Source: Candidatus Saccharimonadota bacterium (lineage in GTDB: Archaea > Nanohalarchaeota > Nanosalinia > Nanosalinales > Nanosalinaceae). Taken from it: a stretch of DNA of 32,000 bases. A program made the position numbers and the translations under genes. The notes under the pieces are model-generated. The model ran no database searches. It was not told where the DNA came from and was given only the letters and a program-made list of their open reading frames with translations. Location of the stretch: positions 840,001-872,000 of the forward strand of contig CP012986.1 in the NCBI GenBank assembly GCA_001761425.1, read 5' to 3'. Shown here one piece after another: positions 1 through 32,000 of the stretch. The number at the start of each line of letters is the position of its first letter. Positions within the stretch are counted from its first letter, which is position 1.

Positions 1-29
1 TAAAGAACAGCCTGAAAAAAGTATAGAGT

Positions 30-596
30 TTAGAAGTCAGTGAACTTTTTCTGACCTGACTCTTCTTTCCCGAAGGCCTTTCTCAAATCTTTTTCCAGTT
101 CAGGGCCTTTAGACCTGTCATAAAGTGCCGCTGCCGGATGGTACACGGGCATGATTTTCTGGCCTTCACGGGTAAAAATCCGGCCGTGAATCTTGCTGAT
201 ACCCTTACCAGTATCTAGAACGTGTTTAGAAGGGAAATTACCCAGTGTTACGATCATCTCCGGATCTACATCCTCAAGCTCCTGCTGAAGCAGAGGTGCC
301 CAGGCCTCTATCTCTTCTTTCTTCGGATCACGGTTGTCCGGAGGCCTTATCTTCACCAGGTTCGTGATATAGATATCACCTCTTTCTACATCAATATCTC
401 TCAGTATATCGTTCATACGTTCTCCTGCACGACCTACGAAAGGTTCTCCCTGTTCGACTTCGTTCGCTCCCGGTGCTTCGCCGATAAAGACTACATCCGC
501 GTCTTCAGGGCCTACGGAAGGCACGAAACGCTCTTCATCCATGTAGCTGGGATGCACAGTCTCGAAAAAATCCTCGTACTTTTTCCTGAAATCCAT
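30..596 (-). CDS. Uracil-DNA glycosylase, family 4
   Basis: 188-aa ORF with an ATG start. It carries the family-4 UDG motifs GEAPG (FIGEAPGANE) and a C-terminal HPAA (VYHPAAALY). Confidence 0.85.
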   Translation of the reverse strand: MDFRKKYEDFFETVHPSYMDEERFVPSVGPEDADVVFIGEAPGANEVEQGEPFVGRAGERMNDILRDIDVERGDIYITNLVKIRPPDNRDPKKEEIEAWAPLLQQELEDVDPEMIVTLGNFPSKHVLDTGKGISKIHGRIFTREGQKIMPVYHPAAALYDRSKGPELEKDLRKAFGKEESGQKKFTDF

Positions 597-626
597 AGAA
601 AAAAATATTTTTGAATTCTTTTTAAC

Positions 627-995
627 CTATCTAAAGGCCTCATCAAGGCCTTCAACAACATCATTGATGTAATCCTGTTCTACCTCTACATCGGACGAGC
701 GACTTTCCTCTCCGTACACCTTGACTCTGAAACCTCTTTCACTATTTCTCTCTGAGACGAAGAATTCTCCGGGTTCAAGGCCTGAGTCAAGTATCTGTCG
801 GTAAGCCTTTTCCGCTGTTTCAGTATCTATCATGCCTTCAAAGCTTCCTGGATACGATTCTTCGGATTCTGCCAGAGGACCTTCTCCAGAGATGAACACT
901 TCATTTCTGGTAATGAAGCCGTGTTCTGCATCGACCCTGTACCTTGGACCTGTTCCCAGGTCGCTGAAATACTCGATCTCGAATCCTCTACCCAT
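627..995 (-). CDS. Hypothetical acidic protein
   Basis: 122-aa ORF with acidic composition like its neighbours. No family recognised. The overlapping 830..1018 and 832..1098 ORFs look like shadow ORFs. Confidence 0.55.
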   Translation of the reverse strand: MGRGFEIEYFSDLGTGPRYRVDAEHGFITRNEVFISGEGPLAESEESYPGSFEGMIDTETAEKAYRQILDSGLEPGEFFVSERNSERGFRVKVYGEESRSSDVEVEQDYINDVVEGLDEAFR

Positions 996-1211
996 CGTAC
1001 CAAAACGTTGTTACCCAAAAATTATAAAAACAATCTCTCCAGTTTGCCGCCATTATCTAGCTAGCACCCGGAACTACCCGGACAAGGCCTCGAAATGAAA
1101 GAGGTTCAGAAAGACGTTATAGTTCGGCCTATCACTTCTCAGAAAAAGTGAGGAGCTTCTGAAGAAGGCCTCTGGGATCGTCTCCGGTGAACAATAGGCG
1201 AGTTTAAATTA

Positions 1212-2723
1212 TTGGCCAGTTCTATGGGGTTTATGGAGATGCCGGATTCTGTTGAGGGATACAGGCCTTCACGCCAGCAGCTTGCTGTTATCTGTTCAGG
1301 TATCGTGAGCATGGGACTGGAAATCTTGGCAGGTAGAGTGCTTGCACCGAATTTTGGTTCGACTATCTATACCTGGGGATCGATTATAGGTATCTCGATG
1401 CTGGCACTCAGCCTTGGATATCATAGAGGAGGCAAGAGCGCGAAGAAAGCAGATGAAGGCCATCTTGACAGCTTTCTTATCTATACAGCAGTCTATATCG
1501 TGTTCCTGACGGTTATAGGAGAACAGATACTAACTTTGACATCTGCACTGCCAATAGGAGCGAGGTACGCACCATTAATCCCGGTAACACTGCTTTTCGG
1601 GCCTCCGACCTATTTCCTCGGATTCATTAGCCCTTACGCAGTCCAGCTATCGAAAAAAGAGAACAAGGGAGAGGCCTCAGGTCATTTCTACGCAGTAGGG
1701 ACAGCAGGAAGCATCCTGGGAGCATTCGGAACCACCTACCTGTTAATACCGAACTTCGCTGTAAACACGATCTACGTATTGTTTACGGCCATAACTCTTC
1801 TCCCGGTACTGAGAGGCCTTGGAAATCCGAAGACATATCTTTTACCTATTTTTGTTATCTCAGGCCTTCTTCTAAGCGGTTCTGTCTCTGTTCCAGGAAA
1901 TACTGTTTACGAGGACAGTACTGCTTACCAGGAATTGCGTGTGGCGGATGAGGACGGTGTAAGGACTTTGTATCTGGATGGCCAGCCCCAGTCCTCCATG
2001 TATCTGGATAACAGAACCGGTTATCCCTGGGATTATCCCCGGTACTTTCACATCCCTTTCTTGATGCGTGAAGACATTGACAAAGTTCTTTTCATCGGCG
2101 GAGGAGGTTTTTCCGGCCCTAAAAAGTTCGCGGAGGACAATATCACAGTTCATGCTGTCGAAATTGATCCAGGAGTTATCAAAGCTGCAAAAAAGTATTT
2201 CAGCGTCTCAGAGTCACAGAACCTGAAGATCTACAACCAGGATGGACGTGAATTCCTGCAGAACTCCAACCACACATACGATGTGATCTACATGGACGCT
2301 TACAGGAAATCCAAAGTCCCGTTCCATTTAACGACAAAGGAATTCATGGAATTGACACACGAGAAAACCGATGAAAACGGCATAATATTTTCCAATACCA
2401 TCTCAACGTCTTCAGGCCCCGGCTCAGACTTCTCAAGATCACAGTACAAAACGGTAGGAGAAGTCTACCAGTCAACCTACTACTTCCCGACCTCCAACAC
2501 ACGCCTAGCCCAGAACATAGAGATAATCGGCTCCAAAAACGAAAAAATGACAGAAAAAAAACTGAAAGAAAACAACAAGGCCTACAGAAAGATGAATCTA
2601 TCCAGCGAAATAGAAAAACTGGAAAAACCGGAAACTGAAGGCCTTACAATCCTGAAAGATGACTATGCTCCCGTAGACAGTTTACTGGAACCATTAATAG
2701 GTAAAAAATACGTTGTAGAATAA
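1212..2723 (+). CDS. Membrane-fused spermidine synthase-like protein (polyamine aminopropyltransferase fold)
   Basis: 503 aa. The N-terminal half is polytopic membrane. The C-terminal half has the SAM/dcSAM-fold motifs FIGGGGF and DVIYMDAY typical of spermidine synthase-like proteins. The ORF-track start is TTG at 1212; the ATG at 1224 is an alternative. Confidence 0.75.
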   Translation: MASSMGFMEMPDSVEGYRPSRQQLAVICSGIVSMGLEILAGRVLAPNFGSTIYTWGSIIGISMLALSLGYHRGGKSAKKADEGHLDSFLIYTAVYIVFLTVIGEQILTLTSALPIGARYAPLIPVTLLFGPPTYFLGFISPYAVQLSKKENKGEASGHFYAVGTAGSILGAFGTTYLLIPNFAVNTIYVLFTAITLLPVLRGLGNPKTYLLPIFVISGLLLSGSVSVPGNTVYEDSTAYQELRVADEDGVRTLYLDGQPQSSMYLDNRTGYPWDYPRYFHIPFLMREDIDKVLFIGGGGFSGPKKFAEDNITVHAVEIDPGVIKAAKKYFSVSESQNLKIYNQDGREFLQNSNHTYDVIYMDAYRKSKVPFHLTTKEFMELTHEKTDENGIIFSNTISTSSGPGSDFSRSQYKTVGEVYQSTYYFPTSNTRLAQNIEIIGSKNEKMTEKKLKENNKAYRKMNLSSEIEKLEKPETEGLTILKDDYAPVDSLLEPLIGKKYVVE

Positions 2724-2736
2724 AGAAACTCTTTTT

Positions 2737-2988
2737 CTAGATAAGCTTCGACAGCAGAGTCAGCAGAAAGTTTATCGCCCTGAATACCGCTTTCAGGAGT
2801 GCGAAAAGGCCTGTTATGATCCTTGCCTGTATGCTTGCCGATATCCTTCTGAATACATTCGGTTCCTCAATCTGTTCCTCATCCTCAGCCTCTTCCTTTT
2901 CCTCTTCACTTTTCTCTGGCAGAATAAATTTTCCGTCCTCATACCGTGCCTCCTCCGCAAAAAGAAACACCCGAGTTGAAATCGCCAT
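2737..2988 (-). CDS. Hypothetical small protein, acidic with a hydrophobic C-terminal tail
   Basis: 83-aa ORF with a Glu-rich centre and a hydrophobic C-terminus (GLFALLKAVFRAINFLLTLL). No family recognised. Confidence 0.4.
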   Translation of the reverse strand: MAISTRVFLFAEEARYEDGKFILPEKSEEEKEEAEDEEQIEEPNVFRRISASIQARIITGLFALLKAVFRAINFLLTLLSKLI

Positions 2989-3067
2989 AACAAAATCTTG
3001 GCTTCAAGGCCTTAGCGTTTATTACAGAAGGAAATAATCTATCAGGCAGGCCCGAAAATTACAGTAG

Positions 3068-3073
3068 AAAAAA
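3068..3073 (-). terminator. T6 run (archaeal oligo-T terminator) after the tRNA-Tyr locus
   Basis: The plus strand reads AAAAAA, which is TTTTTT on the minus strand. It begins 10 nt downstream of the outer 3' tRNA-like copy, which ends at 3083. Confidence 0.45.
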
Positions 3074-3082
3074 TATGTTGTA

Positions 3083-3107
3083 TCCCGACTCCAGGATTTG
3101 AACCCGA
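3083..3107 (-). repeat. Partial direct copy of the tRNA-Tyr 3' end (T-arm + acceptor 3' strand + A73)
   Basis: The minus strand reads tcgggTTCAAATCCTGGAGTCGGGA. The last 22 nt are identical to positions 52-73 of the tRNA-Tyr at 3160..3233. No matching 5' acceptor strand lies between it and that tRNA. Confidence 0.8.
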
Positions 3108-3159
3108 AGCTCGCGGGACCGGAGCTTCTCACAAGCTTCAAATCCCATATGCGTTGACA

Positions 3160-3233
3160 TCCCGACTCCAGGATTTGAACCTGGGACAATCCGCTCTACA
3201 GGCGGACGCTCTGCCAGCCTGAGCTAAGTCGGG
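3160..3233 (-). tRNA. tRNA-Tyr (anticodon GTA)
   Basis: Hand-folded 74-nt cloverleaf: CCCGACT TA GCTC AGGCTGGCA GAGC G TCCGC CTGTAGA GCGGA TTGTC CCAGG TTCAAAT CCTGG AGTCGGG A. All stems pair by Watson-Crick. The C1-G72 pair is the archaeal/eukaryal Tyr identity pair. No encoded CCA. Confidence 0.9.
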
Positions 3234-3277
3234 TCTGCCGTCTTAGTCTCATTCAAGAACCGCTTTTGGGCTTCGCA

Positions 3278-3292
3278 CTGAGCTAAGTCGGG
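3278..3292 (-). repeat. Partial direct copy of the tRNA-Tyr 5' end (positions 1-15)
   Basis: The minus strand reads CCCGACTTAGCTCAG, 15/15 identical to the start of the tRNA-Tyr. It lies 44 nt upstream of that tRNA. Identity stops exactly after position 15. Confidence 0.8.
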
Positions 3293-3397
3293 TTTGAAGG
3301 CGCAGAAGTAGGCCTTCAGACTGTGTGTTCGTGGATTGTGTACGAACATTTAAGAGGGTTATCGGAGAAGAATTTTTGCTGTTCGCAGATGTATGGT

Positions 3398-4753
3398 TTA
3401 CGGATTGAACTCTGTTGTGAACTGTCCGGTTTTCTTGAGTAGTTTTTCTCCTTCTTTAAGCTCTGCTTTCGGGAGTTCGACTCCGCCCTCTACCTCTACT
3501 TTAGGCCTTATTGTGTACTGGAGTACTCTCTGGTCGCCGGGTTCGAGGTCTTTTAGGCCCCAGGTTAGTTTGGTGCCGTCGTTTGTCTCCCTGACTGTAG
3601 GTGAGGCCATTTCGAAGTTTTTGTCGACTGATGCGATGTCTGGTACGAAATCTTCTACTTTGACGTCTCTGAAGGTTCTATCGGAGATGTTTTCTACTTC
3701 TATTGATATTTTGAGGCCTCCTGCTGTTTTCTCTGCTTTTTTTCTTATTTTGACTGTGTTCCTGAGTTTTCTGAGGCCTGCGAGTGCTATTATTATTCCG
3801 AGTAGTGCGGTTGCTGGCATCCAGTAGTTTGTCTGTCTCTGGACTGTGAATGATTCTCCGGGCTGTAGCTGTTCTGTGAAGTAGTATACTGTTTTTGAGG
3901 CCTCTTCTTTCTGTCTGTTCGGTTCTCTGTTGAATCCTGTTATCGGTGTGAGGTAGCTGGGTACTGATCTGTTCAGTGTGTGGTTTATAGGTGAGTTACC
4001 CTGGTTCTGTACGGTTACGGTTCCTGTTATCGTCGCCAGGTTGTTGGTGCTGGATGTGTTTCTTTTTATCTTCAGGATTTCTCCGATCGTGAAATCTGTT
4101 GAGGCCTTTTCTACTTTCTCTCCCTGGAGGATGAGAGAAGTGTTCAGTGTTTTCCGGTCAGGTTCTGCGTCGTTTTCTACCGGTAACTGGAAGGATAGTG
4201 TTCTTGTACCTCCTGGGAGGATCGGCGAGCTTGTCTTTTCTGTTGAATGGTTTTCGTATCCTGCCCTGAGTTTATAGTCTCTGAGAAGTGAGGAGGAAAT
4301 GCTTCTTATCTTTGCCTCTCCTCTTACTGTTTCCCCGGGATCGTACGCTGTCCTGTTCAGATTTGTGTCTTCGAGTATGATTTTTCTGTCCCTATCTACT
4401 CTGAAAGAAGTCTTGATCTGGTGAGAATGCTGGGCTATCGATGAACGTGGATAAAGAGTGAAAGAATAGCTCTGGTCGAGTGCGTATTCTCCCGGACTGA
4501 CGGTTATCTTGAATGAGTGATTCTCTCCCGGTTCAAGGCTTCGGGAGCTTTCGACGTAGAACCAGGAAGGTTTAGGAGTGAAGGATCCGACTTCAAAGGT
4601 TCCAGACTGAGACATATTATTCTGGATATCCACGTAGAAGACAGCCGGGTCCTCAGGCGAGGCTGAACGGTCCTCAACGTCAAGAGATGCTGGAAAAGCA
4701 ACCGCCGAAGCTGAGAAAAATATCAGGAAAAGAAAGACCCAGGACTTCTTCAT
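3398..4753 (-). CDS. Secreted/membrane-anchored surface protein with beta-sandwich (CARDB/DUF11-like) segments
   Basis: 451 aa. It has an N-terminal signal peptide (MKKSWVFLFLIFFSASAVAFPAS) and a late TM helix (ATALLGIIIALAGL followed by RKLR). Repetitive beta-rich sequence includes an LTWGLKDLEPGDQRVLQY-type motif. The family call is tentative. Confidence 0.6.
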   Translation of the reverse strand: MKKSWVFLFLIFFSASAVAFPASLDVEDRSASPEDPAVFYVDIQNNMSQSGTFEVGSFTPKPSWFYVESSRSLEPGENHSFKITVSPGEYALDQSYSFTLYPRSSIAQHSHQIKTSFRVDRDRKIILEDTNLNRTAYDPGETVRGEAKIRSISSSLLRDYKLRAGYENHSTEKTSSPILPGGTRTLSFQLPVENDAEPDRKTLNTSLILQGEKVEKASTDFTIGEILKIKRNTSSTNNLATITGTVTVQNQGNSPINHTLNRSVPSYLTPITGFNREPNRQKEEASKTVYYFTEQLQPGESFTVQRQTNYWMPATALLGIIIALAGLRKLRNTVKIRKKAEKTAGGLKISIEVENISDRTFRDVKVEDFVPDIASVDKNFEMASPTVRETNDGTKLTWGLKDLEPGDQRVLQYTIRPKVEVEGGVELPKAELKEGEKLLKKTGQFTTEFNP

Positions 4754-4800
4754 AACAACTATTTCTCGCCATAATATTTAAGATTAAAGAAATACTGAGG

Positions 4801-5649
4801 CTAGATCCCCATCGAAAGCCGGAGCAGAACCCGTAGACCTGTAGCCAGCCCGATCGAATAAAGCACGATAAGTGCCAGGGCCTTCATCCGTTCCTCTTCT
4901 ATATCCTTCTCCAGCATATAGACCGCAAGGCCTATAATACCGGCTTTCAGGATTACTACACCGATTTCTCCGAAGACAGAGGTAAAGACCTGTGTCAACA
5001 GCTGTTTCTGCCGGTATCCCTGCGACAGGCTTACCATACTTGCTGCTCCGCCGAAAAACTGGCTGAAAGCGATCAAGACATATTCTTTCCTGCTGTAACT
5101 GTTTCTTCTCGTAACCAGATAGTAAATACCTGTCAGAACCGAGGCCAGTCCAATAGGTAACAGCAAAAGCAAAAGATTTGCTGCTCCAAGCAGAGTATAG
5201 ACTGTCAGAGCGAGGAAAGGAGCCAGATAGATATAGCCCAGGTTCTTCAGAAGCTCTTCCCTTGTACAATCTGATTCTGAGGCCATTCTTGAGGACAGGA
5301 GAAGCGAGGCCAGGAAAAGTCCTGCTATCACGATATAAATTATCGGTGTGATGGCGAGAGGCCTTATTATGAAAGGTAACACGGCTGCATCTTCCAGGAA
5401 ACGGAGAATTCCTCCAAGTAATATGAAAGGTATGGCACTTATCGCTGTCTGAGTTTTTAGCTGGATTTCTCTTTTGTTAAACTCTTTTCTTATCAGGAGG
5501 ATAGCTGTTACCGCGATCAGGGCCCATGCGACAGTGTTGAACAGGTTGTATCCTGTGTGTGCTGTTACTCCGTTCCATACTGCTGTCTCTGCGTTTCTCG
5601 CATCCGCTATTACAGGGCCTGCCAGGTATTTCCATATGAACTCGAGCAC
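4801..5649 (-). CDS. Polytopic membrane protein, DUF63-like
   Basis: 282 aa with multiple TM helices. The N-terminus (YLAGPVIADA...TGYNLFNT) resembles archaeal DUF63 proteins from memory. GTG start, preceded by GGGAGG 8 nt upstream. Confidence 0.55.
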   Translation of the reverse strand: MLEFIWKYLAGPVIADARNAETAVWNGVTAHTGYNLFNTVAWALIAVTAILLIRKEFNKREIQLKTQTAISAIPFILLGGILRFLEDAAVLPFIIRPLAITPIIYIVIAGLFLASLLLSSRMASESDCTREELLKNLGYIYLAPFLALTVYTLLGAANLLLLLLPIGLASVLTGIYYLVTRRNSYSRKEYVLIAFSQFFGGAASMVSLSQGYRQKQLLTQVFTSVFGEIGVVILKAGIIGLAVYMLEKDIEEERMKALALIVLYSIGLATGLRVLLRLSMGI

Positions 5650-5821
5650 AGATTTTCCTCCCTACACAGGTTTCTAGGTTCTCCAGCTGTTTAAACAGTT
5701 ATGCTGTCAAAAAGGCCTTCAGCTTATTTATCTTAAACGTTTTTTGATAGCGATTGTCTGTATCTTTTTTCAGTAAAAAATTTTTCAACAGGCCTTTTTT
5801 ACGCTGTAAGTTTCAGAGTTT

Positions 5822-6811
5822 TTGCATGAAGGTAGGTTGGTTCGATGCGGAGGGTGGGAGAAAAGTTATCTGGAGAAAAAGGACCTCAGTTTTGATATCC
5901 ATTTCTTTGATGAATCTTTAACGCCTGAAAACAGGGAGAAGGCCTCTGAATACGATGTTGTATCGGTTTTTGTTGAATCCAGTGTGACGGAAAAAGTTTT
6001 GAAGGATTTCGAAGGCAGGATGGTTGCCTGTAGATCGACAGGATTTGATCACGTCGACACGGATTATGCTGCTTCAGAGGGTATTGCTGTATGTAATGTG
6101 CCGAAATACGGGGATAGTACTGTGGCTGAGCATACGTTTGGATTGATCCTGACGCTGAACAGGAAGATAAACAAGGCTATAGAAAAAGTAGAGGATGGAG
6201 ACTTCAGCAATGAAGGCCTGAGAGGCTATGACCTGGCAGGAAAGAAGCTAGGTGTTGTCGGTACGGGCTCGATAGGAAAAAAGGTCATAGATATCGCCAA
6301 CGGGTTTGATATGCAGGTTATAGCCTCAGATCCGTATCCTGACAGAGAAGCTGCCAGTGAGAAAGATTTCATGTATGTTTCGAGAAAAGATCTTGTCAAA
6401 AAGGCTGATATAGTCACTCTTCACTGTCCACTGACCGATGAAACCAAGCATCTTCTCTCAAAGGAAGAGTTCGATCTTATGGACGACACAGTCCTAGTGA
6501 ACACGGCAAGAGGTAAACTAATAGATACTGAGGCCTTGATAGAAGGCCTTGATGATGGAGGTGTCAGATGTGCGGGTCTTGATGTGCTTGAGGCCGAGGG
6601 CTATGTGGAGGACGATGTCGAGGCCCTCTCACTGGAGGATCAGAAAGATATGGAGGTCGTACTGGAAGATCACCTGCTTATCGATAGAGATGACGTGGTC
6701 GTGACCCCTCACAACGGTTTCAACAGCGTAGAAGCCATGCAGAGGATCGCAGACGGTACTATCGAAAACATAGAAAAAGGGAAGAACATAGTGAACAGAC
6801 CTGGAAAATAA
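5822..6811 (+). CDS. ldhA: D-isomer-specific 2-hydroxyacid dehydrogenase (D-lactate dehydrogenase/LdhA-like), N-terminus apparently frameshifted
   Basis: Carries the NAD-binding motif GVVGTGSIGKKV and family motifs (STVAEHTFGLILTLNRK, NTARG, TPHNGF). The expected N-terminal strand MKVGWFDAEG is encoded from the ATG at 5826 in a different frame. See findings. Confidence 0.8.
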   Translation: MHEGRLVRCGGWEKSYLEKKDLSFDIHFFDESLTPENREKASEYDVVSVFVESSVTEKVLKDFEGRMVACRSTGFDHVDTDYAASEGIAVCNVPKYGDSTVAEHTFGLILTLNRKINKAIEKVEDGDFSNEGLRGYDLAGKKLGVVGTGSIGKKVIDIANGFDMQVIASDPYPDREAASEKDFMYVSRKDLVKKADIVTLHCPLTDETKHLLSKEEFDLMDDTVLVNTARGKLIDTEALIEGLDDGGVRCAGLDVLEAEGYVEDDVEALSLEDQKDMEVVLEDHLLIDRDDVVVTPHNGFNSVEAMQRIADGTIENIEKGKNIVNRPGK

Positions 6812-6833
6812 AAAAAGAAGAAAAAATTTGCGG

Positions 6834-6845
6834 AGGCCTTTTTTA
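6834..6845. terminator. AGGCCT + T-run between convergent genes (candidate bidirectional terminator)
   Basis: AGGCCTTTTTT lies directly after the ldhA-like stop region. On the other strand, AGGCCT is followed by T-runs (TTTTTTcttcTTTTTTT) after the tfb stop. Confidence 0.35.
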
Positions 6846-7832
6846 GTCCATATCGATGTCGAGTTTGTCGGCGATGTCGCTGTAGTTCTTTCTGACTGTG
6901 ACTTCTGTGACTCCGACTTTCTCTGCGATCTCTTTCTGTGTCAGCTCCTTGTTTTCCACGCTGGATACGATGTAGAAAACTCCGGCGACGACAGATTTAG
7001 GACTTTTTCCGGCGAGAAGGCCTTCTCCTCTTGCCTCATCGATAATTCTTTTTGCGTGTGCCTGTTCCTGTCCGTTGAACCCTAGCTGTTCTCCGAATCT
7101 TGGTACGAAGTCTTCAGGTTTTGCCGGCTGGATAGGGATGTCCAGTTCTCTTGCTGCGTATCTGTAGGTTTTCCCAAGTTTTCTCTTTTTGGTTGAGATT
7201 GCTTCTGCGAATTCGTCCAGCGTCCTCGGTGTTCCCTGGTTTCTTGCTACGAGGAAGGTCAATGCTGCGACAAGGACTTCCAGGTTTCTTCCTTTTACGA
7301 TTCCCTCTTCTCTGGACTTTTCAAGCAGGCGTGCTGCTTCCTCTGAGACTGATTCCGGTAGGCCTAGCTGTGAGACCAGTTTTTTCATCTCTGAGAGGCC
7401 TCTCTGTAGTAGTCTTTCCTTCGAGTTGCTTGTTCTGTTGTCCCATTTCTTCATCCTGTAGTATTGCTGTCTTTTGGAACCCTTGACGTTGTTAAGTTCT
7501 CCACTGCTTCCGATCTTGGTTTTGAGGCCTTTATCGGATTTTGTGAAGGTTATTGAGCTTCCGGACCTGGATTTCTTGTCTTTTTCTGCTGCGTCAAATG
7601 CTCTCCATTCCTCGGAGAAGTCGATACGGTCTTCGTCGATGATTGATCCGCATTCTGTACAGTATAGCTCTCCTTTGGCGGAGTCCTCTGAGAAGGTTGA
7701 TGCTCCGCAGTTTGGACAGCGCGGCTTCTCGGACTGGGCCTGTTTTTGCTCTCTTTTCACCGGGATAGTTTCTTCCTTGGAGTTTGAAATACTAGTTTCT
7801 GAGTTCGAAGAATCCTCTTTTACGTCGGACAT
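6843..7832 (-). CDS. tfb: Transcription initiation factor IIB (TFB)
   Basis: Zn-ribbon CPNCG...CTECG followed by two cyclin-fold repeats and a C-terminal HTH (TQKEIAEKVGVTEVTVRKNY). The preferred start is the ATG at 7832 (MSDVKEDSS); the ORF track extends to the TTG at 7850. Confidence 0.9.
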   Translation of the reverse strand: MSDVKEDSSNSETSISNSKEETIPVKREQKQAQSEKPRCPNCGASTFSEDSAKGELYCTECGSIIDEDRIDFSEEWRAFDAAEKDKKSRSGSSITFTKSDKGLKTKIGSSGELNNVKGSKRQQYYRMKKWDNRTSNSKERLLQRGLSEMKKLVSQLGLPESVSEEAARLLEKSREEGIVKGRNLEVLVAALTFLVARNQGTPRTLDEFAEAISTKKRKLGKTYRYAARELDIPIQPAKPEDFVPRFGEQLGFNGQEQAHAKRIIDEARGEGLLAGKSPKSVVAGVFYIVSSVENKELTQKEIAEKVGVTEVTVRKNYSDIADKLDIDMD

Positions 7833-7854
7833 AGTAACACTAAAGACCAAAAAT

Positions 7855-7864
7855 CTTTAAATAA
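7855..7864 (-). promoter_or_regulatory. TATA box of tfb
   Basis: The minus strand reads TTATTTAAAG, ending about 23 nt upstream of the ATG at 7832. This spacing fits a leaderless or short-leader archaeal mRNA. Confidence 0.45.
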
Positions 7865-8012
7865 TTTTTGTATATACGTCAACAAAATTCTCTATTATCT
7901 AAACCAGGCTAGTGATGATGTGATTAAACTGGGACAGCAGAATAGAATAAAAATGATATGTACCTGAAGCGGGGGAAATTAGAACTCTGAAAGCCTGAAA
8001 AGGCCTTAAAGT

Positions 8013-8207
8013 TTATACTTCTGTGACGTTGACGGCCTTTGGCCCTCTGTCGCCTTCTTCCTGATCAAACTCGACTTCGTCGCCTTCTTCGACGTCGATG
8101 TCGCCGTCCTGATCGTCCTTATGGAAGAATACGTCATCATCCATTTCATCTGTCTCGATGAATCCGTAATTCTTCTGGTCGTGGAAGAACTTTACTGTTC
8201 CTTGCAA
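8013..8207 (-). CDS. csp: Cold-shock domain protein (CspA family), acidic variant
   Basis: GTVKFFHDQKNYGFI and VFFH correspond to the RNP1/RNP2 motifs. TTG start preceded by GGAGGTG (8215-8221) with a 7-nt spacer. A TTATAAAA TATA box lies at about 8248-8255. Confidence 0.85.
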   Translation of the reverse strand: MQGTVKFFHDQKNYGFIETDEMDDDVFFHKDDQDGDIDVEEGDEVEFDQEEGDRGPKAVNVTEV

Positions 8208-8335
8208 AATAAAACACCTCCTTTACAGTACATCTTTCGGAGGCAACTTTTATAATGGAAGTCATGTTACAGGACATATTTTCTGTTTTCAGCGAAAGGC
8301 CTCTAGTTCATTTCAAGATCTGAGGCCTTTTCCTC

Positions 8336-8575
8336 CTATTCGATCTCCAGTTCGAGAGATTCCTCGCCGTCTTCTTCGTCTCTCTCGACTTCTACTTCGA
8401 ACTCTGCATCTCTATCTGTCTCAAGCTGTACCTTTTGATCTCCGCTTTCAAGCTCCAGTTTCTCTCCATTCTCCAGCTTATCCGCCACATTTCTCAGATA
8501 TCCCGAGATCTCATCGGTGGACATCCTCTTCTCGAATTCAAGCAGTGTCTTTTCCATCGTTCCCAGGTAAATCAT
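8336..8575 (-). CDS. Small acidic protein, amphi-Trp-domain-like
   Basis: 79 aa. The pattern MSTDEISGYLRNVADKLENGEKLELESGD...EFEVEVERDEED...LELEIE resembles the haloarchaeal amphi-Trp domain, recalled from memory. The ATG at 8557 is an alternative start. Confidence 0.45.
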   Translation of the reverse strand: MIYLGTMEKTLLEFEKRMSTDEISGYLRNVADKLENGEKLELESGDQKVQLETDRDAEFEVEVERDEEDGEESLELEIE

Positions 8576-8577
8576 TA

Positions 8578-8617
8578 GTGAAAGAGGTTTAAGTCAATAT
8601 CAGCACTCCTCTTTCAC
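8578..8617. promoter_or_regulatory. 10-bp perfect inverted repeat bracketing a TATA-like element
   Basis: GTGAAAGAGG, then 20 nt containing TTTAAG, then CCTCTTTCAC. It lies immediately upstream of the 8336..8575 gene. Confidence 0.35.
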
Positions 8618-8792
8618 ATCCTGCAATAACCAAAAGAGACCTCGAAATAAACCGCAGTTGCTTCATCCAGTTTTCAAGGCCCCGATTATTTCTGAAGTTA
8701 CTGTCTTCCATCCTGCCTCTGGAATAACAGTGGCGCTAGATTAAATCTTTCTCGTCGAGTATTTATCTTTTGAAACATTATATGTAGGCTAG

Positions 8793-8984
8793 ATGCGGAT
8801 CAGATGGATTGCTTACTCCAGGGATAAACAGGATCTTATCTTCGTCCACGCCGAATCACACAGGGAAGCCATCGTGAAAGCTATGGACCGCGGTATAAGG
8901 CCTTCCCGCAGCAGTGATGTCAGGCCTCATGACGAAGATGCGGAGCTGATGGGCACCTCCGAGTTCAACGAGTTCATGTCATAG
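8793..8984 (+). CDS. Hypothetical small protein
   Basis: 63-aa ATG ORF in an otherwise empty 550-bp gap. No family recognised. Confidence 0.3.
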   Translation: MRIRWIAYSRDKQDLIFVHAESHREAIVKAMDRGIRPSRSSDVRPHDEDAELMGTSEFNEFMS

Positions 8985-9120
8985 AAAAAACAGTAGATTT
9001 TCTTTGATCGCAGACTTTTTCATCACTTATACTGTCAGTGTGATTACTCCTGCTACAGCAGGCGATTCTATACAGGGCGAAAGCCTTATGGTATAAGTTA
9101 ATACGGCGTTATTACCTGTT

Positions 9121-9588
9121 ATGACGCACGATATTGATGATGTCGGGTTCAGTGCTCCAGCAGTTACAGAAAATGATATTTTCGAGTACGAGTTTGAGGG
9201 AGAAGGAACTACTGTACTCGCCTTTTTCCCGGGAGCTTTCACAAGCGTCTGTACGGAGGAGATGTGCGAGTTCAGAGATTCTCTATCAGAACTGAATGAC
9301 CTTGGCGCGGAAGTTTTAGGGGTCAGCGTTGATACACCTTTCTCACTTAACGAGTTCAGAGAACAGTACAACCTGAACTTCAAACTGGTCAGCGACAACA
9401 GGAAAGAGATAATCGACCAGTACAACGTCAGAACAGATTTCCTGGAGATGGGATTCACAGGCCTTGCACAGAGAGCAATCTTCATAGTGAATGACGGAGA
9501 AGTCGTCTACAGCCAGGTGATGGATGACCCAGAGAATCTTCCTGATCTAGACGATCTCAGAGAAGCCCTGAAAGAGTTCTCAGAGTAA
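9121..9588 (+). CDS. Peroxiredoxin (AhpC/TSA-redoxin family)
   Basis: Peroxidatic-Cys motif FFPGAFTSVCTEE (PxxxTxxC) and a thioredoxin-fold length of 155 aa. The antisense ORF 9027..9485 is rejected. Confidence 0.85.
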   Translation: MTHDIDDVGFSAPAVTENDIFEYEFEGEGTTVLAFFPGAFTSVCTEEMCEFRDSLSELNDLGAEVLGVSVDTPFSLNEFREQYNLNFKLVSDNRKEIIDQYNVRTDFLEMGFTGLAQRAIFIVNDGEVVYSQVMDDPENLPDLDDLREALKEFSE

Positions 9589-9661
9589 AGATAAGGCCTC
9601 TAAACGGTAAACAGAAAAAATTCAACCTGTTTTTTTAATCGGGAGGACTAAACCTAGTGTC

Positions 9662-12358
9662 ATGGACTGGCACAGTAAATCCAGAGAAGAAATTTTCAGT
9701 CAGCTGGAAACAGATGAACAAGGCCTCAGCAGTGAAGAAGCAGAGAGAAGACTTGAAGAGTACGGCGAGAACCGTATAGAGGACGATGAATCGACTTCGA
9801 TGCTCAGCATCTTTATCAGCCAGTTCCAGGATAACCTGATCTATCTTCTGATGCTGGCAGGCCTTCTTTCTATCGCTGTCGGTTTTCTGCCAGGCCAGGA
9901 GCCTAAATATACTGAGACCGGTATTATTTTCCTGATACTTTTTGCGAACGGCGTTTTCGGTTTTATACAGGATTACAGGGCGGAAAAGTCGATCGAGGCC
10001 TTGAAGAAGATGTCTTCGCCTAATTCAACTGTCAGGAGGGACGGTGAGAAGAAAGAAGTTGATTCAACCAGGCTTGTTCCCGGCGATGTAATCTATCTTG
10101 AGCAGGGGGATGCAGTTCCTGCCGACGCATGGCTTCTGGAGGCAGAGTCACTGGATACCGATGAGTCAGCTCTTACCGGTGAAAGCATCAATGTCCAGAA
10201 AGATACAGATGTCAGGGAAGAGGATACACCGGTCGCTGAAAGAGGTAATATGGTCTTCATGGATACTCATGTTGTCAAGGGACGTGGAAAGGCAGTTATC
10301 ACAGACACAGGTATGGAGACCGAAGTAGGTGGTATAGCAGAAGAGATAGAGGAAGCAGATGAAAGCCAGACACCTTTCCAGGAGGAAGTAGATGTCATGG
10401 GCAAAAGAATAGGATACCTGGTTCTCGGAATCGTTTCCATCGTCGCAGTGATCCAGGTCGGACTGACAGGAGCAGGACCTATGACAATACTGCTCATGGC
10501 TATAGGCCTTTCAGTCGCAGCGATACCGGAATCCTTACCGGCTATCGTAACGCTTACACTCGCTCTAGGATCCAGAAAGTTACTGGCAAAAGACGCTCTG
10601 GTCAGAAGGCTTCCTGTGGTCGAAGCCCTGGGATCAGTTAACCATATCGTGACCGATAAAACCGGTACACTGACTGAAGGAATCATGACTGTGGAAAAAC
10701 TTTACTTCCAGGGAGAGGAGTTCGATGTCACAGGAAAAGGCACCAGTACAGAAGGAGAGTTCAAAAAGGACGGATACGAGACAGATGAAAACTATTTAAG
10801 GCCTTTACTTGAATGCGGACTTTACTGCAACAACTCTGAGAGAAGAAACGACGATTCAGAGGAAAAGTTCAGAGGAGAGCCTACAGAGATAGCGTTGCTC
10901 GCTGCTGCCAAAAAAGCAGGCCTTGAGGACGGAAAAGAAAGAAAGAGAAGTATTCCTTTCTCAGCGAACCGGAAAAGAATGACAGTTATCAAAGAAGATT
11001 CAAAGGCCTATATGAAAGGTGCTCCAGAGATAGTACTCGACAGATGTACACATATACTTGTCGACGGAGAGAAAAAAGAGCTTACAGAGGAGAGGAAAGA
11101 GGATATACTTGAACGAAACCACGAGTATGCGAAGAAGGCCTTGAGAGTTCTTGGCTTTGCCAGGAAAGATGTCGAAGATATTGAGGCGGACGATGATAAG
11201 ATCGAGAGCGGTATGACGTTTCTAGGCCTTCAATGCATGAAGGATCCGGCTCGTGAAGAGGTTAAAGGTGCTGTAGAGGAATGCAGGAATGCGGGGATCG
11301 GTGTGATCATGGCGACAGGAGATAACGTCGAGACTGCGAAGGCGATCGGCGAGGAGCTTGGCTTTGATCCTGAAGGTGCTGTGACTGGTAGAGAGATCGA
11401 GAAGATGAGCGACCAGGAACTGAGGGAGAAAGTGAAAGAACTCGAGATTTTCGCCCGTGTGACTCCGGAACACAAAGTGAGGATCTCTCAGGCCTTACAG
11501 GATCAGGGTTACAACGTTGCCATGACCGGTGACGGTGTAAACGATGCTCCAGCTCTGAAGAACTCGGACGTCGGCATTGCGATGGGTCAGAGGGGGACGG
11601 ATGTGGCGAAAAAGAGTTCTGACATGGTTCTTCAGGACGATAACTTTGTTACGATAAGAGATGCGATCTCGGAGGGAAGAGCGATCTTCGATAACATCAG
11701 GAAGGTTACGAACCAGCTTCTTTCCACGAACTCTGGAGAAGTCATGTTTGTCTTCCTGGGAACATTGATAGGAGGCCTTTTCTTCCCCGAATACTTCTCG
11801 ACCTCCGAATCAGTTGTACTGACTGCGGTGATGATCCTGTGGGTGAACTTTGCCAGTGACGGACCGCCGGCGATCGCCCTGGGCGAAGATCCGAAAGTAG
11901 AGGGTATAATGGATAGAGATCCGAGAGACCCCGACGAACCTATCCTGGACAAGAAGATCCTGGCCATGATCGCCTTCACAGGACCTCTGGCAGCTGCTAC
12001 AATGCTCCCACTGTTCTTCCTGAACATCGAGAACTTCCTCCAGGCACAGACCATGCTGTTCATGGCACTGGCATTCTTCGAGATAATCATGTTCCAGATA
12101 ATCAGAAGAGACTACGGCCTCAAACTAAGAGACAACAAATACCTCATAACCATGATAGGCCTCTCATCACTATCACACCTGGCATTACTCTACACACCGC
12201 TCTCAGGCCTCTTCGGAGTAACACCACTGGGCCTCGAAGCCTGGGCATACATCCTCACCGCACTCGGAGTATTCACCCTCGTAGAAGTAGGATACAGAAG
12301 AATCCTGTCAAGAAAATACGGCGACAGGAAAAAAGAATTCGACAAATTCTACGGATAA
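9662..12358 (+). CDS. Cation-transporting P-type ATPase (type II, Ca2+/SERCA-PMCA-like)
   Basis: 898 aa with DKTGTLT (phosphorylation site), TGES, MATGDN, GDGVNDAPAL and about 10 TM segments. Confidence 0.9.
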   Translation: MDWHSKSREEIFSQLETDEQGLSSEEAERRLEEYGENRIEDDESTSMLSIFISQFQDNLIYLLMLAGLLSIAVGFLPGQEPKYTETGIIFLILFANGVFGFIQDYRAEKSIEALKKMSSPNSTVRRDGEKKEVDSTRLVPGDVIYLEQGDAVPADAWLLEAESLDTDESALTGESINVQKDTDVREEDTPVAERGNMVFMDTHVVKGRGKAVITDTGMETEVGGIAEEIEEADESQTPFQEEVDVMGKRIGYLVLGIVSIVAVIQVGLTGAGPMTILLMAIGLSVAAIPESLPAIVTLTLALGSRKLLAKDALVRRLPVVEALGSVNHIVTDKTGTLTEGIMTVEKLYFQGEEFDVTGKGTSTEGEFKKDGYETDENYLRPLLECGLYCNNSERRNDDSEEKFRGEPTEIALLAAAKKAGLEDGKERKRSIPFSANRKRMTVIKEDSKAYMKGAPEIVLDRCTHILVDGEKKELTEERKEDILERNHEYAKKALRVLGFARKDVEDIEADDDKIESGMTFLGLQCMKDPAREEVKGAVEECRNAGIGVIMATGDNVETAKAIGEELGFDPEGAVTGREIEKMSDQELREKVKELEIFARVTPEHKVRISQALQDQGYNVAMTGDGVNDAPALKNSDVGIAMGQRGTDVAKKSSDMVLQDDNFVTIRDAISEGRAIFDNIRKVTNQLLSTNSGEVMFVFLGTLIGGLFFPEYFSTSESVVLTAVMILWVNFASDGPPAIALGEDPKVEGIMDRDPRDPDEPILDKKILAMIAFTGPLAAATMLPLFFLNIENFLQAQTMLFMALAFFEIIMFQIIRRDYGLKLRDNKYLITMIGLSSLSHLALLYTPLSGLFGVTPLGLEAWAYILTALGVFTLVEVGYRRILSRKYGDRKKEFDKFYG

Positions 12359-12412
12359 AAAAAGAAGGACCGGGATATAGAGAATCTGGGAACGATTACT
12401 ATCAGAAGCAGA

Positions 12413-13006
12413 TCAGTATAGGTGTGATTTTTCGTTCACTGAATTAATTGACCATCCTTTTTCTGCTGTCCAATTTAATTTGTTTACATTACAGTTTTCC
12501 TGATTTATTCTGTAACTGTTCTTGGCTGAGTGGTCCAGTATTCCCATTAAAGTGCTGCTTATTGTTCCTCCATGTGATATGATCACTACCTTTTCTCCTT
12601 CATTCTTCTCCTTGATACTGTTCAGGAACTCCGCTCCTCTTTCTTTTAATTCTTCCAGACTTTCTCCATCTTCTGGTTTCCACAGGTAATCTTCCGTTTC
12701 CGAATTGGATACCTCTTCTATCAACTCCTCAAATCTCTCTCCCTCAAATTTCGCTCTTGCGACCTCCTTCAGCTCCCCAGACTTTTCTACCTCTAAATCA
12801 TGCGGTTCTGCAACAATTTCAGCAGTCTCTACAGCTCTCGTCATCGAACTAGAATATATTTTGCTAATATCTTCTTCGGCAAGTCTATCTCTGAGTTTTC
12901 GGGCCTGTTCCCTCCCTTCCTCATTAATTCTGGATTCCATCTGACCCTGAACTACGCCGTTTTCGTTATGTTCAGTCTTTCCATGCCTACAGAGAAAAAG
13001 CTCCAT
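12413..13006 (-). CDS. Histidine phosphatase (phosphoglycerate mutase) family protein
   Basis: RHG catalytic motif (LFLCRHGKTEHN) and a downstream SHGG motif. The start is taken at MELFLCRHG (13006); the ORF track extends to 13048. Noticeably AT-richer than its surroundings and lacks AGGCCT. Confidence 0.8.
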   Translation of the reverse strand: MELFLCRHGKTEHNENGVVQGQMESRINEEGREQARKLRDRLAEEDISKIYSSSMTRAVETAEIVAEPHDLEVEKSGELKEVARAKFEGERFEELIEEVSNSETEDYLWKPEDGESLEELKERGAEFLNSIKEKNEGEKVVIISHGGTISSTLMGILDHSAKNSYRINQENCNVNKLNWTAEKGWSINSVNEKSHLY

Positions 13007-13144
13007 ACCAAGAGGTTGGACAGAAAAAATTAAATCAGTGAATGGCATGACCCGGGTTTACATCGGGATCAAAGCATGTACGATTGGAAGTCTCCCAATT
13101 TTCTGGAGCCTCGAATTTGTAAATCTTAAGTCGAAAGTTTTATC

Positions 13145-13609
13145 ATGGGATATAATGTAAGAACAGCTGAGCTCGATGATGTTGAGAGGATACAGGAGCT
13201 ATCCGTTAAGCTTTCTGAATGGGAGGAAGAAGAGTTCGACTCTACCATCAATCCGGACTGGAACACAACAGAGGAAGCAACGGAATGGTTTGAGCAACGT
13301 GTCTACGAAGGTTTTGCATATGTTGCAGTTGATGAAGAAATAGTCGGATATCTGATAGGAGCAGTCAACGGCTCAGAAGAATACCGTGATGATCTAACAG
13401 TCGCCGAACTTGAATCCATGTATCTTCACCCCGACTATCGAGGAAAAGGAATTGGGACAGAACTAGCGGAAAAGTTCCAGCAGGACGCAGAAGAAAAAAG
13501 CGCCGACCGCCTTAGAGTAGAGGTAACCGCTGACAACCAGAACGGACGAGAATTCTACAAAGCACTAGGCCTCACAGACTACGCAGTAACAATGGAAAAA
13601 GAACTGTAA
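13145..13609 (+). CDS. GNAT-family N-acetyltransferase
   Basis: 154 aa with the acetyl-CoA-binding motif A: LHPDYRGKGIGTEL (R/Q-x-x-G-x-G/A). Confidence 0.8.
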   Translation: MGYNVRTAELDDVERIQELSVKLSEWEEEEFDSTINPDWNTTEEATEWFEQRVYEGFAYVAVDEEIVGYLIGAVNGSEEYRDDLTVAELESMYLHPDYRGKGIGTELAEKFQQDAEEKSADRLRVEVTADNQNGREFYKALGLTDYAVTMEKEL

Positions 13610-13694
13610 CTCAGAAACTCTTCAACCCTGTTAATAGAGGCCGGAATACAGCAGTATTAAATCTGTAGTTTTTTCAATAATTACCTGTTTCCTT

Positions 13695-14315
13695 ATGACT
13701 GACAAAGATGCTATTGACAACTATCTTGTGTGGGAGCTTTGCAAGGAACAAGGTATCCAGAAGATGATTATTCAGGGTTCTGCTGATGGAGAGGACTTGA
13801 AAGAATTTGTTGAAAAAGTCAAGCAGAAATACAATAAGAAGAATTATGACCGTAGTGAAAAGATGGGCAAGTTGCAGGAGTTGGATAGCAATCCTGAATA
13901 TAGACGCAGAATTTTTGAAAGCTGCTCGTGGAGCAGGGAAAATGTAAAGCTAGAGGATTTGGGAACAACTTTGCCTCGTTTTGGAGGCTTACCTCCTGAA
14001 GTAATTTCAGGTTCACTTCCAGAAGTTGTACAGTTCGTTAGAAAAGCAGACCCAGAGGAATATCAGAGTGTAAAATACATAATGAGGTTAAAGGAAGTGC
14101 CTGAAGTCTTGAATGAATTTTTACCATGGGTAATTACTCCTGGCAAAAGGGAGAGCAAACGAGATAGGATGAATAGAGTACATGGTGAGAGGGATTGGGA
14201 TATAGAGGATACTTGGGGAATGATTAATGATGGGAACCACCGTACAGTTGCTAAAGTCTTGACTAATGATTCAGACCAGATAGAGTGCTATGTAGGTCAT
14301 CGACAAAGTCATTAG
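13695..14315 (+). CDS. ParB/Srx-superfamily (ParB-like nuclease domain) protein
   Basis: 206 aa. The C-terminal MINDGNHRTVAKVL matches the DGxHR core of ParB N-terminal-type domains. No Cys in the motif, so it is not a sulfiredoxin. No AGGCCT in the gene. Confidence 0.45.
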   Translation: MTDKDAIDNYLVWELCKEQGIQKMIIQGSADGEDLKEFVEKVKQKYNKKNYDRSEKMGKLQELDSNPEYRRRIFESCSWSRENVKLEDLGTTLPRFGGLPPEVISGSLPEVVQFVRKADPEEYQSVKYIMRLKEVPEVLNEFLPWVITPGKRESKRDRMNRVHGERDWDIEDTWGMINDGNHRTVAKVLTNDSDQIECYVGHRQSH

Positions 14316-14483
14316 GAGCTAATTTAGCCTTGGCAGTTCCGAGATTCCTTAGAACTGTGGATATGCAACTGGCAGTTTTTGGAAGCCATGCAGAGCATGG
14401 CTTATGATTATAAAAACACTGAATTCCATTCGAATTCAGTTCGAACCAACTTTCTAAAGAAAATTGGTGACTTTCAGAAGTTT

Positions 14484-14505
14484 TGGCAGGACCCGGATTC
14501 GAAAC
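14484..14505 (-). repeat. Partial direct copy of the tRNA-Pro 3' end (positions about 52-73)
   Basis: The minus strand reads GTTTCGAATCCGGGTCCTGCCA. It is 20/22 identical to positions 52-73 of the tRNA-Pro at 14617..14689 and lies 111 nt downstream of it. No partner 5' acceptor strand lies in between. Confidence 0.75.
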
Positions 14506-14616
14506 TCGATAGAGTTTCTGCATCCCCAGAAAATCCTTCGGATTTTCGATGGATTTGAACTTGAAAACAAGTTTTCTGCTGCTTCAAATCACGGGTTGAA
14601 GCAGCGCTGAAAGCGA

Positions 14617-14689
14617 TGGCAGGACCCGGATTTGAACCGGGGTCTGGCCGTCCCAAACGGCCAATGATAGTCCACTACACCATCCCGCC
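14617..14689 (-). tRNA. tRNA-Pro (anticodon TGG)
   Basis: Hand-folded 73-nt cloverleaf: GGCGGGA TG GTGT AGTGGACTA TCAT T GGCCG TTTGGGA CGGCC AGAC CCCGG TTCAAAT CCGGG TCCTGCC A. It has one G4-U69 wobble and a weak D-stem. Confidence 0.85.
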
Positions 14690-14764
14690 GTTACACTTTA
14701 ATCTGGTTCGAAAACCTTTAATCAGGTTTTCTACGATGATCGAACTCTCACGAGTTCGGTTCAT

Positions 14765-14779
14765 CTACACCATCCCGCC
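14765..14779 (-). repeat. Partial direct copy of the tRNA-Pro 5' end (positions 1-15)
   Basis: The minus strand reads GGCGGGATGGTGTAG, 15/15 identical to the start of the tRNA-Pro. It lies 75 nt upstream of it. Identity again stops after position 15. Confidence 0.8.
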
Positions 14780-14807
14780 CTGCGTATTATGTTGGTCTTA
14801 GTTAAGT

Positions 14808-14817
14808 CTTTTAAACC
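14808..14817 (-). promoter_or_regulatory. TATA box upstream of the outer tRNA-Pro 5' copy
   Basis: The minus strand reads GGTTTAAAAG. The TTTAAAA element ends about 30 nt upstream of position 14779, which is the normal spacing for an archaeal tRNA promoter. Confidence 0.4.
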
Positions 14818-14913
14818 AATATGTTAGGGCTGGAGGCCTTTACTGGTTTTTTCTATCTCCGGTTTTTGAATAGGTGAAGTGTTTTTTTATTCTGTGATAC
14901 GTGTTTTTTTGCT

Positions 14914-15666
14914 GTGAGTTCTGATAGGATTGTTGAATTGGCTGGTCTTGAGGATGATCCGTCTATCCATGAGATTCGTGGCCGGATGGCGACTCTGCTT
15001 GATGTTTACGAGGGTTCTCGGGAGTTTGGAGGCCTTGCTCCGTTTCTGCATGTTTATCATGCTGTGACTTCCACTGTGGCTGATAGGAGGGTTGAAGGCG
15101 GTTTCTTTGATGATCCTGAGGCCTTGGAGAGTCTTGATGCTGCATTTGCCAGTCTTTATTTTGATCCTGTCAGGGGTTTTATTTCGAATGAGGAGATGAG
15201 GAGGCCTTGGAAGACATATTTTGAGTACTGTTCAGAGGGTGGGAGGCCTGTTATCAAGATGTTGCTGGGTATTAATGCGCATATTAATGCTGATCTGGCT
15301 CATGCTCTCTATCTTGAGGATTACGGTCGGAGGAGGGATTATGACCGGATCAATGGTATTTTGAAGAGCGAGCTTTCGAGTTCTATGCATTATCTTGCGA
15401 GGAAAGGTGATGCAGCAGGTTTACTGGGTCTTTTTGACAGGCCTCTGGCACACAGGGAGTTCAGGAAATTGATTGTGAACTGGAGGGAGCTTACATGGAG
15501 TAACTATCAGATGTTGGAGGCGGAAGGTTTCGAGGAGCACAGGGAAGAGCTTTACAGTCAGACTGAGCGGGTTGCGAAGGAGATCATTGAGCTTGAAGAA
15601 GGATTTGACTATCTTAATCTTTATTCTACTGTGAAAAAGGCGAACAGGCTTAAGGTGGAGCTTTGA
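14914..15666 (+). CDS. Hypothetical protein, DUF5995-like
   Basis: 250 aa with a GTG start. The pattern FLHVYHAVT...FASLYFDP...GINAHINADLAHAL resembles DUF5995, recalled from memory only. Confidence 0.5.
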   Translation: MSSDRIVELAGLEDDPSIHEIRGRMATLLDVYEGSREFGGLAPFLHVYHAVTSTVADRRVEGGFFDDPEALESLDAAFASLYFDPVRGFISNEEMRRPWKTYFEYCSEGGRPVIKMLLGINAHINADLAHALYLEDYGRRRDYDRINGILKSELSSSMHYLARKGDAAGLLGLFDRPLAHREFRKLIVNWRELTWSNYQMLEAEGFEEHREELYSQTERVAKEIIELEEGFDYLNLYSTVKKANRLKVEL

Positions 15667-15676
15667 AGGCCTTTTT
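15667..15676. terminator. AGGCCT + T5 between convergent genes
   Basis: AGGCCTTTTT lies directly after the TGA stop of 14914..15666 and abuts the stop of 15676..16200. Confidence 0.3.
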
Positions 15677-16200
15677 CAGTGAAGTGTGCCTTCCCGGACT
15701 TTGTCGTCCCAGGCGAATAATGCGTATCCGATTTCAGCAGGGGAGAAGTTTTCCTTTTCTGCGATCTCTCTGATATGCTGGATCATGACTGTGTAGTCGT
15801 CGGCGTCGAAAGTTTCTTTCCTCTCATCTACATAGCCAAGTCTTTCAAGTGAAGCCCAGACACGGGTATCGATTACTGCGTGTTTCTCTGGATCCAGAGC
15901 AGCTATAAGGCAGGATGCGGTCGGGGCCTTGAATCCTTTCAGAGAGGAGATCAGGGCTATCATGGAAAAGTCATCGTCGAGTTCCAGGACGTTTTCCGTT
16001 ACTTTCCGGCATCTTTCCTCAGAATTTTTTCTCACATGGTACGCGCTTCTAGTAGAGGATTCATAGGCGATCTCGTACAGCTGATCCTGTGTCAAATAAC
16101 CCTGTTCGCGGTAATTTTCTCCGAACTCTTCCAAGGCCTCTGGTAGAAGGCCCTGTGTCTCTGAATAGTAGTCCAGCATCTCTTCAATGTCGAAGCTCAT
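15676..16200 (-). CDS. Hypothetical protein with a helix-hairpin-helix-like segment
   Basis: 174 aa. LKGFKAPTASCLIAALDPEKHAVIDTRVW resembles the HhH-GPD pattern (GxG..tAs..L.......D.rv). Its start overlaps the stop of the HD gene by 4 nt, suggesting an operon. Confidence 0.5.
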   Translation of the reverse strand: MSFDIEEMLDYYSETQGLLPEALEEFGENYREQGYLTQDQLYEIAYESSTRSAYHVRKNSEERCRKVTENVLELDDDFSMIALISSLKGFKAPTASCLIAALDPEKHAVIDTRVWASLERLGYVDERKETFDADDYTVMIQHIREIAEKENFSPAEIGYALFAWDDKVREGTLH

Positions 16201-17351
16201 AGTTTAGTCCTCAGGACTGTGTCAGCTGCTTCCCTGACTTTTTCCACGTGTTTTTCAGGACTGTAGACTGCCATATTTACCAGCCTCCACTCCGCTTCTG
16301 TCAAGGCCTCTGGTATCGGCGAGTAATGTTTCATGTTCCGGACTCTGCCATCTTTCTTAACCTTGATATCCAGATGCTGGATCTCCGGCGTCCTGGGCCT
16401 GTCTGTGATAACTTTTTCTTCTCTGAGGCCTGCTTCTTTTGCTATCTCTTTTTCCAGTGTTTTTTCATCGATCTTTTGCTCCAGTTTTTCAAGCTGTTCC
16501 TGTGCCAGGTCGTCTATATCCCAGATAAGTGCTCTCTTGTACAGTTTCCTGTCTTTTATACGGGAGTAAATGTTTTTCGCTCTTCTTTTAGACTCCATCA
16601 GTTCGTTGTGGGCCTCATAGTCATCTAGCTTCATCATTTTTTCCACGTTATTACCTTGTTCTATGTAGCTTTCAATGCTTCTCTGAAGCATTTTTTCCGC
16701 GACCTTTGAGGCGTGATGAGTATAGACTGACTTCATCATGTGGAAGCGTGCGGTGAGAAGGCCTTCCAGGGCCTGAACTGCTTTATGGTTAAAGACAAGT
16801 CTACGTGAGTCGATCTCTGCGACCCTTATGATTGTTTCTGCGTCTATCGTTCCGTGTTCGACTCCTGTAAAGTATGCGTCTCTCTGGAGGTAATCCATAC
16901 GGTCTGCGTCAATCTCTCCTGCTACAGCCTGTCCTATCTCCAGTTCTCCGTGAATAATTTTTTCTACCCTGTCTGTATCGACAGGTATTCTGTCCTCAAG
17001 TTTCCTGACTTTTCTGCAGGAAAGTTCTTCGTGGGAAAGGCCTTTCTGCTCCGCTACTACCTCTGATGCATGGCTGAAAGGTCCGTGTCCGGAATCGTGG
17101 AGAAGGCCTGCGATCCTGAGTTCCTGTCTTCTCTCATCGTTGAGGTTAAGGCTTTCTGAAAATTTTCCTGCAAGGTACATGACGCCAAGCGAGTGCTGGA
17201 ACCTGGTGTGTGTTCCGCTGGGATATACCATGTTTGAGAGGCCTAACTGCTGGATTCTTCTGAGCCTCTGCATTTCCGGTGAGTCTACTATGCTTTGTTC
17301 TGCGTCGTTAAGATCTATGTATCCGTACAGCGGGTCTCTTACGTGTTTCAT
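16197..17351 (-). CDS. HD-domain phosphohydrolase (COG1078, SAMHD1/dGTPase-like)
   Basis: RFQHSLGV...GLLHDSGHGPFSH...DADRMDYLQRD are the canonical HD-superfamily dNTP triphosphohydrolase-like motifs. Confidence 0.85.
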   Translation of the reverse strand: MKHVRDPLYGYIDLNDAEQSIVDSPEMQRLRRIQQLGLSNMVYPSGTHTRFQHSLGVMYLAGKFSESLNLNDERRQELRIAGLLHDSGHGPFSHASEVVAEQKGLSHEELSCRKVRKLEDRIPVDTDRVEKIIHGELEIGQAVAGEIDADRMDYLQRDAYFTGVEHGTIDAETIIRVAEIDSRRLVFNHKAVQALEGLLTARFHMMKSVYTHHASKVAEKMLQRSIESYIEQGNNVEKMMKLDDYEAHNELMESKRRAKNIYSRIKDRKLYKRALIWDIDDLAQEQLEKLEQKIDEKTLEKEIAKEAGLREEKVITDRPRTPEIQHLDIKVKKDGRVRNMKHYSPIPEALTEAEWRLVNMAVYSPEKHVEKVREAADTVLRTKL

Positions 17352-17746
17352 ATTTCTTCGGCTTCTCCGTATCGATTGGCTGGGTTTTCTTTTATCTTTT
17401 CTGCGAGTTTTTCCGCGTTTTCCCTGGCTGCTTCCTGTATACGATCTTCAAAGGCCTGTTCACTTTCTTTCTGTTTTTCCACGATCAGTTTCTGGACCTT
17501 TTTCTTTTTCTCTATCTCTAAGTCCAGTACTTTCGATATGACCTCATTTACAAATCTTTGGTCTGTAGAGTCTATCAGGAGAAGGCATCCGGAGTTCCTG
17601 TCAAGAAGTTTTTCAAGTTTTAACGGTATCTCCAGTATTTCCTCTACTTTTTCTCTTTCGATCTCTCCAAAACTTTCTCTTAACTGTGCAGTTGCGTGTC
17701 TGGCCAGCTCTTTATCGCTGAGTTCTATCACTGCGACTTTATCCAC
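17348..17746 (-). CDS. Hypothetical coiled-coil protein
   Basis: 132 aa with a Lys/Glu-rich C-terminal half. It overlaps the neighbouring genes by 4 nt and 8 nt, consistent with translational coupling. Confidence 0.55.
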   Translation of the reverse strand: MDKVAVIELSDKELARHATAQLRESFGEIEREKVEEILEIPLKLEKLLDRNSGCLLLIDSTDQRFVNEVISKVLDLEIEKKKKVQKLIVEKQKESEQAFEDRIQEAARENAEKLAEKIKENPANRYGEAEEI

Positions 17747-18116
17747 TGATTTTCACCCTGTCGCCATCTTCAATGCCTAGACTGGCTCTCAGTTTTTCCG
17801 GCGCGATGATCTCTGCGACTTCATCTCCGTGATCTGCTCTGTCTATATCAAGTAATGCTGCTTCAAGGCCTTCTATCTTTACTTTGTAGAGTTCGAGGCC
17901 TCCATAGTCGTCTCCTTCGTATTCAAAGCTTTCTATTCTTTCTGCTTCTTTTTGTTCCCGGAGTTTTCTGTGTTTTTCTTTGTCTACTTCCAGGTTCAGT
18001 GTTCCGGGGAAAGGCCTGAAGCCTGTTTTTTTCTCTATTCTGTCCTTGTACGGCTTTAGGGAGAGGAATTTCTGGGCTTTTTTTGTTCCTTTTTCGACTT
18101 TTCCGGAGATTTTCAT
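17739..18116 (-). CDS. ribK: Archaeal CTP-dependent riboflavin kinase (RibK, DUF120 family)
   Basis: 125 aa. GKVEKGTKKAQKF...PFPGTLNLEV matches the MJ0056-type riboflavin kinase signature (PxxGTLN). Confidence 0.8.
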   Translation of the reverse strand: MKISGKVEKGTKKAQKFLSLKPYKDRIEKKTGFRPFPGTLNLEVDKEKHRKLREQKEAERIESFEYEGDDYGGLELYKVKIEGLEAALLDIDRADHGDEVAEIIAPEKLRASLGIEDGDRVKISG

Positions 18117-18119
18117 TTT

Positions 18120-18482
18120 CTAGGCCACGGACTGTTCTTTTTCGACGGCCTGTAAATTTTTTCTGCCCCATTCTGCCATTTCGCTGATGACTGATTCGAG
18201 GGCTTTTCCTTTCTCGGTCAGCCTGTACTTTACTCTGACAGGTTTTTCGCTTATTACTTCGCGTTCTATAAGGCCTTTTTCCTCCAGGTCATCGAGGCTT
18301 TCGGATAGTACTTTGCTGGATACTCCGTCTACTTCTTTTTTCAGGTCGTTGAATCCCATTTCTTCGATTTCGAGCAGTCTGTGGATGATTACGGGATGCC
18401 ATTTTTTGGCTATTATAGATGCTGTCGCGGAGACCGGGCACCAGTCCTCACCGGCACACCATACTCCAAGTTTTTCCGTCAT
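18120..18482 (-). CDS. HxlR-family winged-helix transcriptional regulator
   Basis: CPVSATASIIAKKWHPVIIHRLL...FNDLKKEVDGVSSKVLSESLDDLEEKGLIEREV...RVKYRLTEKG is the typical HxlR (DUF24) pattern. Confidence 0.85.
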   Translation of the reverse strand: MTEKLGVWCAGEDWCPVSATASIIAKKWHPVIIHRLLEIEEMGFNDLKKEVDGVSSKVLSESLDDLEEKGLIEREVISEKPVRVKYRLTEKGKALESVISEMAEWGRKNLQAVEKEQSVA

Positions 18483-18522
18483 AAACAGTTTTTCCGCAGG
18501 AAACCTTATGTAACTTACTGCC

Positions 18523-18537
18523 GGTAACCGGGTTACC
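18523..18537. promoter_or_regulatory. Palindrome GGTAACC-G-GGTTACC in a divergent promoter region (candidate HxlR operator)
   Basis: Perfect 7+1+7 inverted repeat between the HxlR start (18482) and the thioredoxin-like start (18602). More GGTAA-like half-sites follow (GGGGTAATAC, GGGTAAGGTC). TTTATTAAG lies about 27 nt upstream of the ATG at 18602. Confidence 0.35.
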
Positions 18538-18601
18538 TGGGGTAATACGTGAGTACTGGGTAAGGTCGTGTTTATTAAGCGGGGGAAGGCCTTTACCTGT
18601 T

Positions 18602-18868
18602 ATGACACTTTACGAGTTTTACGGAGCTTCATGTCCTCACTGTGAGGCGATGGAAGAAGATGTCGAAAAGGTCCAGGAAGAAGAGGATGTCGAGATTAAA
18701 CAGCTGGAAGTCTGGAACGACAAAGAAAACGCTGAGAAGCAGAAAAAGTTTGACGACGGGAAATGTGGCGGAGTACCGTTTTTCTATAACACGGAGACAG
18801 AGGAATGGATCTGTGGCGAAGCCAAGTATGAAACCCTGAAGGCCTGGGCGACAGGCGAAGAAGCTTAG
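18602..18868 (+). CDS. Small thioredoxin/glutaredoxin-fold protein (CPHC active site)
   Basis: 88 aa with the active site FYGASCPHCE and a later GGVPFF (cis-Pro loop). Confidence 0.8.
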   Translation: MTLYEFYGASCPHCEAMEEDVEKVQEEEDVEIKQLEVWNDKENAEKQKKFDDGKCGGVPFFYNTETEEWICGEAKYETLKAWATGEEA

Positions 18869-18883
18869 AGGAGGTGAATAATT

Positions 18884-18985
18884 TTGGGCGAAAACGAGGA
18901 TGACAAGGTCTGTCGGGCTTGTGGAACCAGTTTTGACACTGACGAAGATCTTGAGGAGCATGAGGAAGAAAACCACAGCGACTGA
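18884..18985 (+). CDS. C2H2 zinc-finger micro-protein (33 aa)
   Basis: Not in the ORF track. TTG start 6 nt after GGAGGTGA (18870-18877). Translation: MGENEDDKVCRACGTSFDTDEDLEEHEEENHSD. The spacing C-x2-C-x12-H-x4-H matches a classical C2H2 finger. The gene fits tightly between two others, with the next ATG 4 nt after its stop. Confidence 0.55.
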   Translation: MGENEDDKVCRACGTSFDTDEDLEEHEEENHSD

Positions 18986-18989
18986 GTAA

Positions 18990-19511
18990 ATGGAAAAGGA
19001 TAAACTTCTGAAGGCCTTGAGCGTTCTTGTTATAGGCCTTGCTGCGGGTTTTTTACTGAATTTTTCCCAGTCCGGTACTGTGGAAGATGGTACTGACTGG
19101 AGGAATGAGACTCTTCAGGATGTGAGTACGGGAGAAAAGTTCACTGTTTCAGGCCTTGAGAAGCCTGTTCTGGTGGAGACTTTTGCGGTCTGGTGTCCGA
19201 CCTGTACCCGTCAGCAGGAGGAGATCAAAAAGCTTCACGAGAAGGAAGGTATCAGCTCTGTCTCTCTGGACGTGGATCCGAATGAGGAGGCCTCAAAGGT
19301 TCAGAACCATGTTCAGAAGAATAATTTCACGTGGCGGTATTCTATAGCTTCTTCAGGCCTTACAAGGAAACTTGTACAGCAGTACGGTTCTTCCATGGCT
19401 AATCCTCCTTCCACTCCTGTCGTATTGGTCTGTGAAAACGGCTCGAGAAAGCTTTCCGACGGCGTTAAAACTGCTGAAAAACTGGAGCAGGAGGTAGAGA
19501 AAGGCTGTTAG
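18990..19511 (+). CDS. Membrane-anchored TlpA/ResA-like thiol-disulfide oxidoreductase
   Basis: N-terminal TM anchor (LLKALSVLVIGLAAGFLLNF) followed by a thioredoxin fold with FAVWCPTCTRQ. Confidence 0.8.
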   Translation: MEKDKLLKALSVLVIGLAAGFLLNFSQSGTVEDGTDWRNETLQDVSTGEKFTVSGLEKPVLVETFAVWCPTCTRQQEEIKKLHEKEGISSVSLDVDPNEEASKVQNHVQKNNFTWRYSIASSGLTRKLVQQYGSSMANPPSTPVVLVCENGSRKLSDGVKTAEKLEQEVEKGC

Positions 19512-19512
19512 C

Positions 19513-20184
19513 ATGATCTCGGATTTTTTAAGTTCATTCCTTCTAGGCCTTGCGACCCCTCTCACCGCAGCATGTGTGTTACCGCTTTACCCGGGCTTCA
19601 TCTCGTACCTGACAAAGCAGTTAGACGGCTCGGAATCAAGAAAAACCTACGTATTTTTCGGAGGCCTGACCACGGCAGGAGTGATCAGTTTTATGCTCGT
19701 CCTGGGCCTCGTATTCACGACCTTGATACAGGCCTCGCTGACAGCAGTAACCCAGGTAGTATCGCCGATCGCGTTTGCAGTTCTAGGCCTTCTGAGCCTT
19801 CCGATGATCGCGGGAAAAAGCTTTGACAGCTTTCTACCTTCTCTGGATGCTCCAGGATTTGAAAACCCTCTGAAAAACGCTTTTGGTTTCGGTTTTTTCT
19901 TCGGAGCGATAGTGCTGCCCTGTAATCCGGGCTACATAGCTGTCTTCCTGGCAAGAGCGACATTGTTCAGTTCGCCGATCTCAGGCCTTCTGAACTTCCT
20001 TCTTTTCGGAGTAGGTATCGGATCTCCTCTGCTCGCGTTCTCACTGATCTCTTCCAGAAAAAGCAGTGAAGTGACAGGAATCCTGAAAAAGCACGAGAAA
20101 AGGATCAACCAGGCCTCAGGCCTTTTCATGCTGTCGATAAGTCTTTATTACCTTTTCTTTGTTTTCAACCTGTTTTCTCTCTAG
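19513..20184 (+). CDS. ccdA: CcdA/DsbD-family transmembrane thiol-disulfide electron transporter
   Basis: 223 aa with about 6 TM segments. It has the two conserved Cys-Pro motifs of CcdA: ACVLPLYPGF and LPCNPGY. Confidence 0.85.
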   Translation: MISDFLSSFLLGLATPLTAACVLPLYPGFISYLTKQLDGSESRKTYVFFGGLTTAGVISFMLVLGLVFTTLIQASLTAVTQVVSPIAFAVLGLLSLPMIAGKSFDSFLPSLDAPGFENPLKNAFGFGFFFGAIVLPCNPGYIAVFLARATLFSSPISGLLNFLLFGVGIGSPLLAFSLISSRKSSEVTGILKKHEKRINQASGLFMLSISLYYLFFVFNLFSL

Positions 20185-20185
20185 T

Positions 20186-20842
20186 TTATTTCCAGACACG
20201 CTCGATGTATCCGGTTCTCCCGCTTCCACGTTTGTAGGCCCTGTACTGGTAAGTATTTTTCACTGAGTAGTTTTGTTGGGAGTCCTTCGCCCTGTAAAAG
20301 TCTGTGAAGTTTTTTACTTCGGTGACTATTTCTTCGTCGAATTTTCCGCTGTTGCTGAGGTTCTCCTTTGACTGTTTCGCCAGTCTGTACTGTCTTTCAT
20401 CGTGTGCGTAGATAGCTGTAGTGTACTGGAAGCCCCTGTCCGCGAACTGGCCTCCAGGATCCGTGGGATCGATGCTACGCCAGTAGATATCAAGTAACTC
20501 TCTGTAATCGATCAGGCTGGGGTAGTACTCGACCATAACCGCTTCCCTGTGTTCTGTTTCACCGGAGGCTACAAGCCTGTACTCCGCTGTAGAGGCCTTA
20601 CCATCGGTGAAACCGCTTACTGCTGATTCGATACCTTTTTCACCCTGGTAGACTTCCTCTATACACCAGAAACAACCTCCTGCGAACGTTGCTTTTTCCG
20701 GGGTCCTGTTCTCGACCTGTGAGCGCCATTCCTGGCTAGAACCGTTTTTATCCCCGTTTATGAACTCGGAGGCCTCCGGGGCGATAAAACCTGCGGTGAC
20801 GCCTACTAGCAGTATGAGTAGAAGAGATCTGTTGAACTCCAT
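20186..20842 (-). CDS. msrA: Peptide-methionine (S)-S-oxide reductase MsrA with N-terminal signal anchor
   Basis: GGCFWCIEEVY catalytic motif. It is preceded by a hydrophobic N-terminus (LLLILLVGVTAGFIA), which suggests an extracytoplasmic location. Confidence 0.9.
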   Translation of the reverse strand: MEFNRSLLLILLVGVTAGFIAPEASEFINGDKNGSSQEWRSQVENRTPEKATFAGGCFWCIEEVYQGEKGIESAVSGFTDGKASTAEYRLVASGETEHREAVMVEYYPSLIDYRELLDIYWRSIDPTDPGGQFADRGFQYTTAIYAHDERQYRLAKQSKENLSNSGKFDEEIVTEVKNFTDFYRAKDSQQNYSVKNTYQYRAYKRGSGRTGYIERVWK

Positions 20843-20916
20843 TTTACAGAGTTAATTTCTCACGGCATGGATTTTAAGGTGATGCTTACGGAAAAGTTAG
20901 CCGGATCTTCAGGAGC

Positions 20917-21462
20917 CTAGAGGAATCTTGGGACCTTCCTCCAGTATTCTCTGTACTCATCACCGTATTCCTGGTCCAGCCATAGCTCCTCCGAAAAAAC
21001 CATCATTATCAGCCAGAGGCCTGTGATAGAAGAAACCAGAACCGGTCGAAGGCTTCTGAGAAGTGCTACGATGCCTAAAAGTGTTATCAGGTTGCCTAGT
21101 ACCTGTGGGTTTCTGCTGTACTGGTAGAGGCCTTCATCCACGAAACTTTTGTCGAGGCCTGATGTCTGTTTGAGGCTTAGCTGTTTGATTGCCTTCAAAG
21201 TAACTAATATGCCTCCGATGATGGCTGTAATAGATATGACGGAGTTTATTGTTATTGAGAAGTTTTGAAGGCCTTTGACTGTCATGTAGGTCAGCGATAT
21301 CATGTTTGCTGTGGATAGTATCCAGTAAGTTATCCGTTTCCTGTTATTTTTTCCTGGAGGCCAGAACCTGAACTTTCTGCTGTAAACAGTTGCTGTCATC
21401 AGGCCCAGTAATAATGTTGAGCTGGTGAGGCCTGTATAAAATATGATCTGGTTTATTTCCAC
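20917..21462 (-). CDS. Membrane methyltransferase-like protein (ICMT/PEMT family)
   Basis: 181 aa and polytopic. GLYQYSRNPQVLGNL matches the G-x-Y-x-x-x-R-[HN]-P motif of isoprenylcysteine carboxyl / phospholipid methyltransferase-type proteins. GTG start. Confidence 0.65.
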   Translation of the reverse strand: MEINQIIFYTGLTSSTLLLGLMTATVYSRKFRFWPPGKNNRKRITYWILSTANMISLTYMTVKGLQNFSITINSVISITAIIGGILVTLKAIKQLSLKQTSGLDKSFVDEGLYQYSRNPQVLGNLITLLGIVALLRSLRPVLVSSITGLWLIMMVFSEELWLDQEYGDEYREYWRKVPRFL

Positions 21463-21518
21463 GTAAACATTTAGCTGTAGGGGATTTTATTTGTGGGAGG
21501 CCTTTTCTGCGAGTCTAG

Positions 21519-22157
21519 TTATGAACCGGTGTTGTTGAATAGACCGGTGTATTCTCCGTATCCCTGTTCCTCCAGCTTGTCAGCAGGTATGAACTCGAGT
21601 GCTGCACTGTTGAGGCAGTATCTGAGGCCTGTGGGCGTGTTTGGGTTTTCGAAGATGTGTCCCAGGTGGCTGTCTGCGTGTTTGCTTCTGACCTCTACTC
21701 TGTCTCCTACAGGCCCTGGATCTTTTTTCTCCACAACGTTTGAAGGTTCGAGCGGTCTGTAGAAGCTTGGCCATCCTGTCCCTGACTTGAATTTGGTCCT
21801 GCTGGAGAAAAGCGGTTCCCCGCTCACCACATCTACGTAGATGCCGGGTCTGTAGTTGTCGTAGAGTTCGTTTACGAACGGTTTTTCCGTACCCAGTTGC
21901 TGTGTCACGTAGTACTCTGTCTCTGAGAGATTTTCTATCTCTTCCTGGTAGCTTTCCTGTATCCATCTTTCATCACTCGGAGGATCTGAACTGAACCTCT
22001 CCTCCTGTACATTCAAGTCCTGAGTCCCTGTCATCCAGGCCAGACCGCTCGTAATATATCCTGAGAAAAACAGGCCTAGAAGGAGAAATGCAAGGCCTCC
22101 AAGCAAAAATCTGTTTCTCCTTTTCTTATCCATCTTGCTCACCTTCGAACTTTTCAA
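21519..22157 (-). CDS. msrB: Peptide-methionine (R)-S-oxide reductase MsrB with N-terminal membrane anchor
   Basis: GTGWPSFYRP, HLGHIF and RYCLNSAAL motifs. A KKRRNRF + TM helix at the N-terminus follows the positive-inside rule, placing the catalytic domain outside. It lacks the Zn-binding CxxC pairs. Confidence 0.9.
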   Translation of the reverse strand: MKSSKVSKMDKKRRNRFLLGGLAFLLLGLFFSGYITSGLAWMTGTQDLNVQEERFSSDPPSDERWIQESYQEEIENLSETEYYVTQQLGTEKPFVNELYDNYRPGIYVDVVSGEPLFSSRTKFKSGTGWPSFYRPLEPSNVVEKKDPGPVGDRVEVRSKHADSHLGHIFENPNTPTGLRYCLNSAALEFIPADKLEEQGYGEYTGLFNNTGS

Positions 22158-22818
22158 GTTCCATCTCCCAGTTCCATTTCCTGTGTTTCAACTTTTTTCC
22201 CTCCGGTTCGTATCCGTATTCTGATAAAAATTCTTTGACATCTTTTTTACCTCCAAAATCTCCTCTGAACCAGTAGAAAACCCTTGGAACGTACAAAACA
22301 TCTTCTTCTACCTCGACTTCCTGGTTCAGATAGTTTTCAGTCGCTTTCTCCAGCTGTGAATCAATCTGATCCGACCTGTAAAAGTTTATCGGCGGACAGG
22401 CCTTCGCACCGCAGTTCAGAGCAAAATGTATTCTCGGATCCTCTTTTTCAACCCTGAACTTTTTCTCAAAACCTGAGGCCAGAGACCTTTTCAGATAACC
22501 AAAACCGAACGAAAGCTTCGAAGATCTGAGTATACCATGCTCTATACTGTTCAAACTCAGTTTCTTGCCTGCTACCTCGATATAACGCTTCATGAAGAAC
22601 AGAGTTCTGACTCTGTACCTTGAAGGCCTTTTCTTCAGAAGTATCTGTGTGTAGGCATTGTAAATATTAAGCCAAAAAGCTTTCTTAACATTTTCAGTGT
22701 CAAGACTTCTTGAAAGCTCTGTTTCGCTCATTTCTGCGAGCTTCTTTCTTAATTCCTCTGTCTCTTCATCTTTCCCTGCCTTTTCAAGCAGTTGACGCGA
22801 TATTTTTTCCTTATTCAC
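22126..22818 (-). CDS. DUF547 domain protein
   Basis: AFWLNIYNAYT and HFALNCGAKACPPI are the hallmark DUF547 motifs. It overlaps the msrB start, suggesting an operon. GTG start. Confidence 0.8.
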   Translation of the reverse strand: MNKEKISRQLLEKAGKDEETEELRKKLAEMSETELSRSLDTENVKKAFWLNIYNAYTQILLKKRPSRYRVRTLFFMKRYIEVAGKKLSLNSIEHGILRSSKLSFGFGYLKRSLASGFEKKFRVEKEDPRIHFALNCGAKACPPINFYRSDQIDSQLEKATENYLNQEVEVEEDVLYVPRVFYWFRGDFGGKKDVKEFLSEYGYEPEGKKLKHRKWNWEMELEKFEGEQDG

Positions 22819-22983
22819 TGTCTCGAACTTTTTCCGATTTTTTCTCTTTCTGCCCAGTTTAAGCTAGTTTTCCTACCTGATTGTACTGCGGATTGGTTAA
22901 TATCTGTTTGGAGGCCTTTGTCGGTTTTCTGTGTTCTCGACGGAATTTTTGAATGAAGGATTTTTTTGGCTTTATCGTCTTTT

Positions 22984-23319
22984 CTAGGGTTTGATGTATC
23001 CGAATCCCTGGTCCTGAAGCTGTCCGAGTTCTGCTACTCCGGATGGTACGACTTCTACGCCGTCTATCAGGTCTTTTTGCTTCATTTTTGTTCCTTCTAT
23101 GGAGTTTGCACAGGCCTTCATCTGTATGTCGTGTTTTTCTATCAGTTCTGTTATTTTTTCCTCGAAACTTCCCTCTTTTTTCATCATTGTTACTGCTGAC
23201 GTGTTTGATACTGCATGTATCTCTGCTTCTGGCTCCTGTTCTCTCAGGTGTTTGATATTTCTCAGTGCTTTACGTACTTCGTTCGTCTGGATCTGGGAGA
23301 GATGAAAAGCAACTTTCAT
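22984..23319 (-). CDS. DsrE/DsrF-like (COG1416) protein
   Basis: MKVAFHL...ALRNIKHL...IHAVSN...ACANS...VVPSGVAELGQLQDQGFGYIKP matches the COG1416/DsrE-family pattern from memory. The start is taken at MKVAFHL; the ORF track extends to 23355. Confidence 0.65.
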   Translation of the reverse strand: MKVAFHLSQIQTNEVRKALRNIKHLREQEPEAEIHAVSNTSAVTMMKKEGSFEEKITELIEKHDIQMKACANSIEGTKMKQKDLIDGVEVVPSGVAELGQLQDQGFGYIKP

Positions 23320-23423
23320 GTAACCTACTTTTTCAAAGCTGCATATTAAGGCCATACTGAGTTCGAGGTAACCTGTCTATCTGAATCAGAATCTGTATAA
23401 ACCAGTCTTACGATTACTGTTTC

Positions 23424-24812
23424 ATGAAAGAGTTTGACCTCATCGTAGTAGGATCTGGTTCAGGCCTTGACGTTGCCTCGGCGTTCACAAGCCGTGGGAA
23501 AGACGTCGCTGTCATCGAGCCAGGGCCTCTGGGCGGTACCTGCCTGAACAGGGGATGTATCCCCTCAAAGATGCTGATCCATCACGCGGATATCGCGGAG
23601 ACAGTCCGGAGTTCCGAGAATTTTAACATCGACGCTAATATAAACGCAGTGGATTTCGAAGGCATTGTACATGAGGTCAACGGAAAAGTCGCCGAGGACT
23701 CGAAGAACATCGAGAAAAGCCTCAAAGACTCGGATAAACACACACTTTACAGGACAGAGGGAAAGTTCGTCGATGAAAAAGTAGTAGAAGTGAACGAAGC
23801 TCCTGCATCCGGCGGAGAAGTAGATGAAAAAATTACTGCGGAAAAAATACTTGTGGCAGCTGGTTCAAGGCCTTTAGTACCTCCTATTGATGGCCTTCGT
23901 GAAGATGTTTTTATGACAAGCGATGAGGCTCTAAGTCTAGATGAGAGGCCTGATAAGCTTGTGATTATCGGCGGAGGGTACATTGCTGCGGAGCTGGCGC
24001 ATTTTTTCGGTTCTCTTGGAGTTGAGATAACGATAGTCGAGGCCCAGGATAGCCTGATTGCGAGAGCGGACGAGGATATCAGCGAGAGGTTTACAGAACT
24101 GTTCAGCGAGCGCCATGACGTGAATCTTGGTCTTAAAGCGACCAGGGTTGAAGATCTTGAGGATAAGGTCAAGGTCGTTGCAGAGGATAAGAAGGGTAAT
24201 AAAGAGTCTTTCGCCGGTGACAGGCTTTTACTCGCTGTAGGCAGAAGGCCTAACACGGACAGAGTTGATGCGGAAAGTGGAGGCCTTGAACTGGATGAAG
24301 ACGGTTTCCTGTTGACAGATGATAGGCTGGAGACGACTGTAGACGGAGTGTATGCCCTGGGCGATATTGCCGGTAATTTCATGTTCAAGCATTCGGCGAA
24401 CTACGAGGCAGAGGTGGTTTACCAGAACCTGCTGACGGATGGAACTCATAGAGTTGATTACACTGCGATGCCGCACGCAGTCTTTTCCTCTCCGCAGATA
24501 TCTGGTGTTGGAAAGACTGAGCAGGAGCTTGAGGCCTCTGACCAAGAGTTCGTCTCCGCGAGCTATGAGTACGGGAAGACCGGTATGGGCCTGGCTTTAA
24601 AGGAGGAGAACGGGTTTGTAAAGGTTCTTGCTGATCCTGAGACGGAGGAGATCCTTGGCTGTCATATTATGGGGCCTGAGGCCTCTGTTTTGATCCATGA
24701 AGTACTGGTTTCGATGAGAGAGGGGCGTGGAAAAGTTGATGATATCAAGGATACGATCCATATCCATCCTGCGTTGAACGAGGTTGTTCAAAGGGCTTTT
24801 AACCGGATCTAG
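23424..24812 (+). CDS. Class-I FAD-dependent pyridine nucleotide-disulfide oxidoreductase (Lpd / glutathione- or mycothione-reductase-like)
   Basis: GSGSG FAD site, redox-active GGTCLNRGCIPSK, a second GGGYIAAE dinucleotide site, and a C-terminal HIHPALNE dimerisation/His-Glu motif. Confidence 0.9.
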   Translation: MKEFDLIVVGSGSGLDVASAFTSRGKDVAVIEPGPLGGTCLNRGCIPSKMLIHHADIAETVRSSENFNIDANINAVDFEGIVHEVNGKVAEDSKNIEKSLKDSDKHTLYRTEGKFVDEKVVEVNEAPASGGEVDEKITAEKILVAAGSRPLVPPIDGLREDVFMTSDEALSLDERPDKLVIIGGGYIAAELAHFFGSLGVEITIVEAQDSLIARADEDISERFTELFSERHDVNLGLKATRVEDLEDKVKVVAEDKKGNKESFAGDRLLLAVGRRPNTDRVDAESGGLELDEDGFLLTDDRLETTVDGVYALGDIAGNFMFKHSANYEAEVVYQNLLTDGTHRVDYTAMPHAVFSSPQISGVGKTEQELEASDQEFVSASYEYGKTGMGLALKEENGFVKVLADPETEEILGCHIMGPEASVLIHEVLVSMREGRGKVDDIKDTIHIHPALNEVVQRAFNRI

Positions 24813-25585
24813 CGGTCGAAGAATCTGCGTGCTTCGTCGTGGAACTCTGAAGCGTTTTGCTGGAAGGCTGCGTGTCTACCAGGTATGTAACGGGTTTCTG
24901 CGCCAATTTTCTGCGCTGTCTCAGATATTATGGGTTCTGGGAAGAAATCGTCGTTCCTGCCTCCTATGATCATTGTATCTGTTTCTATGTTTGAGGCCTT
25001 GACTGCGGTGTCGTGTTCCAGGCAGGCTTCTGCGCATTTTATCAGGTCTTCTTTTGGAGGTCTTGAAAATGTTTTCCACAGGTTTTTGCCTGTTAGCTGG
25101 TATAGAGGCTTTTTGAGGCCTGTGAATGTGTCTTTTGCGACTTCTCTGTAGAAACACCCTGTTCTGTCGTTTTCCAGAAGTTTTATCCAGTGGTTTACTT
25201 TTTTTCTACCGGTTTCTGCGAGTTTTGTGCCTGTGAATCCGAGCAGGAGTTTTTCTATTTTGTCTGTTTCTGTTGCGAGGTGCTGGGCTATCATTCCTCC
25301 CATTGATACTGTGAGGAGGTTGCATGGGCCTTCTTCGTCTATTATCTGTTTGTAGTGTCTGGCTATTTTTTCTGTGGTGATGTCTTTTTTGAGGCCTTGT
25401 TTTCTGGATGTTACTATGATCTGTCTGTCCTGTAGGCCTCTGAAGTGGTATTTGAGGTAGAGGGGGTAGTGGGTTGTACGGATCATTTCGTCGTTGAGGC
25501 CTGGGATCACCAGTATTTTTCTTTTACCGGTGTTTTTTCCCATTTTGACGTATTCGTATCCGTTTTTGTATTTCCCTGCCTCCAT
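24809..25585 (-). CDS. Alpha/beta-hydrolase fold protein
   Basis: 258 aa with a nucleophile-elbow-like VSMGGMIAQ, a late Asp, and a late His (GRHAAF). Its stop overlaps the stop of the convergent reductase (CTAG). Confidence 0.7.
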   Translation of the reverse strand: MEAGKYKNGYEYVKMGKNTGKRKILVIPGLNDEMIRTTHYPLYLKYHFRGLQDRQIIVTSRKQGLKKDITTEKIARHYKQIIDEEGPCNLLTVSMGGMIAQHLATETDKIEKLLLGFTGTKLAETGRKKVNHWIKLLENDRTGCFYREVAKDTFTGLKKPLYQLTGKNLWKTFSRPPKEDLIKCAEACLEHDTAVKASNIETDTMIIGGRNDDFFPEPIISETAQKIGAETRYIPGRHAAFQQNASEFHDEARRFFDR

Positions 25586-25628
25586 AATGTAAAGAGTTAA
25601 AATTGAGCCTTTGTATAACTTAACTTAG

Positions 25629-25952
25629 ATGAACACTGTTAGTATCGCTCTCAGTTTTTTGCTTTCGGTTATGGGCCTGGGTATTGCAGCGTTTGCCTAC
25701 AGGTTTCTGAAAGCTGTCAGAGATAACTCAGATAAGGCTATGGCTTCTTTCCAGTTGCATCCTAATGAGACTGTAAAGGAGTTCGAACTACTTCATTACG
25801 GCCTTATACTTGAGATGTTCGCTTTTGTGATATACGGTATTGGAGGCCTCCTGGGTGAAGTAGTCCTGCTGAACGCTGGAAGGGTCATGTCTGCAGGTTT
25901 TATACTGGCAGGGATTAAAATCTCTGTTGGATGGTGGAGGAGGTTTAACTGA
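25629..25952 (+). CDS. Small membrane protein (paralog family A)
   Basis: 107 aa with 3 predicted TM helices. Its stop overlaps the next ATG (TGATG). It shares architecture with 25952..26305 and with the partial ORF at 31866. Confidence 0.55.
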   Translation: MNTVSIALSFLLSVMGLGIAAFAYRFLKAVRDNSDKAMASFQLHPNETVKEFELLHYGLILEMFAFVIYGIGGLLGEVVLLNAGRVMSAGFILAGIKISVGWWRRFN

Positions 25953-26305
25953 TGGCGGAGTTCACCATGATGATGGTAGAATCAGTTTTCGGATTTGTCG
26001 GAGCTGTGATGTTTCTGGCGATGGCGTATTATACGAGGAAGGCCTTGACTCATTTCAGGGATCACAGGGATGTCTCTCTTGTGAAGTTTTTCATCGATGA
26101 GAGAGGTGAGAAGGCTTTTATCCTGCTGTCGGTTACCGCACTGGTTTATGCGGTGGCGATGATGGTTACAGGCCTCGAGTTCATACTGGATAACGTGGTC
26201 CTGCTTGTGGCTTCCAGGGCCTTGATCCTCGGGGTTGCAGGTATGTTGCTTTACTTCCTGAGGGAGATCTTTCTTATCACGAAGAAGAACCCTGATGAGA
26301 AGTAG
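25952..26305 (+). CDS. Small membrane protein (paralog family A)
   Basis: 117 aa. Same layout as the preceding gene: TM1, a basic linker (YYTRKALTHFRDHRD), a short loop, then two TM helices. Confidence 0.55.
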   Translation: MAEFTMMMVESVFGFVGAVMFLAMAYYTRKALTHFRDHRDVSLVKFFIDERGEKAFILLSVTALVYAVAMMVTGLEFILDNVVLLVASRALILGVAGMLLYFLREIFLITKKNPDEK

Positions 26306-26689
26306 TTACAGTCTCTGGACCATTTCTTTCATCCTTTCTTTCATTTCTGACGCCATTCCGTCAAGTTCGGGGTTTCCTGTGACTGAAGCCAGTTCTTCTG
26401 GATCGATGACTTCGACAAACACTTTTCCAGAGTCTTCGTAGACTATGACGTTGCATGGCAGTAATGCTCCCATCGCTGTTTCCTCTTCTATGGCTTGATG
26501 TGCGATCTCCGGGTTACATGCACCCAGGATCCTGTACTTCCTGAAATCCTTGTCCAGTTTTTTCTTCAAAGTTTTCTGCACGTCTATATCAGTTAAAACT
26601 CCGAATCCTTCCTTTTCAAGCTCTTCTGTAACGTTTTCGATAGTCTTCTCAAAACCTGTATCCACCTGAGCCGAGATAGTGTAATCCAT
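26306..26689 (-). CDS. DUF302 domain protein
   Basis: 127 aa. GFGVLTDIDVQKTLKKKL...YRILGACNPEIAHQAI is the characteristic DUF302 pattern. Confidence 0.8.
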   Translation of the reverse strand: MDYTISAQVDTGFEKTIENVTEELEKEGFGVLTDIDVQKTLKKKLDKDFRKYRILGACNPEIAHQAIEEETAMGALLPCNVIVYEDSGKVFVEVIDPEELASVTGNPELDGMASEMKERMKEMVQRL

Positions 26690-26733
26690 AAACCAGAAAA
26701 AGTATTTCCATATGTTAAACTCTTTGCCAACTT

Positions 26734-26994
26734 TCAGCTTTCCTTGAACAGGTACTCGAATTTCTCGCCTCTCACAACGGTAATGTCGTTTTTCACCTCT
26801 ACACTCTCCGCGTTACCAGTCTCGAAATGATGCTTCGGCATAGAACCCTCCACAAAACCATCTTTTTCCAGGGTCAGAAAAGTCGAATGACTGAACCTGA
26901 GTTGAATTCTTTCCTCGCCTTCATCGATCATGCGGTCCGGGTAACTCGATTTCAACCGGGAGACAACTTTCTCCCAATCATCTTCAAAACTCAT
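26734..26994 (-). CDS. Hypothetical small protein
   Basis: 86-aa ATG ORF. No family recognised. Confidence 0.45.
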   Translation of the reverse strand: MSFEDDWEKVVSRLKSSYPDRMIDEGEERIQLRFSHSTFLTLEKDGFVEGSMPKHHFETGNAESVEVKNDITVVRGEKFEYLFKES

Positions 26995-27039
26995 ACAGTA
27001 ATATCGTGCTCAGGCCTCATAAAAACAGTGATATCCCAG

Positions 27040-27621
27040 TCAACTGTTTTGATGAACCGCCAGGAATATACCGGCGGACTGACCTACAAACACCAGGAAA
27101 AGGCCTGAAAGAGATAGAACTTCCTGTCTCAAAGGGTAAAACATGGATATCAAGAAAACTGACAGGCCCAGAAGCGAGAAAAGGCCTGAAACCGTGTATC
27201 CTGTACCGTATGTTTCATCTTTCTTCCCGGTGTAGACCAGTGCGAGGCCTGGTAGGAGCATCCAGCCTAGAAGTGAGAACGCTGTAAGTACTTCGGTGTA
27301 AACTCCTGTAAGACCTAGTGCTCCGAACGCTGTTAAGGGGAGGCCCAGTGTTATGACTGTTTTCCAGGCCTTGAGGACTCCTTTGTTCATTTCTTTCCGG
27401 CCTGATACCAGGAAAAGTGCCATTAGAACCGCCATGATGACGTGGGCGATCAGAAGACCATTTTCAGGCATTTTCTGTGTACTTACTGCTGTTATGGCTG
27501 TGGTCCATGCGGCAGGGACCATGAGGCCTGGGCCGTACTGCCTGAAAGCTTTCAGCATAGCATCTGGGAATGCGGTTTTCTGTTTAATATATTTGAAGGC
27601 CTCTGAGTAACATCTTGGCAT
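27040..27621 (-). CDS. Polytopic membrane protein, unknown function
   Basis: About 5-6 TM helices. The ORF track starts at 27645, but that would overlap the divergent gene. MPRC (27621) and MLKAF (27558) are alternative starts. Confidence 0.55.
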   Translation of the reverse strand: MPRCYSEAFKYIKQKTAFPDAMLKAFRQYGPGLMVPAAWTTAITAVSTQKMPENGLLIAHVIMAVLMALFLVSGRKEMNKGVLKAWKTVITLGLPLTAFGALGLTGVYTEVLTAFSLLGWMLLPGLALVYTGKKDETYGTGYTVSGLFSLLGLSVFLISMFYPLRQEVLSLSGLFLVFVGQSAGIFLAVHQNS

Positions 27622-27979
27622 GGGATTGACGGATTCTCTCCTCAAGTTTGCTACAGGCCTTGTCGTAGGTACATTGGGAATTCATGTCGGAGCTATACTT
27701 GTTCTCGGGCAGTCAAGTATCGAGACCGCTGCGTTCACCGCGGTCGGAGGTGCTGCCGTCTGGTTCCTGGCCAGTCATTTCTTCGGCTGGGTGCCTTTCC
27801 TCGGTATAGTGCTGACGTTTATCGTCTGGCTGGCTTTTATCAACGGACAGTATCCTGGAGGCCTTACTGAGGCTGCGAAGATCGCTGGTATTGCATGGGT
27901 CGCTTCTGTAGTAGCCGATCAAATCCTCAAGGTTATAGGTATTAGAAACCCTGATACTGTCGGTGTACCAGAGGCCTGA
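27620..27979 (+). CDS. Small membrane protein, unknown function
   Basis: 119 aa with 3-4 TM helices and an ATG start. Confidence 0.55.
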   Translation: MGLTDSLLKFATGLVVGTLGIHVGAILVLGQSSIETAAFTAVGGAAVWFLASHFFGWVPFLGIVLTFIVWLAFINGQYPGGLTEAAKIAGIAWVASVVADQILKVIGIRNPDTVGVPEA

Positions 27980-27983
27980 AAGA

Positions 27984-28913
27984 TTAGAATAGAGAATCCC
28001 TGTACTCTTCCAGGTTGTTCCTGACGTTGGCCTTTGCGTTTTCGTATCTTTCCGTATCTTTCTCCAGGATCTTTGCGTGGATCGGCGATGTGAACGTTGA
28101 GATTGCGTCCTCGTATAAGTCTATTTTCTCGCCGTATTCCTGTTTGAACCCGTGTCTGAAGGATTTGTAGGCCTCTGATTCGACCTGTTTTAGACTGGAG
28201 ATCATGGTTATCATATCCATCTTTTTCTCCCAGGAAGAAGCATCTTCTGAGAAGTACTCTCCGTCTACAAAGCCAAGGCCTCTCTCGTTTATCATGAAGT
28301 TGTTAATCCTGAGATCGGTGAACGCGACATCTTTCTCGTGTAAATCCGCGAGGAAACCTCCTACCAGCTCACCTGCCTCATAGGCTTCGTCATCCGAGGC
28401 CTGGTTCAGGTACGTGTTCATATTTGTTCCGTCAAGCGTCTCGAACTCGACATACTCGTCCTGGACTCCGAGAATATCCGGGACTTCGATATCCATATCT
28501 TCCGTGTACTGTCTGAATGTTTCCTCATTCCTTATCCTGCTCTCCTGATCCTGGTACTCCAGGTTAAATGAGGGGATCCTGCCCAGCATCTGGACATACG
28601 CCATTTTAGGCCTTGCACAGAACTCCTTCAGAACAGTACCTGCCTGGGTTTCCACCAGCTCATTTGTCAGGCTTCCGCCGAGGCCTTCAGCCTCTGGACT
28701 ACTCATCTCAGCCTCTACAAAATCTCTCGCGGACTGTTCCCCGTATTCAGGGCCTGCGAACTGCTCTCCGGGAACCTCTTCTCTCATCCTGCGGAGATCT
28801 TCAGGCGTATCCGGATCCTTCTCCACGTCGAGAAACATCTGTTCTCCGCCTTCCTCATTCTCCTCAAACGATACTCCCGTATCAGTTTCGGAATCCCGGT
28901 TTTCAGAACTCAT
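27984..28913 (-). CDS. Acidic protein with an atypical protein-kinase-like (Bud32/RIO/Kdo-like) C-terminal domain
   Basis: FLADLHEKDVAFTDLRINNFMINERGLGFVDGEYF resembles the kinase catalytic loop (HxDLxxxN) plus the DFG-equivalent (VDGE). The N-terminal ~90 aa are acidic and low-complexity. The family call is tentative. Confidence 0.4.
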   Translation of the reverse strand: MSSENRDSETDTGVSFEENEEGGEQMFLDVEKDPDTPEDLRRMREEVPGEQFAGPEYGEQSARDFVEAEMSSPEAEGLGGSLTNELVETQAGTVLKEFCARPKMAYVQMLGRIPSFNLEYQDQESRIRNEETFRQYTEDMDIEVPDILGVQDEYVEFETLDGTNMNTYLNQASDDEAYEAGELVGGFLADLHEKDVAFTDLRINNFMINERGLGFVDGEYFSEDASSWEKKMDMITMISSLKQVESEAYKSFRHGFKQEYGEKIDLYEDAISTFTSPIHAKILEKDTERYENAKANVRNNLEEYRDSLF

Positions 28914-29014
28914 GTATTATTTTTAGGACTCCAGAGTTATAAAATTTTTGTAACTTTTGGGTGACAAAAGTCTCTGGTTTTTTGTTTTAAATCTCTCCGT
29001 CGGTAATCTAAATT

Positions 29015-29527
29015 ATGACGGAGGAAGTTGTGCTGGGCGGAGGCTGCTTCTGGTGTACGGAGGCCTCTTTCAAAGAGGTCTCGGGAGTGCTGGAAGTTAC
29101 TTCAGGGTATGCCGGAGGACACGCAGAGAACCCGAGTTACAGGGAGGTATGTTCCGGTGACACAGGACATGCCGAAGTAGTAAGGATAGAGTACAGAGAG
29201 GAAAAAGTTTCTCTTGAAAAATTACTGGAACTTTTCTTCAGGATACACGACCCGACGACAGAAGATCGACAAGGCCCTGATGTGGGGAACCAGTACCGCT
29301 CGATAATCCTTTATCAGAATGAGGAGCAGAGGGAAAAAGTTGAGGCCTTCATCGAGGAGAAAGAAGACGAGTACGAAGATGAGATCGTGACTGAGGTCAA
29401 GAGTCTTGATAATTTTTACAGAGCTGAAGAGAGGCATCAGGATTACTTTGAGAAGAATCCTGAGAACGCTTACTGTACGATGCATGCAGAGCCGAAGGTG
29501 GAGAAGGCCCGTGAGATGAACTTGTAG
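29015..29527 (+). CDS. msrA: Peptide-methionine (S)-S-oxide reductase MsrA (cytoplasmic form)
   Basis: GGGCFWCTEASF lies at the extreme N-terminus with no signal or anchor. 170 aa. Confidence 0.9.
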   Translation: MTEEVVLGGGCFWCTEASFKEVSGVLEVTSGYAGGHAENPSYREVCSGDTGHAEVVRIEYREEKVSLEKLLELFFRIHDPTTEDRQGPDVGNQYRSIILYQNEEQREKVEAFIEEKEDEYEDEIVTEVKSLDNFYRAEERHQDYFEKNPENAYCTMHAEPKVEKAREMNL

Positions 29528-29614
29528 AGGACAGAGAATTTTTTCCTGTGGTTCTTGATCGCCAGGGAAGATCTGAGAAAAGGTTAAAAGCAGGGATCGC
29601 TGAAAGTATTTACC

Positions 29615-30433
29615 GTGAATGAAGACGGGGAAGAGAAAGAGGAGATAGAAAAGATAAAGGAGGCCTCAAGGGAAGAAAACTCTGCTTCCAACAACTTCTA
29701 CAGTTCTCTCAACGGTTTCCAGGGTTTCCTGAAGAGTTTCTCTGCCGGTCCCGGTCACTGGCTGAAAGAGGTATTTTTCGACAGGAAGGCCTTGCCTTTT
29801 TACTTTTTGCTTGGCGCTCTCTATGCCTCCAGTTTTCGTAAGCCGAACTTTCTGTTCCGTGACGGGGCATTCAACGAACAGCTGCTGGCAGGAAAGCTCC
29901 AGGCCTTTATCTCGGTATTTAATGAGTCTTTTGTCCTTGGATCGCCTGTGAGGTTGATCACGACTTTGTTTTTCATCGGGACGGTCTGGAGCATCTACCG
30001 GTTCTGGCTGAGAGATGTGAAGATGCTTGAGCAGAGTTATGGGTTGCTGAGAAGGATTTTGATAGTTCTTGTCGGTGTCTTAGTGCTTTACCGGCATGTG
30101 AGGCAGGGTTCGGTTCTGGAGCAGTTTTCACAGTGGATAGTCTTCGCTCTTGTACTTTACCTGGAACTGGCTATCTCGTGGTTCCTGATGAGGACAATCG
30201 ATCACATAGACCTGAGTTCGGACCTTAAAAACTGGACTCTACGGCTTCTAGGCCTTCCAACCGTCTTCGCAGGTTCAACGATATCTCTGGGGGCCCAGCC
30301 ACTGATAACTTTCTCCTATACGCCAGAACTCTACGGCAACAACGTTTTCCTCGCCGGTATCCTGGTGATGATACTTGGAGGATTCATGATCTACAGGAGC
30401 ACGAGAAGACAGCCAGCACTGAAGATATGGTAG
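29615..30433 (+). CDS. Polytopic membrane protein, unknown function
   Basis: 272 aa with a GTG start, an acidic N-terminus and then about 6 TM helices. Confidence 0.55.
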   Translation: MNEDGEEKEEIEKIKEASREENSASNNFYSSLNGFQGFLKSFSAGPGHWLKEVFFDRKALPFYFLLGALYASSFRKPNFLFRDGAFNEQLLAGKLQAFISVFNESFVLGSPVRLITTLFFIGTVWSIYRFWLRDVKMLEQSYGLLRRILIVLVGVLVLYRHVRQGSVLEQFSQWIVFALVLYLELAISWFLMRTIDHIDLSSDLKNWTLRLLGLPTVFAGSTISLGAQPLITFSYTPELYGNNVFLAGILVMILGGFMIYRSTRRQPALKIW

Positions 30434-30589
30434 AAAAACCCACAAAAAAGAATCTGTGACCGCATTTGAGATCTGTGTTTTCCGGAGTGGAAGAGTGCTT
30501 AAATTAAACTCTGCCAAATATTTTCGTGATTGACAATGTAGAGTTCGAGACCCGCATATCTATAAGATATGCTTCGACTAAATTTTACC

Positions 30590-30862
30590 ATGGTAGAATT
30601 CGAGACTATCGAGAAAGAAAGACGTGATTATGGAAACTTTCCGGGAGAAAAATTCATCGAGGTAAGCCGGAACAAGGCCATCCAGGACGACGGATCGGAG
30701 AACAGCTTTATCCAGATCGCCACCGGTTACTACAACGATGAAGAACCTCAGTACAAGAAAAGGTTCACAGTCCCGACTGACGATAAAGCAGTGGATCAGA
30801 TCGTTGAAAAACTTCCCGAAATGTTCGAGAAAGAGAAAGAAAATCGCGAATCAGAGGAGTAA
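30590..30862 (+). CDS. Hypothetical acidic protein
   Basis: The ORF 30569..30862 probably starts at MVEFETIEK (ATG 30590). No family recognised. Confidence 0.45.
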   Translation: MVEFETIEKERRDYGNFPGEKFIEVSRNKAIQDDGSENSFIQIATGYYNDEEPQYKKRFTVPTDDKAVDQIVEKLPEMFEKEKENRESEE

Positions 30863-30995
30863 AAAATTACAGGCCTTACTGGAGGCCTCAACTTTTTTCC
30901 AGTGTTTTTTCACTGCATCATCTACTTCTTGAAACAGTCCAGTAGTCGGGTCCTGAAGGCCAGTTTTTTTATCCAGGGTTTCGAAAATTTTCTGT

Positions 30996-31202
30996 ATGCA
31001 CTGGATTCAGAAGAAAATGATGGATTATCATCACGGTTATTTCATGGGTGTAGGCCTTGGACTTTTCCTGTTCGGCTTTGCAGTACAGGTCTTTTTGCTT
31101 CCTGAAGGCCTGAGACCGGAGAGTTTCCAGCTACTGACTGTTATTGGAGCATTGTTACTGGGTTATGGGACAGGAAGATGTGACCAGAAGGCCTGTAACT
31201 AA
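30996..31202 (+). CDS. Hypothetical small membrane protein
   Basis: 68 aa with two hydrophobic helices. Weak support. Confidence 0.3.
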   Translation: MHWIQKKMMDYHHGYFMGVGLGLFLFGFAVQVFLLPEGLRPESFQLLTVIGALLLGYGTGRCDQKACN

Positions 31203-31232
31203 AAAAGCGTGTGGTGCTGGATTCGAGTTTTT

Positions 31233-31760
31233 TTATTGGTTTCTGTGATGCCAGTAAAACAGTAGTCTGGAGAATATTTCGTCCAGGGCTATGGTGAGTG
31301 TTATTATGAGGCCTGAAAAGCTTCCTAGGACTGCTGAGGCCTTTTGTTCTAGTGTGTTGAAGGCTGGGCCTTCTGATAGAGCGGTTTCCAGGAGCAGGTC
31401 GGTCGAGGACATGAATCCTCGGCAGTAAGGTTGTTCTGTGAAGATGCATGGTCGGTAGAGCAGTCCGAGTGCCAGTGTTGAGATCATTGCCGATGTTGCG
31501 ACCATGAGTTCTCCTTTCTCCCATTTTCCCTGGTATTTTTGCTCGAGGCTGTGTCTAAGCCGTGGGTAGAGGATCCTTGACCATATTGTCGCCAGTGAAA
31601 CTGAGATTACAGTAGCTGCTGTGAGCAGTATCCAGGCTGAGATAGGGACGAGCTGTCTGACCGGGCCAGCGGTAGATAGAAGGCCGAAAAAGATAGGGGG
31701 AACGATAAAGCCTAGAACAGGTGCAGAAACGAAAATTAAGGCCTTTCTGAAGTGATTCAT
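31233..31760 (-). CDS. Polytopic membrane protein, unknown function
   Basis: 175 aa with about 5 TM helices and an ATG start. Confidence 0.55.
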   Translation of the reverse strand: MNHFRKALIFVSAPVLGFIVPPIFFGLLSTAGPVRQLVPISAWILLTAATVISVSLATIWSRILYPRLRHSLEQKYQGKWEKGELMVATSAMISTLALGLLYRPCIFTEQPYCRGFMSSTDLLLETALSEGPAFNTLEQKASAVLGSFSGLIITLTIALDEIFSRLLFYWHHRNQ

Positions 31761-31865
31761 ATCTAATTAGTTAAAGACGGAACTTGATAAGATTTTCCTG
31801 CGGAAGATTCTAGCTCACGGGAAAATAATCTTTTTGAACATCTAAATCCAGTTCTGTATTACAGG

Positions 31866-32000
31866 ATGGCCCTAGTTTACCCTGAGATAACTTTCGCATA
31901 TGTAATCAGTTTAATCGCTGGTATCTACGGCTTAGCTCTTTTAATATTTCTGAGGGAACTTAGGAAAAGGCCTGAAACAGTTATGGCACGTTTTAAACTT
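31866..32000 (+). CDS. Small membrane protein (paralog family A), truncated by the window end
   Basis: ATG at 31866. Translation: MALVYPEITFAYVISLIAGIYGLALLIFLRELRKRPETVMARFKL. The segment FLRELRKRPETVMARFKL aligns with FLKAVRDNSDKAMASFQL of 25629..25952. Confidence 0.4.
   Translation, partial: MALVYPEITFAYVISLIAGIYGLALLIFLRELRKRPETVMARFKL

Follow-up and report, generated by a model that had tools for sequence, protein, structure and literature searches.

Dense iteration of the palindrome AGGCCT in nanohaloarchaeal DNA

The locus and its features

The window analysed here (the whole stretch of 32,000 bp, with a GC content of 46.0%) lies on a 1.13-Mb contig from a relative of Ca. Nanohalobium, within the Nanohaloarchaeota, and so bears out an initial annotation that had guessed at a host-attached member of the DPANN. 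From end to end (1..32000) it carries a dispersed array of the palindromic hexamer AGGCCT, established by exact positions and codon-aware null models: 149 copies, against about 150 tallied by hand in that annotation, at a mean spacing of 215 bp. No other hexamer in the window ranks higher.

Several features illustrate how the word is placed. The TFB gene (6843..7850, minus strand), which served as our phylogenetic marker, holds four copies, all in the x-Gly-Leu frame; three of the four are kept in a close relative (L138), and one position (…R/K-G-L-S…) is also AGGCCT in Ca. Nanosalina (L005). A gene for a CcdA/DsbD-like membrane protein (19513..20184, plus strand) has the seven copies previously estimated for it, or 10.4/kb, and uses seven of its eight synonymous opportunities. 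Between two convergent genes stands AGGCCTTTTT (6834..6843), which recurs at 15667-15676 and 5790-5799; the first two of these sites had been placed correctly, and the third starts at 5790, not 5792. Judged by sequence context, two further copies (1085..1171) fall in the spacer (996-1211) of divergently transcribed genes, which is probably untranscribed and thus argues for a signal at the level of DNA over one at the level of RNA. Just past a stop codon, two copies 12 bp apart (AGGCCT-TACTGG-AGGCCT, 30871..30888) precede a run of T; this pair, one of the few so close, is shaped like a terminator hairpin.

One segment (12211..14833) is AGGCCT-poor, holding a single copy in 2.6 kb in place of the ~12 expected, and contains the two widest gaps between copies in the array. 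It encodes a His-phosphatase, a GNAT acetyltransferase, an unknown 206-aa ORF and a tRNA-Pro (14617-14689), and has a GC content of 42.6-43%; in L138 nothing corresponding to it follows the syntenic ATPase gene. Its genes offer three peptide opportunities for the word in 571 codons and have a GC3 of 0.38-0.42. The segment is probably a recently acquired foreign island adjoining tRNA-Pro and nearly devoid of AGGCCT.

Abundance against null models

Base composition predicts 6.4 copies in the window, within the 6-7 first estimated, and dinucleotide-preserving shuffles (n=100) gave 8.24±3.07 with a maximum of 14. Within 41 ORFs, 124 real copies compare with 14.2±3.5 (maximum 25) in synonymous-codon shuffles, in which every protein and the codon usage were held constant, and with 8.9±3.1 when codon order was shuffled. 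The large excess originally claimed is therefore real, at about 20 times expectation, and it withstands the dinucleotide-preserving and codon-aware models that had been proposed for judging it. A maximal-order Markov model predicts 141 copies, close to the real count, because the 5-mers AGGCC and GGCCT already hold the signal (of 228 GGCC in the window, 179 lie in AGGCC and 180 in GGCCT); its prediction therefore does not refute the excess.

The enriched unit is the full hexamer, as had been proposed, with the other 15 NGGCCN words together at expectation. One-mismatch neighbours number from 3 to 21 copies each, the commonest being GGGCCT (21), AGGCTT (16), AGGCCC (14) and AGGCCA (13), so that the earlier figure of about ten or fewer was too low. 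Outer-base variants (AGGCCN) are up 1.6-4.6 fold and inner variants stand at 0.7-0.8 fold. Around the word there are weak preferences at two flanking bases and nothing conserved further out.

Frames, strands and peptides

The copies are read in all three frames, as xxA-GGC-CTx (x-Gly-Leu, 69), xAG-GCC-Txx ([K/E/Q]-Ala-x, 41) and AGG-CCT (Arg-Pro, 14), and are divided between genes on the plus (61) and minus (63) strands. Fifteen are wholly intergenic, at a density of 5.4/kb compared with 4.3/kb in genes (JGI gene calls, window positions 1-22358). As all frames, both orientations and intergenic DNA are occupied and the codon-aware nulls are survived, the signal is one imposed at the DNA level and does not stem from a single peptide, which upholds the original interpretation on each of these points.

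Across the window the word is used at 64-77% of the peptide contexts able to encode it. Pooled over loci, such opportunities are taken in 53-62% of cases in enriched loci and in 5-7% in non-enriched relatives. The excess has also altered how often particular peptides occur in the proteome: observed/expected ratios in enriched and non-enriched loci are 1.46 and 1.22 for GL, 1.30 and 0.81 for RP, and 1.55 and 0.93 for [KEQ]A[FLSYCW], with the reversed dipeptides LG and PR the same in both.

Spacing between sites

AGGCCT sites shun one another below about 60 bp, and their spacing is more regular than random. Pairs 1-30 bp apart number 20, where 52.6 are expected, and those up to 120 bp apart 148, where 210 are expected (P 4e-6). 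Conditioned on peptide opportunities, the deficit persists, with 17 pairs within 30 nt (29.7±4.3 expected) and 46 within 60 nt (70.3±6.4 expected), which a mutational drive acting independently at each site would not predict.

Conservation and distribution among relatives

Single sites are conserved across species far above background. In the comparison with L138, at 80% nucleotide identity, 34 of 45 AGGCCT sites are kept, as against 29.5% of hexamers generally (p 2e-10), and identity at four-fold synonymous third positions is 83% inside the sites and 46% outside them (p 7e-7).

Among relatives, each sampled over 5-20 kb, the trait is either fully present or absent, and its occurrence is patchy. 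The ratio of observed to expected copies is 10-28 in five Nanohalobium loci, L140/141, CP046106.1, Ca. Nanohalovita BNXNv (10.5) and Ca. Nanosalina VS9-1, and 0.2-1.7 in lineages interleaved with them (L154, L155, L157, L153, L003/4 and L156) on a neighbour-joining tree of one gene, TFB. Haloarchaeal loci (L006-L015, pooled) have 19 copies in 184 kb, an observed/expected of about 0.3, and the resulting densities of 4.7/kb and 0.10/kb amount to a contrast of about 45-fold.

A proposed methyltransferase-linked recognition word

In certain Nanohaloarchaeota AGGCCT recurs roughly every 200 bp throughout the resident chromosome, where it probably acts for a site-specific protein peculiar to the lineage; a system tied to a cytosine methyltransferase is the most plausible candidate. 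Taken as a whole, the reading that we tentatively prefer is that of a 'highly iterated palindrome': an actively held, DNA-level word of a lineage-specific recognition activity linked to such a methyltransferase. The word would be the recognition site of a DNA-binding or DNA-modifying activity, possibly a GGCC-core cytosine methyltransferase that resembles type II enzymes and acts together with a reader or repair step dependent on methylation; purifying selection, biased correction, or both might then keep the sites in place. One site per ~200 bp may be enough, such that a nearby second copy would be useless or even harmful, for instance if the two paired as a hairpin.

Published surveys give the methyltransferase link circumstantial support. 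In the REBASE survey the one Nanohalobia genome has a single type II methyltransferase and a single gene of the m5C class (PMC10609329). SVXNc, a nanohaloarchaeon in culture, expresses SVXNc_0487, an orphan 'DNA cytosine methyltransferase' for which SMRT sequencing gave no motif, and carries SVXNc_0274, a 'Vsr-like endonuclease' (PMC10266531 and supplement, PMC11001535). Against the link, the methylome of SVXNc, the only one from a nanohaloarchaeon, contains just m4C at GDGCHC, a site that SVXNc strongly avoids in its own DNA, although SVXNc need not be AGGCCT-rich; for Ca. Nanohalovita BNXNv, which is enriched, the sole restriction-modification system described is of type III; and gene tables, with a motif scan of part of the DNA, turned up neither a methyltransferase nor a Vsr-like gene nor a candidate for a binding protein in ~270 kb of nanohaloarchaeal DNA. 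The undepleted deamination-product words and the weakness of known repair-driven biases, both given below, weigh against the preferred reading as well.

The closest known analogue is HIP1 (GCGATCGC) which, with alternate highly iterated palindromes, is found in cyanobacteria (Elhai 2015, PMC4390886; Xu, Lawrence and Durand 2018, PMC5861425). Both are short, GC-rich palindromes, over-represented 15-fold or more in all frames and between genes, with cross-species site conservation above background; both occur in most lineages of a clade and are lost in some, have one-off variants that differ mostly at the first or last base, and are functionally unexplained. Elhai used the outer-base variant bias to tie HIP1 to the methyltransferase of its inner site (PMC4390886), whereas the cognate methyltransferase of AGGCCT is only putative. 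The words also differ in sequence, in length (6 bp as against 8 bp for HIP1), in density (about 2-5 sites/kb as against about 1/kb) and in host, a DPANN episymbiont in place of cyanobacteria; short-range site avoidance is seen for AGGCCT, and a periodicity of 10-90 kb has been reported for HIP1. HIP1 was absent from the explanations listed in the initial annotation. Our literature search found no earlier report of an AGGCCT excess, nor of highly iterated palindromes in archaea.

Alternative explanations

An unlikely alternative, the best placed of those considered, is a self-DNA recognition or uptake signal like the Haemophilus USS or Neisseria DUS, whereby a surface or cytoplasmic receptor prefers AGGCCT-bearing DNA, and biased uptake, recombination or protection raises the word and marks symbiont DNA against that of the host. 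USS and DUS are likewise genome-wide, lineage-specific words, mostly genic, fairly evenly spaced, sometimes paired at terminators and scarce in foreign DNA. The density contrast with haloarchaeal loci, the AGGCCT-poor probable island, the more even than chance spacing and the occasional gene-end pairs followed by a T-run all fit such a signal, as does a patchy trait if the system is dispensable. The bias towards frames coding common peptides and the proteome imprint also resemble those that Findlay and Redfield reportedly described for USS in 2009. Against it, a 6-bp palindrome is much less informative than the non-palindromic USS and DUS, which are 9-12 nt long, occur about once per kb and are linked to competence machinery and receptors that are known. 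To our knowledge no such machinery is known for Nanohaloarchaeota; none was seen in the DNA examined, a literature search for a link between nanohaloarchaea and ComEC gave nothing relevant, and no receptor candidate came to light.

Less probable still is a function-free molecular drive, in which biased mismatch correction or gene conversion, whether VSP-like or as Elhai's methyl-dependent ratchet, turns near-cognates into AGGCCT and restores lost sites while the word itself is idle. Such a drive would act in every frame and in intergenic DNA, conserve sites, leave newly acquired DNA with few copies, and come and go with the responsible gene; AGGCCT is the kind of site that type II methyltransferases typically recognize, and the SVXNc annotations supply both a Vsr-like nuclease and an orphan cytosine methyltransferase. 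The E. coli Dcm/Vsr system, where T:G correction in a specific context favours a methyltransferase target, raises CCWGG and lowers CTWGG to a small extent. The word spectrum here lacks that diagnostic: the deamination products AGGTCT/AGACCT and AGGCTT/AAGCCT show no specific depletion (AGGCTT/AAGCCT is up 1.44 fold), inner transitions, at 0.77 fold, stand level with inner transversions at 0.68-0.74 fold, and no sign is thus seen of a classical T:G to C:G drive. The simple version of methylation with very-short-patch repair, raised initially, thus finds no backing. Independent conversions would not predict the interference between close sites, and reshaping peptide composition would need a strength far above known VSP effects; the repair-driven word biases that we know of, such as CCWGG in E. 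coli, are far weaker than 20-fold.

Equally doubtful is a binding site, repeated about every 200 bp, for an architectural, segregation or replication factor of unmethylated DNA, be it a nucleoid protein, a histone-positioning dyad, or a priming or loading signal usable on either strand. A palindrome suits a symmetric dimer indifferent to the direction of replication or transcription, the depletion of pairs below ~60 bp suits a footprint or diminishing returns, and site conservation and the stronger constraint on inner than on outer bases agree with binding. However, one would not expect some genera to have a core chromosome function that interleaved relatives lack, and no candidate protein emerged.

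Finally, an artefact of coding, RNA or repeats (codon-pair bias, a favoured peptide, an RNA motif or a small mobile repeat) would suit the uneven frame use and the commonness of Gly-Leu as a dipeptide, but is effectively refuted by the protein- and codon-preserving shuffles, the use of three frames with intergenic density at least that of genes, the copies within probably untranscribed divergent spacers, flank conservation that ends after one base, and the non-enriched relatives, whose same peptides so rarely carry the word.

Restriction-site avoidance in prokaryotes likewise concerns type-II-like palindromic hexamers and is mirrored in this DNA by depletion of ACGCGT (observed/expected 0.16) and AGCGCT (0.29); AGGCCT departs in the opposite direction, up 16-23 fold.

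Size and nature of the excess

An exact count finds 149 copies of AGGCCT in the 32,000-bp window (GC 46.0%), where it is by far the top-ranking hexamer. Base composition predicts 6.4 copies, and 100 dinucleotide-preserving shuffles average 8.24±3.07 and never exceed 14, confirming the over-representation claimed in the initial annotation at observed/expected ratios of 23 and 18, respectively. The claim also withstands the codon-aware null model proposed there: across 41 non-overlapping ORFs covering 86% of the window, 124 coding copies were observed, compared with 14.2±3.5 in a synonymous-codon shuffle that preserves every protein and overall codon usage, leaving a roughly nine-fold excess, and a codon-order shuffle of the same ORFs gives 8.9±3.1. 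A maximal-order Markov model does yield 141 copies, a figure that arises only because the 5-mers AGGCC and GGCCT themselves hold the signal. Words one mismatch away, put at about ten or fewer each by eye, number 3-21 each when counted exactly; 149 of the 228 GGCC tetramers in the window sit within AGGCCT.

Copies within genes occupy every frame, being read as x-Gly-Leu (xxA-GGC-CTx; 69), [K/E/Q]-Ala-x (xAG-GCC-Txx; 41) and Arg-Pro (AGG-CCT; 14), and are split between plus-strand (61) and minus-strand (63) genes. Fifteen are fully intergenic, at a density of 5.4/kb vs 4.3/kb in genes (JGI gene calls, first 22 kb), and some copies lie in spacers between divergent genes, where transcription is improbable; the indifference to frame, strand and gene boundary noted initially is thus borne out. 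Peptide opportunities, i.e. peptide contexts able to encode the word by synonymous codon choice, are mostly taken up by it in all three classes (Arg-Pro 64%, [KEQ]-Ala-[FLSYCW] 71%, x-Gly-Leu 77% in the window). The flanks show a weak preference for a purine at -1 and a pyrimidine at +1; a preceding T and a following A are avoided, in part owing to the stop codon TAG, and beyond positions -1 and +1 the surrounding sequence in the window is near background. So weak a preference indicates that AGGCCT is not a piece of a longer repeat, and the conservation past the core that typifies REP elements, MITEs and small mobile repeats is not seen. Among 8-mers, CAGGCCTT and GAGGCCTG are frequent in the window and CAGGCCTG is absent from it, where independent flank frequencies predict about 5; as the pooled enriched loci hold 23 copies of CAGGCCTG, its absence from the window is probably chance.

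Distribution among related genomes

The window has an archaeal gene content, with TFB, a P-type ATPase and a redox-repair gene set, and its TFB (6843-7850, minus strand) shares 94% and 89% identity with two Nanohalobium MAGs, which assigns this DNA to Candidatus Nanohalobium (Nanohaloarchaeota, DPANN). By exact protein match, the window forms part of a 1,125,078-bp contig from JGI metagenome 3300010222. The comparison with related genomes that had been suggested was made on 5-21 kb around TFB in 18 nanohaloarchaeal/DPANN genomes, one locus per genome, with simple long-ORF sets as genes beyond the window, and gave a divided answer. Nine independent loci of enriched lineages (5-32 kb sampled per genome) have AGGCCT observed/expected ratios of 10-28: the excess recurs in the Nanohalobium clade (2.9-4.7 copies per kb; observed/expected 15-28), in loci L140/141 (2.0-2.3; 10-12), in CP046106.1 (2.2; 10.4), in Ca. 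Nanohalovita haloferacivicina BNXNv (1.7; 10.5) and in Ca. Nanosalina VS9-1 (3.3; 17), and is absent from relatives interleaved with these in a TFB neighbour-joining tree. Ratios of only 0.2-1.7 were found in comparison loci L154, L155, L157, L153 and L003/4, a scaffold of Lake Tyrrell J07AB and a DPANN locus of low GC, and L154 and L155 are the closest outgroups of Nanohalobium, yet non-enriched. Among the sampled loci the trait is therefore lineage-specific, bimodal and patchy, precisely how often it was gained or lost being uncertain, as the tree derives from a single protein. Differences in GC content do not account for this distribution, as L157, at 47% GC, is nearly without the word (one copy in 12.6 kb). 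A substitute palindrome was sought in the non-enriched relatives, and none exceeded about 4-fold. The cultivated nanohaloarchaeon SVXNc, the single strain for which a methylome exists, has one AGGCCT in the ~1 kb of its ncRNA sequence, a length too short to judge richness.

In pooled loci of haloarchaea, the host-type lineage (L006-L015), the word is under-represented about three-fold, with 19 copies in 184 kb vs ~62 from composition (observed/expected ~0.3). Density thus differs some 45-fold between symbiont (~4.7/kb) and haloarchaeal (~0.1/kb) DNA, a contrast that bears on how DPANN symbionts and their hosts manage DNA exchange.

Maintenance, proteome imprint and spacing

AGGCCT sites are not merely created but maintained. 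In L138, a close relative (98% TFB identity and 80% nucleotide identity to the window), 34 of 45 aligned sites are intact, compared with 29.5% of all hexamers (binomial p 2e-10). Where the amino acid is conserved, four-fold degenerate third positions are identical in 83% of cases inside sites vs 46% outside (Fisher p 7e-7), and GGC glycine codons are retained at 18 of 21 positions inside sites and 12 of 38 outside. Site conservation runs in the same direction in three more distant genomes; within TFB, Nanohalobium and Nanosalina share one site at an identical codon position, while others are lineage-specific.

The word has also bent proteome composition. Relative to amino-acid-shuffled expectation, proteins of the window contain 103 Gly-Leu pairs vs 65.5±7.1 and 56 [KEQ]A[FLSYCW] tripeptides vs 28.3±4.8. 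Across 42,070 codons of enriched loci and 29,434 codons of non-enriched relatives, observed/expected values are 1.46 and 1.22, respectively, for Gly-Leu, 1.30 and 0.81 for Arg-Pro, and 1.55 and 0.93 for [KEQ]-Ala-[FLSYCW], while the reversed controls stay near unity (Leu-Gly 1.01 and 0.94; Pro-Arg 0.92 and 0.98). Opportunities are used for AGGCCT at 53-62% in enriched loci vs 5-7% in non-enriched ones.

Neighbouring sites repel each other at short range. Pooling the nine enriched loci, 20 pairs lie 1-30 bp apart vs 52.6 expected and 37 lie 31-60 bp apart vs 52.5, giving 148 vs 210 up to 120 bp (Poisson P 4e-6), with counts as expected past ~120 bp. The test is conservative, as pooling loci of unequal usage rate biases towards clustering. 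Repulsion persists when pairs are conditioned on peptide-opportunity positions (17 vs 29.7±4.3 within 30 nt; 46 vs 70.3±6.4 within 60 nt) and therefore acts on codon choice. Even spacing over whole loci is clear in L138 (gap coefficient of variation 0.74, P 0.001) and the window (0.78 without its AGGCCT-poor island), but not in L005 (Ca. Nanosalina) or L141 (both ~1).

Likeness to known systems and candidate mechanisms

Taken together, AGGCCT is a word imposed at the level of DNA, restricted to certain lineages and actively maintained, whose copies interfere with one another at short range, and its excess belongs to a known, still unexplained kind: hyper-abundant palindromes have been a puzzle since HIP1 was described in cyanobacteria. 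As in that class, a short GC-rich palindrome exceeds expectation at least about 15-fold (in the 5-32 kb sampled per genome), occurs in all frames and between genes with no peptide or codon effect behind it, is kept between species beyond the synonymous background, and has one-nucleotide deviations that favour outer positions. HIP1 proper is GCGATCGC in cyanobacteria, making the nanohaloarchaeal word an analogue and not a member; compared with HIP1 and its alternates, the closest known cases, it is new in word and domain, several-fold denser, and marked by short-range avoidance. To our knowledge there is no archaeal example of a hyper-abundant palindrome, and a search of 8 million open-access full texts, with subscription literature outside its reach, yielded no paper describing either AGGCCT enrichment in nanohaloarchaea or HIP-like words in any archaeon.

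AGGCCT may be what a dispensable, sequence-specific system recognises, and we tentatively favour one linked to a methyltransferase, because the hexamer is typical of type II targets, the trait comes and goes as a gene would, and the literature offers circumstantial support. The only Nanohalobia genome in REBASE carries one methyltransferase of type II and one gene of the m5C class (PMC10609329); the cytosine methyltransferase that SVXNc expresses is an orphan to which SMRT sequencing assigned no motif, and SVXNc also has a Vsr-like nuclease (PMC10266531, PMC11001535). Against a methyltransferase stand three observations: Firstly, no such gene is tied to the trait in the sampled loci, and a scan of part of the nanohaloarchaeal loci for catalytic motifs of m5C or N6/N4 methyltransferases found none. 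Secondly, the sole described restriction-modification system of the enriched BNXNv is type III. (For SVXNc, PMC10266531 cites CP107255 as reference, an accession whose public record and gene order, with a type III Mod near gene index ~800, fit BNXNv instead; this is probably a slip in that paper.) Thirdly, the signature of very-short-patch (VSP) repair is not visible in the spectrum of one-off words.

That spectrum, taken against non-enriched nanohaloarchaeal loci as baseline, shows outer-base variants raised in enriched loci (AGGCCC/GGGCCT 4.6 fold, CGGCCT 2.0 fold, TGGCCT 1.6 fold), middle-base variants near 1 (0.6-1.4 fold; AGGCTT/AAGCCT 1.44 fold) and inner-base variants mildly depleted (transition AGGTCT/AGACCT 0.77 fold, transversions 0.68 and 0.74 fold), with no rise in NGGCCN when both flanks are altered. 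Elhai took the outer-biased halo of HIP1 as a sign of an inner-site methyltransferase (PMC4390886), but such a halo is equally compatible with any protein that is strictest in its reading of the GGCC core. The initial suggestion of methylation-linked VSP repair fares poorly, as a T:G to C:G repair drive should specifically deplete AGGTCT or AGGCTT relative to other one-off words and neither is singled out (0.77 fold, level with the inner transversions, and 1.44 fold). Among sites lost or gained, AGACCT, the inner C/T variant, is the commonest (~10 of 22 single-step differences, few and partly non-independent), and the one-off spectrum within genomes, a larger data set, does not support a C-to-T-specific process.

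An uptake or self-recognition signal is an unlikely alternative: the proteome co-evolution and relatively even spacing of USS and DUS are both found here (evenness being clear for the window and for L138 but for neither L005 nor L141), whereas those signals are non-palindromic competence-receptor words of 9-12 nt and AGGCCT is a 6-bp palindrome. That the excess is a drive without function appears quite improbable, for neighbour interference, synonymous-site conservation and the cost to protein sequence favour selection whose returns diminish, or an avoidance of hairpins formed by paired self-complementary copies, over pure mutational drive. Equally doubtful is a site for an architectural or replication factor; with respect to Chi-like and KOPS-like polar signals, the strand-oriented skew of these is lacking, AGGCCT being its own reverse complement and thus incapable of polarity. 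A coding, RNA-level or repeat artefact is excluded for practical purposes.

A more speculative reading, and a long shot, is that AGGCCT tags the chromosome as 'self' in an episymbiont joined to its host by cytoplasmic bridges, with a lineage-specific reader, methyl-dependent or not, that would direct uptake, recombination, protection or degradation. At ~4.7 vs ~0.1 sites per kb, one hexamer suffices to discriminate symbiont from host DNA at the kilobase scale; if true, DPANN archaea would have a way of telling self from non-self DNA that is new in kind.

Closely related, tiny (~1 Mb) genomes either have the trait or lack it outright, so that simply comparing gene presence and absence among them should point to the gene(s) responsible. 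Enriched strains are in laboratory co-culture (e.g. Ca. Nanohalovita BNXNv and Ca. Nanohalobium constans), and the methylation state of AGGCCT is amenable to bench assay, the word being a commercial restriction site (StuI, with a HaeIII core). Its density also provides a sharp marker for binning the enriched genomes and for spotting foreign islands in them.

Viral contigs and other palindromes

IMG/VR was scanned for three AGGCCT within 70 bp in search of viruses of nanohaloarchaea; among the matches listed, clustered copies were mostly tandem repeats or chance matches. At least three contigs show a dispersed excess, namely L017 (IMGVR_UViG_3300029432_000018; observed/expected 33), a low-GC phage-like fragment, L098 (8), a bacterial-type mobile element (ParA, integrase, primase) with no match in the phage collection, and L123 (5). 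All three are unrelated to nanohaloarchaea and were rejected as their viruses, so AGGCCT-rich DNA may exist in other lineages.

Other palindromes are frequent elsewhere: CTCGAG reaches an observed/expected of 9-12 in Natrialba and Natronorubrum loci (Natrialbaceae loci L006, L008-L011, L013), and CGATCG, the HIP1 core, is the top hexamer at ~5/kb in GC-60% metagenome contigs L145, L146 and L149. Haloarchaeal-type loci have very frequent palindromes of their own, with codon and amino-acid bias a possible cause. Several other palindromes are strongly depleted beside the AGGCCT excess (ACGCGT 0.16 and AGCGCT 0.29 observed/expected in pooled enriched loci; no CGCGCG, CAATTG or ACATGT, and low CTAG, in the window), which looks like ordinary restriction-site avoidance.

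Other features of the window

One block of the window (12211-14833; 12413-14689) holds a single AGGCCT vs ~12 expected, although the nominal probability overstates the case, as the block was chosen after the gaps were seen. It contains a histidine-phosphatase gene, a GNAT acetyltransferase gene, a 206-aa ORF and a tRNA-Pro, has a GC of 42.6-43% and GC3 of 0.38-0.42, and offers just 3 peptide opportunities in 571 codons; no counterpart was found in L138 downstream of the syntenic ATPase gene. The block looks like recently acquired DNA that does not yet carry the resident signature, and resembles an island inserted beside a tRNA gene. That tRNA-Pro(TGG) (14617-14689) is an ARAGORN call not reported by the Rfam tRNA model at its gathering threshold, tRNA-Tyr (3160-3233) being the only tRNA reported by both. 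The window further encodes an oxidative-damage repair cluster (18990-22157 and 29015-29527, also 9121-9588) of thioredoxin-like, CcdA/DsbD, two MsrA, MsrB and peroxiredoxin genes, and two DNA base-excision repair genes (30-596 and 15676-16200, both minus strand), one of the uracil-DNA glycosylase superfamily (E 3e-34) and the other a weak OGG/HhH-like match.

Follow-up and report, generated by a model that had tools for sequence, protein, structure and literature searches.

Hairpin modules built from tRNA ends flank complete tRNA genes in Nanohaloarchaeota and Halobacteria

Why would a complete tRNA gene be enclosed by additional copies of its own two ends? This question is raised by a tRNA-Tyr(GTA) gene on the minus strand of a 32,000-nt stretch of contig CP012986.1 (positions 840,001 to 872,000), part of the genome of a salt-loving nanohaloarchaeon, to which stretch we refer in its full length as the window. 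A first-pass annotation, made from the sequence of the window, had described the gene as nested between repeats of its 5' and 3' ends, a description that held base for base, with all elements at the places given. The tRNA itself (3233-3160, minus strand) folds into a full cloverleaf and is a functional gene, detected by ARAGORN and scoring 64.5 bits with the Rfam tRNA model. Its positions 1-15 recur as an exact 15-nt match at 3292-3278 on the minus strand, separated from the tRNA by a 44-nt spacer; this 15-mer occurs twice in the window, a number that was reached in 0 of 100 shuffles. At the opposite end, the last 22 nt of the tRNA are duplicated exactly at 3104-3083 on the minus strand, as compared to a chance expectation of 0 matches. 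After this outer 3' copy, 9 nt precede a T6 run (3073-3068), the likely terminator of the whole unit, and runs of T5 to T7 similarly follow the outer copy in the related loci L006, L010 and L013. On the upstream side, a TATA-like box, TTAAAT (3348-3353, minus strand), is embedded in a promoter context conserved in relatives, ggtaaccctcTTAAATgttcgtaca, and a native leader hairpin, evident as the inverted repeat GAAGGC...GCCTTC (3296-3317, minus strand), is located directly upstream of the outer 5' copy and is also present in the nest-less relative L004. A repeat search showed that the duplications do not coincide exactly with the tRNA. The 3' direct repeat comprises 23 nt (3082-3104 and 3159-3181) and thus extends slightly beyond the gene, and the 5' direct repeat comprises 19 nt at 95% identity, beginning 4 nt upstream of position 1 and reaching 3296 at the outer copy. 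The repeats are separated by 44 nt on the 5' side and by 55 nt on the 3' side.

Between each outer copy and the tRNA we found an antisense copy of the same tRNA end. Both ends of the tRNA thus occur in three versions each, arranged as direct, inverted and direct copy, and each flank constitutes one long hairpin. In the leader, the order is copy of tRNA positions 1-15, apical hairpin, antisense copy of positions ~2-14, 4-nt linker and tRNA. The outer 5' copy (3278-3292) provides the 5' arm and is followed by an apical part, TGCGAAGC...GGTTCTTGAA (3252-3277), with a stem that is degenerate here and clean, of the GAAGC/GCTTC type, in relatives. The antisense arm TGAGACTAAGACGG (3251-3238), the complement of tRNA-Tyr positions 2-14, had been missed in the first-pass annotation; its partner in minimum free energy (MFE) folds is the outer 5' copy, and it is represented in our covariation table and is joined to the tRNA by the linker CAGA (3237-3234). 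The trailer is the mirror image of the leader, running from the tRNA through a 13-nt linker (3159-3147), an antisense T loop and an apical hairpin to the copy of tRNA positions 53-73. Its antisense arm GGGATTTGAA (3137-3146), identified by two inverted repeats and by folding, is the complement of the T loop TTCAAATCC(C), with GGATTTGAA at 3145-3137 complementary to TTCAAATCC of the outer 3' copy. The adjoining apical hairpin (GAAGCTC-9 nt-GAGCTTC, 3128-3106) has a 7-bp stem that is kept, around a variable loop, in the window, L006, L010 and L150. The T-loop complement and the 7-bp hairpin had both been noticed at the outset, and both were recovered. The outer 3' copy (3083-3104), spanning T loop to discriminator according to match counts, repeats and folds, represents the 3' arm of the trailer hairpin; it retains the acceptor 3' strand and the discriminator, and its T loop is paired rather than open. 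All of these leader and trailer elements lie on the minus strand. Copy:antisense hairpins form in leader and trailer of the window and of relatives in MFE folds, the fold z-score of the Tyr trailer of the window being weak (-1.4), and the inner cloverleaf persists when whole transcripts are folded. The inner tRNA-Tyr is thus an ordinary complete gene, flanked by two small modules.

The same layout of 5' copy, tRNA and 3' copy is found at the tRNA-Pro(TGG) gene of the window (14617-14689, minus strand; ARAGORN; Rfam 52.6 bits), in agreement with the first-pass annotation. Here, a TTTAAAA box (14809-14815, minus strand) is positioned ~30 nt upstream of the outer 5' copy of tRNA positions 1-15 (14779-14765, minus strand), and in L024 the tRNA-Pro itself is located at about the same distance from the TTTAAAA box as the outer 5' copy is in the window. 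The leader spacer (14690-14764, minus strand) folds into two hairpins, GAACTC/GAGTTC and GAAAACC/GGTTTTC, is closed by a short helix between the UGGU of the copy and ACCA, and has a fold z-score of -4.15. Its GAAAACC/GGTTTTC hairpin also occurs in the tRNA-Tyr leaders of L008, L012, L015 and L146. The trailer (14501-14616, minus strand; z = -4.19) contains four hairpins that consist, as judged from repeats and folds, largely of sense and antisense T-loop pieces, among them a 10-nt T-loop copy at 14551-14560. It leads to the outer 3' copy GAATCCGGGTCCTGCCA (14500-14484, minus strand), which matches the tRNA over 17 nt with 1 mismatch or, in a longer alignment, over 20 nt at 95%. AT-rich stretches in front of the inner tRNA (window tRNA-Pro, L014) were considered as an internal promoter and rejected, since at 6-12 nt upstream they are too near the tRNA to be a TATA box.

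Could the outer pieces belong to a second RNA? In a split or nested tRNA, they would be the exons of another tRNA-like molecule, and the inner tRNA together with its spacers would be the intron. When whole transcripts are folded for MFE, the outer pieces can come together in an acceptor-like helix of 7 bp, so the pairing suggested in the first-pass annotation is indeed possible, and the copy includes the discriminator base. However, the outer pieces span only positions 1-15 and 53-73, lacking, as had been observed, both a D-arm remainder and an anticodon arm, and ARAGORN and Rfam detect the inner tRNA alone. A search of both nests for bulge-helix-bulge (hBHBh') motifs yielded 3 and 2 candidates compared to shuffle means of 1.6 and 3.7, i.e. 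numbers at chance level, and none was located where cleavage would link the outer pieces or release a spacer. Moreover, the mismatches of the outer 5' copy to the tRNA concentrate at positions 1-5, the very stretch from which an outer acceptor helix would be built and the first to decay, and leader and trailer modules occur separately in relatives. The intron bearing a tRNA, one of the explanations offered initially, is by now largely refuted, and we regard it as hardly credible. With positions 1-5 diverging first and leader and trailer occurring apart, it is also unlikely that an outer acceptor helix is a selected feature.

We compared 25 nanohaloarchaeal tRNA-Tyr lineages via synteny with a 451-aa gene. 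The flanking copies, which the first-pass annotation had proposed to look for in relatives, recur across the tRNA-Tyr genes of Nanohaloarchaeota. The leader hairpin was clear in 14 of the 25 lineages, decayed in 2 and absent in 9, and the trailer hairpin was present in 8 of the 21 evaluable lineages, decayed in 2 and absent in 11. Because related organisms show the same arrangement in independent assemblies from JGI, ENA, NCBI and Logan, it is not an assembly artefact, and its conservation in relatives excludes a random scar, against which the recurrence of the layout at tRNA-Pro had already been cited. The promoter context of the TTAAAT box is kept upstream of tRNA-Tyr in L004, L006, L008 and L146-L149. 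In L004, an 82% relative, a plain tRNA-Tyr resides exactly where L006 has the outer copies, and in nest-less relatives (L004 for Tyr, L024 for Pro) it is the tRNA itself that occupies the site of the outer copies of the window. The view that the nest is one unit is supported by the conservation of the TTAAAT box upstream of the outer 5' copy and by the placement of the nest in an ancestral promoter-terminator interval. Close relatives are cleanly devoid of modules, with presence/absence borders at the direct repeats. Where modules are present, most nanohaloarchaeal loci keep a consistent spacing, with the copy 42-63 nt away from the tRNA on the upstream side and about 52-57 nt away on the downstream side, and orthologous modules are kept across lineages in which the neighbouring protein is only 30-50% identical. 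Two to four tandem modules at one tRNA were observed for the tRNA-Pro of the window and for L015, L022, L150, L063, L070, L087, L094 and L116. These comparisons show that gain and loss of modules occur independently, with clean borders at the direct repeats.

The copies match the tRNA of their own lineage, with G5 in L011 and L013 and C7 in L012, L015 and L016, and in L022 the outer copy and the antisense arm both match the T loop of the tRNA, TTCGAAT. The outer 5' copy of L022, having G5 versus A5, is an exception; the tRNA is not always tracked. As the register of a MAFFT alignment of leaders was inconsistent for stems of unequal length, we tabulated leader pairs from per-sequence folds. The leader arms revealed compensatory pairs, A5:T versus G5:C and T7:A versus C7:G, and 15 leader units yielded 11 distinct apical stems. 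Around an identical loop, the apical stem of L060 is distinguished from that of L142 by two double changes, and apical stems also covary within a subfamily of the type GGGA-hairpin-GACC. In L148, four double changes were found, both arms having diverged jointly from the tRNA with the hairpin retained. In the trailer, the core is near-invariant in the window, L006, L010 and L150, and the linker and the flank 3' of the copy are unalignable. These compensatory changes indicate that hairpin pairing is maintained, in a pattern that is expected equally from upkeep of a palindrome at the DNA level, for example by templated correction, such that covariation cannot tell the latter from selection on the RNA.

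The same data bear on the idea that the modules are neutral by-products of template switching during replication, i.e. an inverted triplication or quasi-palindrome, kept by gene conversion only. Such a process would generate the direct-inverted-direct order on both sides and repeats that overrun the tRNA borders, and it would suit the patchwork of sense and antisense T-loop pieces in the tRNA-Pro trailer, the frequent decay and loss of modules and the tracking of the tRNA by its copies, which conversion predicts. It does not account for the conservation of non-tRNA cores and hairpin loops over lineages and isotypes, the consistent spacing of the copies or the fact that L148 keeps its hairpin despite lost tRNA identity, and we consider an entirely neutral by-product to be unlikely.

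A scan of metagenomes, with a search pattern that selected for the trailer design and hence does not measure its frequency among tRNA genes, extended the analysis beyond Nanohaloarchaeota. Among the loci it yielded, which numbered at least 120, a trailer module was carried by at least 70 tRNAs with about 30 different anticodons. In these tRNAs, an antisense T-loop arm and a hairpin are followed by a 10-26-nt copy of the tRNA's own 3' end. The loci are mostly located on high-GC contigs from hypersaline samples, and one trailer-module locus was confirmed as belonging to Halobacteria (Halosimplex-like). In the haloarchaeal modules, the antisense arm reaches over the T stem and the acceptor strand. 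A non-tRNA core, ATCAGGGAG-hairpin-CGACCGT, is common to different isotypes and genomes in Halobacteria, and another, GAAAATCC/GGATTTTC, is common to the tRNA-Pro of the window and the tRNA-Tyr of L013. The trailer-type module recurs at many tRNA isotypes in Halobacteria. Repeats that run up to 18-50 nt beyond the tRNA were seen in L013, L063, L070 and L116. Separately, we observed that several contigs end at module repeats.

Searching the window regions and 13 module loci against Rfam 15, we found no family matching leader or trailer, the only hit being the tRNA model RF00005. Hammerhead and other small ribozymes gave no Rfam match even at E<=10. Some units contain TGATGA or CTGA; a C/D box or K-turn in the leader internal loop or in the haloarchaeal GGGA/GACC loop was dismissed upon inspection by eye, as the 3-nt bulge geometry is missing. 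A literature search, with most subscription journals outside its reach, returned no account of the arrangement, which by itself does not prove novelty.

A further reading, which we entertain tentatively, is that each module is a miniature element, mobile or integrative, that targets tRNA genes by means of a recombinase provided in trans. Such an element would recombine with the T arm (trailer) or the 5' end (leader), restore the tRNA and leave a partial copy behind, as is usual for integrative elements at tRNA genes, and its hairpin would serve as the recombination substrate, for example as a single strand folded into a mimic of the target. The repeats, beginning in the T stem or T loop, reach or pass the tRNA 3' end, resembling att identity blocks, and presence/absence is clean at the repeats. 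Family-specific non-tRNA cores in several isotypes and genomes, together with two to four tandem modules at one tRNA, are explained at least as well by a mobile family as by a host function. In addition, the direct-inverted-direct order is the footprint of a hairpin attP beside its target, as in CTX phage integration. Haloarchaea do have palindromic mobile elements, down to 52 bp in size (PMC3119063). By contrast, a Pfam scan of 20 ORFs of the window identified no integrase or transposase near either tRNA, a third copy kilobases away was absent in 69 of 70 loci, and among 2.9 million viral contigs there were 3 matches to the module pattern and 0 to the haloarchaeal core. BLAST of the haloarchaeal module against phage and plasmid collections matched the tRNA part only. 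Also difficult to reconcile with mobility are the persistence of orthologous modules beside such strongly diverged neighbours and the acceptor-strand arm, which would need to be re-tailored with every switch of isotype. A shorter pattern for the viral scan, GGATTYGA...GGTTCRAATCC, was discarded, since its matches were confounded with anticodon loops, namely those of tRNA-Gln(TTG) and tRNA-Arg(TCG) encoded by viruses. The first-pass annotation had also listed decayed integration scars. This proposal is weakened by the missing integrase and distant third copy, the near-zero viral matches and the conserved, covarying structure. What stands of it is that the tRNA 3' end is directly repeated next to an intact tRNA, as seen upon att duplication, whereas an integrase-bearing body between or beside the repeats and an attP match in virus or plasmid collections were not found.

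The reading that we favour, with a probability of about one half, is that the flank hairpins are small modules of DNA-level origin that are co-transcribed with the tRNA, trimmed by ordinary tRNA processing and capable of a modest role in cis. The modules would have originated in DNA through local duplication or insertion, because the repeats pass the tRNA borders and because the outer copies, being next to promoter and terminator, occupy the ancestral tRNA site. Gene conversion would subsequently keep the arms tRNA-like, and repeat-mediated deletion would remove modules. With a single conserved promoter upstream of the outer 5' copy and a T6 run after the outer 3' copy, the geometry of the locus suggests that modules and tRNA share one transcript, from which tRNA processing would probably remove the modules. 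Transcription would proceed from the upstream promoter through the whole unit to the T6 run. Since the antisense arm would pair with the outer 'decoy' copy, the tRNA should still be able to fold; RNase P and tRNase Z would then free it, and the hairpins would be discarded. The constraint on the hairpins suggests that they contribute modestly in cis while part of the precursor, for instance through end protection or ordered processing, or, alternatively, the element itself may need the hairpin. Co-transcription, processing and cis function are all inferred here from sequence, and the earlier notions of a leader and trailer that guide processing, or of a decoy, are compatible with the data. In some loci (L147, L125), a T5 run separates the tRNA from the trailer module, which therefore may not be co-transcribed there. 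Loss and decay of modules are frequent, the leader being absent from 9 of 25 lineages and the trailer from 11 of 21, so that any function should be dispensable.

Another role in cis would be that of a regulatory switch, the antisense arm of the leader pairing either with the outer decoy, allowing the tRNA to fold and be processed, or with the tRNA's own end, which would trap it. The output of such a switch could be set by transcription speed, salt, temperature or a binding factor. The layout of copy, antisense and target corresponds to attenuator logic, and the inner acceptor pair probability in folds of whole transcripts ranges from 0.99 to 0.002 between loci, although these folding predictions are purely thermodynamic. 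Synthetic leaders that sequester the tRNA 5' strand are reported to control RNase P cleavage (PMC8925977). These designs share with the modules a leader complementary to the tRNA 5' strand that is held in check by an alternative partner; they differ in being engineered and ligand-dependent, whereas the natural module shows no evident sensing element. Given that no ligand-binding or protein-binding motif was identified in the modules and that many lineages dispense with them, we regard a leader acting as a switch as quite improbable.

Fragments of tRNAs beside tRNA genes are usually dismissed as integration scars or called pseudo-tRNAs. Here, the fragments are the arms of conserved hairpins that follow a fixed design, at many isotypes and in two unrelated halophilic archaeal lineages with a common habitat. 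Modules that act on RNA would represent a novel type of element in pre-tRNA leaders and trailers; mobile modules would be among the smallest site-specific elements known and would imply a yet unknown pathway of recombination in which tRNA arms are recognized. In both cases, the modules are relevant to tRNA annotation, to the prediction of att sites and genomic islands, and to metagenome assembly.

Several known systems resemble the modules in part. With integrative elements that target tRNA genes (attL/attR), they have in common a direct repeat of the tRNA 3' end starting from the T arm, an intact tRNA, clean presence/absence and tandem arrays. In contrast to such elements, the modules have 44-55 nt between the repeats rather than kilobases with an integrase, and they add an antisense copy, a conserved hairpin and a mirror-image 5' module, with no virus or plasmid counterpart found. 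The split tRNAs of Nanoarchaeum equitans and the stems of archaeal pre-rRNAs likewise use complementarity between leader and trailer to join distant parts of a precursor, in a comparable DPANN or archaeal setting. However, they require a bulge-helix-bulge motif and the splicing endonuclease and give rise to a functional joined RNA, whereas our modules lack such a motif, and their outer pieces are unable to make a tRNA. A further parallel is provided by t-elements, the tRNA-like processing signals of plant mitochondria, and by the 5S rRNA of Haloferax volcanii, which is preceded by a tRNA-like structure that is cut by tRNase Z. In halophilic archaea, a tRNA-derived sequence next to a stable RNA is known to recruit tRNA-processing enzymes. 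As in these cases, the modules place a tRNA-derived acceptor strand, T region and discriminator beside a stable RNA in what would be one transcript; unlike in t-elements, the T loop of the module is closed by an antisense arm, and the module adjoins a complete tRNA that needs no extra signal. Finally, CTX phage attP and integron attC are hairpin recombination sites folded from single-stranded DNA. The modules share with these sites, and with the small palindromic PATEs of haloarchaea, an imperfect, 50-130-nt palindrome whose apex varies, an inverted copy beside a direct target copy, and accumulation in tandem. They differ from attP and attC in that no recombinase is linked to them and in that the target would be a tRNA arm, not dif or attI; PATEs, for their part, make no target duplication (PMC3119063). 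We advance one more speculative proposal, in which we place low confidence: the modules may constitute a new group of tRNA-aimed miniature hairpins in Nanohaloarchaeota and Halobacteria, being either single-stranded mimics of tRNA arms or a domesticated 'cage' that gates RNase P and tRNase Z. Spread by way of single-stranded mimics would, by analogy, correspond in archaea to the recombination of CTX-attP or integron-attC, the targets being tRNA arms.

Each end of the tRNA-Tyr(GTA) gene (3233-3160; all features located here lie on the minus strand) occurs in three copies, arranged direct, inverted, direct. The outer 5' copy, CCCGACTTAGCTCAG (3292-3278), repeats tRNA positions 1-15 exactly and is separated from the gene by a leader spacer of 44 nt. 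The outer 3' copy, GGTTCAAATCCTGGAGTCGGGA (3104-3083), repeats the last 22 nt exactly, lies behind a trailer spacer of 55 nt and is followed by 9 nt and a T6 run (3073-3068). These 15-mer and 22-mer copies exceed chance expectation, with two matches in 0 of 100 shuffles. The first-pass annotation had missed the inverted element of the leader. In the leader, the 3' end of the spacer, TGAGACTAAGACGG (3251-3238), is antisense to tRNA positions 2-14 and in folds forms 12 bp with the outer 5' copy, interrupted by a single mismatch and a single bulge. In the trailer, the antisense arm GGGATTTGAA (3146-3137), located 13 nt past the tRNA, complements the T loop of the outer 3' copy, and the 7-bp hairpin that had already been recognized caps the resulting helix. 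Because the antisense arm pairs with the outer copy in each case, each flank amounts to one long hairpin that pairs a direct copy of the neighbouring tRNA end with its antisense.

As the first-pass annotation had proposed, tRNA-Pro(TGG) (14689-14617) has the same layout, with an exact copy of positions 1-15 upstream (14779-14765) and a 3'-end copy of 17-20 nt downstream (14500-14484). All coordinates of that annotation were borne out, and the tRNA-end copies around the window tRNAs are real and reproducible across assemblies. Independent metagenome contigs (L002, L003, L005, L012, L146 and L149) end inside or beside the tRNA-Tyr nest, which suggests that short repeats or hairpins break assemblies there. 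A whole-window Rfam scan at the gathering threshold reported tRNA-Tyr only; given that tRNA-Pro scored 52.6 bits in a local scan, its omission reflects filtering, not a gene defect. The idea of a nested tRNA whose intron carries another tRNA was not supported. Bulge-helix-bulge (BHB)-like candidates occurred at chance level, none at a useful junction, the outer pieces contain no anticodon arm and tRNA finders detected the inner gene only, speaking against split, nested and intron-containing tRNAs alike. Around the window tRNAs and at 13 other module loci, Rfam detected no known RNA family in the flanks, even with the cutoff relaxed to E<=10.

Pfam matches in the window (TFB, DUF63, CTP-dependent riboflavin kinase), together with homologues of a 451-aa protein that are named Candidatus Nanohalobium and Nanosalina, assign the window to a DPANN nanohaloarchaeon; the protein also occurs on a JGI contig. 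Its gene (3398-4753), with weak DUF11 and Top6b_C-like matches, lies directly upstream of tRNA-Tyr in every relative retrieved (25 of 25 lineages; L004-L025, L146-L150), at identities from 82% down to 30%, a synteny that is unusually stable for so divergent a protein. Across this set, the leader hairpin is clear in 14 of the 25 lineages, recognizably decayed in two and absent from nine; L015 and L022 each carry two tandem copies. The trailer module with its 3' copy is present in eight, decayed in two and absent from 11 of the 21 lineages with enough downstream sequence. Leader and trailer are independent, two lineages having only the leader (L008, L014) and two only the trailer (L147, L150). 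The modules are thus clearly dispensable in many lineages, and their gain or loss at the repeats is clean. In L004, the 82% relative, a plain tRNA-Tyr directly follows the leader sequence that in L006 precedes the outer 5' copy, and in L024 tRNA-Pro lies at about the same distance from its TTTAAAA box as does the outer copy of the window. These plain tRNAs indicate that the outer copies mark the ancestral tRNA position and that the real tRNA was displaced inward. The tRNA-Pro(TGG) genes of L024 and L025, whose loci lack modules and whose neighbouring protein is ~30% identical to that of the window, are 100% identical over 73 nt to the window gene.

Where modules are present, their outer copies follow the tRNA of their own lineage, as seen for CCCGGC... 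in L011 and L013, ...ACCTAG... in L012, L015 and L016, and ...AGCCGGGAC in L013. Similarly, the specific T loop of the L022 tRNA, TTCGAAT, recurs in the outer copy, and the antisense arm matches it as GGATTCGA. Pairing of the leader helix is kept by compensatory changes (A5:T vs G5:C, T7:A vs C7:G). In L148, both leader arms have diverged together from the tRNA sequence and retain a 10-bp helix, suggesting that the constraint is on the hairpin itself and not on its match to the tRNA. The outer 5' copy departs from the tRNA mainly at positions 1-5, outside the hairpin helix, which speaks against selection for an outer acceptor stem. The window-type trailer core, ATTTGA...GAAGCTCC / GCTTCGGGTyCAAATCC..., shows almost no variation among the window, L006, L010 and L150; the linker next to it, the loop of the hairpin and the sequence downstream are unalignable.

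The arrangement is much broader than the window alone could show. Scanning a metagenome collection for the ordered pattern T loop / antisense T loop / T loop matched at least 120 loci, and at least 70 tRNAs of about 30 anticodon types (including Ala, Arg, Cys, Gln, Glu, Gly, Ile, Leu, Lys, Met, Pro, Ser, Thr and Val) carry their own 3'-end copy 40-140 nt downstream; as the pattern selects for the design, these counts show breadth, not frequency. The copies are exact, usually 21-26 nt, and are preceded by an antisense arm and an apical hairpin. Most of the contigs originate from brines and salt ponds, with a GC content of 56-72%, and the TyrRS encoded at one locus (L092) shares 87% identity with that of Halosimplex, placing the trailer module in Halobacteria as well. 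Modules of different isotypes have non-tRNA motifs in common, for example GGGATTCGAATCAGGGAG-hairpin-CGACCGT. Moreover, an 11-nt hairpin loop, GAACGNAGTGA, is conserved in haloarchaeal tRNA trailers and module apices (L026-L145, e.g. L107, L135, L100, L104 and L047), closed by differing yet complementary short stems (CTGC/GCAG, GAGAC/GTCTC, CAGACC/GGTCTG). This hairpin, which often occurs twice, once immediately behind the tRNA and once immediately behind the outer copy, had no match in Rfam, and its sequence was not found in the literature searched. A comparison of two tRNA-Gln loci shows two double substitutions in the apical stem around an identical loop. Among the matches listed, about ten loci have two tandem modules per tRNA, and leader-type modules are rare (L086, L143). 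Related layouts occur at a few low-GC and bacterial-looking tRNAs. At three metagenome loci (L127, L137, L080), tRNAs have an encoded CCA, are probably bacterial and carry an antisense T-arm segment (a perfect 16-nt complement in L127) followed by a 3'-end copy, so the design may extend beyond halophilic archaea.

With regard to origin, the tRNA-Tyr repeats overrun the tRNA borders: in a repeat search, the 3' repeat measured 23 nt, and the 5' repeat, 19 nt at 95%, started 4 nt before position 1. Combined with the ancestral context of the outer copies, this overrun leads us to infer that the modules arose at the DNA level. A classical prophage or plasmid scar does not fit, since the repeats are merely tens of nt apart; Pfam scans revealed no integrase or transposase near either window tRNA, a third tRNA-end copy was absent from 69 of 70 loci, and matches in phage and plasmid collections were limited to the tRNA part. 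A miniature mobile element as the source of the modules is a strong rival, favoured by frequent module loss, tandem copies, core motifs common to different isotypes, and T runs between tRNA and module at some loci (L147, L125). A hairpin-type recombination site leaves direct, inverted and direct copies in this order beside its target, and a template-switch inverted triplication gives the same result. In 2.9 million viral contigs, the module pattern occurred three times and the haloarchaeal core not at all, compared to 12 of 120 among the metagenome loci listed. Many viral contigs (L151-L230) match the short pattern GGATTYGA-N-GGTTCRAATCC, but only because the anticodon stem-loops of tRNA-Gln(TTG) and tRNA-Arg(TCG) also have the sequences GGATTTGAA and GGATTCGAA, a caution for motif searches built on the antisense T loop.

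Regarding expression, a single transcript would start from the one conserved promoter, with its TATA-like box TTAAAT at 3353-3348, and end in the T run that follows the outer 3' copy, and no T5 run interrupts this unit in the window, L006, L010 or L013. Between promoter and outer tRNA start lies a native leader hairpin, GAAGGC...GCCTTC followed by AAAC (3296-3317), which is kept in L004, L006, L008, L022 and L146, including relatives without a nest, and whose GAAG...CTTC stem resembles the apical stems of both modules. The leader antisense arm would be captured co-transcriptionally by the outer 5' copy, before the tRNA is synthesized, and the trailer antisense arm by the outer 3' copy, so that the cloverleaf can form; in whole-transcript folds, the inner 1:72 pair has a predicted probability of 0.73 in the Tyr unit and 0.99 in the Pro unit. 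The tRNA would then be released by RNase P and tRNase Z. A T5 run separates tRNA and trailer module in L147 (about 3049-3065) and L125, where the direct repeat includes the T run, and the module there may sit behind a terminator and not be co-transcribed. Judged from sequence, the hairpins may help the precursor, by end protection, ordered processing or as a switch, or may serve their own persistence only; the processing-structure and decoy roles suggested earlier for the nest may apply.

In sum, we rate the modules as a tRNA-end duplication turned into conserved flank hairpins. This architecture is striking, conserved and apparently undescribed, no earlier description having been found in our incomplete coverage of the literature, and it is directly testable in genetically tractable haloarchaea. 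The modules have the repeat geometry of att duplications, the repeats left at tRNA genes by integration, but come without an integrase or element body. With t-elements, which are tRNA-like processing signals, they have tRNA-derived content in common, though not the defining open T loop with demonstrated cleavage. Finally, although lacking a BHB, they show the same kind of leader-trailer complementarity as split-tRNA and rRNA processing stems.

Follow-up and report, generated by a model that had tools for sequence, protein, structure and literature searches.

Partial duplication of tRNA genes is known in haloarchaea from elements that integrate into them. An SNJ2-type haloarchaeal integrase element duplicates a 14-bp tRNA core (PMC5861418), and the prophages of Haloquadratum come with partial tRNA repeats of 22 and 43 bp (PMC3119063). 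Haloquadratum also contains SMR-A, a non-coding sequence of approx. 110 bp that is rich in inverted repeats and inserts into hairpin palindromes, with its mobilisation being unknown; it is present in high copy number, conserved in sequence, causes no target duplication and targets palindromes of IS605/PATE (PMC3119063). Disrupted tRNA genes form a third group of described systems in archaea. They comprise tRNAs with non-canonical introns, split and permuted tRNAs, and the fragment model put forward for tRNA-Thr of Caldiarchaeum, and the insertion of mobile elements has been proposed to be linked to the gain of tRNA introns (PMC3293823, PMC3218864, PMC4090602).

Here, we describe a tRNA-Pro locus in which an intact tRNA gene lies between partial copies of its own two ends, separated from them by short inserts rich in hairpins. 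It was found in a window, i.e., the whole stretch of DNA analyzed, of 32,000 nt. The closest known kind of event is the partial duplication of tRNA genes by tRNA-integrating elements: in either case a direct repeat of the tRNA end flanks the insert, the gene is restored with its original end displaced, empty sites exist, and most repeats end at the tRNA boundary. However, the modules described here measure 44-111 nt, have neither genes nor an integrase, contain an antisense copy and hairpins, are also found at the 5′ end of tRNA genes, and sometimes occur in tandem. With SMR-A they share a similar size, the richness in hairpins and a preference for hairpin targets, but they target tRNA genes and duplicate the tRNA end. 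As in the disrupted archaeal tRNAs, tRNA fragments adjoin a tRNA gene and the regions of the D- and T-arms are affected, whereas the tRNA is contiguous here, shows no bulge-helix-bulge motif and needs no splicing.

Two further systems are similar in topology. In integron attC sites, and in attP of CTXphi, which integrates at dif, an imperfect inverted repeat folds into a hairpin mimicking the double-stranded target, and integration results in the order target copy, element, inverted arm, loop, target copy. Integrons additionally form arrays of short units beside a fixed site, in which the unit order is variable. By analogy, the modules resemble these systems in their hairpin-forming inverted repeat, the order of the copies, the arrays and the differing unit order; in contrast, their target is the D- or T-loop of a tRNA, the units lack an ORF and the hosts are archaea, and the likeness implies no role of IntI or Xer. 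Duplication-inverted triplication-duplication, which arises from template switching, is known from human genomic disorders at the kilobase scale. It likewise yields a triplicated segment whose central copy is inverted, but the segments here are approx. 20 nt long, conserved non-local hairpins lie at the junctions, and the limits coincide with the tRNA ends.

The tRNA-Pro and tRNA-Tyr Loci

The nested layout which an earlier note on this DNA had reported for tRNA-Pro was recovered with all of its elements in place, and the same holds for the corresponding arrangement at tRNA-Tyr (Table 1). The four spacer hairpins and the TATA-like box upstream of the inner tRNA, both listed in that note, are present as well. 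A second cloverleaf or a second isoacceptor within the spacers was detected neither by eye, which agrees with the note, nor by ARAGORN or Rfam. The inner tRNA is the sole Rfam match at the Pro locus at E ≤ 1.

Table 1. Features of the two nested tRNA loci, numbered from the first nucleotide of the window.
Feature	Position	Strand	Remarks
Native TATA box of the tRNA-Pro gene, TTTAAAA	14815-14809	minus	ends 29 nt upstream of the outer 5′ copy
Outer 5′ copy of tRNA-Pro positions 1-15, GGCGGGATGGTGTAG	14779-14765	minus	15/15 identity
tRNA-Pro 5′ insert (spacer)	14764-14690	minus	75 nt
Hairpin 1 of the Pro 5′ insert, CGAACTC-GTGA-GAGTTCG	14758-14741	minus	
Hairpin 2 of the Pro 5′ insert, GAAAACC-loop-GGTTTTC, then GAACC	14731-14705	minus	
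BRE/TATA-like box, TGATTAAAGG	14724-14715	minus	A/T-rich loop of 5′ hairpin 2; −35 to −26 relative to inner +1
Inner intact tRNA-Pro(UGG), anticodon TGG	14689-14617	minus	ARAGORN; Rfam tRNA model 52.6 bits, full length
tRNA-Pro 3′ insert (spacer)	14616-14506	minus	111 nt
Antisense copy of T-loop and T-stem in the Pro 3′ insert, CCCGTGATTTGAA	14595-14583	minus	
Third T-loop copy within the Pro 3′ insert, GTTCAAATCC	14560-14551	minus	
Hairpins of the Pro 3′ insert	14605-14578, 14576-14563, 14547-14529, 14518-14501	minus	
Outer 3′ copy of tRNA-Pro positions 52-73, GTTTCGAATCCGGGTCCTGCCA	14505-14484	minus	20/22 identity; G53T and A57G differ
tRNA-Tyr(GUA) locus	3292-3083	minus	same nested layout as Pro
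Tyr outer 5′ copy	3292-3278	minus	15/15 identity
Tyr 5′ insert, between outer 5′ copy and tRNA		minus	44 nt
Inner tRNA-Tyr	3233-3160	minus	
Tyr 3′ insert, with antisense T-loop TGGGATTTGAA		minus	55 nt
Tyr outer 3′ copy	3104-3083	minus	22/22 identity; then T6 terminator

Identity between the outer 5′ copy of tRNA-Pro and the inner tRNA breaks at position 16; approx. 3e-7 occurrences of an exact 15-mer within 300 nt are expected by chance. Within the 3′ spacer, a fraction of 0.70 of the bases lies in self-inverted 6-mers compared to 0.20 in shuffled sequences, and folding prediction pairs the outer 3′ copy with the antisense arm. One hairpin of this insert, CGAAAATCC-GAA-GGATTTTCT, was found again in the 3′ insert of tRNA-Tyr in the relative L328. 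In the 5′ insert, AGAAAAC precedes an A/T-rich loop, which lies upstream of the inner tRNA by 26-35 nt (in the relative L334: ATATCATAAGG), and from its sequence we infer that the box in this loop is a putative replacement of the BRE/TATA element. The Pro locus is one ordinary tRNA-Pro(UGG) gene, the inner tRNA of which is intact and functional.

An independent Logan assembly (L002) is identical to the window over 3,952 nt, covering the outer 3′ copy, the 3′ spacer and part of the inner tRNA-Pro. Short-read assemblies break inside these repeats, as seen in L002, L084, L333 and L335.

The TFIIB gene of the window indicates an archaeal origin of the DNA, and its closest homologs belong to Candidatus Nanohalobium and other Nanohaloarchaeota. 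Judged by this gene, the host is a salt-loving nano-archaeon.

Empty and Filled Sites in Relatives

The Pro loci of relatives were recovered using the neighboring DUF5995 protein as an anchor, yielding L333, L334 and L335 (DUF5995 identity to the window 82, 77, and 76%, respectively). In L333 and L335, the promoter block ggagattggTTTAAAAgacttaactaag is followed approx. 30 nt further on by an uninterrupted tRNA-Pro without a 5′ insert. In L334, the same block precedes an outer copy, GGCGGGATAGTGTAGTGGA (positions 1-19, 18/19 identical), after which a 68-nt insert and an intact tRNA-Pro follow. This insert is homologous to the 75-nt spacer of the window (55/75 identical), and its hairpin 1 differs from that of the window by a compensatory change from C-G to T-A. 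The tRNA-Pro sequence itself is identical in all aligned parts (full length in L334, approx. 60 nt in L333 and approx. 27 nt in L335). Since the alignment of the locus shows a clean insertion of approx. 90 nt in the window and in L334, and since the sites in L333 and L335 are empty, the outer 5′ copy of tRNA-Pro is the original start of the gene and the nested layout is derived. The earlier note had correctly observed that the distance of the promoter fits a true tRNA start at the outer copy; in view of L333 and L335, the gene did start there.

As L334 has the 5′ insert but no 3′ module at tRNA-Pro, the two Pro modules represent separate events. Furthermore, the organism can do without modules, because its relatives possess an uninterrupted tRNA-Pro. 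Both hairpins of the Pro 5′ insert were found in the distant relative L003, with their order kept. In a regular-expression search, the second hairpin type was also encountered as a generic hairpin of an A run and a T run, e.g., in L066. For the outer 3′ copy of tRNA-Pro, orthology of the flank with L334 could not be demonstrated; by analogy to the 5′ side and to L328, this copy is probably the displaced original 3′ end.

The 5′ module of tRNA-Tyr is carried by the relatives L083, L084 and L328, the last of which has the 3′ module as well. In L084 (TFIIB 96%), the outer 5′ copy matches in 14/15 positions and the spacer is not alignable to that of the window. In L083 (TFIIB 90%), the match is 15/15, with the outer copy showing the same A5G change as the inner tRNA of this locus, and an additional, more degenerate unit is situated farther upstream. 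The complete nested layout is present in L328 (TFIIB 62%), where the 3′ duplication consists of positions 52-73 and 18 nt of the downstream flank. Because this flank is taken in, the repeated unit is genomic DNA rather than a piece bounded by the tRNA. The Tyr 5′ inserts of L083 and L328 are identical in 47/48 positions, yet their TFIIB proteins are only 66% identical; the Tyr 5′ inserts of the window and L083, at 90% TFIIB identity, are largely different. The insert phylogeny is at odds with the host gene phylogeny, which is a hint of mobility. A TFIIB-anchored synteny scan of GTDB genomes resulted in four nanohaloarchaeal loci among the matches listed, none of them with a tRNA.

Anatomy of the Modules

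Each insert combines small hairpins with a segment that is antisense to the adjoining tRNA end, which leads to the order sense, antisense, sense. A 3′ module reads tRNA, linker, antisense of T-loop and T-stem, one or more hairpins and sense copy. The 5′ module is its mirror image (sense copy, hairpin, antisense of approx. positions 4-13, linker, tRNA), most clearly so at the Tyr loci. Variations of this scheme occur in L330, where two copies lie downstream of a tRNA-Ala, both starting inside the T-loop, and where hairpins are nested in the loops of other hairpins.

Although typical, the breakpoints after G15 and at G52 are not fixed. According to the earlier note, they are exactly shared by the two loci of the window. 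This is correct for the window, but too strong beyond it: the 5′ repeat covers positions 1-15 in the window and 1-19 in L334, the 3′ repeat starts at approx. 49-53 or, in L330, at approx. 58-60, and the 18 nt of flank are added in L328.

Occurrence of 3′ Modules in Metagenomes and Halobacteria

A generic search pattern, consisting of an antisense T-loop and a T-loop, mostly matched tRNA-Ser genes and was replaced by a three-part pattern, in which a T-loop, an antisense T-loop and a second T-loop follow each other within set distances. Within the window, the three-part pattern matched the Pro and Tyr loci only (0 expected). In addition, it matched one viral contig and at least 120 metagenome stretches. 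The earlier note would have taken a lack of further examples as counting against it, but at least 67 non-redundant tRNAs, representing at least 26 isoacceptor types, were found to be followed, at a distance of 40-190 nt, by a repeat of their own 3′ end. The copy length among the matches listed is 21-29 nt in 96% of the 3′ modules, with a median of 23, whereby the spacing and the lower bound of the copy length, but not the upper bound, are partly set by ascertainment through the pattern.

Most 3′ modules among the matches listed are located on GC-rich contigs whose tRNA-Leu matches Halobacteria replicons, and a module also accompanies roughly every second bystander tRNA on these contigs (again among the matches listed). 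No convincing 5′ copy was detected for any of the 132 tRNAs in the metagenome 3′-module loci among these matches. Within the sample examined, only the Nanohalobium-like lineage has the 5′ module.

Seventy-one modules among the matches listed were compared with respect to their parts, the linker having a median length of 22 nt and the antisense arm of 20 nt. Including the Pro and Tyr loci of the window, the antisense arm pairs over at least 10 bp with the 3′ piece of the inner tRNA in 66/71 modules and with the outer copy in 66/71. In sequence, it matches neither copy preferentially (the outer better in 21 cases, the inner in 16; 34 ties). The sense and antisense copies usually stop at position 73, as only 8/71 modules have a duplication reaching 6 nt or more into the flank. 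By inspection, the palindrome of haloarchaeal modules can continue through the flank. Tandem units are present in L300 and L318, and the unit order differs between L276 and L318.

Insert hairpins are common to different tRNAs and genomes. In haloarchaeal modules, they have a common 11-nt tip, GARCGNAGYGA, with a mini-hairpin of the GCGAAGC type. A longer hairpin core, GTCGCGCRCAGCGARGCGAGCACGTC, is common to some modules on different tRNAs and also occurs in a 66-nt insert inside the T-arm of a tRNA-Cys, which is part of a 17-tRNA array on a plasmid of Haloarcula halophila. This tRNA-Cys has no intact inner 3′ end and looks like the only truly interrupted case. At 21 haloarchaeal tRNA-Leu(TAG) loci, median identity amounts to 0.74 for the linker and 0.79 for the antisense arm, compared to 0.55 and 0.43 for the flanks and a shuffled baseline of 0.35.

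Origin of the Modules

It is very probable that an insertion at the DNA level with duplication of the tRNA end accounts for the layout. The direct repeats (15/15 and 20/22) flank inserts of 75 and 111 nt, the tRNA is regenerated, and empty sites exist on both sides, L333 and L335 being devoid of the 5′ insert and L334 of the 3′ insert. The inserts are non-coding at 44-111 nt and provide neither an integrase nor cargo. Of the candidates in the earlier note, it is the site-specific mechanism, rearranging or inserting DNA at positions of the D-loop and T-stem, which is borne out by filled and empty sites among relatives. The spectrum of stem mispairs was determined for 1,281 antisense:sense pairs in modules among the matches listed, giving 31 G.T and 42 A.C mispairs (p = 0.24). 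Since selection for a helix in the sense-strand RNA should favor G.U and no excess is seen, the inverted duplication looks like a DNA-level event.

Two independent insertions have hit tRNA-Pro, one in its 5′ part and one in its 3′ part, with an att-like topology of the Campbell type. Each insert brings its own copy of a tRNA end and thereby regenerates an intact inner tRNA, while the original ends are displaced outward, the 5′ end remaining by the native promoter and the 3′ end probably by the native terminator. The complete scenario, which adds a replacement box, a read-through transcript and a cassette mechanism, may or may not be right, and we see the chances as evenly balanced. One primary transcript would probably span the whole locus, from which RNase P and tRNase Z would free the inner tRNA. 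The modules themselves would be dispensable.

As to the nature of the inserts, we tentatively prefer, with slightly less than even confidence, miniature protein-less recombination cassettes that use a folded hairpin as their site over fold-back replication errors. The recombination site would be the hairpin formed by the antisense arm and the sense copy of the tRNA end, and an imperfect inverted repeat mimicking the target duplex is indeed present. Integration of such a hairpin site, comparable to CTXphi at dif or attC at attI, would create the observed order of tRNA, linker, antisense arm, hairpin and sense copy, mirrored at the 5′ end, and the same process would act on many haloarchaeal tRNA genes. 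Cassettes would explain why the arms end at the tRNA boundary, why promoter- and terminator-like sequences are found in the inserts, the arrays and their shuffling, and the discord of insert and host phylogeny (L083/L328 and window/L083). Hints of mobility are the hairpins common to several tRNAs and genomes, the core in the plasmid-borne tRNA-Cys, and the unit order in L276 compared to L318.

No recombinase was detected in the subset of window ORFs scanned against Pfam and NCBIfam, and a circular or excised form of a module was not seen. Searches of a phage database and three scans of halovirus and viral contigs for modules or insert cores resulted in no matches or chance matches only, and neither a viral nor a plasmid donor was found. 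The partial tRNA-Leu of L327, linked to an integrase in the classical way, shows no module-like flank. The antisense arms are specific for their tRNA, which local copying would achieve more easily, unless cassette lineages keep to one tRNA. Besides, the conserved linker and antisense arm of tRNA-Leu(TAG) could mean function instead of selfish DNA. A MITE or another transposon was rejected: the duplication varies in length (15 and 19 nt at the 5′ end, approx. 16-17 to 40 nt at the 3′ end), and dispersed copies are absent from approx. 200 kb of nanohaloarchaeal DNA.

Fold-back replication errors would require no mobile element and are unlikely, although they survive best among the alternatives. 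Replication forks stalling at heavily transcribed, hairpin-forming tRNA genes would switch templates by folding back, such that the tRNA end is copied inverted and subsequently direct. Two such switches leave a signature of sense, antisense and sense copies, a small-scale version of duplication-inverted triplication-duplication. Locus-specific arms, palindromes which by inspection can run on through the flank in haloarchaeal modules, the nested hairpins of L330 and the neutral mismatch spectrum agree with this process, as does the enrichment of short tRNA-derived segments in the Pro 3′ spacer (0.41 compared to 0.12). However, local sequence tiles only 12-41% of each spacer, and the hairpin cores common to different tRNAs and genomes are not local. 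In addition, the copies mostly end sharply at +1 or at position 73, limits that random switching would ignore, and the disagreement between insert and host gene phylogeny argues against it.

That the leader and trailer hairpins form a functional RNA, serving folding, processing, termination or regulation of the pre-tRNA, is improbable; this assessment includes the variants in which the antisense arm sequesters the tRNA end or in which a minihelix mimic is excised by RNase P and tRNase Z as a small RNA. The locus is probably one transcript, given that the native promoter precedes the outer 5′ copy and that, at tRNA-Tyr, the outer 3′ copy is followed by a T6 run. The compensatory change in the Pro 5′ hairpin, the conservation of linker and antisense arm above the flanks at haloarchaeal tRNA-Leu, and the outer tRNA-Tyr copy following the A5G change of the inner tRNA would all be expected of such an RNA. 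Nevertheless, modules are missing in close relatives, 5′ and 3′ modules are found separately, the spacers turn over fast between near relatives, the 1,281 stem pairs show no excess of G.U, and no Rfam family matches. The tRNA-associated small RNA suggested in the earlier note is therefore not supported, Rfam recognizing the inner tRNA only and the stems being free of an RNA-type wobble bias. C/D box guide RNAs are characterized by a C box (RUGAUGA) and a D box (CUGA) flanking a guide of 10-12 nt. On inspection, no box pair is properly arranged around the antisense arms, and in Rfam nothing matched at E ≤ 1; a C/D box guide sRNA or K-turn was discarded. Overall, the sequence comparisons do not support an RNA-level role of the modules.

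Even less probable are decayed large integrated elements, i.e., viruses or plasmids encoding a tyrosine integrase that lost their interior by deletion, so that attL and attR were left close to each other. A tRNA gene with a partial copy at its side is the classical trace of such elements, as in Haloquadratum (22 and 43 bp; PMC3119063) and SNJ2 (14-bp core; PMC5861418), and L327 has a partial tRNA-Leu adjoining an integrase gene. However, neither the regular architecture nor the antisense arm is known from the att sites described, and the term “inverted repeat” is absent from the main text on SNJ2 (PMC5861418). Moreover, the inserts are without coding remnants, their small size is kept between the window and L334, and random deletion would not produce a uniform module of 45-110 nt on at least 26 tRNA types.

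A scan for bulge-helix-bulge motifs (helix, 3-nt bulge, 4-bp helix, 3-nt bulge, helix) yielded scattered matches with weak 3-bp helices, none of which falls at the outer 15/16, inner 15/16, inner 51/52 or outer 51/52 position. A split or multi-intron precursor, in which outer 1-15, inner 16-51 and outer 52-73 are spliced or the outer pieces make up a second tRNA, is largely refuted and hardly credible. In its favor, folding prediction allows the outer pieces to enclose the locus by an acceptor helix of 7 bp, and the hairpin core recurs inside the T-arm of the plasmid tRNA-Cys lacking its intact inner 3′ end. Against it, the inner tRNA is complete and uninterrupted, cleavage at the junctions is not specified by any bulge-helix-bulge motif, G53T breaks the outer Pro T-stem, no second cloverleaf was found, and relatives have an uninterrupted gene. 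An intron or a split tRNA needing exon joining was rejected, the inner tRNA-Pro being of full length and the tRNA of relatives being uninterrupted, and so was the unusual tRNA precursor put forward in the earlier note, considering relatives without modules, the independence of 5′ and 3′ modules and the junctions free of bulge-helix-bulge motifs.

Significance

Read as an insertion with duplication of the tRNA end, the “tRNA inside a tRNA” becomes legible as history, in which the outer pieces are the old ends and the inner tRNA is the working gene. For annotation, this avoids calls of split tRNAs or pseudo-tRNAs. In Halobacteria and nanohaloarchaea, a sense-antisense-sense module recurs behind no fewer than 26 kinds of tRNA gene, which means that a specific process repeatedly remodels tRNA ends. 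The results point to a widespread and apparently undescribed remodeling of tRNA gene ends in halophilic archaea; a description of such modules was not found in the literature, the coverage of which was incomplete, and the claim of novelty is provisional.

Rather doubtful would be an unrecognized haloarchaeal class of miniature protein-less cassettes directed at the D- and T-loops of tRNAs, as an archaeal analog of attC and CTXphi. Loss of the inner end, as in tRNA-Cys of Haloarcula, would then lead to an interrupted tRNA and might offer a route to non-canonical introns and split tRNAs. If the modules result from replication errors, tRNA genes would be hotspots of palindrome formation. If, on the other hand, they are mobile mini-cassettes, they would represent a new type of archaeal mobile DNA and a testable source of non-canonical tRNA introns and split tRNAs, the origin of which has been debated for a long time.

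Detection of tRNA-Pro and gene content of the window

At the gathering threshold, tRNA-Tyr was the sole tRNA returned by a whole-window Rfam search, and tRNA-Pro was missed. When the search was restricted to a 551-nt region, tRNA-Pro scored 52.6 bits against a gathering score of 29 bits. The miss appears to be an effect of the speed filter in the whole-window search. The window also carries an oxidative-damage repair cluster in two segments, which is without relation to the tRNA finding.

Coordinates and composition of the features discussed
Feature	Locus	Position	Remarks
tRNA-Pro(TGG)	window	14617-14689	
Palindrome	window	14466-14477	just past outer 3' copy of tRNA-Pro
Oxidative-damage repair cluster	window	18990-22157; 29015-29527	redoxin, DsbD-like membrane protein, two PMSR (MsrA) genes, one SelR (MsrB) gene
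tRNA-Tyr 5' insert	L083	7124-7171	48 nt
tRNA-Tyr 5' insert	L328	6763-6810	48 nt
Hairpin pair	L003, nanohaloarchaeal MAG JBDGSN010000016.1	1-85	
Palindrome within 5'-insert hairpin	L334	about 1480-1491	
Hairpin array	L066, Methanobacterium sp. UBA8	16560-16730	between genes
tRNA array	L326, Haloarcula halophila plasmid NZ_CP119561.1, 238656-241714	1-2500 of locus	
Interrupted tRNA-Cys(GCA)	L326	~1432-1569 of locus	in gap of tRNA array
Hairpin tip GARCGNAGYGA	e.g. L219, L235, L321		directly 3' of tRNA
Hairpin tip GARCGNAGYGA	e.g. L229, L272		in second hairpin
Atypical pattern matches	L239, L241/L320, L236/L247, L274, L292, L279		bacterial-looking or perfect tandem repeats

Insert hairpins and interrupted tRNAs at other loci

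Both hairpins of the tRNA-Pro 5' insert recur in a further nanohaloarchaeal MAG (L003) with their order kept (GAACTCggtaGAGTTC, 9 nt, GAAAACCcgtGGTTTTCGAACCAGA), preceded by the T-loop-like GGTTCAAAAC; no tRNA-Pro follows the pair there, the site lying at the contig end. The small palindrome ACTTCTGAAAGT in the window also forms the core of CGAACTTCTGAAAGTTCG, a hairpin of the tRNA-Pro 5' insert at L334. A Methanobacterium (L066) has an array of five or more small hairpins with the pattern GAAAAATC-nnn-GATTTTTC, similar to the GAAAAYC...GRTTTTC hairpins of the nanohaloarchaeal inserts. The Methanobacterium hairpins carry A-runs and T-runs on both strands and look like a generic bidirectional terminator type.

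Among the metagenome pattern matches (L206-L325), haloarchaeal tRNA 3' flanks have in common an 11-nt hairpin tip, GARCGNAGYGA, a GCGAAGC-type mini-hairpin in which tandem G.A pairs, one R-Y pair and one C-G pair are capped by a GNA triloop. In these flanks, a T-run straight after position 73 often opens the stem of the first hairpin. The Haloarcula halophila plasmid (L326) holds 17 tightly packed tRNA genes (ARAGORN) adjoining a TROVE (Ro60-like) gene, with additional, interrupted tRNAs in the gaps. Among them, a tRNA-Cys(GCA) has a 66-nt insert in its T-arm, whose hairpin core is the same as in the 3' modules, and the anticodon loop of another is interrupted by a long insert.

Some pattern matches look bacterial, such as L239, with an encoded CCA end, and L241, a class II tRNA-Tyr of 84 nt; others are perfect tandem repeats of a unit consisting of a tRNA 3' end and a spacer. 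Consequently, similar arrangements may exist outside halophilic archaea, or else these matches may represent a different phenomenon.

Possible exchange of the tRNA-Tyr unit between genomes

The tRNA-Tyr 5' inserts of L083 and L328 are identical at 47 of 48 positions, yet the TFIIB proteins of these two genomes are only 66% identical. Conversely, the window and L083 share 90% TFIIB identity, yet their tRNA-Tyr 5' inserts differ strongly. This suggests that the tRNA-plus-insert unit at tRNA-Tyr has been laterally exchanged or replaced.

Follow-up and report, generated by a model that had tools for sequence, protein, structure and literature searches.

Organisation of the locus

The window analysed, a stretch of 32,000 nucleotides, belongs to a 1.1 Mb nanohaloarchaeal (DPANN) metagenome contig. 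The features considered are listed below.

18120-18482, minus strand: HxlR-family winged-helix regulator, 120 aa (Pfam HxlR, 88.6 bits), divergent from the Trx88 operon
18483-18601, unstranded: divergent promoter/operator region with a palindrome, half-sites and a TATA-like element
18602-18868, plus strand: Trx88, cytoplasmic thioredoxin-fold protein, 88 aa, active site CPHC, two further cysteines (Cys55, Cys71)
18884-18985, plus strand: ZnF33, acidic micro-protein, 33 aa; C-x2-C-x3-F-x5-L-x2-H-x4-H, the classical C2H2 finger spacing
18990-19511, plus strand: TlpA-like thiol-disulfide oxidoreductase, 173 aa (Redoxin, 36.5 bits, cut-off 26.6), WCPTC, anchor at residues 6-24
19513-20184, plus strand: CcdA-type transmembrane (TM) thiol-disulfide electron transporter, 223 aa (DsbD_TM 28.0, cut-off 27.1; DsbD_2 28.8, cut-off 24.9)
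20186-20842, minus strand: signal-anchored MsrA, 218 aa (PMSR, 168.8 bits; TIGR00401 164.9, cut-off 108.1)
20917-21462, minus strand: polytopic membrane protein of the ICMT/PEMT superfamily, 181 aa (PEMT, 40.1 bits, cut-off 25)
21519-22157, minus strand: membrane-anchored 1-Cys MsrB, ORF of 212 aa (SelR, 140.7 bits; TIGR00357 166.4, cut-off 113)
22126-22818, minus strand: DUF547 protein, 230 aa (PF04784, 113.9 bits), with neither signal nor TM segment
22984-23355, minus strand: DsrE-like protein, 123 aa (111 aa from M13; DsrE, 35.8 bits), upstream of DUF547
23424-24812, plus strand: class-I pyridine-nucleotide disulfide oxidoreductase (PNDR), 462 aa (Pyr_redox_2, Pyr_redox_dim)
29015-29527, plus strand: cytoplasmic, unanchored MsrA paralogue, 170 aa, 4 Cys (PMSR, 220 bits)

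The coordinates and families that a sequence-only reading had given for ten genes all agree with the ORF listing and the Pfam/NCBIfam profiles. Re-derived ORF sets also reproduce its two operons, Trx88-ZnF33-TlpA-CcdA on the plus strand and DUF547, MsrB, ICMT-like and MsrA on the minus strand. Operon organisation fits the tight gene spacing, since the plus-strand genes lie 15, 4 and 1 nt apart and DUF547 overlaps MsrB by 8 nt when MsrB starts at ATG 22133 (JGI's called start). This is the probable start and gives a protein of 204 aa. The N-terminal anchors claimed for the TlpA-like protein, MsrA and MsrB were recovered by hydropathy as one TM-like segment each (residues 6-24, 6-24 and 17-40, respectively). 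By the same measure CcdA has about six TM segments and Trx88, ZnF33, DUF547 and the MsrA at 29015-29527 have none.

Proposed electron-carrier genes and flanking redox genes

Trx88 gave only sub-threshold matches to Trx/DsbA/Grx-like Pfam models and an E-value of 2e-4 against TIGR00411 (MJ0307 family), and it has the CPHC motif in common with the MJ0307 thioredoxin 1FO5. It is 72-90% identical in lineages L012, L163, L164 and L166, and in the last three it is the best-conserved protein in the cluster. The canonical donor in such relays is a small CPHC thioredoxin, and Trx88 is proposed as the candidate cytoplasmic donor of electrons to CcdA. In the TlpA family W68, C69 and C72 are invariant, while C148 and the C-terminal C173 are at least 90% conserved. 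Moreover, Cys21 (C-V-L-P) and Cys137 (P-C-N-P) of CcdA are invariant, with their flanking prolines, in 67 out of 67 orthologues.

The suggestion that the DsrE-like protein and the disulfide reductase form the reductant input found no support. PNDR is Lpd/glutathione-reductase-like, and the operon opens with the CPHC thioredoxin. PNDR carries a CLNRGC redox pair and HPALNE near its C-terminus, and its best NCBIfam model, PRK06292.2-4, reached 623.9 bits where the cut-off is 634. In L163, L164 and L173 a DsrE gene, or two of them, stands ahead of DUF547, and PNDR lies near TlpA in L163, L164, L166, L005 and L006; both are syntenic context of the relay. The window also contains a Bcp peroxiredoxin gene (9121-9588), DUF302 and UDG/OGG-like genes, and no thioredoxin reductase gene was found within it.

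Methionine sulfoxide reductases

The only cysteines of the anchored MsrA are the GGCFWC pair. The second MsrA, which had been described at 29015 as lacking an anchor, is indeed present and provides an internal contrast. MsrB has a single cysteine, Cys181 within RYCLN, and is devoid of the zinc-binding CxxC pairs and the resolving cysteine. These are missing in all ten anchored orthologues, eight of which have a single cysteine; cytoplasmic MsrBs, by contrast, have six cysteines including two CxxC pairs. The closest relatives of MsrB (60-66% identity) are bacterial MsrA-MsrB fusions, and 56 of 69 such fusions have an N-terminal hydrophobic signal. A 2018 review had noted TM segments or Sec/Tat signals on a subset of archaeal MsrA/B homologues (PMC6211008). 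Consequently the earlier claim of novelty in archaea stands for the relay context, which is new, and not for exported archaeal Msr as such, which is already on record.

Accessory genes

Cys136 and Cys141 of the DUF547 protein belong to an invariant N-C-G-A-x-x-C-P motif, and the AF2 model of the protein (pLDDT 87.8) had no fold neighbour in the PDB. Its gene is translationally coupled to MsrB, and the window has the adjacent pair in common with L163, L164, L168 and L173 (at least five lineages). DUF547 here looks cytoplasmic, in contrast to its exported bacterial homologues, a compartment mismatch with the coupled MsrB. The ICMT/PEMT-like protein is probably a SAM-dependent methyltransferase. 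It matched DUF1295 (27.2) and ICMT (17.6, under the cut-off of 24) more weakly than PEMT, and its sole PDB match was Ma-ICMT 4A2N, with which it has a cofactor-region motif in common. The gene is linked to MsrB/MsrA in L163, L164, L166, L168 and L173. ZnF33 starts at TTG, with the Shine-Dalgarno-like GGAGGTGA 8 nt 5' of the start, and gave full-length, sub-threshold matches to zf-C2H2 and zf-C2H2_4. It directly follows Trx88 in L012, L163, L164 and L166, so that Trx88 with a C2H2 micro-protein recurs in five lineages.

The linkage of the DUF547, ICMT-like and zinc-finger genes is confined to one nanohaloarchaeal sub-lineage, and L168 has its DUF547-MsrB-ICMT operon at a distance of over 10 kb from any TlpA-CcdA. 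These three are conserved accessories of the relay cluster and set it apart as a relay variant. Tentatively, we place DUF547 and the ICMT-like protein on the cytoplasmic or membrane side, as aids to MsrB biogenesis or function; they are probably not themselves electron carriers.

HxlR regulator and operator region

The HxlR protein has Cys9 and Cys15 within WCAGEDWCP. The pair is kept in all ten nanohaloarchaeal copies compared, the complete ones sharing WCxxE[DE]WCP, and the C-P cysteine is also found in TlpA-adjoining HxlR genes of the distant DPANN lineages L025, L062 and L082. Synteny of the regulator is kept in L163, L166 and L012, and clusters of relatives hold one or two HxlR regulators. 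The divergent region contains the palindrome GGTAACCgGGTTACC at 18523-18537, which occurs nowhere else in the window (0.03 occurrences expected when up to 2 mismatches are allowed). GTAAC/GTTAC half-sites recur in the region, where a TATA-like TTTATTAAG also lies, about 27 nt 5' of the Trx88 ATG. Column identity of this region averages 82% among three lineages that share just 66% identity in TlpA. From its cysteines HxlR is a candidate thiol-based redox sensor, which would probably sense oxidants or electrophiles through the N-terminal pair, with the palindrome between the two divergent promoters as its target.

Conservation of gene linkage

CcdA lies directly 3' of the TlpA gene in 76 of 80 genomes. 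Anchored MsrA and/or MsrB occur within 6 kb of TlpA-CcdA at eight other nanohaloarchaeal loci and four marine DPANN loci, and the closer relatives L163, L164 and L166 likewise have anchored Msr genes adjoining TlpA-CcdA. Altogether this neighbourhood was found in at least 11 nanohaloarchaeal lineages besides the four marine DPANN loci, so the linkage, whose absence from related genomes would have counted against the sequence-only reading, is conserved. The loci vary in gene order and orientation. Because the same linkage recurs, rearranged, in many other genomes, chance is ruled out as the cause of the co-location.

Proposed relay

The cluster is likely to encode a thiol relay that runs from the cytoplasm to the surface and recycles two surface-anchored Msr enzymes; families, motifs, anchors and linkage all support the extracytoplasmic methionine sulfoxide relay of CcdA, anchored TlpA-like protein and MsrA/MsrB that had been put forward. 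We infer every electron-transfer step, as well as the membrane orientation and the regulation. NADPH, together with a thioredoxin reductase from another part of the genome, would reduce Trx88, which would in turn reduce the Cys21/Cys137 pair of CcdA. CcdA would then reduce the WCPTC disulfide of the TlpA-like protein at the outer face. The latter could resolve the Cys57-Cys60 disulfide of the anchored MsrA and, in MsrB, which is 1-Cys and zinc-free, directly reduce the sulfenate or a mixed disulfide at Cys181. MsrA would act on Met-S-sulfoxide and MsrB on Met-R-sulfoxide, their substrates being proteins that are exported, belong to the S-layer or contact the host. Maturation of cytochrome c or of an oxidase was considered as a client of TlpA-CcdA and rejected, since Nanohaloarchaea are reported to be without respiratory complexes (PMC10266531).

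Probable surface exposure and alternative explanations

Several independent, indirect lines lead us to infer that the catalytic domains of the TlpA-like protein, MsrA and MsrB sit outside the cell, namely their N-side positive charges, sequon enrichment, loss of cysteines and zinc site, and signal-bearing TlpA and MsrB relatives. Lys/Arg residues are concentrated N-terminal to each anchor, strongly so in TlpA and in MsrB (KKRRNR ahead of the TM segment). The three proteins of the window contain 12 N-x-S/T sequons where 2.2 are expected (P = 3.5e-6), a 5-6 fold enrichment in N-glycosylation sequons; four are in the TlpA-like protein and six in MsrA (0.79 expected). Anchored MsrA orthologues have 50 in 2279 aa against 0 in 676 aa of cytoplasmic paralogues (Fisher P = 3.5e-6); the MsrA at 29015-29527 and its four compared orthologues have none. 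The cysteine content of the anchored enzymes is cut to the catalytic minimum, and TlpA homologues of other lineages bear lipobox or Tat-lipobox signals. All this makes it very improbable that the Msr and TlpA-like proteins face the cytoplasm (N-out/C-in) and repair membrane-proximal cytoplasmic proteins, with DUF547 in the same compartment as MsrB, even if DUF547 is signal-less and coupled to MsrB and the charge bias of the MsrA anchor is weak (a single Arg on the N side). Moreover, a cytoplasmic thioredoxin would gain nothing from a CcdA partner, and a separate cytoplasmic MsrA already exists at 29015.

A different question is which client TlpA-CcdA serves. Since DUF3179 is its commonest third neighbour (within 5 kb in 55 of 80 loci, against 12 of 80 for Msr, a pattern that applies beyond Nanohaloarchaeota), the pair is not Msr-specific and would serve as a general source of reductant outside the cytoplasm, Msr being one of its clients. 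DUF3179 carries conserved CxxC-type motifs, belongs to a known selenoprotein family, whose site is UxxC (PMC9312934), and shares the cluster with Msr in L164, L012, L006 and L014. It could then be argued that DUF3179 or other surface thiol proteins are the main client and that Msr is merely co-regulated and recycled otherwise. This is unlikely, as the window has no DUF3179 gene and yet TlpA-CcdA is kept abutting MsrA, while Msr-TlpA-CcdA proximity survives rearrangement in the nanohaloarchaeal lineages. In addition, the anchored Msr enzymes require an extracytoplasmic thiol reductant for which nearby genes offer no other candidate, and the client roles of DUF3179 and Msr are compatible. DUF3179 is encoded elsewhere in this genome. 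An oxidative-stress gene island, whose products work independently and cluster through shared regulation only, would account for the Bcp peroxiredoxin, cytoplasmic MsrA, DsrE, disulfide reductase, DUF302 and UDG/OGG-like genes and for the HxlR regulators in relatives' clusters. It is nevertheless quite improbable, because TlpA-CcdA is by its adjacency a functional unit, no extracytoplasmic thiol-dependent enzyme other than the two Msrs is encoded next to it here, and the identical three-part architecture has been proven experimentally in streptococci (PMC7034828).

Comparison with known systems

On the preferred relay reading, one cluster of a tiny, salt-loving symbiotic archaeon would hold all the parts for transmembrane reducing power and surface methionine repair. 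The surface Msr relay is well studied in bacteria. The CcdA-thioredoxin-Msr architecture works in S. gordonii (PMC7034828), and the core described here would be an archaeal equivalent of the CcdA-Etrx-MsrAB relay of bacteria, with the partner genes as a feature of this cluster.

Gene content and organization

An ORF scan recovered, each at its given place, all the genes that the sequence-only reading had brought together as a methionine-sulfoxide repair relay at the cell surface, and also confirmed the flanking DsrE, class-I disulfide reductase and unanchored MsrA genes. Families were assigned by Pfam and NCBIfam profile searches of the ORFs of the window.

Genes of the module and its flanks (strand, product, profile matches)
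18120-18482, minus strand: HxlR-family regulator, divergent from the thioredoxin operon; HxlR HMM 88.6 bits (cut-off 20.8)
18602-18868, plus strand: Trx88, CPHC thioredoxin-fold protein, 88 aa; sub-threshold Trx/DsbA/Grx-like matches only
18884-18985, plus strand: ZnF33, C2H2 micro-protein, 33 aa; no family at E <= 0.01
18990-19511, plus strand: TlpA-like protein, 173 aa; Redoxin/TlpA-like, 36.5 bits
19513-20184, plus strand: CcdA, 223 aa; DsbD_TM 28.0 (cut-off 27.1), DsbD_2 28.8 (cut-off 24.9)
20186-20842, minus strand: anchored MsrA, 218 aa; PF01625 168.8 bits, TIGR00401 164.9 (cut-off 108.1)
20917-21462, minus strand: ICMT/PEMT-like protein, 181 aa; PEMT 40.1 bits (cut-off 25), DUF1295; ICMT below threshold
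21519-22157, minus strand: anchored MsrB, 212 aa; PF01641 140.7 bits, TIGR00357 166.4 (cut-off 113)
22126-22818, minus strand: DUF547 protein, 230 aa; PF04784 113.9 bits (cut-off 27)
22984-23355: DsrE, flanking gene
23424-24812: class-I disulfide reductase, flanking gene
29015-29527: unanchored MsrA, flanking gene

The plus-strand genes are separated by gaps of 15, 4 and 1 nt, and DUF547 and MsrB share 8 nt (ATGGATAA) if the ATG at 22133, which JGI called, is taken as the start of MsrB. The stop codons of the two convergent sets lie one base apart, at 20184 and 20186. This tight spacing indicates that the genes are organized in operons.

The proposed redox carriers

The identity of CcdA was upheld by two profiles above their gathering cut-offs and by two cysteines, Cys21 (A-C-V-L-P) and Cys137 (P-C-N-P), which with their flanking prolines are invariant in 67/67 orthologues. 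The protein has about six TM segments, and a comparison with PDB sequences gave no match. The gene before it encodes, as had been proposed, a membrane-anchored TlpA-like protein: it matches Redoxin, adjoins CcdA and has a single N-terminal hydrophobic segment (residues 6-24), a WCPTC site, a conserved Cys148 and a C-terminal Cys173.

Trx88 has no TM segment. Its Cys11-Pro-His-Cys14 site is identical to that of the archaeal thioredoxin MJ0307 (1FO5), but against TIGR00411, the model of MJ0307-type small archaeal thioredoxins, it scored 21.3 bits (cut-off 92.75). On these profile and motif matches it is classed as a thioredoxin fold outside that equivalog. Two further cysteines are conserved, Cys55 (KC55GGVP, just ahead of the presumed cis-Pro) and Cys71 (IC71GE), and a metal or second-disulfide site beside the CPHC is conceivable. 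A likeness to ribosomal protein L44e, a 4-Cys zinc ribbon (E 0.013), was taken as chance, both proteins being Cys-rich and acidic.

The anchored methionine sulfoxide reductases

Both enzymes pass their family HMMs, contain the catalytic motifs and carry N-terminal hydrophobic segments, in agreement with the anchored MsrA and MsrB of the sequence-only reading. MsrA has one such segment (6-24) and its cysteines are confined to GGCFWC, a motif found in all 13 anchored MsrA orthologues compared. In MsrB, KKRRNR precedes a hydrophobic segment (17-40); the protein reads SGTGWPSF and has a lone Cys181 in RYCLN with neither the zinc-binding CxxC pairs nor a resolving Cys. Because of the single Cys and the SGTGWPSF signature it is classed by sequence as the zinc-free 1-Cys form, not the zinc-containing 2-Cys form. 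The zinc site and the resolving Cys are absent from 10/10 anchored MsrB orthologues, eight of which retain the catalytic Cys alone; cytoplasmic MsrB paralogues have two CxxC pairs. Export of MsrB by the Tat pathway was considered and rejected: although KKRRNRFLL looks like a twin-arginine motif, its spacing does not fit and RR is missing from the orthologues. Sec-type anchoring fits a protein that, like this MsrB, would carry no cofactor.

Five lines of indirect evidence all point outward, so that the catalytic domains of the TlpA-like protein, MsrA and MsrB would lie outside the cell. A K/R cluster precedes the anchors and acidic residues follow them, strongly in MsrB and TlpA and weakly in MsrA. 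The three proteins contain 12 N-x-S/T sequons in 603 aa against 2.2 expected from the rest of the window (3.6 per 1000 aa; Poisson P = 3.5e-6); likewise, ten anchored nanohaloarchaeal MsrA proteins have 50 in 2279 aa and four cytoplasmic MsrA paralogues 0 in 676 aa (Fisher P = 3.5e-6). Cysteines are sparse: the anchored MsrB orthologues show the losses given above and the anchored MsrA orthologues have few besides the GGCFWC pair, against 4-6 in the cytoplasmic paralogues. In other lineages the TlpA relatives carry lipobox or Tat-plus-lipobox signals, and a lipobox is present on the marine DPANN MsrA adjoining CcdA. Finally, a metagenome scan for MsrB relatives listed bacterial MsrA-MsrB loci, which were of no use for counting neighbours; among the matches listed, the closest relatives of the MsrB domain are bacterial MsrA-MsrB fusions (60-66% identity), and 56/69 of the fusions have an N-terminal signal-like segment.

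The sole other sequon-rich protein in the window is a 451-aa product (3398-4753, minus strand) with nine N-x-S/T sequons (20 per 1000 aa) and weak DUF11-like and Top6b_C-like matches, which is probably a surface glycoprotein.

Proposed pathway

The core of the original proposal, a relay of CcdA, a TlpA-like protein and anchored Msr enzymes, is supported, its parts, motifs and conserved linkage being observed and its orientation, every electron-transfer step and its regulation being inferred. Electrons would pass from NADPH, through a thioredoxin reductase encoded elsewhere than in the window, to the CPHC site of Trx88, from there to Cys21/Cys137 of CcdA, and then to the WCPTC site of the TlpA-like ectodomain. 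The latter would resolve the Cys57-Cys60 disulfide of MsrA and would reduce the Cys181 sulfenate of MsrB directly, as in other 1-Cys MsrBs. MsrA and MsrB would thereby reduce Met-S-SO and Met-R-SO, respectively, in surface proteins.

Maturation of cytochrome c or of a copper oxidase would be a competing client for a TlpA-CcdA pair. Nanohaloarchaea are reported to be without respiratory complexes and to live with aerobic hosts (PMC10266531), which removes this client from consideration; the same non-respiring life beside aerobic hosts would provide a rationale for repair at the surface.

Conservation of the linkage

A TlpA alignment was scanned against one genome per GTDB species and returned 80 loci, from Nanohaloarchaeota, Woese-, Pace-, Aenigm-, Micr- and Altiarchaeota, Methanosarcinales and a few bacteria. 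CcdA directly follows TlpA in 76 of the 80, a DUF3179 gene lies within 5 kb of TlpA in 55, and an anchored-type Msr lies within 6 kb in 12 (8 Nanohaloarchaeota and 4 marine DPANN). Closer relatives were found with the ICMT-like and DUF547 proteins as queries. The linkage of Msr, ccdA and trx-like genes proposed for the window recurs in three close relatives (loci L163, L164 and L166), in 8 further nanohaloarchaeal loci and in 4 marine DPANN loci.

Locus L163 has the entire arrangement of the window with two insertions. L166 keeps ICMT-MsrA convergent with CcdA-TlpA-ZnF33-Trx88 and the latter divergent from HxlR, and has no DUF547 or MsrB, while L164 additionally has DUF3179 and a TM-plus-CxxC protein. 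A compact DUF547-MsrB-ICMT operon lies far from TlpA-CcdA in L168, and L173 reads DsrE-DsrE-DUF547-MsrB with ICMT further on. DUF547 and MsrB are adjacent, often overlapping, with the ICMT-like gene alongside, in at least five lineages, and the Trx88-ZnF33 pair is kept in five, among which Trx88 is 72-90% identical. Nanohaloarchaeal clusters outside the sub-lineage of the window have neither the ICMT-like gene nor DUF547. TlpA-CcdA-MsrB-MsrA are co-directional in Ca. Nanosalina, convergent in the window and interrupted in other lineages; this variation in order and orientation argues for selection on proximity, and not for inherited synteny alone, as the probable cause of the clustering.

DUF3179, which is absent from the window, is encoded at L006:13644-14756 and in 54 other loci (e.g. 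L026:13718-14755); across archaea no other third gene accompanies TlpA-CcdA as often. The anchored protein, about 370 aa long, bears the motifs GCPGxDCIPSIDNP and YCPLCRSG and may be the ancestral client of the TlpA-CcdA reductant pathway. Its family is known as one of functionally uncharacterised UxxC selenoproteins (PMC9312934).

Directly after CcdA, nine nanohaloarchaeal loci (e.g. L006:11157-11996, L004:11176-11988, L012:8643-9482 and L014:2197-3042) encode a protein of 270-280 aa that has 3-4 TM segments and, at its C-terminus, a Grx-like domain (PESFCKEC / CREC); Pfam gave no family for it, and the window has no such gene. Just upstream of TlpA-CcdA-MsrB-MsrA, Ca. Nanosalina (L011:8139-9958, L007:3497-5316) has a second canonical CcdA (SPC...TPC) and an anchored thioredoxin with a Thioredoxin_10 (DipZ-C-like) domain, as do the marine DPANN loci L064, L068 and L076, so that two parallel trans-membrane thiol relays appear to lie side by side in these genomes. 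A second TlpA locus in Ca. Nanosalina J07AB43 (L013:10112-10399, scaffold GL982576) encodes 95 aa without the WCPTC region and without CcdA, next to an ORF with runs of X. It may be a decaying paralogue or a draft-assembly artefact and, being fragmentary, without CcdA and beset by assembly gaps, was left out of use.

Partner and flanking genes

Proteins of the DUF547 family are widespread in bacteria. The protein of the window has no signal and contains N-C-G-A-x-x-C-P, in which N135, C136, G137, A138, C141 and P142 do not vary among 40 sequences. Its confident AF2 model (pLDDT 87.8, pTM 0.88) had no neighbour among PDB structures (best E 0.29, TM 0.16), nor did its sequence match any in the PDB. 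Bacterial homologues from Bacteroidota (45-50% identity) have signal peptides and the nanohaloarchaeal ones have none; identity of this level across domains suggests horizontal transfer. The signal-peptide DUF547 of one Bacteroidota contig (L170:6001-9491) is accompanied by CMD/AhpD-like, radical-SAM/DUF3641, CofC-like and glycosyltransferase genes, a context that differs from the archaeal one. In plant class IV GRXs, DUF547 is fused to glutaredoxin (PMC13621322).

The gene described at first as an ICMT-like methyltransferase keeps its place in the ICMT/PEMT superfamily, the PEMT model being passed (40.1 bits, cut-off 25), but by its profile scores it is not an ICMT, the ICMT models having failed (PF04140 17.6, cut-off 24; NF040696 20.4, cut-off 160). 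Against Ma-ICMT 4A2N it gave E 0.043, with a cofactor-region motif common to both. The Haloferax mediterranei homologue has no Msr neighbour, so the link with Msr would be specific to nanohaloarchaea.

ZnF33 has the pattern C-x2-C-x3-F-x5-L-x2-H-x4-H, the classical C2H2 spacing, preceded by GGAGGTGA. It aligned over the full length of the Pfam zf-C2H2 and zf-C2H2_4 models with 16-17.5 bits, below the cut-offs of 25-27, and the pattern is complete in two of four orthologue matches (L163, L166).

It is a long shot that DUF547, the anchored 1-Cys MsrB and the ICMT/PEMT-like enzyme form an unrecognised functional unit, kept in translationally coupled form in at least five lineages of nanohaloarchaea, in which a cytoplasmic Cx4C protein of a fold not represented in the PDB and a membrane methyltransferase would be required for surface MsrB to act, mature or be recycled, and which, with the Trx88/C2H2 micro-protein pair and the HxlR sensor, would make the module a DPANN-specific elaboration of envelope protein repair. 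If true, this would be the first functional context for DUF547, and the module might safeguard the surface through which a non-respiring ectosymbiont, itself exposed to oxygen, contacts its host.

DsrE and the disulfide reductase, proposed previously as the reductant input, are syntenic in several relatives, and in locus L005 a disulfide-reductase gene is directly upstream of TlpA. The enzyme of the window is of the Lpd/GR type and no link between it and CcdA emerged; the proposed role is regarded as unsupported rather than refuted. Its identification as MerA was rejected on the model score (335, cut-off 454), and as a low-Mr thioredoxin reductase on its Lpd/GR-type HPALNE C-terminus without a C-terminal Cys pair; not being a low-Mr TrxR, it would not be the canonical input to CcdA.

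Beyond it, L163, L166 and L173 keep a block of genes (24809-26689 and 27040-28913) in synteny with the module. Its members are an alpha/beta-hydrolase-like gene that is convergent with the disulfide-reductase gene, the stops of the two overlapping by 4 nt, as well as two small TM proteins, DUF302 and several family-less ORFs. Stress and repair genes are found nearby (9121-12358, 30-596 and 15676-16200), namely a Bcp-type peroxiredoxin beside a P-type cation ATPase, a uracil-DNA glycosylase and a weak OGG-like ORF. ARAGORN placed a tRNA-Pro(TGG) at 14617-14689 (minus strand), and the Rfam gathering-threshold scan gave only tRNA-Tyr (3160-3233).

The HxlR regulator and its intergenic region

The redox-responsive HxlR/DUF24 regulators YodB, HypR and QsrR sense through an N-terminal Cys-Pro. 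The regulator of the window, which the sequence-only reading had not listed, reads WCAGEDWCP. Both cysteines are kept in all 10 of the nanohaloarchaeal copies that were compared, and the HxlR genes next to TlpA-CcdA in Aenigmatarchaeota and Altiarchaeota loci keep the Cys-Pro. By analogy, redox control of the module could be exerted by HxlR through its conserved Cys. Across three lineages with TlpA proteins of only 66% identity, the 119-nt region between HxlR and Trx88 keeps 82% identity. Within this region a TATA-like element stands on either side of the palindrome GGTAACCgGGTTACC, and both elements are about 27 nt away from their start codons, a spacing that suggests leaderless transcripts.

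GGTTACC, a putative HxlR-operator half-site, occurs once (23367-23373) in the divergent DsrE/disulfide-reductase intergenic region (23356-23423). The window holds 5 copies against about 2 expected, 3 of them in promoters of the Msr/thioredoxin cluster; a shared regulon defined by this element is possible but statistically too weak to claim.

Comparison with known systems

Methionine-sulfoxide repair in the envelope fed by CcdA/DsbD is an established stress and virulence trait of bacteria and is undemonstrated in any archaeon. A 2018 review noted that a subset of archaeal MsrA/B homologues have TM or Sec/Tat signals and stated nothing further (PMC6211008), and a nanohaloarchaeal genome paper listed MsrA within the cytoplasmic thioredoxin system (PMC10266531). 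Our full-text literature search on Msr with archaea/DPANN and CcdA turned up no account of such a relay in an archaeon, in line with the view that a surface Msr relay is uncharacterised in archaea. The core mechanism would be expected by analogy and should not surprise a specialist; the value lies in an apparently complete, conserved module in Nanohaloarchaeota, with related forms in marine DPANN. These archaea have minimal genomes, do not respire and live as ectosymbionts on aerobic hosts in oxic, brightly lit brines, and their surface proteins mediate host attachment and face oxidants directly. The module gives extracytoplasmic thiol redox biology in archaea a concrete pathway that can be tested, and it provides a genomic context for DUF547, the ICMT/PEMT-like enzyme, the C2H2 micro-protein and DUF3179, the last being a second uncharacterised candidate client of TlpA-CcdA.

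The regulator resembles the HxlR/DUF24 proteins of Firmicutes in its fold, its N-terminal Cys followed by Pro and its adjoining redox genes. It differs in a second conserved Cys six residues upstream (WCxxEDWCP) and in its archaeal host, and its redox role is a putative one.

In Methanosarcina, MmTrx2/MaTrx2 lies upstream of ccdA (PMC6262447), a pair that looks like TlpA-CcdA of the window; among the loci of the genome scan with TlpA-CcdA were those of Methanosarcina, Methanolobus and Methanococcoides, which may include MmTrx2. In Methanosarcinales it is DUF3179, not Msr, that follows TlpA-CcdA, and the pair may serve cytochrome c maturation in these archaea.

Neisseria PilB, a Trx-MsrA-MsrB fusion reduced by DsbD, and the periplasmic MsrAB of Haemophilus influenzae (PMC9404787) would share with the module an envelope MsrA and MsrB fed across the membrane by the DsbD/CcdA family via a TlpA/DsbE-like thioredoxin domain. 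The PilB-type model PRK14018 of NCBIfam matches TlpA, MsrA and MsrB each separately; in contrast to PilB, the three domains are here separate genes on two convergent strands, and a 6-TM CcdA takes the place of a full DsbD.

The streptococcal pathways, CcdA1/2-Etrx1/2-MsrAB2 of S. pneumoniae and CcdA1/2-SdbB/Sgo_1177-MsrAB of S. gordonii, are experimentally established (PMC7034828). Common to these and to the window are a two-Cys CcdA-type transporter, a tethered Trx-fold CxxC protein and MsrA and MsrB activities, encoded together. The streptococcal CxxC protein and Msr activities lie outside the cytoplasm, and their equivalents in the window are predicted to do so; induction by aeration is a feature of the streptococcal genes. 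The module of the window differs in its archaeal (DPANN) host, in having separate MsrA and MsrB, each with its own N-terminal anchor, in place of an MsrAB fusion, a TM anchor and not a lipoprotein tether, and one CcdA/Trx pair instead of two. It differs further in its predicted 1-Cys zinc-free MsrB, its putative HxlR regulation and the extra DUF547, ICMT-like and C2H2 micro-protein genes. By sequence, its core is supported as an archaeal counterpart of the known bacterial system, with conserved accessories that are lineage-specific.
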